In this document: piece by piece, positions 1 to 64,000 of the stretch | Layout: every line of letters starts with the position of its first letter | Numbering within the stretch: the stretch's first letter is position 1 | DNA from: Squalus acanthias | Lineage: Eukaryota | Direction: 5' to 3' | DNA: 64,000 nt | Assembly (NCBI GenBank): GCA_030390025.1 | Contig: JASTWF010000048.1 | Span: 868,001 to 932,000 of the forward strand | Translations under genes and position numbers: made by a program | Notes under the pieces: generated by a model | What the model was told of the DNA's origin: nothing | The model's database searches: none | The model's input: only the letters and a program-made list of their open reading frames with translations

Positions 1-690
1 TAGAGCGAGAGGAAGATAATTCTGCAGCAAATCAAACACAATCAAAATCAGATGGCAAATTCTCTGGACAAACATCATTATTTCCTGTTAACTGTGTTTA
101 TTTGCTGTAGGGGCGATTGCAATTGTTTGTTGCTACTCCCGGCTCTGACACTATGCCAATCAAACTGAAGCCGATTTATACTGACCCGGAACTGTTTGCA
201 AAACCAGCAGCCACCTGATTACGTCTTCCACCACGATTCGTTTCCATTTTCTCCAAAATGCTGCTCATACCTTTCTGATGCCGTGTCAGAATCGACGTGA
301 TCTATACATTTCGCACAGTATTCGTTCAGTTTTTATTTAAAAAAATTGAGAAACGCTTTTCTCCAGCCCCAGGAAACAGGTGTCCAAACCAGGGCATCGC
401 AACTTAGGAAGGATTTCAAGGCCAGACAGAGCTTGCAGGGGAGATGTACCACAATTTTTCCAGAGGGTGAGTGACCTCAGTAATTTGGAGAGACCAGAGA
501 AGCTGGGAGAAGGCGGGGTTGAGAGTGAGGGACCAACAGCATTCAATCAGACTGTAAGGGGGCGGGCACAGAAGTGAGAGGGCAGCATCTGTCAATCAAA
601 CTGAACTGCAGCATCATAAAGCCGCTACTCGACCGCCCGGAGCGCACATTCTTGGTTAGTCCCGGTCCGTTTCTCTTCTGCAAACTGTTA

Positions 691-1128
691 ATGATAATGT
701 ATTTATCCCGGTGTCTGTTGTCTGCGCTGCTGTTGCACAGTAAGTCTCTCTCTGAAGTGCCTGGGCGAAGTTTAAGCAGCAAATGCCAGCGACCCGTTTG
801 TTCTAACCGAATTATTTTCCTCTTATCTGTAGGTGTAGCGAGCGACAAAGTAAAGCAAAGTCCGTTTGTAATCTCCGATTCCCTGCACTCCCCGCTGCAG
901 ATCCGCTGTTCTGCGGCGGGTTCCTTTAGCTCAGTATTTTCGTGGTACCGCCAGCTCCCAGACGGACAGCTGTTGCTGCTCTTCTACTCTCCCAACTCCG
1001 ACAGCATCGAGCCGGCGGGAGAGCTGGACGGTTTCACCGCCTCTAGACTCGACTCCTCCACCTTCCACCTGCAAACGACCGGCCTGCGAGCGAAGCACTC
1101 GGGGGTGTATTACTGCGCCTGGAGCCTT
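691..1128 (+). CDS. TRBV: TCR beta V segment V1 (family A, CAWS type), potentially functional; leader 691-739, intron 740-832, V exon 833-1128
   Basis: Leader MIMYLSRCLLSALLLH/gtaagt; acceptor tgtag; V exon DKVKQSP..IRC..WYRQ..LLFYS..GVYYCAWSL open; perfect 23-RSS follows. Confidence 0.9.
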
Positions 1129-1167
1129 CACAGTGACACAAGGAGCCGGGGCGGTGCAACAAAAACC
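1129..1167 (+). other. 23-RSS of V1
   Basis: CACAGTG + 23 bp + ACAAAAACC (consensus). Confidence 0.97.
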
Positions 1168-1782
1168 CGGTGCAGCAGAGAACGGGCCGCTGCTTTGCTG
1201 GGAGTGGAGTCAACGCAGAGGGTGCATGAGAAGTGACAGCAGCGTTTAGATACAGGAACAGCACGGATAAGATACAGGAACAACACGGATTAGATACAGG
1301 GGCACCTTGGATAAGATATAGGATCTCCACGGGATAGATAGAGAGTAAAGCCCATAATTCACTGATTAAATACAAAATAAAACCCTTCACTCACTCGTCA
1401 GATACAGAGTGTGAAGACCATCGCTCACAAGTTAGACACAGTGTAAAGCATCTCACTCACTGGTTCGAAACAGAATGTGTCGGAGAGACAATATAATTCC
1501 CCTTTCCTCACTCGCTCACCATCACTTCCATCTCCGATGAAGCCTCCGTGTTGATACAGTTTGAAAGAACCCCAGACTCCGCCATCAAAGGGAGCAGACA
1601 GACCGCGGATGACCGGGGGATCTCAATAGCCCCGAGCGGAAATGACCAGCCCGATGTGGGAGCCAATGAATATGTAAAGTGAGATTGTCCCCACCTATCG
1701 GAGCATTCAACGTTGGAGATGAGGGGACAGTAAATGCCACTCAGTGCCCGGAACTTTGAGATATTCTACAATAAAACGGCTC

Positions 1783-1792
1783 AGTGACATCA
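1783..1792 (+). promoter_or_regulatory. TCR V-beta promoter decamer (CRE-like) of V2
   Basis: AGTGACATCA, 34 bp upstream of the leader ATG; matches the mammalian V-beta decamer AGTGAYRTCA. Confidence 0.8.
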
Positions 1793-1826
1793 CACAATAA
1801 ACATTCGGAACTTTCTCTCTGCAGAG

Positions 1827-2675
1827 ATGGCTGTTTCTCAGCTCTGGATTGTGTTGTTGGTGTTAACGGGTAAAGATGGATCTGGGCGATTCTCACTTTT
1901 ATCTCCACCTCTGTCCCCTTTGGGATTAACCGACTCCTTGGCAATTTCAATGCGAGCGTTGGTGTTGATTCTTTTTCCCTCGGTTTACATGTACCTGCCT
2001 CCGTCTCGCTGTCAGTCTGTCTCACTGTCTGTCTCTCTTCTTCTCTCTGGCGCTCTTTCTCTCTTTATCTCTGTGTTGTCTCACTCTCTGACTATCTGTC
2101 TCTGTGTCTCTTCCACTCTCTCTTTCTCTCACCCTTTCTCTTCCTTTGCTCTCTCTCTGCTTGTACTCATTCACGTCAGCTGTTTTTTCTCTCCTTTTTC
2201 ACTCTCTGTATCTCTCTCTGTGTCTCTCGCTCTTTCTGTCTCCCTCTGTATCACTGCGACTACACCTCCCTGAACAAACCTCTCTCTCGCTCTCCCATCT
2301 TGTGCATTTTCATGGCGGGTGTCGATCTATACATTGTCACTGAGTTTACCTCTATCTCTGTCCCTCTGTTTTACAGATGTGGGGGCCGTGCTGATACAAC
2401 AGACCCCCGCTTCCATATCCAGTTCCCCGGGCACCCAAGTTACCATCGAGTGCCTTTACACAGAAGCAGCAGCTGGCTCCGTTTTCTACTGGTACCGCTG
2501 GCATCCTGACCGGGAGCCTCAGAACCTTTTCTATTCCAACATCCCCGAAACGGTCACTCCCTCCGGTCAGGTGGACGGTTTCACCGCCAGGAGACCCGAC
2601 CACACCCATTTCTACCTGGAGTCCACCAGTCTGCGGGCAAATAACTCGGCCGTCTATTACTGCGCTTGGAGTCTG
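1827..2675 (+). CDS. TRBV: TCR beta V segment V2 (family B, CAWS type), potentially functional; leader 1827-1869, V exon 2377-2675
   Basis: Leader MAVSQLWIVLLVLT/gtaaag; CT-rich intron; ttacag acceptor; VLIQQTP..IEC..WYRW..AVYYCAWSL open. Confidence 0.9.
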
Positions 2676-2714
2676 CACAGTGACTCAGAGAGATGGAGGA
2701 GCTCTACAAAAACC
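2676..2714 (+). other. 23-RSS of V2
   Basis: CACAGTG + 23 bp + ACAAAAACC. Confidence 0.97.
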
Positions 2715-2761
2715 CCGAAGCGGCAGCAAGTAACTGTGGGAAATAGATCTGTATTTTTGTC

Positions 2762-3712
2762 CATGAATCATAGTGTCACAGAAACATAACGGCACACATT
2801 GAGGCCTTCGGCTCATCGAGTCCCTGCCTGTTCTCTGTAGAGCAATCCAATCGGACCCATTCCCCCGCTCTATCCCCGTAGTCCTGCAAGTTAATTTCCC
2901 TCAAGTGCCTATCCAGTCTCCCCTTGAAAACATTGAATGTCTCCACTTCCACCACTTCCGTCGGCAACGAGTTCCATGTCCTCACCACTCGCTGCATAAA
3001 AAAAGTTTTTCATCACGTCCACCCTGTATCTCTTGCGCAAAATCTTACACTTGTGTCCCCTTGTCCTTCTACCATCAATTATTGGGTACAACCTTTCCCC
3101 GTCTAGCCTATCCAAACCCGTCAAAATCTTGTACACCTCTATCAAATCACCCCTCAACCTCCTTTGCTCGAATGAAAACAAATCCAGCTTCTCCAACCTG
3201 TCCTTGCAGCTAAGATCCCCGGAACCATTCTGGTAAATATCCTCTGCACCCTCTCAAGGACCTTCACATCCTTCCTAAAGTGTGGTTACCAGAACTGGAC
3301 GTTAAACTCCAGTTGTGGCCTAACAAGCGCTTTTTAAGTTCAGCATAACTCATCTACTTTTGTACTCAATACCTCTATTTAAGAAGCCCAAGATCCCATA
3401 TGCTTTGCTGACCACATTCTCAATATGTCCTGCCACCTTCAGGGACCGATGCACATTAACTCCCATGTCCCTCTGTCCCCGCACACACTTCAAAACTGTG
3501 CCAAAAATTGTATATTCCACTGTTCCTTCTGCCAAAATGCATCGCATCACACTTCTCTGTATTAAGTTCCATCTGCCACTTGCCTGACCATTCTGCTGGA
3601 CTTTCTATCTCCTGTTGCAGTCGATTGGTATCATCATCACTGTTTGCCACGCCCCCAAGTTTGCAGTCATCGGCAAATTTAGAAATTCTACTCTGTATTC
3701 CAATATCCAGTC
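2762..3712 (-). mobile_element. CR1-like LINE 3' fragment (degenerate RT)
   Basis: Minus-strand peptides ISKFADDCKLGG and LFSFEQRRLRGDLIEVYKI; paralog at ~8918-9841. Confidence 0.85.
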
Positions 3713-4658
3713 TGTCTGTGTGTCTCTTCATCAATCCATCCATCTATCTGGCAACGATCTATCTATCGAAAGCTCATCTATCTGCCTAAATAACTATCTA
3801 TATAGCATCTCTCTATCGATGTATCTATCTATCCATCTATTTATCTACTGCTATTCTGTACATCATGTTGTATGAAAATTGATATATATAGGATTGAATT
3901 TGTATTGATATAGATTCATCGTCTCACTCTCTTTCACTTCAGATTATTTCAATACTGTATCAAGGTTTCGGATGACATCGTCGTTGAGGTATCCTTTACA
4001 TTTTAACAACAGATCATGAGGTTTGGTAAATGGGTTAGTGTAAGTGTTGAATGAACGACCGGTGTAATATTAGAGGGAGTTACGCATAGCTCCTGACTAT
4101 ACCAATGTTTCTCAAGCTCACGCTATCAGAGGACGTGCTTATCCCAAATGTTATTTTCGCTATCGCAATAGCGACGAGCGCTGCGCTCATTATCACAGAA
4201 TCATAGAATGAAACAGCACAGAAGGTGGCCATTCGGTCCATCGTGACTGTGTTGGATCTTTGAAAGAGCTATCCAATTATTCACTTGCGCTTGACCCGTT
4301 CCCCAGCGCCCTGAAAGGATTTCCCCTTGAAGTATGTTTCCAATTCGTTTTTGAAAGTTACAATTGAATCTGCTCCCAACACGCTTTCAGGTAGCGCATT
4401 CCACATTATAACAACTTGTTGAGTACAGAAGTTCAACTCATCACGGGCTCTGGTTCTTTAGGTAATTACCTGAACTCAGTGTCCTCTAGTTTTCTTGCAG
4501 TAACCTCCATGTAATTTTATGTAGCAAGCGTCAGCGTCTGAAGGAGGGGAGAAAATAATTGGAAGCAGGATCAATTAGCCGACACGAACTGAAAATGCCT
4601 ACGATATCGGTTGTACTGAGAAAACCTCAAAACCTCAGTTGCTTATAGTTGTGAGTTC

Positions 4659-4677
4659 TAGACACTAGGTGGCGGTG
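4659..4677 (+). promoter_or_regulatory. CTCF-like site
   Basis: TAGACACTAGGTGGCGGTG; paralog of the site at 10773. Confidence 0.55.
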
Positions 4678-5042
4678 TATCTCCATAGAATCCTGTGCCA
4701 CAAAATGCTTTGGCACCGAATGAGGAATCGCGCCGCAGATCTACGAATCCCCTTAATGATCAACTCCGCTGGTTCTGTAACCCTTTCACGTTCCGACCAT
4801 TTTGCACCAAAATGCAGTTAGACTTCCTCATGTCTGCTCTTTTATAGTGACGTGACATGAGAAACGCCTGTAAATCAATGAGCACTGTAGTTCTCTCACT
4901 GCTTGTTTGATTTGCATCAGGAACTTAATAAACTGCACATTGTGATTCATTAAATAAGAAGGACTGGAAGGAAGCGAAGGGAGAGGGAAAGAAGGCAAAG
5001 CTTGAATGAAAAAGGTGAGAAAGAAACAAGGGAGAACGATAA

Positions 5043-6095
5043 ACGGATCATTTTCAGGTTGTCAGGCAGTAACTAGTGGGATGCAGCAAGGATCAGTGTT
5101 GGGCCTCAGCTATTTATAATCTATATTAATGACCTATATGAAGGGACCGTGTGTAATGTTTCCAAGATTGATGATGATACAAACATAGGTGGGACAGTAA
5201 GCTGTGAGGAGAAAACAAAGAGACTGCAAAGGGTTATAGATAGATTTATTGAGTGAATGGTAAGGTGGCAGATGGAGTATAATGTCGGGAAATGTGAGGT
5301 TATTTACTTTGATAGGAAGAATAGAAAAACAGATTTTTTTTAAATGGTGAGAAACTTTCAAATGTTGGTGTTCAGAGAGCTTTGGGTGTCCTCGTGCAAT
5401 AAACCCAGAACGTTTTCATGCACATACAGCAAGCAATACGGAAGGCAAATAGCATGTTGACCTTTATTGCAAGGGGGTTGCAGTCTAAGAGTAAGGAAGT
5501 CTTGCTACAATTGTACAGGGCCATGGTGTGACCACACCTGGAGTACTGCGCACAGTTCTGGTCTCCTTATCTAAGGAAGGATATACTTGCCTTGGAGGCG
5601 GTGCAACGAATGTTCACTAGATTGATTCCTGGGACGAGAGATCTGTCCTATGATGAGAGATTGTGTAGAATGGTACTATACTCTCTGGAGTTTAGAAGAA
5701 TGAGAGGTGACCTCATTTAAACATACAATATCCTGAATGGGATTGACAGGGTAGATGCTGAGAGGTTGTTTCCCCTGACTGGAGTATCTAGAACTAGCGG
5801 GCATAGTCTCAGGATAAGGGGTAGGCCATTTAAGACTAAGATGAGGAAGAATTACTTCACTCAGATGGTTGTGAATCTTTGGAATTCTCTGCCCCAGAGG
5901 TCTATGAATGCTGAGTCTTTGAGTATATTCAAGGCTGAGATAGATAGATTGTTGAACTCCAAGGAAATCGAGAGATATGGAGATCGGGCGGGAAAGTGGA
6001 GTTGTGATCGATGATCAGCCATGATCTTATTGAATGGCGGAGTAGGCTCGAGAGGCCGTATGGCCTACTCCCGCTCTTACTTCTTATGATCTTAT
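5043..6095 (+). mobile_element. CR1-like LINE 3' fragment
   Basis: Degenerate RT C-terminal coding sequence (..VVNLWNSLPQR..) plus 3' UTR; paralog at ~11130-12195. Confidence 0.85.
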
Positions 6096-6858
6096 GAAAG
6101 AGAGCATCAAATAAAGACTGTAAAGAATGCAAAAAGAATGAGAGAAATTTAAAGAGAGAGAACGAAATAGAGCGAGATAAAGGTAATTCTGCACCAAACA
6201 CATCACCATCAAAATCAGATGGCAAATTCTCTGGAAAATTATCAATTTTTCCTGTTAATTGTGTTTTTAATTGCTGTCGGGACGATTGCAACTGTTTGAT
6301 GCAACTTCCGGCTCTGACACTATGGCAATCAAACTGAAGCCGATTTATACTGAACCGGAACTGTTTGCAAAACCAGCAGCCACCTGATTACGTCTTCCAC
6401 CAATATGCGTTTCCATTTTCTCCAAAATACTGCTCATACATTTTGATGCCGTGTCAGAATCGACGTGATCTATACATTTCTCACAGTATTCGTTCTGTTT
6501 TTATTTTAAAAAATTGAGAAACGGTTTTCTCAAGCCCCAGGAAACAGGTGTCCAAACCTGGGCATCGCAACTTAGGAACGATTTCAAGGCCATACAGAGC
6601 TTGCAGGGGAGATGTACCACAATTTTTCCAGAGGGTGAGTGACCTCAGTAATTTGGAGAGACCAGAGAAGCTGGGAGAAGGCGGGGATGAGAGTGAGGGA
6701 CCAGCAGCATTCAATCAGACTGTAAGGGGGCGGGCACAGAAGTGAGCTGGCAGCATCTGTCAATCAAACTGAACTGCAGCATCATAAAGCCGCTAGTCGA
6801 CCGCCCGGAGCGCACATTCTTGCTTAATCCCGGTCCGTTTCTCTTCTGCAAACTGTTA

Positions 6859-7295
6859 ATGAAAATGTATTTATCCCGGTGTCTCTTGTCAGCGCTGCTG
6901 TTGCACAGTAAGTCTCTCTCTGAAGTGCCTGGGCGGAGTTTAGCAGCAAATGCAAGCGACCCGATTGTTTTAACAGAATTATTTTCCTCTTATCTGTAGG
7001 TGCAGCGAGCGACAAAGTACAGCATAGTCCGTTTGTAATCTCCGATTCCCTGCTCTCCCCGCTGCAGATCCGCTGTTCTGCGGCGGGTTCCTTCAGCTCA
7101 GTGTTTTCGTAGAACCGCCAGCTCCCAGACGGACAGCTGTTGCTGCTCTTCTATTCTCCCAACTCCGACAGCATCGAGCCGGCGGGAGAGCTGGACGGTT
7201 TCACCGCCTCTAGACTCGACTCCTCCACCTTCCACCTGCAAACGACCGGCCTGCGACCGAACCACTCGGGGGTGTATTACTGCGCCTGGAGCCTT
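6859..7295 (+). pseudogene. TRBV: TCR beta V pseudogene V3 (family A); leader 6859-6907, V exon 7000-7295
   Basis: Conserved FR2 Trp codon is TAG (7110-7112) and the next Tyr is Asn; otherwise a near copy of V1. Confidence 0.9.
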
Positions 7296-7334
7296 CACAG
7301 TGTCACAAGGAGCCGGGGCGGTGCAACATAAACC
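7296..7334 (+). other. 23-RSS of V3
   Basis: CACAGTG + 23 bp + ACATAAACC (nonamer mismatch). Confidence 0.9.
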
Positions 7335-7950
7335 CGGCGCAGCAGAGAACGGGCCGCTGCTTTGCTGGGAGAGGAGTCAACGCAGAGGGTGCATGAGAAG
7401 GGACAGCAGGGTTTAGATACAGCAACAGCACGGATAAGATACAGGAACAACACGGATTAGATGCAGGGGCATCTCGGATAAGATATAGGATCTCCACGGG
7501 ATAGATAGAGAGTAAAGCCCATCATTCACTGATTAAATACAAAATAAAACCCTTCACTCACTCGTCAGATACAGAGTGTGAAGACCATCGCTCACAAGTT
7601 AGACACAGTGTAAAGCACCTCACTCACTGGTTCGATACAGAATGAGTCGGAGAGACAATATAACTACCCTTTCCTCACTCGCTCACCATCACTTCCATCT
7701 CCGATGAAGCCTCCGTGTTGTTACAGTTTGAAAGAACCCCAGACTCCGCCATCAAATGGACCAGCCAGACCGCGGATGACCGGAGGATCTCATTAGCCCC
7801 GCCCCGGAAATAATCAGCCCGATGTGGGAGCCAATGGATATGTAAAGTGAGATTGTCCCCACCTGTCGGAGCATTCAACATTGGAGAGGAGGGGGCAGTA
7901 AATTTCACTCAGTGCACAGAACTTTGAGATATTCTACAATAAAACGGCTC

Positions 7951-7960
7951 AGTGACATCA
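7951..7960 (+). promoter_or_regulatory. V-beta decamer of V4
   Basis: AGTGACATCA. Confidence 0.8.
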
Positions 7961-7994
7961 CACAATAAACATTCGGAACTTTCTCTCTGCAGAG

Positions 7995-8827
7995 ATGGCT
8001 GTTTCTCAGCTCTGGATTCTGTTGTTGGTGTTAACGGGTAAAGATGATCTGGCCGATTCTCACTTTTATTTCCACCTGTGTCCCCTTTGGGATTAACCGA
8101 CTCCTTGGCAATTTCAATGCGAGCGTTGGTGTTGATTCTCTTTCCCTCGGTTTACATGTACCTGCCTCCGTCTCGCTGTCAGTCTGTCTCACTGTCTGTC
8201 TTTCTTCCTCTCTCTGGCGCTCTTTCTCTCTTTATCTCTGTCTGTCTCTGTGTCTCTTCCATTCTCTCTTTGTCTCACTCTTTCTCTTCGTTTGCCCTCT
8301 CTCTCTCCGCTTGTGCTCCTTCACGTCGGCTGGTTTATCTCTCCTTTTTCACGCTCTGTATCTCTCTCTCTTCCTCTCGCTCTTTCTCTGTCTCCCTCTG
8401 AATCACTGCGACTATACCTCCCTTAACAAACCTCTCTTTCGCTCTCCCATCCTGTGCATTTTCATGGCGGATGTCGATCTATACATTGTCACTGAGTTTA
8501 CCTCTATCTCTTTCCCTCTGTTTTACAGATGTGGGGGCCGTGCTGATACAACAGACCCCCGCTTCCATATCCAGTTCCCCGGGCACCCAAGTTACCATCG
8601 AATGCCTTTACACAGAAGCAGCAGCTGGCTCCTATTTCTACTGGTACCGGTGGCATCCTGACCAGGAGCCGCAGAACCTTTTCTATTCCAGCATCCCTGA
8701 AACGGTCACTCCCTCCGGTCAGGTGGACGGTTTCACCGCCAGGAGACCCGACCACACACACTTCTACCTGGAATCCACCAGTCTGCGGGCAAATAACTCT
8801 GCCGTGTATTACTGCGCCTGGAGTCTG
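7995..8827 (+). CDS. TRBV: TCR beta V segment V4 (family B), potentially functional; leader 7995-8037, V exon 8529-8827
   Basis: Intact leader, splice sites and V frame ending YYCAWSL. Confidence 0.88.
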
Positions 8828-8866
8828 CACAGTAACTCAGACAGATGGAGGAGCTCTACAAAAACC
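8828..8866 (+). other. 23-RSS of V4
   Basis: CACAGTA + 23 bp + ACAAAAACC. Confidence 0.93.
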
Positions 8867-8917
8867 CCGAAGCGGCAGCAAATAACTGTGGGAAATAGAT
8901 CTGTCTTTTTGTCTTTG

Positions 8918-9841
8918 CGTCATAGTGTCACAGAAAAATAACGGCACACAAGGAGGCCTATGGCCTTTCGAGTCCGCGCCGACTCTCTGTAGAGCAATCA
9001 AGTCATTCCCATTCCCCTGCCCTATCCCCGTAGCCCTGCAAGATAATTTCCCTCATTTAGTGTCTCCGCTTCCAGCACATCCGTCGTCAGCGAGTTACAT
9101 GTCATCACCACTCGCTGCATAAAACAGTTTTTCCTCACAAACGCCCCTGTATCTCTTGCCCAAAATCTTATATCTGTGCCATATAGTCCTTGTACCAACA
9201 ACCAGTGGGAACAGCCTTTCCCCGTCTAGCCTATCCAAACCCGCCATCACCTTGTACACCTCTATCAAATTATCCCTCAACCTCCTTTGCTCTAATGAAA
9301 ACAGATCCAGCTTCTCCAAACTGTCCTTGCAGCTAAGATCCCCGGAACCATTCTGGTAAATCTCCTCTGCACCCTCTCACGGGCCTTCAGATCCTTCCTA
9401 AAGTGTGGTTATCAGAACTGGACGTTAAACTCCAGTTGTGGCCTCACAAGCACTTTATAAAGGTTCAGCACAGCTCATCTACTTTTGTACTAAATACCTC
9501 TATTTAAGAAGCCCAAGATCCCATAAGCTTTGCTAACCACTCTCTCAATATGTCCTGCCACCATCAGGGACCTATGCACATTAATTCCCATGTCCCTCTG
9601 TCCCTGCACACACTTCAAAACTGTGCCACTAAGTGTATATTGCCTCTCCCTGTTAATTCTGCCAAAATGCATCGCATCACACTTCTCTGTATTAAGTTCC
9701 ATCTGCAACTTGTCTGCCCATTCTGCTAGCCTTTCTATATCCTGTTGCAGTCGATTGGTATCATTATCACTGTTTGCCAGACCCCCAAGTTTGCTGTAAT
9801 CGACAAATTTAGAAATTCTACTCAGTATTCCAATATCCAGT
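8918..9841 (-). mobile_element. CR1-like LINE 3' fragment
   Basis: Paralog of 2762-3712; ORFs 9095-9319 and 9490-9873 are RT remnants. Confidence 0.85.
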
Positions 9842-10772
9842 CTGTCTGTGTGTCTCTTCATCAATCCATCCATCTATCTGGTAACGATCTATCTATCGAA
9901 AGCTCATCTATCTGCCTAAATAACTATCTATATGGCATCTCTCTATCGATGTATCTATCTATCCATCTATTTATCTGCTGCTATTCTGTACATAATGTTG
10001 TATGAAACTTGATATATATTGGTTTGAATTTGTATTGATATAGATTCATCGTCTTACTCTCTTTCACTTCAGATTATTTCAAAACTGTACCAAGATTTCG
10101 GATGTCATTCTCGTATCTTTTACATTTTAACAACAGATGTGGTAAGCGGGCTCCTGTTAGTGTTGAATCAACGACCGGTGTCATATTAGAGGGAGTTACG
10201 CATAACTGCCGACTATGCCAATGTTTCTCAAGCTCACGCTATCAGAGAATGTGCTTATCCCAACTGTTATTTTCGCTATCGCAATAGCGACGAGCGCTGC
10301 GCTCATTATCACAGAATCATAGAATGATACAGCACAGAAGGTGGCCATTCGGTCCATCGTTCCTGTGTTGGCTCTTTGAAAGAGCTATCCAATTATGCCC
10401 TTTTCCATGACCCGTTCCCCATAGCCCTGAAAGGATTTCCCCTTCAAGCATGTTTCCAATTCGTTTTCGAAAGTTACAATTGAATCTGCTCCCACCACGT
10501 TTTCAGTAGCGCATTCCACATTATAACAACTCGATGAGAACAGAAGTTCAACTCATCACGGGCTCTGGTTGTTTAGGTAATTACCTTAACTCAGTGTCCT
10601 CTAGTTTCCTTGCAGTAACGTCGATGTAATTATATGTAACAAGCGTCAACGTCTGAAGGAGGGGAGAAAATAATTGGAAGCAGGATCAATTAGCCGACAC
10701 GACCTGAAAATGCCGACGATACCGGTTGTACTGGGAAAACCTCAAAACTCAGTTGCTAATAGTTGGACGTTC

Positions 10773-10791
10773 TAGCCACTAGGTGGCGCTG
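10773..10791 (+). promoter_or_regulatory. CTCF site (near consensus)
   Basis: TAGCCACTAGGTGGCGCTG vs core CCASYAGRKGGCRS. Confidence 0.75.
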
Positions 10792-11129
10792 CATCTCCAT
10801 TGAATCCTTCGCCACGACCTGCTTTGGCACCGAATGAGCAATCCCGCCGCAGATCTACGAATTCCCTTAATGTTCAACTCCACTCGTTCTGTAACCCTTT
10901 CAAGTTCCGAACATTTTGCACCCATGTCTGCTCTTTTATAGTGACGTGACATGAGAAACGCCTGTAAATGAATGCCCACCGTATTTCTTTCACTGCTTGT
11001 TTGATTTGCATCAGGAACTGAATAAACTGCACATTCTGATTGTTTAAATAAGAAAGACAGGAAGGAAGCGAAGAGAGAGGGAAAGAAGGCAAAGCTTTAA
11101 TGAAAAAGGTGAGAAAGAAACAAGAGAGA

Positions 11130-12195
11130 AGGATAATTGACCTTTTTCAGGTTGGCAGGCTGTAACTAGTGGGGTGCAGCAAGGATCAGTGCTGGGGCCT
11201 CAGCTATTTATAATCTATATTAATGACCTAGATGAAGGGACCGAGTGCAATGTATCCAAGATTGATGATGATACAAAGCTAGGTGGGACAGTAAGCTGTG
11301 AGTAGAACACAAAGAGACTGCAAAAGGTTATAGAAAGATAAGTGCGTGGACAGTAAGGTGGCAGATGGAGTATAATGTCGGGAATGTGAGGTTATTTACT
11401 TTGATAGGAAGAATAGAAAAACAGAATAATTTTAAATGGTGAGAAACTTTCAAATATTGGTGTTCAGAGAGATTTGGGTGTCCTCGTGCAATAAACCCAG
11501 AAAGTTTCCATGCAGGTACAGCAAGGAATACTGAAGGTAAACAGCATGTTGGCCTTTATTGCAAGGGGGTTGCAGTCTAAGAGTAAGGAAGTCTTGCTAC
11601 AATTGTACAGGGCCTTGGTGAGACCATACCTGGAGTACTGTTAACAGTTTTGTTCACCTTATCTAAGGAACGATATACTTGCCTTGGAGGCGGTGCAACA
11701 AAGGTTCACTCGATTGATTCCTGGGATGAGAGGGCAGTTCTCTTATTAGAGATTGTGTAGAATGGGCCTATACTCTCTGGAGTTTAGAAGAATGAGAGGT
11801 GATCTCATTGAAACATACAAGATTCTGAAGGGGATTGACAGGGTAGAAGCTGAATGGTTGATGCCCCTGACTGGAGTGTTTGGAACTAGGAGGCATAGTC
11901 TCAGGATAAAGGGTAGGCAATTTAAGACTAATCTGAGGAAGAATTTCTTCACTCAGAGGCTTGTGAATCTTTGGAATTCTCTGCCCGAAAGGGCTGTAAA
12001 TGCTGAGTCTTTTGAGTATATTCAAGGCTGAGATAAATAGATTTTTGAACTCTAGGGGAATCAAGGGCTATCGAGACCGGGCGGGAAAGTGGAGTTGAGA
12101 TCGATGATCAGCCATGATCTTATTGAATGACGCAGCAGGCTCGAGGAGCCGTATGGCCTACTTCTGTTCTTACTTCTTATATTCTTATGTTCTTA
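11130..12195 (+). mobile_element. CR1-like LINE 3' fragment
   Basis: ORF 11753-12031 GLYSLEFRRMRGDLIETYKILKG. Confidence 0.85.
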
Positions 12196-12880
12196 TGAAA
12201 CAATGCAGCAAAGAAGGACAGTAAAGAATGCAAAAAGAATGAGAGATGTTTAATGAGAGAGAAAGAAATAGACCGAGAGAAAGGTAATTCTGCATCAAAT
12301 CAAACACCATCGAAATCAGATGGCAAATTACCTGGACAAATATCATTATTTCCAGTGAATTGTGTTTAGTTGCTGTCGGGACGTTTGCGACTGTTTGATG
12401 CAACTTCCGGCTTTGACACTATGCCAATCAAACTGATCTGATTTATGCTGAATCGGAACTGTTTGGAAAAGCAGCAGCAACCTGATTACATCTTCCACCA
12501 CGATGCGTTTCAATTTCAATTTTTGTTTTTAAATATTGAGAAACGGTTTTCTCCAGCCCCAGGAAACAGGTGTCCAAACCTGGGCACCTCAAATTAGGAA
12601 GGATGTCAAGGCCTTACAGACCTTGCAGGGGAGATGTACCACCATTTTTCCAGAGGGTGAGTGAGTTTCGTAATTTGGAGAAACCAGAGAACCTGGGAGG
12701 AGGCGGGGATGAGAGTGAGGGACCAACAGCTGTCAATCAGACCGTAAGAGGGCGGGCACAGAAGTGAGTGGGCAGCAGCTGTCAATCAAACTGAACTGCA
12801 GCGTCGTAAAGCCGCTACCCGGCCGCCCGGAGCGCACATACTTGCACAATTCTGGTCCATTTCTCTTGCGAAAACTGTTA

Positions 12881-13317
12881 ATGAAAATGCAATTATCCCG
12901 GTGTCTGTTGTCTGCGCTGCTGTTGCACAGTAAGTCTCTCTCTGAAATGCCTGGGAGCAGTTTAGCTGCAAATGTCAGCGTACGCTTTGTTTTAACCGGA
13001 TTATTTTCCTCCTATCTGTAGGTGTAGCGAGCGACAAAGTACAACAAAGTCCGGCTGTAATCTCCGATTCCCTGCACTCCCCGATTCAGATCCGCTGTTC
13101 TGCGGAGGGTTCCATTAGCTCAGAGTTTTCCTGGTACCGCCAGCTCCCAGACGGACAGCTGTTGCTGCTCTTCTACTCTCGCATCTCCGGCAGCATCGAG
13201 CCGGCGGAAGAGGTAGACGGCTTCATCGCCTCCAGACCCGACCACTCCAACTTCCACCTGCAAACGACCCGCCTGCGAGCGAAACACTCGGGGGTGTATT
13301 ACTGCGCTTGGAGCCTT
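12881..13317 (+). CDS. TRBV: TCR beta V segment V5 (family A), potentially functional; leader 12881-12929, V exon 13022-13317
   Basis: Leader MKMQLSRCLLSALLLH/gtaagt; V exon DKVQQSPAV..IRC..WYRQ..YYCAWSL translated open by hand. Confidence 0.9.
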
Positions 13318-13356
13318 CACAGTGATACAAGGAGCCGGGGCGGTGCAACAAAAACC
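13318..13356 (+). other. 23-RSS of V5
   Basis: CACAGTG + 23 bp + ACAAAAACC. Confidence 0.97.
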
Positions 13357-13667
13357 TGGTGCAGCAGAGAACGGGCCGCAGGCCCGAACCTGTCGCTGCT
13401 TTGCTGGGTGTGGAGTCAACGCAGAATGTGCATGAGAAGCGACAGCAAGGGTTAGATACAGGAACAGCACTGAGAAGATAGAGGATCAGCACGGATTAGA
13501 TACAGGGTTACCTCGGATAAGATATAGGATCAGCACGGGATAGATAGAGAGTAACCCCATCATTCACTGTTTAAACACAAAATAAAACCCTTCACTCACT
13601 CGTTAGATGTAGAGTGAAGACCAACGCTCACAAGTTAGACACAGTATAAAGCCTCTCACTCACTGGT

Positions 13668-14625
13668 TAGAATCATAGAGTCATAGAGTTATACAGCACA
13701 GAAAGAGGCCCTTCGGGCCATCGTGTCCGCGCCGGCCATCAAGCCCTGTCTATTCTAATCCCATTTTCCAGCACTTGGTCCGTAGCCTTGTACACTATGG
13801 CGTTTCATGTGCTCATCTAAATGCTTCTTGAATGTTGTGAGGGTTCGTGCCTCTACCACCCTTTCAGGCAGTGATTTCTAGATTCCAACCACCCTCTGGG
13901 TGAAAACGTTTTTCCTCAAAACCCCTATAAACCTCCTGCCCCTTACCTTGAAACTATGCCCCCTGGTTATTGATCCCTCTACTAAGGGGAAAAGTTCAAT
14001 TCTAGATACCCTACCTATGCCACTCATAATGTTGTACACCTCAATCAGGTCCCCCCTCAGCCTTCTCTGCTCTAAGGAAAACAACCCCAGCCTGTCCAGT
14101 CTCTCTTCATAGCTGAAGCACTGCTGCCCAGATAACATCCTGGTAAATCTCCTCTGCACCCTCTGCATTGCAATCACATCCTTCCTATAGTGTGGCGACC
14201 AGAACTGCACACAGTATTCCAGCTGTGGCCTAACTAGCGTTTTGTACAGCTCCATCATAACCTCCCTGCTCTTATATTCTATGCCTCGGCTAATGAAGGC
14301 AAGTATCCCATATGCCTTTTTAACCACCTTATCTACCTGCCCTGCTGCCTTCAGGGATCAATGTAGATGCACACCAAGGTCCCTCTGATCCTTTGTCCTT
14401 TCTAGGGTCCTACAATTCATTGTGTATCCCCTTGCCTTGTTAGACCTCCCAAAATGCATCACCTCACACATTTCAGGGTTAATGGCCCATCTGACCAACC
14501 CGTCTATATCCTCCTGTAGCCTGAGGCTTTCCCTCCTCGCTATTTACCACTCTACCAATTTTCGTGTCATCTGCGAACTTACTGACCATACCTCCTACAT
14601 TCATATCTAAATCATTAATGTACAT
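13668..14625 (-). mobile_element. CR1-like LINE 3' fragment, present only in the third duplicated unit
   Basis: ORF 13878-14327 LVRPQLEYCVQFWSPHY..LGLFSLEQRRLRGDLIEV; absent from the matching V1-V2 and V3-V4 intervals. Confidence 0.9.
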
Positions 14626-14936
14626 AAATAATGAGACAGACAGATAGTATAACTCCCCTATCTCACTCCCAAACTATCACTGCATTCTCAGATGAAGCCT
14701 CCGTGTTGTTGCATTTTTAAAGTCCCCTGACTCCGCCAACAAAGAGATGAGGCAGACCGCCGATGAACGGGGGACCTCATTAGCCCCGCCCCGGACATCA
14801 CCACCCCGAAGTGGAAGCCAATGAGCAAGTAAAGAGAGATTGTCCCCGCCCATGCGAACATTCAACACTGGAGAGGTGGGGACTGTAAATTCCTCTCAGT
14901 GTCCAGAATTTTGAGATATTCAATAATATAAGGCTC

Positions 14937-14946
14937 AGTGACATCA
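14937..14946 (+). promoter_or_regulatory. V-beta decamer of V6
   Basis: AGTGACATCA. Confidence 0.75.
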
Positions 14947-14980
14947 TACAATAAGCACTCGGATCTTTCAATCTCCAGAG

Positions 14981-15856
14981 ATGACTCTGTTTCACCTCTG
15001 GATTGTGCTTTTGATGTTAACGGGTAAAACTGGATCTGGGCGATCCTCACTTTTTTCCACCTGTGTCCCCTTTGGGATTAACTCACTCCTTGGGCACTTT
15101 CAATGCGAGTGTTGGTGTCGATTCTCTGTCCCTCGGTTTACATCTACCTCCCTCTGTCTCGGTGTCTGTCTCTCTCTCTGTCTGTTTCTCTTCCTCACTC
15201 TGTCTATCTATCTCTCTATATCTCTCTCTATCTCTCCGCTGTCCCAGTCTCTTCTGTCTGTCTCTGTCTCTCTTTCATTCTCTCTCCCTCTCCCTCTTTC
15301 TCTTCATTTGCTCTCTCTCTCCCCACTTGGACTCCTTCACGTTGGCGGGTTTCATCTCTCTCCTTTTCTCTCTGTCTGTATCTCTCTCTCTTTTTTTCTC
15401 TGTCTGTTTATCTCTTTGTCTCTATCTTTCTCCCTCTGTATCACTGCGACTATATCTCGCTCAACAAACCTCTCTCACTCTCCCCTCTTGTGTCTCTTCG
15501 TAGCGGTTGTCGATCTATACATTGTCTCCGAGTTTATCTCTCTCCCTCTGTTTTACAGATGTGGAGGCCGTGCTGATACAACAGATCCCCGCTTCCATAT
15601 CCAATTCCCGGGGCACTCCGTTTAGCATCGAGTGCCTTTACACAGAAGCAGCAGCAGGCTCCGTTTTCTACTGGTACCGCTGGCATCCTGACCGGGAGCC
15701 TCAGAACCTTTTCTATTCTAGCTACATCGAAACGGTCACTCCCTCTGGTCAGGTGGACGGTTTTACCGCCAGGAGACCCGACTTCACCCAGTTCTAGCTG
15801 GAGTCCACCAGTCTGTGGCAAATCACTCGGCCGTGTATTATTGCGCCTGCAGATTG
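14981..15856 (+). pseudogene. TRBV: TCR beta V pseudogene V6 (family B); leader 14981-15023, V exon 15559-15856
   Basis: In-frame TAG at 15795-15797 plus a 1-nt deletion in FR3 relative to V2. Confidence 0.9.
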
Positions 15857-15895
15857 CACAGTGACTCAGAGAGATGGAGAAGCTCAACAAAAACC
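15857..15895 (+). other. 23-RSS of V6
   Basis: CACAGTG + 23 bp + ACAAAAACC. Confidence 0.96.
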
Positions 15896-16775
15896 CAAAA
15901 GTAGGCAGGAAATAATTTTGTGAGATAGATCTGTCTGTCTGTGCGCCTGCCTGTCCGTCTTTCTGTTTACCTGTCTGTCTGTCTGTCTCTCTATCTATCT
16001 ATCATTCGATCTATCTATCGATATATCTATCTGGCAAGGATCTATCTATCAATAGCTGATCTATCTATCTAAATAACTATCTATATACCAGCTGTCTATC
16101 GATCTAGTATCTATTCATCTATTGTTCTATTCCTATTCTTAATATCATACATTATTCATGAATGATATAACATGGGATGCTTTTTTATTTATATTGATTC
16201 ATCTTCTTACTCACTTTTACAAAAAATGATTTCCATACTTTATAAAATATGAAAAATGAATTTCAATATTTTGTTTGCCGTTCCCTTTAAACTATTGTCT
16301 ACCTTTTTAAAAGCAAATTAGCGACTGGGTAAATGGCTTAAAGGATGAGTTGAAAGAGCGGACGGAGTAATATGGGCAGGAATTATACATAGCTCCCGTT
16401 TATACCAGTGAATATTTCCAAGGCTCACGCCATCAGAGGAGGTGCTTAACACATCTGATATTTGCGTTATCGCAATAGCGACCAGGGATGCGCTGCTTAT
16501 CAGAGAGCAGTAGAATGATACAGCACAGACGAAATCCACTCGGTCCATCGTGCCTGTTTCCTCTGTTTGAATGAGCCATCCAATTATACCCTTTCCTCTG
16601 ACACGTTACACTGAACCCTGAAAGATTTACCCATTCAAGTATTTATCCAATTCTCCTTTGAAAGTTAAATTGAATCTGCTTCCGCCGCTCTTTCAGGCAA
16701 CGCCTTTCAAGTTATAACAAGTCGTTGAGGACTGAAATTCTACTCATCACCCGCTCTGGTTCTTTTGGCGATTAC

Positions 16776-17180
16776 CGGTGGCATAGTGGATAGCACTGGT
16801 GCCTCACAGCGCCAGGGACCCGAGTTCGAATCTGACCTCGGGTGACTGTCTGTGTGGAGTTTGTACATTCTCCCCGTGTCTGCGTGGGATTTCTCCGGGT
16901 GCTCCGGTTTCCTCCCACAGTCCAAAAATGTGCGGGTTAGGTTGATTCGGCTGTGATAAATCGACCCTTAGTGTTAGGGGGGAATTAAATATGTGGGGGG
17001 ATGGGATATGTTAGGGGGAATTAAATACGTGGGGTTACGGGGGTAGGGTGGGATATGTGTACTGTGGGGATTAAAGCAGGGACAGGGTACTGGATTTGAA
17101 TGATCAGCCATGATCGTATTGAATGGTGAAGCAGGCTCGATGGGCCGAATGGCCTACTCCTGCTCCTAGTTTCTATGTTA
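16776..17180 (+). mobile_element. tRNA-derived V-SINE (HE1-like)
   Basis: A box TGGCATAGTGG, B box GTTCGAATC, V-domain TCTCCCCGTGTCTGCGTGGG..CCGGTTTCCTCCCACAGTCCAAA. Confidence 0.85.
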
Positions 17181-18329
17181 CCTTAACTCTGTTTCCCGAT
17201 CCTCCTGCCAGTAGAAACAAATTCTCCTCATGTACCCTGTTCATTATTTTGAAAAACATTTTCAAATCTCCCCTTACCATGACTGCTCTAAGAGGAACAC
17301 CTCACATGAAGAGGAAGAAGTTAACCTGAGGACCTTGAAACGGGCCTCTCCAAACATGTTCGTCACTGGGACACCTGCCCCCTGACGGCTATGTCAGAAT
17401 CTGTTGAAAACCGTTAACCCACTTCTCTGTCAGCCTCTAGAGGCCTTTTGACGTGTTTTTTCAAAGAATGTAGGAGTTCAGCCCAGCGATGTATGTCATC
17501 CTTTAATTCCCCTTCAGCAAATGTGAACTGAGACCTGAAACAAGAGATCACTTTGACCCAACTATGTTCTGTGTTTTATGCCTGTGCCGGTTCTTTGGAA
17601 GAGCAATCGATTTAATCCCACACGACCCTCATCACATTCCTCTTTATCTCATATCCTTCTGTTCCTTTCTCCCTCCTGTAGTTATCTAGCTTCCTCTTAA
17701 ATGCTTCTATGTACTTGCCTCAACTACTTCACACAGCAATTTCCACATTCTTACCACTCTCTGGGCAAAGAGATTTCTCCTGAATTCCCATTGGATTTAT
17801 TAGTGACAATCTTATGTTTCTAAATCCCTCTATTGGTCTCCCCCTATCCAATAAGTCCCAATAATGCTATTTCCACATTGCTCTGCAGTTTTCTATCTTC
17901 AAGTATTTATCCAAATCCCCTTTGAAAGTGACTATTGAATCTGCTTCGCCACCGTTTGAGGCAATGTATGATAGATCATAAGAACTGGACCAGTTAACAA
18001 GATGCTCCTGATCTACGCATCCGGCTCATTTACCAGTTACATTCAATCTGTCTTCTCTGGATACTGACTGTCCTGCCGCAGGAAACGGTGTCTGCCTTTC
18101 TCCTCTATCAAATCCCTCGGAAAACCTCTATAAATTTTCTCTTTGACATTTTCTGCTCCAAGGAGAACAATCCCAGCTTCTCTGGCCTCTCTGTATAACC
18201 GAGCTCCCACAGCCCTGGTATCATTCAGTGTCGACTGAATAAACCAGGTGTTCATTGTCTCACCTTGATGGCGGCACTAATCCCAGGTAAGTCAATGTAA
18301 CACACTGTTGCAGTGTTCGTTGCAACAAA

Positions 18330-18925
18330 AACGACAACAACAACTTGTATTTGTATAGCGACTTTAACATAGTAAAACGTCCCAGGGCGCTGCAAAGGAT
18401 TATTTTAAGAAGAAAACAAATCGACACGGATCCACATAGGATAAATTAGGCCAGGTGACCAAAAGCTTCGTCAAAGAGGAAGGTTTTAAGGAGCTTCTTG
18501 CAGGAGGAAATAGAGGTAACGAGGCGGAGTTTTTCAGGGTGGGAGTTCCAGCGCTTAGGGCATAGGCAACAGAAGGCACGGCCACCAATGTTTGATCGAC
18601 TATAATCAGTGATGCTCAAGGGGGCAGAATTAGAGCAGCGTAGATATCTCGCGGGGTTGTGGGGCTGAAGGAGATTACAGAGATAGGGAGGGGCGACGCC
18701 ATGGAGGGATTTGAAAACAAGGACGACAATTTTGAAATCGAGGCGCTGCTTAACCGGGAGCCAATGTAGGTCAGCGAGCAGAGAGGAGATGGGTGAATGG
18801 GACTTGGTGCGAGTTAGGACACGGGCAGGCGTGTTTTGGATGACCTCAAGTTTACATAGGGTGTAACGTGGGAGGCCAGCAAGAAGTGCATTGGAATAGT
18901 CAACTCTAGAGGTAACAAAGGCAAC
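18330..18925 (-). mobile_element. L2-like LINE 3' fragment
   Basis: FVTSRVDYSNALLAGLP..HWLPVKQRLDFKI in ORF 18446-19204; short (CAA)n tail. Confidence 0.8.
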
Positions 18926-19390
18926 GATGATGCTCGATACCATCCAGGGCAAAGCAGCCCGCTTGATTGGCATCCCATCTACCACCTTAACAATCACTCC
19001 CTCCACTATCAGCGTACCGTGGCTGCAGTATGTAACATTTACAAGTTGCACTGCAGCAATTCGCCAAGGCTTCTTCGGCAGCATCTCCCAAACCCGCGAC
19101 CTCTTCCACCTAGAAGGACAAGTGCAGCAGGCGCATCTGAACACCACCACCTCCAAGTTACCTGTCAAGTCACACGCCATCCTGGCTTGGAAGTATATCG
19201 CCATTCCTTCAACGTCGCTGAGTCAAAATCCTGGAACACCCTCCCTAACAGCACTGTGGGAGTACCTTCACCCCACGGACTGCAGCGGTTCAAGAAGCAG
19301 GTCACCGTCAACTTCTCAAGGGGCAATGAGGGATAAGCATAAATGCTGGCCTTGCCAGCGACACCCACATCCCATGAACGAATAAAAAAA
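18926..19390 (+). mobile_element. CR1/L2-group LINE 3' fragment in opposite orientation
   Basis: LDTIQGKAARLIG..SWNTLPNSTVG; ends AATAAAAAAA; same family as ~33770-35815. Confidence 0.75.
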
Positions 19391-19402
19391 GTCCCAGGTG
19401 CT

Positions 19403-19436
19403 TGCAGTTGCACGTTTCAACCATTAGGTGGTGGTG
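19403..19436 (+). promoter_or_regulatory. Degenerate CTCF-like site with upstream motif
   Basis: TGCAGTTGC + 6 bp + CAACCATTAGGTGGTGGTG, in the same module as 10773. Confidence 0.45.
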
Positions 19437-19618
19437 TTGCTCCGTTATAACCAGCGCCACTACATACTTCCGTAGTGACTCAGCAATGCATCAGATCTGT
19501 GTGTCTCCTTAATCGTCAACTCCGCTGTTTCCGTAGCGCTTTTGCTTTCCGAGCATTTCACACCAAAACGCAATTAGTCTTCACATGTCTACTCGTTTAC
19601 AGTGGCGTGGCGTGAGCA

Positions 19619-21476
19619 TAGAATCATAGAATGGTTACAGCACGGAAGGAGGCCATTCGGCCTTTCGAGCCCGGGCCGGCTCGCTGCAAGAGCACCTCAG
19701 CTAGTCCCACTCCTCCTCCATTTCCCCGTAGCTCTGTAATGTTGTTTCCTTCAGCTACTTATCAAACTCCCTTTTGTAAAGCCGTGATTGAGTCTGCCTC
19801 CACCACCCTTTCAGACATTGCATTCCAGATCCTAACCACTCGCTGCATACAAATGTTTTCTCTTATGTCGCCTTTGGTTCTTCTGCCAATCACCTTAAAT
19901 CTATCTCCTCTGCTTCTCGACCCATCTGCCAATAGGAACAGTTTCTCTGTATCTATTCTGTCCAGACCCCTCATGATTTTAAACATCTCTATCAAATCTC
20001 TTCTCAGTCTTCTCTGCTCTAAGCAGAACAACCCAAGCTTCTCCAGGCTAACCATGCAACTGAGTTCCCCCTCACTGGAATCTTTCTGGTAAATCTTTTC
20101 TGCAGCCTCTCTAATGCCGTCACATCATTCCTAAAGTGCAGAGCCCAGAATTGGACACAATACTCCAGTTGTGGCCGAACCAATGTTTTATACAGGTTCA
20201 GCATAATTTCCACGCTTTTGTTCTCTATACCTCTGTTCATGAAGCCCAGGATCCCGTAAGCTTTTTTAACCGCTTTCTCAATCTGCCCTTCCACCTTCAA
20301 TGATTTCTGCAAATATACCCCAGGTCCCTCTGTTCATTAACACCCTATAGAATTGTACCCTTTAGTTTATATTTCCTCTCTGAATTATTTATACCAAAAT
20401 GTATTACTTCGCACTATCTGCGTTAAATTTCATTAGCCAAGTATCCGTCCATTCCACCAGCCTGTCTATGTCTGCTTGAAGTCTATCACCATCTTCCTCA
20501 CTGTTCACTATACTTCCAAGTATTTTTCATCTGCAAATTTTGAAAATGTGCCCTGTACACCAACATCCAAGTCATTAATATATATCAAGAAAAGCCGTGG
20601 TCCTAGAACCGACCCCTGGGGAATACCACTGCTTACCTTCCTCCAGTCTGAAAAACAACTGTTCACCACTACTCTCTGTTTCCTGTCACTTTGGCATTTT
20701 CGTATCCATGCTGCCACTGTTCCTTTTATTGCATGGGCTTCAGCTTTGTTGGCAAGCCCTATATGTGGCACTTTGTCGAACGCCTATCGGAAATCCATGT
20801 ACACCACATCAACCGTATTGCCCTCATCAACCCTCTCTGTTACCTCATCAAAAACTCGATCAAGGTGGTTAAACACGATTTGCCTTTAACAAATCCGTGC
20901 TGGCTTTCCTTAATTAATCCACACTTGTCCAAGTGACTGTTAATTTTGTCCCTGATTATTGTTTCTAAAAGCTTCCCCACTACCGAGGTTAAACTGACTG
21001 GCCTGTATTTGCTAGGTTTATCTTTGAACAAGTTTGTAACATTTGCAATTCTCCAGTCCTCTGGCTCAACCCCCGTTTATAAGGAGGGCGGGTAGATAAT
21101 GGCTTTTACCTTCGCGATTACTTCGTTCACTTTTCCTCAGCGTCCTAGGATGCATCCCATCTGGTCGTGGTAATTTATTTACTTTAAGCACAGCCAGCCT
21201 TTCTAATACCTCCTCTTCATCAATTTTTATCCCATCTAGTATCTCCTCTACCTCCTCCTTCACTATGTCTACGGCAGCATGTTCTTCCTTGGTGAAGACA
21301 GATGCAAAGTACTCTTTTAACACGTCAGCCATACCCTCTGCCGCCATGCGTAGGTCTCCTTCTTGGTCCATAATCGACCCCAGCCCTCCTCTTACTACCC
21401 GTTTACTATGTATATGGCCATAGAAGACTTTAGGATTACCTTTTATGTTAGCTGCTATTCTATTCGTATGCAGTCT
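19619..21476 (-). mobile_element. CR1-like LINE, ~1.85-kb RT fragment inserted in the V7 upstream module
   Basis: YRPVSLTSVVGKLLETII, SGIPQGSVLGP..FSKFAD, LVRPQLEYCVQFW; the flanks rejoin as the module seen uninterrupted at 4850-4980. Confidence 0.9.
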
Positions 21477-21729
21477 AGCAGCGCCTGCTACCCATAAATA
21501 ACCCAAGTTATTTTCTTTCAGTGTTTTTATTTGCAAAAGGGACAAAATAATCTGCATTTTGTGATTCATTAAAGCAAATGAAAGTAAGGAAGCGAAGAGG
21601 GAAGCCAAGAAAGAAAGAGTTAAAGGATAAGGGAGAAAGAAAGATAGCGAGAACGAAAGAAAGAAAGAGAAATGGGGGTTGTCAGTTGTTTCATGAAACT
21701 TCCGGGATGTAGCGATGGCTGTAGCTTTG

Positions 21730-21744
21730 TGATGCAACTTCCGG
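21730..21744 (+). promoter_or_regulatory. bZIP(CRE/ATF-like)-ETS composite in the V7 promoter
   Basis: TGATGCAACTTCCGG, ~90 bp upstream of the leader ATG; exact copies at 6297 and 12396. Confidence 0.6.
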
Positions 21745-21835
21745 CTCTGCATTTATGGCTAACCAACTGAACCGGATTTAAGACTCAGTCCTTGTGCTGT
21801 GTGCAATACCCGCCTGAATACATCTTACCGCCACG

Positions 21836-22779
21836 ATGCTTTTCAATTTTCTCCAAATGACTGCTCTATTTCTTGTGCTATGTAAGAATCGAATTGAGCA
21901 AATACTTTCAAAAGTGTCGTTCAATTTGCTTTAATTTTGTCTACTTTGAAAAAAGATATGTCGATTTAATCAGCTGTGGTGCAATGCCCTATGTCTAAAC
22001 TATTGTTTGTTAGAATTCTTTTTGACTGTTTAACTTAAAAAAAGAAAGACTTGTATGTATATACTGTCTTCCACGACCTCAGCACATCGAAAAGCGCTTT
22101 AACGCCAATTAAGTGTTTTTGTCGTGCAGTCACTGTTGGAATATAGAAAACGCGGCAGCCAATTTGCGCACAGCAAGCTCCCATAAACAGCAATGTGATG
22201 ATGACCAAATAATCTATTTTTAGTGATATTGTTTGCGGGATACATTTTGGGCCAGAACGCCCCTGCTCAGCTTCCAATAGTGTATCGGGATCTTCTCGTA
22301 TATAGTTCGGAGATTAGTTTTGCAAGTTTAAATTTGTTACCATTGCATTAATTCACCTATGTAATCGCGAACAGAACATGGTTCCAATCGCTAGTATATA
22401 TGCAATCGACTCACAGAATACGGGCAGCTCAGTGTTATATCAATTTTTTTCTCTGATCATTCGTTTGCAGGTGGTTCCCGGGGAGATGTGCTGCATCAAT
22501 GGCCCAGTTCGATGGTCCTAAAGCAGCTGGAATCCGCTGTATTAAACTGTTATCAGAATGGAACAGCCCGGGACAACATGCTCTGGTATCGACAGTCCCC
22601 CGGCCAAGGGTTGACCTTCATCGGTTATCTCTATAAAGCCGGCAGAGCTGAGTACGGAGAGGGGTTCAAAACAGGGTATGAAATCAGCCGATTTATGGAC
22701 GAAAAGATGTCCAGTTTGACGTTGAATAGCGTCACGCTAAGGGACGTGGCGGTGTATTACTGCGCGGCGGCTGATGGGG
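21836..22779 (+). CDS. TRBV: TCR beta V segment V7 (family C), potentially functional; leader 21836-21881, V exon 22471-22779
   Basis: ccgccacgATG leader MLFNFLQMTALFLVL/gtaaga; tttgcag acceptor; DVLHQWP..LNCYQNG..WYRQSPGQG..DVAVYYCAAADG. Confidence 0.88.
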
Positions 22780-22818
22780 CACAGCGCTGCAGACTGATCT
22801 GCCGCCGTGACAAAAAGC
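22780..22818 (+). other. 23-RSS of V7
   Basis: CACAGCG + 23 bp + ACAAAAAGC. Confidence 0.92.
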
Positions 22819-23046
22819 ATTGCACTGCGACACCTCCGGAAGACTCGCGGGCCGAGCCTCGCTCTTCCGTTTAAGACAGCGGTGGGTGTTGGGCTTGCGT
22901 TGAATTCAAACAGCCCTTGTACAAAATGGGGAAACTCACAAAGAAACACATTTACAAAGAAGTGTGAGGAAAAAAGAGAGACAAATCGAGGCAGAATGAA
23001 AGGAAGGAAGAAGGAATGAAGGAAAGAAAGAAGGAGAGATGGAAGA

Positions 23047-23530
23047 TACAACAACAACAACAACTTGTATTTATATAGCGCCTTTAACGTAGTAAAACGT
23101 CCCGAGGCGCTGCACAGGAGTATTTAAAGACAAAAAACATTGTCACCGATCCTCATAAGATAAATTAGAGCAAATTAGGGCATTTGACAAAAAGATTGAT
23201 CAAAGAGGTAGGTTTTAAGGAGCGTCTTAAAGGAGGAAAGAGAGGTAGTAAGGCGGAGGGGTTGAGACAGGGAATTCCAGAGCTTAGGGCCTAGGCAACA
23301 GAAGGCACGTCCACCAATGGTTGAGCGATTATAATCAGGGATCCTCAAGAGGCCAGAATTAGAGGAGCGCAGATATCTCGATGGGTTGTGGAGCTGATGG
23401 GGATATATTGATAGGAAGGGGCGAGGCCATGGAGGGATTTGAATACAAGGATGAGAATTTTGAAATCGAGGCGCTGCTTAACTGGGACCCAAATTAGGTC
23501 AGCGAGCGCAGGGGTGATGGGCGAACGGGA
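23047..23530 (-). mobile_element. L2-like LINE 3' fragment abutting a V relic
   Basis: (CAA)n tail; minus strand PITPALADLIWVPVKQRLDFKILILVFKSLHGLAPSY. Confidence 0.8.
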
Positions 23531-23766
23531 CTTCAGAATGGGAGTGCCCGTCAAAACTTGCTGTGCTTTCGGCAGCTCGCCATTGGCGGGTTGCTGTTGA
23601 TAGGGTATTTCTATATGGCAGGAGAAGCTGAGTACCGAGAGGGTTTTCAGTCCGGCTTCGTCATTGCCCGAACTATGGAGCATAAAAAATCCACTCTGAA
23701 CATCAAGAGCGTGAAAGCGACCGATGCGGCGCTGCATTAGAGTCGTTAAGAACCGTGACAAAAAAA
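23531..23766 (+). pseudogene. TRBV: Truncated V relic (family C-like)
   Basis: QNGSARQNLLCFRQ..LIGYFYMAGEAEYREGF..KSTLNIKSVKATDAALH*; lacks FR1, second Cys and heptamer; ccgtgACAAAAA nonamer remnant resembles V7. Confidence 0.8.
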
Positions 23767-23809
23767 AACATCACAGTTAAAAGCTGCCACGTATATTGGG
23801 GAACCTTAC

Positions 23810-24740
23810 TGGACCGCAAAGAGGCTTCAAGGCGAATAAGACAGTTTTGGTGAGTGGGCAAATACATGGCAGATGCAGTATAACGTGGATAACTGTGAAG
23901 TTATCTACTTCGGTAGGAAAAACAGAAAGGCAGAGTATCATTTAAATGGTGACAGACTGGGAAATGTTGATGTACAAAGGGAAATGGGTGTCCTTGTACA
24001 CCAGTCATTGAAAGCAAACATGCAGGTGCAGAAAGCAGTTAGGGAGGCAAATGGTATGTTGGCCTTCATTGCAAGAGGATTTGAGTACAAGAGCAAGGAT
24101 GTCTTACTACAGCTATACAGAGCCTTGGTGAGACCAGATCTGGAGTACTGTGTGCAGTTTTGGTCTCCTTACCTAAGGAAGGATATACTTGCCATAGAGG
24201 GAGGTCAGCGAATGTTCACCAGGCTGATTCCTGGGATGGCAGCACTGTCGTATGAGGAGAGATAAAGTTGAATAGGCCTGTATTCACTAGAGTTTAGAAG
24301 AATGAGAGGGGATTTCATTGAAACATATACAATTCTGACAGGGCTAGACAGACTGGATGCAGGGAGGATGTTTCCCCTGGCTGGGGGCGGTGGGGGGTGG
24401 GGGGGGTGGGGGGCCGGGGGGGGGGGCTCTAGAACGATGTGTCACAGTCTCAGGTTACGGGTAGGACATTTAGGATTGAGTTGAGGAGAAATGTATTCAC
24501 TCAGAGGGTGGTGAACCTGTGTAATTCTCTACCACAGAAGGCTGTGGAGGCCAAGTCACTGAATATATTTAAGAAGGAGATAGATAGAGTTCTAGACACA
24601 AAAGGCATCAAGACGTATGGGGAGAGAGCGGGAATTTGGAATTGAGATACAGGATCAGCCATGATCATACAGAATGGCGGAGCTGGCTCAAAGGGCCGAA
24701 TGGCCGACTCCTGCTCCTATTTTTCTATGTTTCTATGATC
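23810..24740 (+). mobile_element. CR1-like LINE 3' fragment
   Basis: ORF 23873-24265 LYRALVRPDLEYCVQFWSPYLRKD. Confidence 0.88.
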
Positions 24741-25070
24741 TGTGTAACTGTTTCCTCGCTGAATTTTATGTCTCTGTGTTCACAGCTAAACCGGAACGAC
24801 TGTCACAGAATCAGACCATGGTACTGCACATAAGGCAAAAATTCGGCCCACCCTGCCTGTGCCGGATCTTTGAAAGAACTCTCCAATTAATCTCACTCCT
24901 CGCTGCTCTTTACCCAATAGCCCTGCAAATTTTTCCCAATTTCCTTTTGAAAGTTACTACTGTATCTTCTTCCACCACCCTTTCAGGCCGTGCGTTCCAA
25001 ATCATAACAAATCGCTGCGTAAAATACATTCTCCTCGTCTCAACTCTGATTCTTTTGACAATAACCTTAA

Positions 25071-25600
25071 AAAAACAGCGGCTGGACCTCCTGCTCCGCC
25101 TGCTCCTCCTCCTCCTCCTCCTTCGCCAGGTCGTCCCTGTCCAGGGACCGCTGGAAAAGAAAGAAAGCGAAACGGAAAAAGAGCGCTCGCTCAAAAAGGC
25201 AGAAGCGCCACGGCCACAAGCAAATTTCCCGCTCTGGGTACAGCATCTCCTCCTCGGGCAGCCACAGGGCACGGAGGGCGAGCAGTGCAGAAGGCAATTC
25301 CAAGGATCGATCCAGACTCCCATCACAAAGCAGAGACAAGCGTGACCTGAGGAGTCATGAGCAGTCATGCAGCAGGGACAGGAACATGGTGACTTACTCT
25401 TACAGCAGACGCGAACATCGAGCCAAAGACTGGAGCCGCAGAAGCGGCAGAGAGCGATCTTCATCAAGAGAGAAGGCCAGGTCGGCCAGCCGGGACACCC
25501 GTGCTAATCAAACCCGAGACAGGAGGACGTTGAACCGAGTGACAGCATCGTCAACGAGAAGTCGGACGTGGTCGCAGAACAGCGACAGAGTGGTTTACAG
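25071..25600 (+). other. Inserted Arg/Ser/Lys-rich exon-like fragment of an unidentified gene
   Basis: Frame 25071-25646 has no stop (SSSSSSFARSSLSRDRWKRKKAKRKKSARSKRQKRHGHK..SRTWSQNSDRVVY); GC/CpG-rich; ends TACAG/GTACCT. Confidence 0.55.
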
Positions 25601-27672
25601 GTACCTGACCCTTCTCCGGGTACCTGACCCTCCGACGGGTACCTGAACCTCCTACGAGTATTGACCCTCCTACGGGTACCTGAACCTCCTACGAGTACCT
25701 GACCCTCCTACGGGTAACTGACCCTCCGACGAGTACCTAACCCTCCTACGAGTACCTGACCATTCTACGGGTAACTGATCCTCCTACGGGTACCAGACCC
25801 TCCTACGAGTACCTGACCATTGTACGACTCCCTGACCCTCCTACGGGTACCTGACACTCCTACGGGTACCTGACCGTCCTACGGGTATCTGACCCTCCTA
25901 CGGGTACCTGACCCTCCGACGAGTACCTGACACTCCTACGGGTACCTGACCCTCCTACGGGTACCTGAATCTCCTACGAATACCTGACCCTCCTACGAGT
26001 ACCTTACCATCCTACGGGTACCTGGCACTACTACGGGTACCTGAACCTCCTACGAGTACCTGAACCTCCTACGAGTACCTGACCCTCCTACGGGTACCTG
26101 ACACTCCTATGGGTACCTGACCCTCCTACGGGTATCTGACCCTCCTACGGGTATCTGACCCTCCTACGGGCACCTGACCCTCCGACGAGTACCTGACCAT
26201 CCTACGGGTACCTGACCCACCGACGAGTACCTGACACTCCTACGGGTACCTGACCCTCCTACGGGTACCTGACCCTCCTACGAGTACCTGACCGTCCTAC
26301 GGGTACATGACCCTCCTACGAGTACCTGACCCTCCTACGGGTACATGACCGTCCTACGAGTACCTGACCTTCCTACGGGTACATCACCCTCCTACGGGTA
26401 CCTGACCCTCCTACCGGTTCCTGACCCTCCTACGAGTATCTGACCCTCCGACGGTTACCTGACCCTCCTACCGGTTCCTGACCCTCCTACAGGTACCTGA
26501 CGCTCCTACGGGTACCTGACCCTCCTACGGGTACATGACTCTCCTACGAGTACCTGACCCTCTGACGAGTACCTGACCCTCCTACGAGTACCTGACACTC
26601 CTACGGGTAACTGACCCTCCGACTTGTACCTGACCCTCCTACGGTTACCTGACCCTCCTACGGGTACCAGACCCTCCTACGAGTACCTGACCCTCCTACG
26701 GGTACCTGACCCTCCCAAGAGTACCTGACCCTCCTACGAATACCTGACCCTCCTACGAATACCTGACGCTCCTACGGGTACATGACCCTCCTACGAGTAC
26801 CTGACCCTCCTATGGGTACATCACCCTCCTACGGGTACCTGATCCTCCTACGGGTACATCACCCTCCTACGGGTACCTGTCCCTCCTACAGGTACCTGAC
26901 GCTCCTACAGGTACCTGACCCTTCTACGAGTACCTGACCCTACTACGGGTGCCTGACCCTCCAACGAGTACCTGACCCTCCAGCGGGTACCTGACCCTCC
27001 TACGGGTACATGACCCTCCTACGAGTACCTGATCCTCCTACGATTACCTGACCCTCCTACGAGTACCTGACCCTCCTACGTGTACATGACCCTCCTACGA
27101 GTACCTGAAATTCCTACGAGTACCTGCCCGTCCTACGGGTACATGACCCAGCTACGCGTACCTGACCCTACTACGGGTACATCACCCTCCTACTGGTACC
27201 TGATCTTCCTACGTGTACCTGAGCCTCCTACTTGTAACTGACCCTCCTACAGGTACCTGACCCTCCTACGAGTACCTGGCCCTCCTACAGGTACCAGACT
27301 CTCCTACGAGTACCTGACCCTCCTACGGGTACCTGACCCTCCTACGGGTACCTGACCCTCCTACGAGTACCTGACCCTCCTACAGGTACGAGACCCTTCT
27401 ACTTGTACCTGACCCTCCTACGAATACCTGAACCTCCTACGAATACCTGAACCTCCTACGGGTATATGACCCTCCTACGATTACGTGACCTTCCTACGAT
27501 TACATGACCCTCCTACGGGTACCTGACCCTCCTACAGGTACCTGACGCTCCTACGAGTACCTGACCCTCCTACGAGTACCTGACCCTCCTACGAGTACCT
27601 GACCCTCCTACGGGTACCTGACCCTCCCACGGGTACCTGACCCTCCTCCGGGTACCTGACCCTCCTACGAGT
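25601..27672. repeat. 20-bp minisatellite, ~103 units, consensus GTACCTGACCCTCCTACGR
   Basis: Continuous head-to-tail units with point variants and no spacers. Confidence 0.97.
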
Positions 27673-28109
27673 GGAAGCAGTTTTTTCCTATCTGCTCTAT
27701 CGAAGCCCGTCATGATTTTGAGTGCCTTTATTACATCTCCTCATAAGGATCTCTGCTCGAAGGAGCACAATCCCAGTGTCTCTAGTTTCTCCGGGTAGCC
27801 GAAGTTCCTCATCCATGGTAGCAGTATTGTAAATCTGCTGGGATCAGTGACTGGTGAACACAATTTGTTGTTGAATTTTGTATCGATTCCGAAAATGTTA
27901 TATAATTGCTTATTTGGTACTGATTTTGAAGGAAAGAACTTCAACAACTAGCCCAGTAGCGTGTTAGCTTCCATAGGAATATAACGATATAGGAACACGA
28001 CTTGGCTATTCAGCCCCTCGAGTCTGTTTCGCCATTAAATACGATTCTGGCTGATCTGTATCTTGAACCCATCTGCTTGCCTTGTTTCCGTAATCCCTAA
28101 CACCGTTGT

Positions 28110-29220
28110 GGTTGGGGTTATATAGTAGCATGGAGAGAGGATTGGTTAACGAAAAGAAAACAGAGAGTAGGGATAAATGGCTCTTTTTCCGATTGGCAAG
28201 CTGTAACTAGTGGATCAGTGTTGGGGCCTGAGCTATTTACAATCTATATTAATGACCTAGATGAAGGGACGAGTGTAATGTATCCAAGTTTGCTGATGAT
28301 ACAAAGCTAGGTGGGACAGTAAGCTGTGTGGAGAACACAAAGAGTCTGCAAAGAGATATAGAAAGGCTAAGTGAGTGAGCAGTAAGGTGGCAGATGGAGT
28401 ATAATGTAGGGAAATGTGAGGTTATTCACTTGAGTACGAAGAATATAAAAACAGATTATTTTTCAAATGGTGAGAAACTTTCGAATGTTGGTGTTCAGAG
28501 AGATTTGGGTGTCCTCGTGCAGGAAACACAGAAAGCTAGCATGCAGGTAGAGCAAGCAATAAGGAAGGAAAATGGCATGTTGGCCTTTACTGCAAGGGGT
28601 TTGGAGTATAAGAGTAAGGAAGTCTTGCTACAATTGTACAGGACCTAGGTGAGACCACACCTGGTGTACTGTGCACAGGTTTTATCTAAGGACGGATATA
28701 CTTGCCTTGGAGGCGGTGCAATGAAGGTTCACTCAATTGATTCCTGGGATGAGAGGCCTGTCCTATGATGAGAGATTGTGTAGAATGGGCCTACACTCTC
28801 TGGAATTTAGAAGAATGAGAGGTGATCTCATTGAAACATACAAGATTCTGAAGGGTATTGACAGGGTAGATGCTGAGTGGATGTTTCCCCTGGCTGGAGT
28901 GTCTAGAACTAGGGGCAGAATCTCAGGATAAGGGGTAGGCCATTTAAGACTGGGATGAGGAGGAATTTCTTCACTCAGAGGGTTGTGAATCTTTGGAATT
29001 CTCTGCCCCAGAGGTCTGTGAATGCTGAGTCTTTGAGTATATTCAAGGCTGAGATAGATAGATTTTTGGACTCCACGGGAATCAAGGGATATGGACATCG
29101 CGTGGGAAAGTGGAGTTGAGGTCGGGGATCAGCCATGATCTTATTAAATGGCGGAGCAGGCTCGAGAGGCCGTATGGCCTAGGCCTGCTCTTATTTCTTA
29201 TGGTCTTATGTTCTCATGTT
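28110..29220 (+). mobile_element. CR1-like LINE 3' fragment
   Basis: ORFs 28394-28648 and 28737-28931 are RT C-terminal remnants; same subfamily as 5043-6095. Confidence 0.85.
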
Positions 29221-29750
29221 CTAACAGAAATTAATGCTTCTCAGTTTAGAATTTTTCAGTTGACCCTCAGCATCCTCAGATATTTGGGAATGAGAGTTCC
29301 AGATTTCAACTACCCTTTGTGTGAAAAGTGCGTTCTGACCTCACCCTTGAACGGCCTAGATCTAATTTTAAGGTTATGTCCCCTTGTTCTGAACTCCCGC
29401 CATCAGTGGAAATAGTTTCTCTCTATCTATCCTATCGAATCCTTCAGTCTTAGTGACCCGTGAGGGTACTGCCGACATCAGTTTGAAACTGTGAGCTCGT
29501 TATTCGCTGGCCGCTACTGTTCTCTTTGTTTTCTTATTCGCAATTTTGTAAATCCGAACATTAGGATTGCATGCTGATTATTGATGCAAAGGTAATTTCT
29601 GGTGAAGATATTGCTCTTTGTGGCTTGAAACCGTTCCTGTCCACGGTCATCAATACCTGTTGTCACAATTTTTGTCACTCTTTCGCTGCTACAGTGTAAT
29701 GTTGAAAATGTCTCAGCAAAAAGCTTTAACAGAAAGCCCCCTCGAAAAGA

Positions 29751-29798
29751 CGGCCAGCAGATGACGTAGTTTTATTCGGTAACCACCAGGTGGCGCTG
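29751..29798 (+). promoter_or_regulatory. CTCF site (29780-29798) with a weaker tandem site (29751-29769)
   Basis: TAACCACCAGGTGGCGCTG and CGGCCAGCAGATGACGTAG; a full CRE TGACGTCA lies ~50 bp downstream. Confidence 0.72.
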
Positions 29799-30493
29799 CT
29801 GCCACGTTGAACGCTGCGTCACTGCGTCCAATGACACAAAGTGTGTGACGTCACAGAACAGCACCATCACAACTGATTACACAGAAATACAGCACAAGAA
29901 CAGGCCTTTCGGCCCAACTAGTCTATGCCGGTGTTGCGCTCAACATGAGCCTCTGTCCACCCTACTTCCGTATCATCGTAACAATTTACGCTAGTTCTGT
30001 TAGCTTCGGCCGGTTCTCTGAAAGAGCTGTGTAATTCGCCTCACTCCCCTGCTCCTTTCCCATAGCCATGGAGGCTTTTCGCTTCAAGAATTTATCCAAT
30101 TCTTCTTTGAAAGTTCTCTCAACGTAGCCTCTCCCAGGAAGGGGGAGGGAGGATCGTGTGCAGGTAAACCCCCTGCAGTTGTCGCACCTTGAGTCTAACG
30201 TGTTTTCCCTAATACGCCGTTCTGTACTTCACATTGAACCATGGTTGGTCTCCTGGTTTAATGAGTGTTGTGGCAGACCATGCGGTTGCTGATTGTGACG
30301 TCAATGATGTTGTTGCTCCTGAGGGCACTTCGAATCTTTCGCATTTTTGCTGCTCATTTTGCGGTTGGCGGATTTAAGGTTGCAGGTGACGCAATTTCCG
30401 GTAATGACGCTGCATCCGGCAATTGCAAGGGCAATTAATATGCCAAGCTTCTTCACTCGCAGAGCTGCAACCGGCCGATTGCTTCTGTCGAAG

Positions 30494-31514
30494 ATGCGTT
30501 TGGAATTTCTGCAACTGACTCTTTTATTTCTGATGTCCCGTAAGCGTCACGATTAAGCAACGACTCTTTTACTTAGATTCATTTAATCAATGATAATACC
30601 ATGAATGATGAATGACATCGTCGCACCATTATATATCAAGACACGATTATTTACTACGCTATTGCAACAACGTTTCCTTTAACCAGTGCATACTTTAATT
30701 GACTGTCAAGGAAATTGTGTCAGGGGTTTTCATAGAGCAGATAGGAAGAAGCCGTTTTCCAGGGGCAACAGGGTCGGTGACCCGGGGAAACAGATTTAAG
30801 ATAATTGGCAAAATAAATCGAGCAGGGTCATGAGCAGATTTTCTTTGACTAAGCGAGTTGCTCTGATCTGGAGTGCACTGACTTAAAAGGTCAATTCGCA
30901 ACTTTCAAAAGGGGAATTGGATAAATACTTGAAGAGGAAGAAAATGTAGGGCGATGGGGACAGAGCAGGGGGTTGGGGCAGGGTAGTGCGACTAATTGGG
31001 TAGCGCAGTCACAGAGAGAGCTCAGACGCTATGGGCCGAATGCCCTCCTTGCGCACTGTGCGGTTCTGTGTAGATATTCCGCTAACTTTCTTTGATTCGT
31101 TGCGTCCTGTCTTTCTTGAGAAACAGAATATCGATGCTAAAATATCAGTGAAATGCCGAGTTGATTGCGTCTGCGAAAGATCTTAATTTTTACACCCATT
31201 CCTTTGCAGGTTATGCCGTGTCAGATCTGATATCTCAGTCGCCCAGTTCCATTGCAGTAACCCCGCAAAAACGGTGGAACTGAACTGTTTTCAGATTGGA
31301 AACGCCCGCTCAAGCATGCTTTGGTATAAATTGGCCGGAGCGGGGCTGCAGTTGATTGGGTATTCCGTTTGGTCGTCAGCGCCACAAATGGAAGGGGAAT
31401 TTGAGGCCAGATTTCAAATGGCGCCAAGTGAGGGCGATAAGAAATCCACTCTCACGATTACCAGCCTAAGACCGAGCGACGCCGCCGCCTATTACTGCGC
31501 CGCTGGTGATGGAG
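30494..31514 (+). pseudogene. TRBV: TCR beta V segment V8 (family E) with a 1-nt frameshift in FR1 (pseudogene or assembly error); leader 30494-30539, V exon 31210-31514
   Basis: Leader MRLEFLQLTLLFLMS/gtaagc; A5 run at 31267-31271 is one base short of frame versus V12; remainder intact to YYCAAGDG. Confidence 0.8.
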
Positions 31515-31553
31515 CACAGCGCTTCAGACAGAGTCACGAGCCTGACAAAAACC
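31515..31553 (+). other. 23-RSS of V8
   Basis: CACAGCG + 23 bp + ACAAAAACC. Confidence 0.94.
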
Positions 31554-32094
31554 CGCACTGCGCAAACTAAGGTCGCAAACTGATTGCTTGATTGACGGGC
31601 GTTACCGTAGACATGTGTTTCCGTCATTCCACAGGTAAATTCAAACTACCTTATCCATGTTCATTTTGATCTTGTTTACGCTGAACAGAAAAGAAGTGTA
31701 TGACATTTACTTTCTAACCTCCTTTACTATTTAGGTTGGGCTTTGTGTTTAGGTTCAGAGTGCAGTTAGATAGCTTATATTTCTTTTCTGTAGACCGACA
31801 GCGGGATGCCCGATTTTTCCATCAGAGAATGGTTCGGGTTTTGTCTCAAACGCAGTCTCTCTGAAACACATTTCTCAGAGAGTACTTGATAGCTTTGACC
31901 CTGTGACCCTTGTTAAAGTGAGGGACGAATGGGCATTACGTCTTTTGCTTGAATTAGGCAGCATTTGTTTCCTGTTTTAACTTGCTAAATATGTCATAAA
32001 CACTCGATCGTAAGTTTCTACTTTCTGAGGCAATCGGCCTGGGGGGGTGATATGGATACTGCTGATTTCAACTTCCGGTGCCAGCTCGCTACAG

Positions 32095-32810
32095 AAGCTG
32101 CACTGTCTGGGGGCAGTACTGAAGGAGCGCTGCGCTGTCTGAGGGGCAGTACTGAGGGTACGCTGAACAGTCGGAGAGGCAGTACTGAGGGAGCGTTGCA
32201 TTGTCGGAGGGGCAGTACTGAGGGAGCATTGCATTATCGGAGGGGCAGTACAGAGGGAGCGCTGCCATGTCTGAGGCGCAGTACTGAGGGAGCGCTGCAG
32301 TGTTGGAGGGGCAGTACTGAGGGAGCATTGCATTGTCGGAGAGGCAGTACTGAGGGAGCATTGCATTATCGGAGGGGCAGCACTGACTGATCGCTGCACA
32401 TTCGGAGGGGGCAGTACTGAGGGAGCGCTGCACTATCGGAGTAGCAGTATTGAGGGATCACTGCACTCTTGGAAGGGGTAGTACTGAGGGAGTGCTGGAC
32501 TGTCGGAGGGGAAGGTCTGAGGGATCGCTGCACATTAGAAAGGGGCAGTACTGAGGGAGAGCAGCACTATCGGCGGGGTAGTACTGAGAGAGCGCTGCAC
32601 TGTCTGAGGGGCTGTACTGTGGGTGCGCTGAACTGTTGGAGAGGCAGTACTGAGGGAGCTCTGCACTGTTGGAGGGGCAGTACTGAGGGAGCGCCGCACT
32701 ATCGCAGGGGCAGGACTGAGGGAGCGCTGCACTGTCTGAGGGGCAGTATTGAGGGAGCGATGAACTGTCGGAGGGGCAGTGCTGAGGGAGCGCTGCACTG
32801 TCGGAGGAGC
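32095..32810. repeat. 33-bp satellite GGGGCAGTACTGAGGGAGCGCTGCACTGTCGGA (probably SINE-derived)
   Basis: About 21 units; the same motif occurs once inside the SINE at ~56830-56870. Confidence 0.92.
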
Positions 32811-33769
32811 AAAACCGGAGGTGGTGTTGCAGTTTCTGAGGTGAGGGCTTTCGCATGACACATTTAACCGAGAGAGGGCCCCGTCAGCTCTCTCAGGAGT
32901 ACATAACAGATCCTATGGCAACTCAATCGAAGAAGTGCAGGGGAGTTCTGCCCGGTGTCCTAGCTAACATCATCCAACATGACAAATAAAATTTATGATC
33001 TCGTCTTTCTCACATTTTGTCGGAGCTTGCTGTGTGCAAACTGCCTGCTTCGTTTGCAACGTTACATAGTGACTACATTTCAAAAATAAATTATGTAAAT
33101 GACTTTGAGACGTCATGCGATAGTCCAATTGTCTACAGAAATTCAAGTGTTTCTTTCTTCGAAGATTCAATGGTCTCTGACTTAAGTATGCCATGTGGCA
33201 AAACTGGCGGCGAATCAACAATCCTCTGAGTAAATAAGTTATTCCCTTAGCAAAAATGTAAAATCGTTGACTCCTAAATCAGAGAAAATAGACTTCATAC
33301 ATGGCATCAAGGAATTAAACAGCGCATCGTGTCTGTGCCGACTCTTTGAAAGAGATATCTCATTGGTCTCACTCCCCCCTGCTCTTTCCCCAGAGCCCTG
33401 CAAATCTTTCCTTTTCAAGCAAATATCCAAATCACTTTTATATGTCTACATTGTGGCAATATGCAATATTCACTATTGAATCTGGTTCCTTCACTCTTTC
33501 AGGCACTGCATACAAGATAATAAGCACTCATTGGTTTTTTAAAAAAATCAACTCATCTCCCCTCTGGTTCTCTTGCAAATTACCTTCAATCTCTGTCCTC
33601 TGGGGACCGGCCATTCTGTCAGTAGTAAGCCTTTCTCCGTATTTAATCGATCAAACACATTCATGATTTAGAACACCTGTATTGCCTTTCCCCTTGACCT
33701 TCTCTGATCGAAGGAGGAATGTCCCAGATACTCTACTCTCCCACATAACCTACATATCAACAATGCAGA

Positions 33770-35815
33770 GATTTTGTTTTATATTCGTTCATGGGATGTG
33801 GTCGTTGCTGGCAAGGCCAGCATTTATTGCCCATCAGAAGCTGCCGTTGAGAAGGTGGTGGTGAGCCGCCTTCTTTAACCGCGTCAGTCCGTGTGGTAAA
33901 GGTACTCCAACAGTGCTGTTAGGGAGGGAGTATCAGGATTTTGACCCAGCGACGATGAAGGATCGGCGATATACTTCAAGTCAGGATGGTGTGTGACTTG
34001 GAGGGGAACTTGGAGGTAGTGGTGTTCCTTTGCGCCGACTGCCTTTGTCCTTCTAGGTGGAAGAGGTTGCCGGTTTGGGAGGTGCTGCCGAAGAAGCCTT
34101 GGCGAGTTGCTGCAGTGCATCTTGTAGATGGTACACACTGCAGCCACAGTGCGATGGTGGTGGAGGGAGTGAATGATTAAAGTGGTGGATGGGGTGCCAA
34201 TCAAGTTGACTGCTTTGTCCTTGATGGTGTCGAGCTTCTTGAGTGTTGTTGATGCTGGCATCATCCAGGCAAGTGGAGAGTATTCCATCACACCCCTTAC
34301 TTGTGCCTTTTAGATGATGGAAAGGCTTTGGGGAGTCAGGAGGTGCGACACGCACAGCAGAATACCTAGCCTCTGAACTGCTATTGTTGCCGCAGTATTT
34401 ATGTGGCTGATCCAGTTCTTCTTAGGCAGTCCCTCAGAACCGAGGATGACTTGCTTCCACATTAAAAATCAGTTATCAGGTGACTGATGAGTCCAATGCG
34501 GGACCTACAGTCTCTGTCACAGGTGGCGCAGACGGTGGTTGAAGGGGCGGGTGGGTGGAGTGCTTGCTTTGACGTGCGCTCCTTGCGCTGTTTGCGCTGC
34601 TTGCGCTTACTCCCGGCGAAGAGACTCGAGGTGTTCGGCGCCTTTTCGGATGCTTCTCCTCCACTTTGTGCGGTCTTGCGCCCGGGATGCCCAGGTGTAA
34701 GTGGGGATGTTGCACTTTTTCAAGGAGGCTTTGAGGGTGTCCTTGAAGAGTTTCCTCTGCCCACCTGGGGCTCTCCTGCCGTGCCGGAGCTCCCAGTGGA
34801 GCGCTTGTTTTCGGAGTCTCGTATCGGGCATGCGGACGATGTGACCCGTCCATCGGAGCTTTTCGACCGTGGTCAAAATTTCGATGCTGGGAATGCTGGC
34901 CTGAGCGAGAACACTGACGTTGGTGCGCCTGTCCTGCCAATGAATTTGCAGGATCTTGCGGAGGCAGCGTTGGTGGTACCTCTACAGTGCTTTGAGGTGC
35001 CTGCTGTACATGGTCCATCTCTCTGAGTCATACAACAGGGCGGGTATCACTGCTGCTCTGTAGACCATGAGCATAGTGCCGGGTTTGAGGTCCTGGTCTT
35101 CAAACACTCTCTTCCTCAGGCGACCAAAGTCTGCACTGGCACACTGAAGGCGATGTTGGAATCGTCATCGACGTCTGCCTTTGTTGACAGTAGACTCCCA
35201 AGGTATGGAAAGTGGTCCACGTTGTCCAAGGCCTTGTCGTGGATTTTGATAATCGGGGTGCAGTACTGTGTGGCGGGGGCAGGTTGGTAGAGGTTGGTTA
35301 CGTTTCTGGTCAATGGTGAACCCCAGGATGTTGTGGTGGGGCATTCGGCGATGGTAATGCCGTTGAATGTCAAGGGGCGGTGGTTAAACACTGGCTTTTT
35401 GGAGATAGTCATTGCCTGGCACTTGTGTGGCGCGAATGTTACCTGCCACATATCAGCCCAAGCCTGAACGTCGTCCAGGTCTTGTTGCATGCGGACATGG
35501 ACAGCTTCATTATCTGAGGAGTTGTGAATGGCACTGATCACTATGCAGTCTTCGGCGAACATCGCTATTTCTGACATTATGTTGGAGGGAAGGTCATTGA
35601 TGAAGCAGCTGAAAATGGTTGGGCCTAGGAAACTGCCTTGAGGTACTGCTGAAGCGATGTCCTGGGGCTCTGATGATTAACCTTCAATCACCACAACCAT
35701 CTTCCTTTGTGCTAGGTATGACTCCAACCGATGGAGATTTTTCCCCCCGATTCCCATTGAGTTCAGTTTTACTAGGGCTCTTTGATGCCACACTCGGTCA
35801 AAAGCTGCCCTAAAG
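33770..35815 (-). mobile_element. CR1/L2-group LINE fragment interrupted by an RTE-clade LINE fragment (~34416-35295)
   Basis: Outer: MEYSPLAW..LDTIKDKAVNLIG and MFAEDC..WQVTFAPHKC; inner: LRWTGHIVRMPDTRLRKQ..GGQRKLFKDTLK (RTE signature). Confidence 0.8.
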
Positions 35816-36074
35816 TCAACCGTTCCAAACTACATGAACCTGCCGAACCCTTGGAAGAGATTGCACATTGCAAGTTAGCTCTGTGTATTTATTATTCCTA
35901 CCTTTACACATAGGACAGTAGCGTCTGCTTTCCTGGTGAAGTGCTATTGGGCGCTCTTGTAATGACGTCATCTCCGTACCCAAGCACAAAACGAGGCATA
36001 GGTGCAATCGGAGACCATTGTGTGACTGCGCGTTTAAGCTGGGAGGTGGAAAAGACGGTTCAGTTTCTGACATC

Positions 36075-37216
36075 ATGCTGTGCACTGCTCAACTATATCT
36101 ACTGTTGCTGTTTCTCCCAGGTTAATCTTTGTACTTGTAGGGCAATTTGAGCCCGGTTTACTCTGGTCTTGTAACGTAAATTCGCATTCCTGATCATACG
36201 CTGCACTCAGTTAGATCTTTTAAAGGATTTATTACTTTTTTACGCAGCGACTTGTTAGGATCTGGAATGTACTGCCTGAGAAGGTGGTAGAAACAGATTC
36301 AATAGTAACATTCAAAAGACAATTGGATAAGTACCTAAAGGGGAAATATTTGCAGGGCTACGAGATAGATCAGGGGATTGGAACTAATTGGATAGCACTT
36401 TCATAGAGCCGGCATAGGCAAGATGGGCCGAGTAGCCTCATTCAGTGATGTTTCAATTTCCGATTCTATGAATGTACTCCCATTCTGCCCGATGGTTTAT
36501 TCATTTTCCTGATATATTTTACTTATGTTGGCGTCTTACCTTTACCTGAAGTTTGGATGGGCCTAGGCAGCAGGTTCCGGCGCATTGCCCGCGTGAGTGA
36601 TCACAACCAGTCAGTCTCGATGATCTGGTTGAGGTTCAGGGCTCTGCAACACAACCTGAGATCTCGGCGTAGAATGGTGCAGCTGGCTGATATTTGTCCA
36701 CCCCAGAATTGGCCACTGAGGCCATGTGTAGCGATTTAGCGTCGCTGCAGTTGTGCTCCTCGGATACTTGGCGTCAACAGATGACGAGTCTATATTTTAG
36801 CTCAGCGAATTGATCGACTTTCGAATGAAACGGGCATTTTGACAGAAAATGTCTCTCTATCCCTATTGTGCCTATTTTTCATTTGATCTGATCTGTTTCT
36901 CATGTTCCTCTGTAGCCCGTTGCAGGAGTGCTCTTGTTTCCAGTGGTGGAACCGGTTGTCGGTTGGAGCGGGGCGAACGGCGGAAATGCACTGCTACCAG
37001 AACGACACGAGCGATATGTATATGTACTGGTACCGGCAGCATAACTGGGCAGGGCTGCAGCTCATAGCGACATCGGTTAGCAGCTCTGACCCAAAGCCTG
37101 AAGACGGTTTCAAGGAGAGGTTTGAAGTCACCAGACCCGATCTTAAGTCCTGCAGCCTGAAAATACTGAGCGTCGAGCCGACTGACACGGCGGTGTATTA
37201 CTGCGCTGCTAGAGAT
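36075..37216 (+). pseudogene. TRBV: TCR beta V segment V9 (family D) with a 1-nt frameshift at the FR1 start; leader 36075-36120, V exon 36916-37216
   Basis: Leader MLCTAQLYLLLLFLP/gttaat; TTCCAG where V10, V11 and V13 have TTCCCAG; rest intact AEMHCYQNDT..WYRQ..YYCAARD. Confidence 0.8.
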
Positions 37217-37255
37217 CACAGTGATTCAAACAGGTGCAGGGCTGGTCCAAAACCA
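37217..37255 (+). other. 23-RSS of V9 (weak nonamer)
   Basis: CACAGTG + 23 bp + CCAAAACCA. Confidence 0.85.
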
Positions 37256-39039
37256 TACCACCCAGTAACAGTGAACCGAAAGATATGAAAGATCCAGTAA
37301 GCAGAGCAAGTAAAGTCGCCTGTTCATTGTTGAAGCTTTACGCCGTTTTCGGGTGACTGTAACGGGTTAAATAAAGAAATTGACGTTTTTTTGAGGAAAG
37401 TCGAAAGTGATTTTCGAGTGTCACATCAAACGGCTATATTCAGCCTAATTATAAATATCCCTTATACATGTTCCCTTGTGAATAAAAGATTAAAGGTATC
37501 TTAAACCAAATTTTTATGATGATTAAAGTATTTGATCGGGTAGATAGAGAGAAACTATTTACTCCAGAGTAAGTGGCCACAAACTTACAATTAGAGCAAG
37601 GCCATTCAGAGGTGATGTCAGGAAGTACTTCTTCACACAAATGGTAATGAAAATCTGGAACCCTCTCCGGCTAAAATCTGCTATGGTTGGGGGTCAATTG
37701 GAAATGCCAAAACTGAGATTGTTAGGTTTTTGCTATGCATGGATAATAAAGATTATGGAAATAAGGCAGGTAAATGGATTCAAGATACATATCTGCCATG
37801 ATCCAATTTAATTGCATAGTAGGCTAGAGGAGGTGAATGGCCATCTCCTGTCCCCATGTTCCCATATTATCGCAGGCCAGAGATAAATCAACTAGTTGGT
37901 TTTGGTAAAATCGACAACAAGTACAATCACGTCATTCCTCTATATACTTACCCATAGGCTATCCATCGAGACGTCCAACTAATAAGCAATCCAGGAGAAT
38001 TCTCAGCCAAAGAATTCCTGACAGTGAGACTATGTGTAAACCGAGATGGTCACGATTATATGAATTGCTCTAAACCTATCAATTCTGAGATTGTTGTCAT
38101 GTGATCTTTGTTTGTCATATGTTTCTACACTGGCAGAAGGCAATTTCGCCCTACATACAACCCATTCTCACATGAATTTCTGTTTCATTTATGTAAAAGA
38201 TAAGACATTGTAATATTCTGAAATCACACCTGAACTGACGGATAACAGTTGAAAATTAGACATATTTGCTCCAAACCAGTTATAATTCTTACACGGAGCC
38301 CCAAATTCATCTAAAATTGCATTAACCTCACACCTCCTTATTCCTTAGAGTTCCCCTGCCATACTGAACGACCTAAATTAAAACATGTGTTAACCTCTAT
38401 TAAACAGAATACATTCTCATAATGCAAAGAAATTATATATAATTGAATAGAATGTACAGCATTGAAACAGGCCATTCGGTGCAACTGGTCTGTGATGGTT
38501 CTTATGCTCCGCACGAGCCCCCGACCTCTTTCATCTCGCCATATCCAAATATCAAGTAATACTGACTTCATGTATTATTAAGCTATTTTTTCTGTTATAT
38601 TAAAGATTGTGTAGCTATTCAATCACCTGTATCATCTCTAGGCATCAAAAAGAAGCTACGTCATGGTGGCATTTTACTCTTTTTCGCAAACCAGCTCTGT
38701 CCTCCGATACACCAATTAAACTTGAGCCTATTATGGTCCCGAAAAAAGAAGAAAAAGAGAAAGACTTGCAGTTCTATACGGCCTGACACGGCCCCAGGAC
38801 TTCCCACAGCGCTCTTCAGCTAATGAAGTATATTTTTGATGTCTAGTCACTGTTCCAATGTACGAAGCGCCGTAGTCAATTTGCATACAGTTGCATTATG
38901 GTCCAGATAAGCCGTTTTTAGAGATATTGATTGAGTGATAAACATTGGCAAGGAAATGGGGAGAACTCCCCTGCTCTTGAACGAACAAATGTCATGCATA
39001 TTTTATGTCAACATGGGAGGACAGACGGAGGCACTTACA

Positions 39040-39990
39040 GTTCAGTATTTCCACATTACAGCCCCACCCCCAACAGTGCAGCACTCCCTCAGTACTACCT
39101 CTCCCACAGTGCAACGCTCCATTATTACTGCACCCCCGAAAGTGCAACGCTTCCTCAGTAATGCCCCACCCACAGTGCAACGTTCCCTCAGTACTGCCAC
39201 TCCGACAGTGCTGCGCTGGCTCAGTACTGCCCCTCTGACAGTGCAGCGCTCCCTCAGTACTGGCCCTCTGACAGTCAAGCGCTCCCTCAGTACTGTCCCG
39301 TCCGAAAGTGAAGCGCTCTCTCAGTACTGTCCCATCCGACAGTGCAGCGTTCTCTCAGTACTACCCCACGACAGTGCCGCAGTCCCTCAGTACTGCACCT
39401 CCGACAGTGCAGCGCAATGCCAGTACTGTCTCTCAGGCAGTGCAGCACTCCCTCAGTACTACCTCTCGCACAGTGCAACGTTCCATTATTACTGCACCCC
39501 CGAGGTGCAACGCTTCCTCAGTAATGCCCCACCCACAGTGCAACGTTCCCTCAGTACTGCCACTCCGACAGTGCTGCGCTGGCTCAGTACTGCCCCTCTG
39601 ACAGTGCAGCGCTCCCTCAGTACTGGCCCTCTGACAGTCAAGCGCTCCCTCAGTACTGTCCCGTCCGACAGTGAAGCGCTCTCTCAGTACTGTCCCATCC
39701 GACAGTGCAGCGTTCTCTCAGTACTACCCCACGACAGTACCGCAGTCCCTCAGTACTGCACCACCGACAGTGCAGCGCAATGCCAGTACTGTCTCTCAGG
39801 CAGTGCAGCACTCGCTCAGTACAGCTCTTCCGACAATGAGACTTCCGTCAGTCCTGGCCCTCCAACAGTGAAGCCCTCCCGCAGAACTGCCACTCCAACA
39901 GTGCAGCGCTCCCTCAGTACTGCCCCCTCCCACAGTGCAACGCTCCCCCAGTTTCACCCCTCCAACAGTGCAGCACTCCATCAGTACTGG
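39040..39990. repeat. 33-bp satellite in reverse orientation to 32095-32810, with an internal ~363-bp higher-order duplication
   Basis: CAGTGCAGCGCTCCCTCAGTACTGCCCC units; block ~39071-39430 recurs at ~39434-39800. Confidence 0.92.
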
Positions 39991-41584
39991 ACCAGGAAAG
40001 GTTGGCCTGCATTATGGTGTTCAATTCTCTGGAATACGGCTCAGACCCACACATTTCTGACTCTCAGGTGAGGCTGATAACAGCTTATCAACGGCTTACG
40101 GCAGCAACCTGGAGTAGTAGAACTATGAAGCTGCATTACATAGGAGACTACTTTGCCCTTCGTGATTGTGGGATCACATTGCTGAAGTAAAAATATTATT
40201 CCTACCGTCTCTCTTCTCTCTTATTAAAAGTTTCATTCGATGCACCTTCGCCACTAATTCCCCATGACGAGGAAACAGTTCTCATAGAATCATACTATCA
40301 TAGAATGAATCAGCACAGAAGGAGGCCTTTCGGCCCACAGTGCCGATGCCAGCTCTTAGAAAGAGCGATCCAAATAGTCCCACTATGCTGCGTTCTTTTG
40401 GCCATAGCCCTGGAAATCTTTCCTTTTCAAGTATATTTATCCAATCCCTTTTTGAAAATTACTATTCAATCTGCTTCCTCCACCCTTTCAGGCAGTGCAT
40501 TCCAGAAGATATTAACCAACTGGATCAAAAATAATATTCCTAATCTTCCCTCTAGTTGTTTTGCAAATCACATTAACCCTCTGACCTCTGGTTACGGACG
40601 CTTCTGGTACTGGAACTTTTTTCTTACTATTTATTCTATAAAAAAACATTCATGATTTCGAGCATCTCTATTAAATCACCCTTTAATCTTCTCTACTCTA
40701 AGGAGAAGAGTCTCAGCTACTCCAGTCTCTCCACCTATCATATATCATGGTTTACAAGGTTATGACGGGTTTGGATAGGATAAACGAGGAAAGGTTGTTC
40801 GCACTAGTTGATGGTACAAGGACTAGGGGGGAGGGTCAGAGATTTCAAGGTTTTGACCAAGAGATAGAGGGAGGATGTGAGGAAAAACTTTTTTACGCAG
40901 CTAGTCTTAGGACCGGGGATTCGCTGCCGACAGAAGTGATGGAAGCGGAGAGACTCAATGTTTTCAAGGGGAGACAGGATAGGCACTTGAGGGAAATAAA
41001 CTTGCAGGGCTACGGGGATAGAGCGGGGGGAAATGGGACTGACTGGATTGCTCTACAGTGAGCGGGCACAGACTCGATGGACCGAATTACCTCCAACTCT
41101 GCCGCATGAATATATGACTCGATCTGCACAATACAAACACAAAATGCTGGAAATACTCAGCAGGTTAGGCAGCATCGGTGGAGTGAGAAACAGAGTTAAC
41201 GTTTCAGGTCGACGAAGGATTCCTCTCTCCACAGATGCTGCCTGAGCTGTTGAGTGTTTCCAGCATTTTATGCTTTTATTTCAGATCGACAGCATATTGC
41301 CACAATGTAGATATATATCAACCGTTGCAAACAACATGAAACGCCCAATCATCTCTAAAAGATTGCGTAATGCCACTTAATTCCTTGTAATTATTAGTCT
41401 CACATTTATACATGAGAACCATCAGCTCCGCTTTAATAAATTAGGGGAAGTTCTGCTGGGCGCTCTTGCGACAACGTCACTTCCGCACTCATCCACAAAA
41501 CGATGTGCAGGGGCATTAGCAGTGCAGTGCGTAAAAAGCGCAGCTCAGCTGGGAGGTGGAAAGGACGGTTGCAGTTCTGACATC

Positions 41585-42709
41585 ATGTGTACTGTTTACC
41601 AATATCTACTGTTGCTGTTTCTCCCAGGTTACTGTTCCTACTTTGTGGGGCAAGTCGGGCGCGGCTTAATCTGTTTCTGGCAGCTCCGCTTGCTGTTGCA
41701 AAACACAAGCTCCTATTCAGAAGATCATTGAAAGAATTTATTACTGTTTTAAGCAGCAAGTTGTTGTGATCTGGAATGCACCGTCTGAACGGCAGGCGGA
41801 AGCAGATTCAACAAAACTTTCGAAGGAGAATTAGATAAAAACCTGAAGGGGGCATATGTGCAGGACTTTGGAGAGAGAGCAGGGGAGTGGAACTAATTGG
41901 ATAACAATTTCAAAACGCCGGATCAGGCAAGATGGGCCGAATGGCCACCGGCTGTGATGTATCATCCTATGATTATATAAACCATGTTATTTTTTGGCCC
42001 AATGGTCTATTAATTTTCCAAATATATTTTTCTTAGTTTGGCGCCTTTACCTGAAGTTTGGACGGGCCTAGACGCATTGCCCACGTGAGTGGGCAGAACG
42101 AGTCAGTCTCGATTATCTGGTTGACGGTGCAAAACTCTGCAACCCAACCTGATTTCGCGGCACAGAATAGGGCAACTGGCTGACATTTGTCCTCCCCAGA
42201 AATGGGCACTGAGGCGACTGTAACGATTTAGCCTCGCTCCATTTGTGCTGCGCGGACACTTCGCGTCCTCAGACGACGAGTCTGTATTTTAGCTCAGCTA
42301 ACTGTTCGACTGTGTTGTGTATCGCGTGTTTAGACAGAAAATGTCTCTCTATCCTTATTGTGCCTTTGTCTGATTTAATTCGAACTGTTTCTCATGTTCC
42401 TCTGTAGCCCCTTGCAGGAGTGCTCTCGTTTCCCAGTGGTGGAACCGGTTGTCGGTTGGAGTGGTGCGCACGGCGGAAATGCACTGCTACCAGAACGACA
42501 CGAGCGAGATGTATATGTACTGGTACCGGCAGCACAGCGGTGCAGGTTTGCAGCCCATAGCGACATCGGTTGGCACCTCTGAGTCCACGTCTGAAGACGG
42601 TTTCAAGGAGAGGTTTGAAGTCACCAGTCCCGATCTTAAGTCCTGCAACCTGAAAATACTGAGTGTGGAGGCGGATGACACAGCGCTGTATTACTGCGCT
42701 GCTGGAGAT
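41585..42709 (+). CDS. TRBV: TCR beta V segment V10 (family D), potentially functional; leader 41585-41627, V exon 42408-42709
   Basis: Leader MCTVYQYLLLLFLP/gttact; ctgtag acceptor; open frame to ALYYCAAGD; AEMHCYQNDT motif typical of fish TRBV. Confidence 0.85.
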
Positions 42710-42748
42710 CACAGTGATTCAAACAGGTGCAGAGCTGGGTCAAAAACA
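42710..42748 (+). other. 23-RSS of V10
   Basis: CACAGTG + 23 bp + TCAAAAACA. Confidence 0.9.
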
Positions 42749-43675
42749 TACCACCCATTAAAAGTGAACCGAAAGAGACCAAAATTCAAATAAGCAGCGC
42801 TCCTAAAGCCGCCTGCTCATTGATGAAGCCTCACTCCGTTTTCTAGTTTTATTGAGATAAATGAAGAGTGATTTTTGGGTCCCAGATCAAGCGGAGTGCT
42901 TCATCCAAATTATTTATGTGTCCTAATATAATACCTGGCCTAAAAGATTGAAATTGCGAGCACAGAATGCATAAAATAATCATGCGTTCCCTCGAGTTTA
43001 GAAGATTAAAGCGTGATCTAATCAAGCAGTTCACGAAGTTTAAAAGATTTGATAGGATATTCCATAGTATTACATAAAATAATTTACAGGGGTCCCCGCA
43101 GCATGCGTCATTGTTTACAGGAGATCCCCGGGAGTGTGGCCGCATTTACATGTATGGAGTGGTTGAGGCAATAGCACAGATTCAATTAAGGGCGACCTAT
43201 ATAAATATATGAGATGGAAGGAATAGAAGGCTATGTAGTCGGGTGAGATGTAGTAGTGTGCAGCATAAACACCGGCACAGACCAGTTGGACAGGATTCCG
43301 TGCTGTAACTTCGATGTAATTCTATTTAACAAGCGTCAGCATCTGATGGAGAGGTGAAAATAATTGGAAGGCGGATCAATTTGAGGAAATGACTTGAAAA
43401 TGCATTCGAAATCGGTTATAATGGGAAATTCCCAGGTGCTTGCAGTTACAGCTTGTAGCCACGGGTTGGTGCTGTATCTTCCTTTCATCATGTGCCCCGA
43501 CCTGCTATGACACAGAATGAGCAACGCCGCCGCAGATCTACCAGTCTACTTAATGGTCAGCTCCGCTCGTTCTGTAACGGTTTTACCCCCGACTTTTTTG
43601 CCAAAAGCGCCATTATATTTCCCGATGTCTGTTCTTTCACAGTGATGTGGTATGAGCAGCGCCTGTTACCAATAG

Positions 43676-44141
43676 AAGAAAGAAAGACCTACATTTATTT
43701 AGGGCCTTTCACGACCACCGGAAGTCTCAAAGCGCTTTACAGTCACTGAAGTACTTTTGAAGTGGAGTCACTGTTGTAATGTGGGAAACGCTGAAGCCAA
43801 TTCGCGCACAGAAATCTCCCACAAACAGCGATGTGATAAATAATCAGATAATCTGTTTCTGTTATGTTGGTTGAGGAATAAATATTGGACAGTATACCGG
43901 GGATAACTCTCCTAATCTGCTTCGAAATAGTGCCATGGGATCTCTAACATCCACCTGAAAGAGCAGACATGGGCTCGGTTTAACGATTCATCCGAAAGAC
44001 AGCACCTTCGACAGTGCAGCGCTCACTCAGCACTGGAGTGTCAGCCTAGCTTTATGTGCTCAAGTCCCTGGAGTGGGATTATGAACCTACAACTTTCTGA
44101 CTCAAAGGCGAGTGTGCAACCAACTGAGCCACAGCTGACAC
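43676..44141 (-). mobile_element. DeuSINE-like element (copy at ~50320-50790; fragments at ~22035-22290, ~32870-33160, ~38760-39000, ~56830-57190)
   Basis: Minus-strand tRNA-like head (GTGGCTCAGTTGGT..GTTCAT) and shared core ATTTAGCGCCTTTCACGACC..GCCATGGGATCT. Confidence 0.65.
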
Positions 44142-45241
44142 AATGGATAATCCGCGTTATTTTCGTTCACTGTGTGTTTTTATTTGCAAAAGGAACTTAG
44201 TACTCCGCACATGGTGATTGAACAATTCAAACGAATTGGAAGGAAGCGTAGAGAGGCGCAAAGAAGACCGGATAAAGAAGGAGGGAACAAGAAAAAAGAA
44301 GGAAATAAAGTAATTAAGGCATAAGAATATAAGAAATTCGGAGCAGGAGTAGGCCATTTGGCACTTTGAGCCTGCTCCGCCATTCAATGACATCATGGGT
44401 GAACTTCTACCTCATCTCCACTTTCCTGCACTATCCCCATATCCCTAGGATCCCTTAATATTCAAAAATCTATCGATCTCTGTCTTGAATATACTCAACA
44501 ACTGAGCCTCCACCCAGCTCTGTTTTATTAGCAAACATGGATATATTACATTTGGTTCCGTCATCCAAATCATTGATGTAGATTGTGAATAGCTAAGGCT
44601 CAGACCCTGATCCTTGCGATACCCAACTAGTTACAGCCTGCTAAACAAGGAAGAAAGAAAAAAACAAAAAAATATAGAAAGAAAGAAGGAATGAAAGAAA
44701 GCAAGGATGAAAGAAAGCAAGGAGGAAGGAAAGCAAGAAAGAAAGCCAGCAAGAAAGAAAGAAAGAAAGTGAGGGAAGGAAATCGATAAAAAAAAAGGAG
44801 GGAAGCAATGAAAGCAAGAAAGAGAGAGAGAAAGAAAATGAAATAAGAAATAGAAAGGAAGACAGAGAAAGAGAAAGAAGGAACGAAATAATTAAACACA
44901 CAAACAAACAAAGATAATTCTGTACCTAATCAAGCAACATCAAAATCAGATGCGAAATTGTTTGGCTCAATATTTATTTTTTTGCTGTTAATTAGGTTCG
45001 GTTGATGTTGGGACGCTTGCAGCTGTTTTAATGCAACATATGGAATCTAGGGCCGGTTGCAGATGCTTGATTCAACTTTGGGCCTGTGAAACAATGCCAG
45101 TCAAACTGGTCATTGTTAAGATTGAGTCCTGGTCTTTTTGCAAAACCAGCATCCGCCTGGTTACATCTTACCGCCACGATGCTTCTCAATGTTCTACAAC
45201 GTCATTATTTCTGGTGCCGTGTCGACAAAAACTTGAGAAAT

Positions 45242-45994
45242 GGCCCTGAAATTCCGTTCCCTACGGGTGAGTACGTGTTGTGTTCTCACCAGTAGGGCCA
45301 ACGGAAGTGGCGGTTTCGCGCATGAACTGCGCATGCGCTGCAAACCGGAACTTCCGTTCTCTTGAAGGAAGGGATTCGCAGTTCAACTGAGTGTGCCGAG
45401 ACATGGAACTTTCCCTTTTGTTACAGGTTTCTCCGTGCGGGTAAGTCCCAAGCAGCTGCGCGTGGAAAAAGCAGAGGCAAGGCCTGCTTTTAACATGGTA
45501 AGAGGTGAATTAAATAAAATTGAAACATTTTTTCAACAGATTTTTCATTTTTAAATACTTTAAAGAAAGGCACGTTTATTTTTAGCCCCGTTAAAAACTT
45601 TAATTAATTTTTTCAAAAAATTAAATTTTTGTATAAAATAGTTAATTTATGTAATATATAGTTATTTTAAAAATCCATTGTTTTTAAAAAAAAATATTTG
45701 ACATTTTACTCAGGTTTTGGGACCGATCTTTATTCATAGATTTGGCAGGTCTTCCTGTCAAATCGATGAAGGGAGATTCCCTGCTCCGATAGGCTCCCCA
45801 TGGCCGACGTGATCCCAGGGGACGCTGCGAAATAGTTGCGACCCTGGGATACGCGAGCACTGCACACCGGCAGCTGGAGGAGACCCAGGATCCGAATCCC
45901 AGGATCGGAATCACAGCACAACGGCAGCCGCGCTATGTAAGTGCAGGTCGGGGGCTTGCGCCCGCGGGAAGCCTCCGACCCGAAATTCTGGGCT
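45242..45994. mobile_element. Non-autonomous DNA transposon (MITE, PIF/Harbinger-like)
   Basis: Imperfect TIR GGCCCTGAAATT..AAATTCTGGGCT flanked by a 3-bp AAT duplication; copy at 51885-52632. Confidence 0.7.
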
Positions 45995-46503
45995 AATATC
46001 TTTTATCTTTTCATGTTTAAGAGTTGAGAAACGCTTTCCTCCAGCCCCAGCGGAAGTAACGTGTCCCATTCTGAGCAGAACGCATTAGATAGAGTGCCAA
46101 TGTCTTGGAGAAGTTGCCGCAGAGATTACCAGGGACGAGGGATTTCATTGATCTGTAGAGACAACAGAAGCTGGGCTGTTCTCCTTAGAGCAGAGAGCGT
46201 GAAGCGGAGCTGCACCAGAATGCTATCAGGGATGAGCAACTTCATTTAAGCGTGGCTGACCGCCTGATTTAAAGAGTGATCTGGCGGGACAAGAGGTTTC
46301 TTTGGCGCCCAACAATTCTCTTGCCGCTGAGCGCCCTAAAATTTCGATTAGCCTTTGTGCTGTTCCTTTTGCGGTTGGGGGGTTTAAGGTTGCAGTTGAC
46401 GCAATTTCCGTTTATGACGCTTTCCCGGCATTTCAAGGGGCAATGCAGAAGCGGCGCCTCTCCACACGCACAGCTGCAACCGAACGATTGCTTCTGGAAC
46501 AAG

Positions 46504-46549
46504 ATGCGCTTAAATTTCCTGCAACTAACTCTTTTATTTATGAAGCCCC
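46504..46549 (+). pseudogene. Orphan family-E leader exon with promoter (its V exon is missing beyond the duplication junction)
   Basis: MRLNFLQLTLLFMKP/gtaagc, same peptide as the V12 leader; intron breaks at ~46710. Confidence 0.85.
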
Positions 46550-48221
46550 GTAAGCGTCAGGATTCTTTAACGACATTCTTACTCAGATTCATTTAAACAA
46601 TGATGATAATATGATTCATGAGTGATATAGTGGCACGATTATATGCCGAGACTCGATTATTTAATATGCTATTACCATAATGTTTTGTTTAACCAGTGCA
46701 TGTTTTAACTAAGCGAGGTTGATAACAGCTAATCAACGGCTTACGGCAACACTATCCAGTAGTAGAACTATGAAGCTGCATTACATCGCAGACTACTTGG
46801 CCCTTCGTGATTGTGGGTTCACATTGCTGAAGTAAAAATATTTTTCCTACCATCTCTCTTCACTCTTATTAAAAGTTTCATTCGATGCACCTTCGCCACT
46901 AATTCCCCAAGACGAGGAAACAGTCCTCATAGAATCATAGAATGAATCAGCACAGAAGGAGGCCTTTCGGCCCACAGTGCCTATGCCAGCTCTTAGAAAG
47001 AGCGATCCAAATAGTCCCACTATGCTGCGTTCTTTTTGCCATAGCCCTGGAAATCTTTCCTTTTCAAGTATATATATCCAATCCCTTTTTGAAAATTACT
47101 ATTCAATCTGCTTCCTCCACCCTTTCAGGCAGTGCATTCCAGAAGATATTAACCAACTGGATCAAAAATAATATTCCTAATCTTCCCTCTAGTTGTTTTG
47201 CAAATCACATTAACCCTCTGACCTCTGGTTACGGACGCTTCTGGTACTGGAACTTTTTTCTTACTATTTATTCTATAAAAAAACATTCATGATTTCGAGC
47301 ATCTCTATTAAATCACCCTTTAATCTTCTCTACTCTAAGGAGAAGAGTCTCAGCTACTCCAGTCTCTCCACCTATCATATATCATGGTTTACAAGGTTAT
47401 GACGGGTTTGGATAGGATAAACGAGGAAAGGTTGTTCGCACTAGTTGATGGTACAAGGACTAGGGGGGAGGGTCAGAGATTTCAAGGTTTTGACCAAGAG
47501 ATAGAGGGAGGATGTGAGGAAAAACTTTTTTACGCAGCTAGTCTTAGGACCGGGGATTCGCTGCCGACAGAAGTGATGGAAGCGGAGAGACTCAATGTTT
47601 TCAAGGGGAGACAGGATAGGCACTTGAGGGAAATAAACTTGCAGGGCTACGGGGATAGAGCGGGGGGAAATGGGACTGACTGGATTGCTCCACAGTGAGC
47701 GGGCACAGACTCGATGGACCGAATTACCTCCAACTCTGCCGCATGAATATATGACTCGATCTGCACAATGCAAACACAAAATGCTGGAAATACTCAGCAG
47801 GTTAGGCAGCATCGGTGGAGTGAGAAACAGAGTTAACGTTTCAGGTCGACGAAGGATTCCTCTCTCCACAGATGCTGCCTGAGCTGTTGAGTGTTTCCAG
47901 CATTTTATGCTTTTATTTCAGATCGACAGCATATTGCCACAATGTAGATATATATCAACCGTTGCAAACAACATGAAACGCCCAATCATCTCTAAAAGAT
48001 TGCGTATTGCCACTTAATCCCTTGTAATTATTAGTCTCACATTTATACGTGAGAACCATCAGCTCCGCTTTAATAAATTAGGGGAAGTTCTGCTGGGCGC
48101 TCTTGCGACAACGTCACTTCCGCACTCATCCACAAAACGATGTGCAGGGGCATTAGCAGTGCAGTGCGTAAAAAGCGCAGCTCAGCTGGGAGGTGGAAAG
48201 GACGGTTGCAGTTCTGACATC

Positions 48222-49353
48222 ATGTGTACTGTTTACCAATATCTACTGTTGCTGTTTCTCCCAGGTTACTGTTCCTACTTTGTGGGGCAAGTCGGGCGCG
48301 GCTTAATCTGTTTCTGGCAACTCCGCTTGCTGTTGCAAATCACAAGCTCCTATTCCGAAGATCATTGAAATAAATTATTACTGTTTTAAGCAGCAAGTTG
48401 TTGTGATCTGGAATGCACCGTCTGAACGGCAGGCGGACGCAGATTCGACAGTTACTTTCGAAGGAGAATTGGATAAAAACCTGAAGGGGACATATGTGCA
48501 GGACTTTGGAGATAGAGCAGGGGAGTGGAACTAATTGGATAGCAATTTCAAAACGCCGGATCAGGCAAGATGGGCCGAATGGACACCGGCTGTGATGTAT
48601 TATTCTATGATTCTATAAACCAGGTTATTTTTTGGCCCAATGTTATATTAATTTTCCTGATATATTTTTCTTAGGTTGGCGCCTTGCCTTTACCTGAAGT
48701 TTGGACGGGCCTAGGCGCATTGCCCACATGAGTGGGCAGGACGAGTCAGTCTCGATGATCTGGTTGACGGTGCAAAACTGTGCAACCCAACCTGACTTCG
48801 TGGCGTAGAATAGGGCAGCTGGCTGACATTTGTCCTCCCCAGAAATGGGCACTGAGGCCAAGTGTAACGATTTAGCATTGCTCCATTTGTGCTCTGCGGA
48901 TACTTGGCGTCCACAGATGACGAGTCTGTAGTTTAGCTCAGCGAGCTGTTCGACTGTGGTGTGTATCGCGTTTTTAGACAGAAAATGTCTCTCTATCCTT
49001 ATTGTGCCTGTTTCTGATTTAATCCGATGTGTTTCTCATGTTCCTCTGTAGCCCCTTGCAGGAGTGCTCTCATTTCCCAGTGGTGGAACCGGTTGTCGGT
49101 TGGAGTGGGGCGCACGGCGGAAATGCACTGCTACCAGAACGACACGAGCGAGATGTATATGTACTGGTACCGGCAGCACAGCGGTGCAGGGTTGCAGCTC
49201 ATAGCGACATCGGTTGGCACCTCTGAGCCCACGCCTGAAGACGGTTTCAAGGAGAGGTTTGAAGTCACCAGACCCGATCTTAAGTCCTGCAGCCTGAAAA
49301 TACTGAGTGTGGAGGCGGCTGACACAGCGCTGTATTACTGCGCTGCTGGAGAT
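48222..49353 (+). CDS. TRBV: TCR beta V segment V11 (family D), potentially functional; leader 48222-48264, V exon 49052-49353
   Basis: Intact leader and splice sites; ALISQWWNRL..MHC..WYRQ..DTALYYCAAGD. Confidence 0.9.
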
Positions 49354-49392
49354 CACAGTGATTCAAACAGGTGCAGGGCTGGTTCAAAAACA
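49354..49392 (+). other. 23-RSS of V11
   Basis: CACAGTG + 23 bp + TCAAAAACA. Confidence 0.9.
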
Positions 49393-51884
49393 TACCACCC
49401 AGTAACAGTGAACTGAAAGAGACGAAAACTCAGTTAAACAGCGCTCATAAAGCCGACTGCTCATTGATGAAGCCTCACTCCGTTTTCTAGTTTTATTGAG
49501 ATAAATGAAGAGTGATTTTTGGGTCCCAGATCAAGCGGAGTGCTTCATCCAAATTATTTATGTGTCCTAATATAATACCTGGCCTAAAAGATTGAAATTG
49601 CGAGCACAGAATGCATAGAATAATCATGCGTTCCCTCGAGTTCAGAAGATTAAAGCGTGATCTAATCAAGCAGTTCAAGAAGTTTAAAAGATTTGATAGG
49701 ATATTCCATAGTATTACATAAAATAATTTACAGGGGTCCCCGCAGCATGCGTCATTGTTTACAGGAGATCCCCGGGAGTGTGGCCGTATTTACACGTATG
49801 GAGTGGTTGAGGTAATAGCACAGATTGAATTAAGGGCGACCTATATAAATATATGAGATGGAAGGAATAGAAGGCTATGTAGTCGGGTGAGATGTAGTAG
49901 TGTGCAGCATAAACACCGGCACAGACCAGTTGGACAGGATTCCGTGCTGTAACTTCGATGTAATTCTATTTAACAAGCGTCAGCATCTGATGGAGAGGTG
50001 AAAATAATTGGAAGGCGGATCAATTTGAGGAAATGACTTGAAAATGCATTCGAAATCGGTTATAATGGGAAATTCCCAGGTGCTTGCAGTTACAGCTTGT
50101 AGCCACGGGTTGGTGCTGTATCTTCCTTTCATCATGTGCCCCGACCTGCTATGACACAGAATGAGCAACGCCGCCGCAGATCTACCAGTCTACTTAATGG
50201 TCAGCTCCGCTCGTTCTGTAACGGTTTTACCCCCCGACTTTTTTGCCAAAAGCGCCATTATTTTTCCCGATGTCTGTTCTTTCACAGTGATGTGGTATGA
50301 GCAGCGCCTGTTACCAATAGAAGAAAGAAATACCTGCATTTATTTAGCGCCTTTCACGACCACCGGAAGTCTCAAAGCGCTTTACAGTCACTGAAGTACT
50401 TTTGAAGTGGAGTCACTGTTGTAATGTGGAAAACGCTGAAGCCAATTCGCGCACAGCAATCTCCTACAAACAGCGATGTGATAAATAATCAGATAATCTG
50501 TTTCTGTTATGTTGGTTGAGGAATAAATATTGGACAGTATACCGGGGATAACTCTCCTAATCTGCTTCGAAATAGTGCCATGGGATCTCTTAACATCCAC
50601 CTGAAAGAGCAGACATGGGCTCGGTTTAACGATTCATCCGAAAGACAGCACCTTCGACAGTGCAGCGCTCACTCAGCACTGGAGTGTCAGCCTAGCTTTA
50701 TGTGCTCAAGTCCCTGGAGTGGGATTATGAACCTACAACCTTCTGACTCAGAGGCGAGTGTGCTACCAACTGAGCCACAGCTGACACAATGGATAATCCG
50801 CGTTATTTTCGTTCACTGTGTGTTTTTATTTGCAAAAGGAACTTAGTACTCCGCACATGGTGATTGAACAATTCAAACGAATTGGAAGGAAGCGTAGAGA
50901 GGCGCAAAGAAGACCGGTTAAAGAAGGAGGGAACAAGAAAAAAGAAGGAAATAAAGTAATTAAGGCATAAGAATATAAGAAATCGGAGCAGGAGTAGGCC
51001 ATTTGGCACTTCGAGCCTGCTCCGCCATTCAATGAGATCATGGGTGAACTTGTACCTCATCTCCACTTTCCTGCACTATCCCCATATCCCTAGAATCCCT
51101 TAATATTCAAAAATCTATCGATCTCTGTCTTGAATATACTCAACAACTGAGCCTCCACCCAGCTCTGTTTATTAGCAAACATGGATATATTACATTTGGT
51201 TCCGTCATCCAAATCATTGATGTAGATTGTGAATAGCTAAGGCCCAGACCCTGATCGTTGCGATACCCAACTAGTTACAGCCTGCTAAACAAGAAAGAAA
51301 GAAAAAAACAAAGAAATATAGAAAGAAAGAAGGAATGAAAGAAAGCAAGGATGAAAGAAATCAAGGAGGAAGGAAAGCAAGAAAGAAAGCCAGCAAGAAA
51401 GAAAGAAAGAAAGTGAGGGAAGGAAATCGATAAAAAAAAGGAGGGAAGCAATGAAAGCAAGAAAGAGAGAGAGAAAGAAAATGAAATAAGAAATAGAAAG
51501 GAAGACAGAGAAAGAGAAAGAAGGAACGAAATAATTAAACACACAAACAAACAAAGATAATTCTGTACCTAATCAAGCAACATCAAAATCAGATGCGAAA
51601 TTGTTTGGCTCAATATTTATTTTTTTGCTGTTAATTAGGTTCGGTTGATGTTGGGACGCTTGCAGCTGTTTTAATGCAACATATGGAATCTAGGGCCGGT
51701 TGCAGATGCTTGATTCAACTTTGGGCCTGTGAAACAATGCCAGTCAAACTGGTCATTGTTAAGATTGAGTCCTGGTCTATTTGCAAAACCAGCATCCGCC
51801 TGGTTACATCTTACCGCCACGATGCTTCTCAATGTTCTACAACGTCATTATTTCTGATGCCGTGTCGACAAAAACTTGAGAAAT

Positions 51885-52632
51885 GGCCCTAAATTTCCGT
51901 TCCCTACGGGTGAGTACGTGTTGTGTTCAGTTGGGCCAACGGAAGTGGCGGTTTCGCGCATGCACTGCGCATGCGCTGCAAACCGGAACTTCCGTTCTCT
52001 TGAAGGAAGGGGTTCGCAGGTCAACTGAGTGTGCCGAGACATGGAACTTTCCCTTTTGTTACAGGTTTCTCCGTGCGGGTAAGTCCCAAGCAGCTGCGCG
52101 TGGAAAAAGCAGAGGCAAGGCCTGCTTTTAACATGGTAAGAGGTGAATTAAATAAAATTGAAACATGTTTTCAACAGATTTTTCATTTTTAAATACTTTA
52201 AAGAAAGGCAAGTTTATTTTTAGCCCCGTTAAAAACTTTAATTAATTTTTTCAAAAAATTAAATTTTTGTTTAAAATAGTTAATTTATGTAATATATAGT
52301 TATTTTAAAAATGTGTTGTTTTTAAAAAAAATTATTTGACATTTTACTCAGGTTTTGGGACCGATCTTTATTTATAGATTTGGCAGGTCTTCCTGTCAAA
52401 TCGATGAAGGGAGATTCCCTGCTCCGATAGGCTCCCCATGGCCGACGTGATCCCAGGGGACGCTGCGAACTAGTTGCGCCCCTGGGATACGCGAGCACTG
52501 CACACCGGCAGCTGGAGGAGGCCCAGGATCCGAATCCCAGGATCGGAATCACAGCACAACGGCAGCCGCGCTATGTAAGTGCAGGTCGGGGGCTTGCGCC
52601 CGCGGGAAGTCTCCGACCCGAATTTCTGGGCT
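51885..52632. mobile_element. MITE (duplicate of 45242-45994)
   Basis: GGCCCTAAATTT..AATTTCTGGGCT with AAT flanks. Confidence 0.7.
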
Positions 52633-53145
52633 AATATCTTTTATCTTTTCATGTTTAAGAGTTGAGAAACGCTTTCATCCAGCCCCAGCTGAAGTAACGT
52701 GTCCCATTCTGAGCAGAACGCATTAGATAGAGTGCCAATGTCTTGGAGAAGTTGCCGCGGAGATTACCAGGGACGAGGGATTTCATTGATCTGGAGAGAC
52801 AACAGAAGCTGGGCTGTTCTCCTTAGAGCAGAGAGTGTGAAGCGGAGCTGCACCAGAATGCTATCAGGGATGAGCAACTTCATTTAAGCGTGGCTGACCT
52901 CCTGATTTAAAGAGTGATCTGGCGGGACAAGAGGTTTCTGTCTTTGGCGCCCAACAATTCTCTTGCCGCTGAGCGCCCTAAAATTTCGATTAGCCTTTGT
53001 GCTGTTCCTTTTGCGGTTGGCGGATTTAAGGTTGCAGTTGACGCAATTTCCGTTTATGACGCTTTCCCGGCATTTCAAGGGGCAATGCAGAAGCGGCGCC
53101 TCTCCACACGCACAGCTGCAACCGAACGATTGCTTCTGGAACAAG

Positions 53146-54152
53146 ATGCGTTTAAATTTCCTGCAACTAACTCTTTTATTTATGAAGCCCCGTAAGCGTC
53201 AGGATTCTTTAACGACATTCTTACTCAGATTCATTTAAACAATGATTATAATATGATTCATGAGTGATATAGTGGCACGATTATATGCCGAGACTCGATT
53301 ATTTAATATGCTATTACCATAATGTTTTGTTTAACCAGTGCATGTTTTAACTGACTGTCGCGGAAATTGTGTCAAGTGTTTTGATAGAGTAGGTACGACG
53401 AAATTGTTTGCACTGATCGATAAGCAGTGGACACAGATATAAAATAATTGTCCAAAAAATCAAGGTTGGTCATTCGAAGATTTTGTTTTACTAGGCGAGG
53501 TGTTGTGACCTTGAATGCACTGTCTGAAAGGTTGGGGAAAGCAGATTCAACTTTGAAAAGGGGGATTGGATAAATACTTGAGAAGACAATATATGTAGTG
53601 CTATGCGGAAAGAGCATGAGGGCGGGATAGTGCGTCTAATTGGCTAGCTCCGTTATACAGACTGCTCAGGCTACATGGCCTACTTGTGTGCTGTATGAAT
53701 TCGTAGATTTAATGCTTCTAAATGTTATTAATTCGTTGCTTGCTTTCTTTCTTGATCCACAGAATGTCGTTGCTAAAATAAATCAGTCGAATGCCGAGTT
53801 GATTGCGTCTCTGAACCATCTTAATTGATCACTAATTCCCTTCCAGGTTATTCCCGGTCGGATGCGCTAGCTCAGTGGCCGCCGTCCATTGTTGCAGCCC
53901 AGCAAGACAGCGTGGAACTCAATTGTTTCCAGAATGGATTCGCACGCCAAAGCATGGTTTGCTATAAATTTGCCGGCGAGGGGCTGGTGTTAATTGGATA
54001 TTTCATTTGGTCGTCGCAACCGCAAATGGAAGAGGAATTAAAGGCGAGATTTCACATGGCACGAAGCGAGGGTGATAAGAAATCCACTCTCAAGATTACC
54101 AGCATGAGACCGAGCGACCAGGCGGTGTATTACTGCGCCGATAGTGTTGGAG
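53146..54152 (+). CDS. TRBV: TCR beta V segment V12 (family E), open frame but conserved Trp41>Cys, probably non-functional; leader 53146-53191, V exon 53847-54152
   Basis: DALAQWPP..LNCFQNG..SMVCYKF..DQAVYYCADSVG. Confidence 0.78.
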
Positions 54153-54191
54153 CACAGTGCTTCAGGCAGATGCACAACCCTTCCAAAAACC
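54153..54191 (+). other. 23-RSS of V12
   Basis: CACAGTG + 23 bp + CCAAAAACC. Confidence 0.92.
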
Positions 54192-54298
54192 GTCCGAAAA
54201 GGATTGCTTTGTGCAGGTGCGTTACCATAACGAATGTCGTTCCGTCATTCCCTAGGTTAATTCAATTTCAGTGTTTTTTTCTTTCTGTTTCGTGAAAG

Positions 54299-56460
54299 NN
54301 NNNNNNNNNNNNNNNNNNNNNNNNNNNNNNNNNNNNNNNNNNNNNNNNNNNNNNNNNNNNNNNNNNNNNNNNNNNNNNNNNNNNNNNNNNNNNNNNNNNN
54401 NNNNNNNNNNNNNNNNNNNNNNNNNNNNNNNNNNNNNNNNNNNNNNNNNNNNNNNNNNNNNNNNNNNNNNNNNNNNNNNNNNNNNNNNNNNNNNNNNNNN
54501 NNNNNNNNNNNNNNNNNNNNNNNNNNNNNNNNNNNNNNNNNNNNNNNNNNNNNNNNNNNNNNNNNNNNNNNNNNNNNNNNNNNNNNNNNNNNNNNNNNNN
54601 NNNNNNNNNNNNNNNNNNNNNNNNNNNNNNNNNNNNNNNNNNNNNNNNNNNNNNNNNNNNNNNNNNNNNNNNNNNNNNNNNNNNNNNNNNNNNNNNNNNN
54701 NNNNNNNNNNNNNNNNNNNNNNNNNNNNNNNNNNNNNNNNNNNNNATAAAGAAAGAAGGATGGAAAGAAAGANNNNNNNNNNNNNNNNNNNNNNNNNNNN
54801 NNNNNNNNNNNNNNNNNNNNNNNNNNNNNNNNNNNNNNNNNNNNNNNNNNNNNNNNNNNNNNNNNNNNNNNNNNNNNNNNNNNNNNNNNNNNNNNNNNNN
54901 NNNNNNNNNNNNNNNNNNNNNNNNNNNNNNNNNNNNNNNNNNNNNNNNNNNNNNNNNNNNNNNNNNNNNNNNNNNNNNNNNNNNNNNNNNNNNNNNNNNN
55001 NNNNNNNNNNNNNNNNNNNNNNNNNNNNNNNNNNNNNNNNNNNNNNNNNNNNNNNNNNNNNNNNNNNNNNNNNNNATGGAAAGAAACATGGAAAGAAAGA
55101 TGGAAAGAAGGATGGAAAGTAAGATGGAAAGAAAGATGGAAAGAAAGATGGAAAGGAAGAAAGAAAGAAAGAAATGAAAGAAAAGAAAGAAAGAAAGACA
55201 GAAAGAAAGAAGGAAAGAAAGATGGAAAGAAAGAAAGATGGAAAGAAAAATGGAAAGAAGTAAGGAAAGAAAGAAAGATGGAAAGAATGATGGAAAGAAA
55301 GATAGAAAGAAAGATGGAAAGAAAGATGGAAAGAATGATAGAAAGCAAGATAGAAAGAAAGNNNNNNNNNNNNNNNNNNNNNNNNNNNNNNNNNNNNNNN
55401 NNNNNNNNNNNNNNNNNNNNNNNNNNNNNNNNNNNNNNNNNNNNNNNNNNNNNNNNNNNNNNNNNNNNNNNNNNNNNNNNNNNNNNNNNNNAAAGAAAGA
55501 TGGAAAGAAAGATGGAAAGAAAGTTGGAAAGAAGGATTGAAAGGAAGAAAGAAAGAAAGACGGAAAGAAAGATGGAAAGAAGGATGGAAAGAAAGATAGA
55601 AAGAAGGATTGAAAGGAAGAAAGAAAGAAAGATGGAAAGAAAGATGGAAAGAAGGACGGAAAGAAAGATGGAAAGAAAGATGGAAAGAAGGACGGAAAGA
55701 AAGATGGAAAGAAAGATGGAAAGAAAGATGGAAAGAAGGATGGAAAGAAAGATGGAAAGAAGGACGGAAAGAAAGATGGAAAGAAAGATGGAAAGAAAGA
55801 TGGAAAGAAGGATAGAAAGAAAGATGGAAAGAAAGATGGAAAGGAAGAAAGAAAGAAAGATGGAAAGAAAGATGGAAAGGAAGAAAGAAAGAAAGAATTG
55901 AAAGAAAGAAGGAAAGAAAGATGGAAAGAAAGAATGATAGAAAGAAAGATGGAAAGAAAGATGGAAAGAAAGTTGGAAAGAAGGATTGAAAGGAAGAAAG
56001 AAAGAAAGACGGAAAGAAAGATGGAAAGAAGGATGGAAAGAAAGATAGAAAGAAGGATTGAAAGGAAGAAAGAAAGAAAGATGGAAAGAAAGATGGAAAG
56101 AAGGACGGAAAGAAAGATGGAAAGAAAGATGGAAAGAAGGACGGAAAGAAAGATGGAAAGAAAGATGGAAAGAAAGATGGAAAGAAGGATGGAAAGAAAG
56201 ATGGAAAGAAGGACGGAAAGAAAGATGGAAAGAAAGATGGAAAGAAAGATGGAAAGAAGGATGGAAAGAAAGATGGAAAGAAAGATGGAAAGAAAGATGG
56301 AAAGAAGGATGGAAAGAAAGATGGAAAGGAAGAAAGAAAGAAAAGAAAGAAAGAAGGAAAGAAAGAAAGAAGGAAAGAAAGATGGAAAGAAAGATGGAAA
56401 GAAAGATGGAAAGAAGGATGGAAAGAAAGATAGCAAGAAAGCAAGAAGGAAAGAAAGAGT
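54299..56460. repeat. Polypurine (GAAA)/(GATGGAAAGAAA)n array containing three assembly gaps (54299-54745, 54773-55075, 55362-55491)
   Basis: Direct reading; N runs. Confidence 0.95.
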
Positions 56461-57444
56461 GGTAGAAGTTTAAAACTTTCTTCCGCAAGCAGCAACTGAT
56501 GCTGGGTCAATTGCTAATTTTAAATCAGAGATTGATAGTTTTTTGTTAACCAAAGTAATTAAGGGATGTGGGCCAATGACGGGTATATGGAGTTAGGTTG
56601 CAGATAAGCAGTGATCTAATTGAATGGCGGAACAGGCTGGACCTGCCAAATGGTTTCCTTCTGTTCCTATGCAGAAAGAAAGAAAGAAAGAAAGAAATAC
56701 TTGCTTTTCTACAGCGCCTTTCACGACCTTAGCAAGTTCCAAATTGTTTGGGTGGCACTGTAAACTCTCACTCCGATGCTTTTCAGTATAAGTCCAACTC
56801 AAGAATTGGACATAGAATTCAGACGAACACTCTATTGCAGTACTGAGGGAGCGCTTCACTGTCGAAGGTGCCGGCTTTCGGATGAGAGTTTAAACCGAGA
56901 CCCCCTCTGCTCTCGCAGGAGGACGTAAAAAATCCCAGAGCCACTATTTCGAAGAAGCGCTGGGGAGTTCTCCCCGGTGACCTAACTATCTTGAACCAAC
57001 ATCAGTAACAAAACTGATAATCTAGTCCTTCTCACATTGCTTTTTCTGGGAGCATGCTGTGTTCAAATTGGCTGCCATGTTTCCTAAATTGCAAAAGTGA
57101 CTGCAATTCAAAAACTGTTCCCTTGGCAGTACAGCGCTATGGGACGTCCTGAGACCATGAAAGGGACTATAGAAATTCAAGTGTTTCTTGCTTGGAAAAT
57201 GCAATGCTCTCTGACTTAACTATTCCCAATGGTAAATTATTCCCTTTTGTAAGTTACTGTTGGATCTGCTTCCACCAATCTTCAGGCAGTGCATCGCAGA
57301 TCAGAACAACTCACTGCGAATAAAAACAATTTGCCTCATCTTCCCTCTGGTTCTGTTGTCAATTACATTATATCCTGTCCTCTGGTTAGACGTTTTTGCC
57401 ACTGAAAATAATTTTCCCTGATTTACTCTATCAAGACCCTTCAT

Positions 57445-57880
57445 AGAAACAAGGAGCAGGAGTAGGCCATTCGGCCCGTCGAGCCTGCTCCACCATTCAA
57501 TACGATCATGGCTGATCATCCAAATCCAGTACCCTGTCCCTGCTTTCTCACACAGAATCCCCATCGAGCCTGCACCGACACATATCCCACCCTATCCCCC
57601 TAACCCCATGTATTTAATTCCCCCTAACATATCCCATCCTATCCCCGTAACCCCACATATTTAATCCCCCCCCTAACACTAAGGGTCAATTTATCATAGC
57701 CAAATCAACCTAACCCGCACATTTTTGAACTGTGGGAGGAAACCGGAGCACCCGGAGGAAACCCACGCAGACACGGGGAGAATGTGCAAACTCCACACAG
57801 ACAGTCACCCGAGGCCAGATTCGAACCCGGGTCCCTGGCGCTGTGAGGCACCAGTGCTAACCACTATGCCACCGTGTTGC
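57445..57880 (-). mobile_element. V-SINE (HE1-like)
   Basis: Reverse complement of the 16776-17180 element. Confidence 0.85.
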
Positions 57881-58148
57881 CCGTATGATTTTGAACATCT
57901 CTATTAAATCTCCTCTTAACCTTATCTGATCTAAGGAGGACTGTCCCAGCTTCTCCAGTCTCTCCACGTAACATGTATCTCTGGAAGGCACATATATGTC
58001 AAGCGTTCCAAACTTCATGAAGCTCCCGAACACTAACAGAAATGCAGTGTTGCGAGTCACCCTGACATAGAAATTAAATTTTGCACCTTCAAAAATTCCC
58101 ATAGGGTGAAAAATATGGTACGAAAATACTTCATCCTATGCCTTTAAT

Positions 58149-58891
58149 GGCCCGAAAATTAGACCTAATACGCGAGAGTACGCACTAGGTCCCGAATTGC
58201 CGGTTTCCTGCATGTACTGCGCATGCGCGGGAAACCGGCACTTCGTGTATGGCGAGGGGGCGATTCCTAAGTGAACCGCGTGTGCACTACAGGCTGCGCG
58301 CACGCAGTGCACTTAGTTTTTTTTTCAGGTTTGAACGCGCAGGTAAGTGGTGAAGATTTTACACATAAAGAAAGCAGGCGTAGGACCCCCTTTTCACAAG
58401 GTAAGTAGTTAATTAAGTCTTATTTTAAATTTTTTTCAACAGGTTTATCTTTTTTAGAGACTTTAAAGAAAGGTAAGTTTATTTTTATAACTTTTAAAAA
58501 GAATTTAAAAAATTTCAAAAATTTAATTTTTTGTTCAAAGTGGTTAATTTATTTAACTATAGTTATTTTATTAATGTGATGGCTTTTTTCATTCAATTGA
58601 GGTTTAGCTGTTCTTTTGGGGGCTTGTTGTATTCATAGCTTGGACAGCCCTTGCTGTCGAAACTATGAATGAAAGATGGTGTGCTGCCATTGGTTCTAAC
58701 TGGCCCACGTGATCCCAGAGCTCGTACGATCTAATTGCGCCTCTGGGACACGCAAGCACTGCACGCCGGCAACAGGGAGAGGCCCTCGAACTGAAGTTCG
58801 TGTGGGCCTGAAACAAAAAGGTGGGTGCGGAGTGCGTTTACGCGGGGAATCCTTATCCCCGCGGCAACCATCGATGTTTAATTTCTGGGCC
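58149..58891. mobile_element. Diverged MITE of the same family, immediately upstream of the V13 promoter
   Basis: GGCCCGAAAATT..AATTTCTGGGCC; shares TGCGCATGCGC, AT-rich centre and CACGTGATCCCAG with 45242-45994. Confidence 0.65.
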
Positions 58892-58972
58892 AACATTCTT
58901 ACATTTACACCTCAGAAACAACCATCTGCATTGCCCGGAAAAACAAGGGGATGTTCGATTGGACACTCTTGC

Positions 58973-58988
58973 AGTGATGTCACTTCCG
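58973..58988 (+). promoter_or_regulatory. V-beta decamer overlapping an ETS site (V13 promoter)
   Basis: AGTGATGTCACTTCCG; related ACGTCACTTCCG before V10 and V11, TGACGTCATCTCCG before V9. Confidence 0.75.
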
Positions 58989-59070
58989 CACACAACCACA
59001 AAACGAGGCGCAGAGGCCATAAGAGCCCAGAGGTGACAGCGGAGTGAAGCTGTGAGGAGGAAATTCCGGA

Positions 59071-60184
59071 ATGATGCTGTATACTGTTTACGTATATACA
59101 CTGTTGCTGTTTCTCCCAGGTTACTGCTTATAATTGTCGGGCAATTTGGGCCCGGTTTAATCTGGTAACTTAATTTCGTGTTGCTGAACATACACTCCAA
59201 TCAGTTTGATCATTTAAAGGATTTATTATTGTTTTCGCAGCTAGCTCTTAGGATCTGGAATGTATTGCCTCAGAGGGTGGAGGAAACTGATTCAATAGTA
59301 ACATTCAAAAGACAGTTGGATTAACAGCTGAAGGGAACATTTTGCAGGGCTATGGGGACTAATCGGAACGCTCTTTCAAAGAAACAGCACAGGAAGATGG
59401 GCGAAATGGTCTCCTTCCGTGCTGTATCATTCTATGATCCTCCAAATTCTTTATATTGTGGCCTAACTGTTTATTATGTTCCTAAATATATGTAACTTGA
59501 CTTGTCGCCTCCCCTTTACCTGAAGATTGGACGGGCCTACGTAGCAGATCCCGGTACATTGCCCATGTGAGTAAGCAGAAGCCGTCAATCTCCGTCGACT
59601 GGCTGACGGTGCAAAGCATTGCAAGGGAGCCAGACCTCGCGGCGCAAATATGGGAGGTTGGATGACATTTGTCCTTCCCAGCAATTGGGGCACTGAGGCC
59701 AACTGTAGCGATTTAGCGCCGCTCCAGTTGTGCTCTGCTGATACTGGGGGTCCACAGAGGACGAATCTGTATTTTGGCTCAGCGAACTGATCGATCGTGG
59801 TGTGCATCGCGTGAAAATGTCTCCCTATCCTTATTGCGTCTGTTTATATTTGATCCGATCTGTTTCTCCTCTTGATCTGTAGCCCCTTGCAGGAGCGGTC
59901 TCGTTTCCCAGTGGTGGACACGGTTGTCGGTTGGAGCGGGGCGCACGGCGGAAATGCACTGCTACCAGAACGACTCAAGCGATACCTACATGTACTGGTA
60001 CCGGCAGCAGAGCGGGGCCGGGTTGCAGCTCATAGCGACCTCGATTGGCACCTCTGACCCAAAGCCTGAAGACGATTTCAAGGAAAGGTTCCAAGTCACC
60101 AGGCCCGATATTAAGTCCTGCAGCCTGAAAATACTGAGCGTCGAACCGACTGACGCTGCGTGGTATTACTGCGCTGCTAGTGAT
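59071..60184 (+). CDS. TRBV: TCR beta V segment V13 (family D), potentially functional; leader 59071-59119, V exon 59883-60184
   Basis: Leader MMLYTVYVYTLLLFLP/gttact; GLVSQWWTRL..MHC..WYRQ..DAAWYYCAASD open. Confidence 0.9.
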
Positions 60185-60223
60185 CACAGTGATTCAAACA
60201 AGTGTAGGGCTGGATCAAAAACA
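60185..60223 (+). other. 23-RSS of V13
   Basis: CACAGTG + 23 bp + TCAAAAACA. Confidence 0.9.
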
Positions 60224-60554
60224 TACCACCCTTCAACAGTGAGCCGAAATTTCCGAAAACTCAATTAAGCAGCGCTTGTAAAGCCGCCTGTTGATTCCTG
60301 AAACTTGAACCCGTTTTCGGGTGACAATAACGTGCTAAATATAGAAAGTTTTATTGAGTTAAATCGGAATTAATGTCTTGGTCTCAGATCCACGGGAGTG
60401 ATTGATCCAAATTATTTACATCCGAGAATGATTCCTGGGCTAAGCAGGTTAAAATACGTGAATAGATTGTATAGACTAGGCTTGATTCCCTCGTGTACTG
60501 AAGGTTCATGGTTTATCAGATCGAGTTTTTTAAGATGTTTAAAGGAGTTGAAAT

Positions 60555-61335
60555 GATCTAAGAACATAAGAAATCCAAGCAAGTCTTGGCCGTTCGGCAC
60601 CTAGAGCGTGCTTCGCCATTCAATGGGGGATCTTCTACCTCAAATCCACTTAGCTGCCTGATCCACATATCGCTGATTCCCTGAATATCCAAAAATCTAT
60701 CGAACTCTGTTTTGAATATCCTCAACGACTGAGCCTCCACAGCCCTCTGGGGTAGAGAATTCCAAAGATTCACCACCTCCTGAGTGAAGAAATTTCTCTT
60801 CATCTCAGTCCTAAATGGCCGACTCCTTATTCTGAGACTCTAACCCCTTGTTCTAGACTCCCCAGCCAAGGGGAACATCCTCACTGCATCTAACCTGCCA
60901 AGCCCTGTAATTTTATATGTTTCAATCAGATCACCTCTCATTCTTCTAAACTCTAGAGAATACAGACCTAGTCTACTCAATCTCTCCTCACACGTCAATT
61001 TCCGCATCCTAGAAACCAATCTGGTAAACCTTCGTTGCACTCCCTCTATGGCAAGTATATCCATCTTTAGGTAAGGAGAGCAAAACTGTACACAATACTC
61101 CCGGTGTGGTCTCACCAGGGCCCTATATAATTGCAGTAAGACGTCTTTACTCTTATACTCGAATCCTCTTGTAATAAAGGCCAACATATCATTTGCTTTC
61201 CATATAGCTTGCTGTACCTGCATCTTAACTTTCAGCGATTCGTGTACAAGAACACACAGGTCCCTCTGAACACCAACAGTTTCTAATCTATCACCATTTA
61301 GAAAATACTCAGCTTTTCTATTTTACCGACCAAAG
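60555..61335 (-). mobile_element. CR1-like LINE 3' fragment
   Basis: ORF 60840-61223 LGLYSLEFRRMRGDLIETYKI. Confidence 0.88.
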
Positions 61336-62024
61336 CGGATAAAGAGCGAAACTATTACCTCTGGTGGCGGGAGCTGTGAAGAAGTTGGGCATAACAACAT
61401 TAGAGTTAGGCCGTTCCGGGGTGATGTCTGGAAGCACTTCTTCAGACAAAGGGGAGTGGAAATCTGAAACTCTCTCCTCCAAAAACGCTTTCGAATTCGT
61501 CGGCGGGGTGGGTGAATTGAAAATTTCAAAGCTGCGATTGGTTGATTTCTCTTCGGCAAGGCTATTAAAGGTTACGGAACCAAGGTGGGTATACAGAGTT
61601 ATGATACAGATCAGCCATCATCGAAAAATAATTGCTCGAGGGGATGAATGGCCTAATCCTGTCCCTTTGTTCCCACATATTCGGAGCCCAGATATAAAAC
61701 AACTGGTTCACTTTATTAGATCGACAGATAATACAAGCACGTTATACGTCGACACATTAACTAATATCAATTGGGTCATCCAAGTACAAACCAACGCAGG
61801 AGACCTTTTAGCAGGAACACCAAAGAAGCACTGAAAGTGCGCCTATTTGTATACCTAGATAGACAATATCCGTTGACGTGCTCCAGACCTATCCAGCCTG
61901 CCGTTGTTTTCATGTGATCATTATGTGAGATATGCTAGTACACCGGCAGATGGCGATGACCGCCCACATACTCTTCCCTTCTCACTGGAATTCGTATATA
62001 ATTTATGTAGAAGATACTTATTAC

Positions 62025-62785
62025 ATAATAACTTTAGCAACAGTTGGAGCAGGAGTAGACCACACGACCCCTCGAGCTGCTCCGACATTCAATAAGATCA
62101 TGGCTGATTTTCTGCCTCGACTGCACTTTCCCGCTCGTTTCCCAAATCGTGTAATTAACTTATTGTCCATACATTTATCGATCTCAGTGCTGAATATACT
62201 CAACGATTGCGCATCCACAGGACTCGGGAAGAGATTTCTAAAGATTCACAAGGCTCTTAGCGAAGAAGTATCTCCTAATCTCAATTCTAAATGGCCGACC
62301 ACTTATCCTGAGACAATGGTCCCCAGTCCTACACTCTGCAGCCAGGGGAAACAGCCTCTCTGCATCTACCCTGTCAAGCCCTCTAAGAATTGTATCGGTT
62401 TGAATGAGATTACCTCTCATTCATCTAAACTCCAGAGAACATATAATCTACTCAATCACTCATCATAGGACAACCCTCTCATTGCAGGAATCAATCTAGT
62501 GAATCTTCGTTGCACCACTTCTAAGGCAAGTATATCCTTCCTTCGGGAGGAAGACCAAAACTGTACACTGTACGCTAGATGTGGTCTCACCAAAGCCGTA
62601 TATAATTGCAGCAAGACTTCCTTACTCTTATACTCCCACCCCGTTGCAATAAAGGCTAACATACCATTTGCCTTCCTAATTACTTGCTGTATCTGAAGTT
62701 AACTTTCTGCGATTCGTGTAGAGGGACACCAAAATCCCTTTGAATACCAACGTCTCTCGCCTTGTAAAAATATTCTGCTTTTCAA
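62025..62785 (-). mobile_element. CR1-like LINE 3' fragment
   Basis: ORFs 62238-62420 and 62456-62662 are RT C-terminal remnants. Confidence 0.85.
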
Positions 62786-63234
62786 TGGCATCAAAATCTC
62801 ACCTCATTATTCTCCTGCCGAATCCTAACAACCTAATCTACACCATGTGTTCGCCTCGATCCAACGGAATACCCTCTCATAATAGGAAGAAATGATTTGG
62901 AATTTACAGCAAAGATCAAGGCCATTCGGCCGAACTAGTGTGTGTCGGTTTTTATGCTCCACATGAGTCTCCTCCCACCCGACAACAATAGGAAAAAACT
63001 GCAGATGCACGAAATCTGAAATAACAGAAAGTGCTGGACACACTCAGCAGGCTAGGCAGCGTCCGTGGAGAGACAGACAGAGTTAACGTTTCAGGGCTGT
63101 GACAGTTCCTCAGAGCTGGAAAAAGTTAGAGATGTAACAGGTTTTAAGCAGGTGCAGCGGCAGGGAAAGGGGGAGGGGCAGAAATAACAAAGGGGAGAGT
63201 CTGTGATAGGGTGGAAGGCAGGAGTGGTTAAAAG

Positions 63235-63860
63235 TTGCAAATGGGGATGGCAGAATCAGCAACAGCTGCCATGTGAAAAACTGGGGCCGGGGTAATAGCC
63301 TGCAATTGTTGAACTCAATATTGAGTCCAAACTGCTGTAAAGTGCCTCATCGAAAGATGAGGCGCTGTTCCTCGAGCTTACGTTGAGCTTCATTGGAACA
63401 GTGTATGAGGCCGAGGACGGTGAGATCAGAGTGGGAGTGGAGTGGAGAATTAAAGTGACTGGCGACCGCAAACTCGGGCTCACCCTGACAGAATGAACAG
63501 AATTGTTCCGCAAACCGATCACCCAATCTGCGTTTGGACTCCCCAGTGTAGAGGAGACCGCATTGTGAGCAGCGAATACAGTATACTAAACTGCATGATG
63601 TACACGTGATTCGCTGTTTCACCTGGAAGGAGTGTTTGGGCACTGGCTGTGGGAAGGGAGGAGAGTTGCATCTCCTCCGCTTGCATAGGAAGGTGCGGTG
63701 GGGAGGGGAGAGGCTGTTGGGGGTGATTGAGGAGTGGACCAGCGTGTCCCGGAGGGTGCGGTCCCTTCGGAATGCAGAAAGGGGAGGTGAGGGGAAGACG
63801 TGTTTGGTGGTGGGATCATGCTGGAGGTGGCGGGAATGGCGGAGGATGATCCTCCCAACC
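63235..63860 (-). mobile_element. Penelope-like element fragment (GIY-YIG endonuclease)
   Basis: TCTSCSLVYCIRCSQCGLLYTGESKRRLGDRFAE..VASHFN..LEEQRLIFR. Confidence 0.85.
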
Positions 63861-64000
63861 TAATTCATCTCACCCTATTAACATATCAACGAATAGTGAC
63901 TTCTCTATAATTATGCCCTTTTCTTTCATATCATACACTATCCTACACTGTGTAGTTATCTAAACCTCCGTGCAGACCCCAGGGACCAATAGGGCACTAC

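Follow-up and report, generated by a model that had tools for sequence, protein, structure and literature searches.

Organization of the locus

The 64,000-nucleotide stretch of Squalus acanthias DNA analysed here (the window) is part of a shark TRB locus of at least 2.2 Mb, in which a V-D-J-C1 unit faces a C2-J-D-V unit as two mirror-image halves. The TRB assignment draws on V segments with 23-RSSs, D segments with 12- and 23-RSSs and a GGGACAG core (a conserved D core is documented in PMC11754216), J segments with 12-RSSs, and a TRBC carrying a transmembrane lysine. The window holds 13 V segments, every one on the plus strand (Table 1); the locus-wide count is 225, taken from 228 calls of which three spurious ones were removed beforehand. 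The two units have different D and J segments (35 versus 4 J candidates), their C exons share only 39% identity, and in ten shared families the median of the best V identities between arms ranges from 89 to 97%; on these features an assembly artefact was rejected as the source of the mirror. New in this analysis are the mirrored twin locus, its second, 39%-identical TRB constant region, and the locus-wide test of CTCF-site orientation. A literature search that left most subscription journals outside its reach returned no paper on CTCF sites in shark TRB and none on a tail-to-tail shark TRB.

Table 1. Features of the window (positions in the window; distances run from the CTCF site to the leader-like ATG, with repeats removed)
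Feature	Position	Strand	Remarks
TRBV segments with 23-RSS (13)	1129..60223	+	D-proximal end of left V arm
TRBV heptamers, first seven	1129, 2676, 7296, 8828, 13318, 15857, 22780	+	
TRBV heptamers, last six	31515, 37217, 42710, 49354, 54153, 60185	+	
CTCF core motif, cassette A	4659..4677	+	19.1 bits; upstream motif decayed (TATAG)
Relic leader module	6405..6468	+	in-frame stop; 657 bp from 4659
Next V after 6405 relic	RSS 7296	+	carries stop; own leader at 6865
CTCF core motif, cassette A	10773..10791	+	23.8 bits
Truncated relic leader	12503..12522	+	480 bp from 10773
Next V after 12503 relic	RSS 13318	+	own leader at 12887
TGCAGTT (19403) and weak core (19418), cassette A	19403..19436	+	12.5 bits
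Intact TRBV	21836..22818	+	leader 21836–21881 spliced in frame to V exon 22471–22779; 23-RSS from 22780; 716 bp from 19418
Tandem CTCF motifs (29751, 29780)	29751..29798	+	14.3 and 23.6 bits
TRBV, leader homologous to cassette leader module	30494..31553	+	V exon frameshifted in assembly; 23-RSS from 31515; 494 bp from 29780
TGCAGTT and decayed core (43456), cassette A	43441..43474	+	7.2 bits; 746 bp behind RSS 42710; relic leader 45179 at 897 bp
Duplicate of 43456 (core 50100)	50085..50118	+	7.2 bits; 746 bp behind RSS 49354; relic leader 51822 at 897 bp
CTCF-like motif	61940..61958	+	13.5 bits; single copy

CTCF motifs in the window

A sequence-only reading of the window had listed seven CTCF-like motifs pointing the same way as the V genes, and their sequences, coordinates and orientation are correct. 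It had called 43456 and 50100 degenerate copies and 29751 a weaker tandem site. When scored with the JASPAR matrix MA0139.1 (maximum 27.2 bits), only 4659, 10773 and 29780 are strong, matching the zinc finger 3–7 core consensus above chance; 19418 and 29751 are marginal; and 43456 and 50100 show no excess over chance, so that they are counted through flank homology alone. Against expectations from 30 Markov simulations of both strands, the window holds three plus-strand and no minus-strand sites at 18 bits or more (expected 0.07), six and none at 12 bits or more (2.8), six and three at 10 bits or more (7.6), and ten and seven at 8 bits or more (17.6). The plus-strand site at 61940 was absent from the original list.

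The same reading had noted a TGCAGTT upstream motif at the spacing appropriate for CTCF. The offset does fit: TGCAG begins 18 nt ahead of the first core C, among the window sites at 19418, 43456 and 50100 only, a spacing that leaves room for a motif of 9 bp and a linker of 6 bp before a TGG-like triplet. The zinc finger 9–11 upstream motif is optional, occurring at about 13–15% of sites with a linker of 2–7 bp (PMC12885311). However, TGCAGTT accompanies the three weakest cores among the seven sites and none of the strong ones, and in aligned copies of the cassette described below TGCAG is a minority state (2/45, versus 26/45 for TGTAG; 19418 lies outside these 45).

Cassette A and its leader modules

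Five of the window sites are members of one repeated unit, cassette A, which has 48 copies and is confined to this contig (C3311). All 34 of its genome matches fall on C3311, in a search that passes over very common words, and copies dispersed inside a genome-wide repeat, the pattern of transposon spread, were not seen. The tandem motifs at 29751..29798 show distant homology to cassette A with the core included (E 6.6e-7), which disappears once the core is masked; 29780 probably belongs to the cassette as a remote relative.

Each site had been described as lying 0.5–0.7 kb before a V promoter and leader. Four of the six cases are at or near that distance and two are at 897 bp. A leader module is indeed present, but in four of the six it is a relic, interrupted by a stop (6405 and 51822), truncated (12503), or open but lacking a V exon that belongs to it (45179). 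The leader is real and spliced in frame in a single case, that after 19418, making this TRBV the sole one in the window with a working leader behind the cassette; the leader after 29780 belongs to the frameshifted V. Most cassette A copies stand before a relic leader. Because 19 right-arm copies lie 683–686 bp behind an RSS, an RSS-downstream element was also considered; it was rejected as the primary relation, since the upstream neighbour varies (VF0, 3, 5, 8, 10) and a leader module follows in 46 of 49 hits.

The proposal that these sites spread with V duplication is supported, and the locus is TRB, as that proposal assumed. We infer that the cassette originated upstream of the leader of one V clan and then reached both arms as V blocks were duplicated, and that it often outlived its V exon and is now partly decaying. 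Twelve of 45 copies score under 8 bits, and scores are lower in the right arm than in the left (p = 0.005); 43456, 50100 and much of the right-arm set have probably lost their activity or kept little of it. Near D1, seven sites of the left arm, namely 29780 and six members of cassette A, retain 18–24 bits. Score bore no relation to the intactness of the next V (p = 0.38), a split that is rough because the automatic flag for an intact V overlooks N-terminal frameshifts, such as that of the V at 31515.

Conservation of the cores

Greater conservation of cores than flanks, which the original list had set as an expectation across species, appears among paralogs of the pooled families and only in part for cassette A. 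Paralog copies were chosen by their flanks only, and nine families were seeded, with singletons excluded. High-information columns of the pooled families carry 89 changes versus 119 expected (Poisson p = 0.002, optimistic as are the other conservation p-values, since families were picked for high scores, flank windows overlap and the expected-change simulation starts from the consensus), and motif-score loss is below that of the median flank window in eight of nine families. For cassette A, score loss is smaller than in 96% of 102 flank windows, but the substitution count is not significantly below that of the flanks in either comparison (19 vs 23.6, p = 0.20; 27 vs 28.3, p = 0.45). Conservation among paralogs thus appears moderate.

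Across species, variation at 29751/29780 affects 6 of 38 positions in the cores and 18 of about 82 in the flanks. In comparison organisms B and C, which lose a high-information C, the score of the 29780 core is 18.2 bits, and in organism D it is 23.7 bits; the retained scores are not unusual relative to random change (p = 0.09–0.27). Organism A is identical over 29680–29870 and is not an independent comparison. Contigs from three organisms (A, B and D) extend across the stretch homologous to the 10773 region, and organism E partly covers the cassette; the 40 best-supported differences shown, of 187, all lie outside the 10773 core, where about 1.8 would be expected, a deficit that is not significant.

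These data bear on whether cassette A is mostly fossil—an ancestral site, duplicated in blocks and decaying neutrally with its relic leader, while other families may function. The relic leaders, the weaker right-arm copies and a core substitution count equal to that of the flanks are in keeping with such a history, whereas the low cost of core changes to motif score, the strength kept by the seven copies near D1 and the lack of best-supported differences in the 10773 core speak against it; we regard it as quite unlikely.

Orientation and density of sites across the locus

The original list carried the caution that most sites are paralogous, so that their shared orientation is not independent evidence. 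Locus-wide, the difficulty can be overcome by counting families defined as flank-unrelated. The tested arms amount to 1.305 Mb, repeat- and exon-masked (48% masked). A site is inward when it points toward the central D-J-C region, its strand flipping between the arms. At 15 bits or more, the two-strand scan found 102 inward and 5 outward sites; all 12 families face inward (p = 0.0005). At 18 bits or more the counts are 52 and 2, with 7/7 families inward (p = 0.016), and at 12 bits or more 155 and 12, with 13/17 families inward (p = 0.049) and all ten multi-copy families among them. Families show no bias at 10 bits or more (17 versus 11, p = 0.34), and in unmasked arms at 12 bits or more they divide 15 versus 7 (p = 0.13). 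Held-out distal stretches gave 41 inward and 0 outward sites on the left (260 kb) and 18 and 1 on the right (68 kb) at 15 bits or more; these sites, at least in the two end stretches, are mostly paralogs of known families. At the same threshold the arms hold 110 sites, versus 1 in 199.5 kb of control DNA (84 versus 5 per Mb), an approximately 17-fold density that depends on this small control and its single site.

Could the motifs be chance matches, transposon-borne sequences, or sites for another factor, such as the E-proteins (CAGGTG/CAGATG)? The E-box hexamer is present in families B, B2 and C and in the 29780 site, and in an unmasked test 1 of 60 permuted matrices gave 104 sites. Conversely, the hexamer is absent from the listed cores of families A, D, E and F; in masked arms at 12 bits or more, none of 120 column-permuted matrices reaches the site count and one reaches the family imbalance; the reversed matrix finds two sites at 15 bits or more; and the listed genome matches fall on this contig (34/34 for family A, and the best 40 of 183 candidates for family E). 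Such origins are very improbable.

Throughout the locus, site orientation equals the direction of V transcription, so that local and looping causes are inseparable by this criterion. The sites could act locally, as insulators or in accessibility between neighbouring V promoters and RSSs, their orientation reflecting a fixed relation to each V. Fixed offsets would suit this role: +73 bp behind the RSS heptamer in most VF2 genes (with a site inside 1.2 kb in 29 of 29), close to +255 in VF5, and 0.5–0.9 kb before the leader for cassette A. An insulating role is also suggested for upstream VH sites in PMC6746451. Against this stand the strong opposing sites at the centre of the locus that looping requires, at C3311:1049723 (21.1 bits), 1101123 (19.2) and 949688 (21.6), and the looping of mouse V-beta CBEs in this layout to the recombination centre (PMC10772921). 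A purely local role is, in our assessment, unlikely.

A proposed looping model and candidate opposing sites

The most probable explanation, in our judgement, is that the window motifs represent one of about a dozen unrelated CTCF-motif families in a mirror-image TRB locus, all facing inward, and that the strong copies likely represent genuine CTCF sites, which would anchor cohesin loops bringing V segments to the D-J recombination centres. By analogy with mouse Tcrb, a predicted forward site immediately before a V promoter would halt promoter-loaded cohesin on one side, and extrusion would then run toward D-J until an opposing site. Candidate opposing sites for the left arm are C3311:953384 (weak, 12.7 bits), 1049723 and 1101123, and for the right arm 958357 and 949688. 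The sequence-only reading had proposed a search for convergent sites near D-J-C. Strong candidates are present for the left arm (1049723 and 1101123), but none that is strong was found near the right unit's own D-J-C: only 1093231 (13.6 bits) and 1022049 (12.6 bits) precede 958357 and 949688, which lie at the other unit. Also counted against the looping explanation, a frameshift interrupts the V that follows the strongest single site. In skate, TADs follow a CTCF orientation code (PMC10115646). The inward orientation of unrelated families suggests that sharks likely fold TRB for gene assembly much as mice do.

Comparison with known loci

Sequence homology between the shark sites and mammalian CBEs is not expected; it is the layout that resembles the CBEs of mouse Tcrb and Igh, whether through shared descent, as the sequence-only reading suggested, or through convergence. 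For mouse Tcrb, the same type of locus, published work (PMC10772921; PMC5859386; bioRxiv 10.1101/2024.10.13.618029) describes, as in the shark, V-region sites all oriented toward D-J-C, a site 2–3 kb upstream of D and an opposing site beyond C, CBE3, to which shark 1049723 would correspond. Mouse has 18 V sites with occupancy on a single main arm, whereas the shark has more than 160 predicted sites in two facing arms; CBE1 in mouse points against the V sites, whereas the shark sites 2.2 kb upstream of both D segments have the direction of the arm to which they belong; and occupancy and function are established in mouse, the shark sites being predictions.

Mouse Igh, although a different locus, has an 'upstream' class of VH CTCF sites located about 800 bp, 2–3 kb or 5–6 kb before the leader (PMC6746451). 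Like cassette A, this class occupies a fixed spot before the V leader in transcription orientation, has spread by V duplication and coexists with RSS-associated classes. In the shark the leader is usually a relic, and the likeness is one of layout. The RSS-adjacent family lies about 34 bp behind the nonamer in shark; the corresponding distances are 17–19 bp (mouse) and 19 or 48 bp (human). Salmonid and pike TRB (PMC10464911) likewise has, on a single chromosome, a pair of oppositely oriented V-D-J-C units. Those units are head-to-head with V in the middle and have nearly identical J segments, whereas the shark units meet tail-to-tail, with D-J-C at the centre, and differ in J number and C sequence as above.

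The second constant region and a two-armed reading

Protein searches with the C2 exon, in which none of 39 candidates scored at E 1e-20 or 1e-3, are weak evidence that covers longer proteins only. A PDB search with the whole exon gave matches swamped by multi-domain antibody chains, and in a protein atlas C2 fell in generic C1-set clusters only. The catshark TCR complex reportedly described by Pettinello et al. in 2017 may bear on this second constant region.

Tentatively, and with rather low confidence, the looping explanation could be extended to a single two-armed folding unit, in which the D-upstream CTCF sites would face the V sites of the opposite arm, so that looping would join each V arm with the D-J segments of the other unit. 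By deletion and by inversion, the two arms might then supply two highly divergent C regions, giving two beta isotypes from one V pool, with an inward code ancestral to jawed vertebrates. Whether CTCF-guided folding dates back to the beginnings of V(D)J recombination, a question for which the functional data considered come from mouse and human, becomes testable through the shared inward orientation of unrelated families in shark TRB. The mirrored layout amounts to a natural experiment, since for each arm one of the two D-J-C units is in inverted orientation, and deletional joining can be compared with inversional, and scanning with diffusion.

A mirrored TRB locus

The window occupies positions 868001-932000 of contig C3311. 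Analysis of this contig from its start to 60 kb, from 268 to 1932 kb and from 2138 kb to its end places the window within a tail-to-tail twin TRB. The 468-1932 kb stretch carries 225 V segments with a 23-RSS (228 called, three discarded), all on the plus strand as far as 945928 and all on the minus strand from 1105646 on; a further 74 in the held-out stretches obey the same strand rule, extending the V range from 4164 to 2205602. Two facing D-J-C units lie between the arms, within C3311:946000-1105600 (Table). The assignment to TRB follows from these facing V-D-J-C units, from the 73% and 57% identity of the constant region C1 to shark proteins named TCR beta, from a D core matching the conserved TRBD core (PMC11754216), and from the second constant region, C2, the first half of which finds TCR beta chains as its best single-domain PDB matches. 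C1 and C2 share 39% identity, and a protein search for relatives of the C2 exon scored none among 39 candidates. The exons found for the second unit look intact, with splice sites present.

The V arms are mirror-ordered, with V families VF1/VF2 distal, VF5-9 in the middle and VF0/3/4 proximal, and cross-arm V identity (about 89-97%) far exceeds that of C1 and C2; together these suggest exchange or recent block duplication between the arms. The topology is opposite to that described for salmonid TRB in PMC10464911. We found no paper on CTCF sites or tail-to-tail layout in shark TRB within the literature covered, most subscription journals being outside it. At C3311:2206000-2258000 the right V arm ends in some 50 kb of simple repeat rich in CT, beyond which lie repeated units of roughly 7.7 kb that contain long open frames.

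Principal features of the locus (coordinates up to 64000 are window positions, larger ones contig positions)
Feature	Position	Strand	Details
CTCF-like core	4659	+	19.1 bits
CTCF-like core	10773	+	23.8 bits
CTCF-like core	19418	+	12.5 bits
CTCF-like core	29751	+	14.3 bits
CTCF-like core	29780	+	23.6 bits
CTCF-like cores	43456 and 50100	+	7.2 bits each
Leader	21836		genuine; splices to intact V
Leader	30494		next V frameshifted
Opposing site, right arm	949688		21.6 bits
Opposing site, left arm	953384		12.7 bits
Opposing site, right arm	958357	+	14.5 bits; 2.2 kb upstream of D1
D1	960533	+	GGGACAGGGGGGA
J candidates, D1/C1 unit	centre of locus		n=35
C1	1014588	+	transmembrane exon also present
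Opposing site, left arm	1049723		21.1 bits
C2-unit transmembrane exon	about 1062192	-	carries lysine
C2	1073400-1073684	-	faces C1 unit
J, C2 unit		-	n=4
D2	1098968	-	GGGACAGCAACAAC
Opposing site, left arm	1101123	-	19.2 bits; 2.2 kb upstream of D2

Inward-pointing CTCF motifs

All seven CTCF-like motifs of the sequence-only reading were recovered at their positions, scored with a typed-in version of the JASPAR MA0139.1 matrix. The window holds three plus-strand and no minus-strand sites of at least 18 bits (0.07 expected), six and none of at least 12 bits (2.8 expected), and 17 sites of at least 8 bits (17.6 expected); because this last count equals chance, 43456 and 50100 are not motifs by their own score. 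The TGCAGTT upstream motif claimed for three sites held up in its spacing: at 19418, 43456 and 50100, TGCAG starts 18 nt 5' of the core's first C, within the linker range given in PMC12885311 and PMC10484683; these cores are, however, the weakest, and TGTAG occupies the position in 26 of 45 aligned copies of cassette A, the recurring V-upstream block. Between two V genes, at window 25600-27670, a short unit of the GTACCTGACCCTCCTACG type is repeated in tandem over roughly 2 kb.

Across the locus, sites whose flanks are homologous were merged into one family, the core being masked for this comparison, and sites were called inward when directed toward the central D-J-C region. Unmasked, inward and outward sites numbered 53 and 2 at ≥18 bits (families 7 vs 0), 103 and 7 at ≥15 bits (12 vs 2, p=0.013) and 161 and 22 at ≥12 bits (15 vs 7, p=0.13). 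With repeats and V exons masked, they numbered 102 and 5 at ≥15 bits (12/12 families inward, p=0.0005), 155 and 12 at ≥12 bits (13 vs 4, p=0.049) and 191 and 28 at ≥10 bits (17 vs 11, p=0.34). Among permuted matrices at ≥12 bits, 0/120 reached the site count and 1/120 the family imbalance, and the held-out stretches gave 41 inward to 0 outward and 18 to 1 at ≥15 bits. The arms contain 110 such sites in 1.305 Mb, against one in 199.5 kb of control DNA. Of the 225 V segments, 119 have an inward site of ≥12 bits no more than 3 kb from the RSS. Because the two arms share V families, the flip of strand from one to the other does not count as independent evidence; agreement among unrelated families does. 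Were the families to share a remote ancestor, the motif would have outlasted its flanks, again pointing to selection. The window motifs are genuine, in part decayed, components of an inward CTCF array that spans the locus, and they are likely functional.

VF2 genes (471309 and paralogs) carry a near-palindromic CTCF motif about 73 bp past the RSS heptamer start, resembling RSS-associated VH sites; it reaches 23 bits in the forward direction and about 17 in the reverse. In all 29 of these genes an inward site occurs within 1.2 kb.

Cassette A and its leaders

A genome search with cassette A returned 34 matches, all on this contig, and iterated nhmmer gave 49 hits representing 48 copies, which in both arms share the direction of neighbouring V genes. 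The cassette comprises, in order, the core, a ATTTGCAAAAGG block at about +230, a GA-rich tract, a ACTTCCGG module and a leader-like ATG. In three copies free of repeats, 721-760 bp separate the core from the end of the module. With repeats subtracted, core-to-ATG distances in the window are 657, 480, 716, 494, 897 and 897 bp, and four of the six leaders are relics. The site at 29780 is probably a distant member, because it matches the family model (E 6.6e-7, solely with the core included) and is followed by a homologous leader. Cassette A probably arose in one V clan and was duplicated with V blocks, the V exon often being lost afterwards. It would work like the "upstream" class of mouse Igh VH sites, which PMC6746451 places some 800 bp ahead of the leader. 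A second leader type with an intact GT donor occurs at window 46504, an orphan lacking its own V exon, and at 53146.

Conservation of the cores

Paralogs were chosen by flanks alone and nine families pooled. High-information core columns showed 71 changes against 100 expected (89 against 119 with a base-context control), and motif-score loss fell under the median flank window in 8/9 families; these tests are optimistic because families were selected for their scores. Cassette A alone was not significant by substitution count (p=0.20 and 0.45), its motif-score loss was smaller than in 96% of flank windows, 12/45 copies score below 8 bits, and those in the right arm are weaker than those in the left.

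The 10773 cassette is covered by contigs of comparison organisms A (possibly the source of this DNA), B and D; its core contains none of the 40 differences listed, of 187 (not significant). In the single-copy pair 29751/29780, 6/38 core positions vary across species versus 18 of about 82 in the flanks. The 29780 core scores 18.2 bits in B and C (p 0.13 under random change) and 23.7 bits in D (p 0.09; contig depth 3.7).

Proposed folding

According to PMC10772921, PMC5859386 and bioRxiv 2024.10.13.618029, 18 V-region CTCF-binding elements (CBEs) in mouse Tcrb oppose three around D-J, cohesin loads at V promoters and extrudes from the nearby CBE, and Trbv1 joins without needing convergent RSSs; Igh, in contrast, requires them (bioRxiv 2020.06.30.181222). 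A CTCF orientation code is present at skate TAD borders (PMC10115646). By analogy with mouse, a forward site lying 5' to the promoter of a V gene would serve as the anchor for loops that extend toward D-J. Opposing sites exist for the left arm; for the right, the scanned centre yielded no strong one before 958357 and 949688. About 2.2 kb upstream of each D is a motif that shares the orientation of the V arm on its side and therefore faces the other arm, opposite to the arrangement of mouse CBE1; this suggests possible cross-unit loops between the two TRB units.
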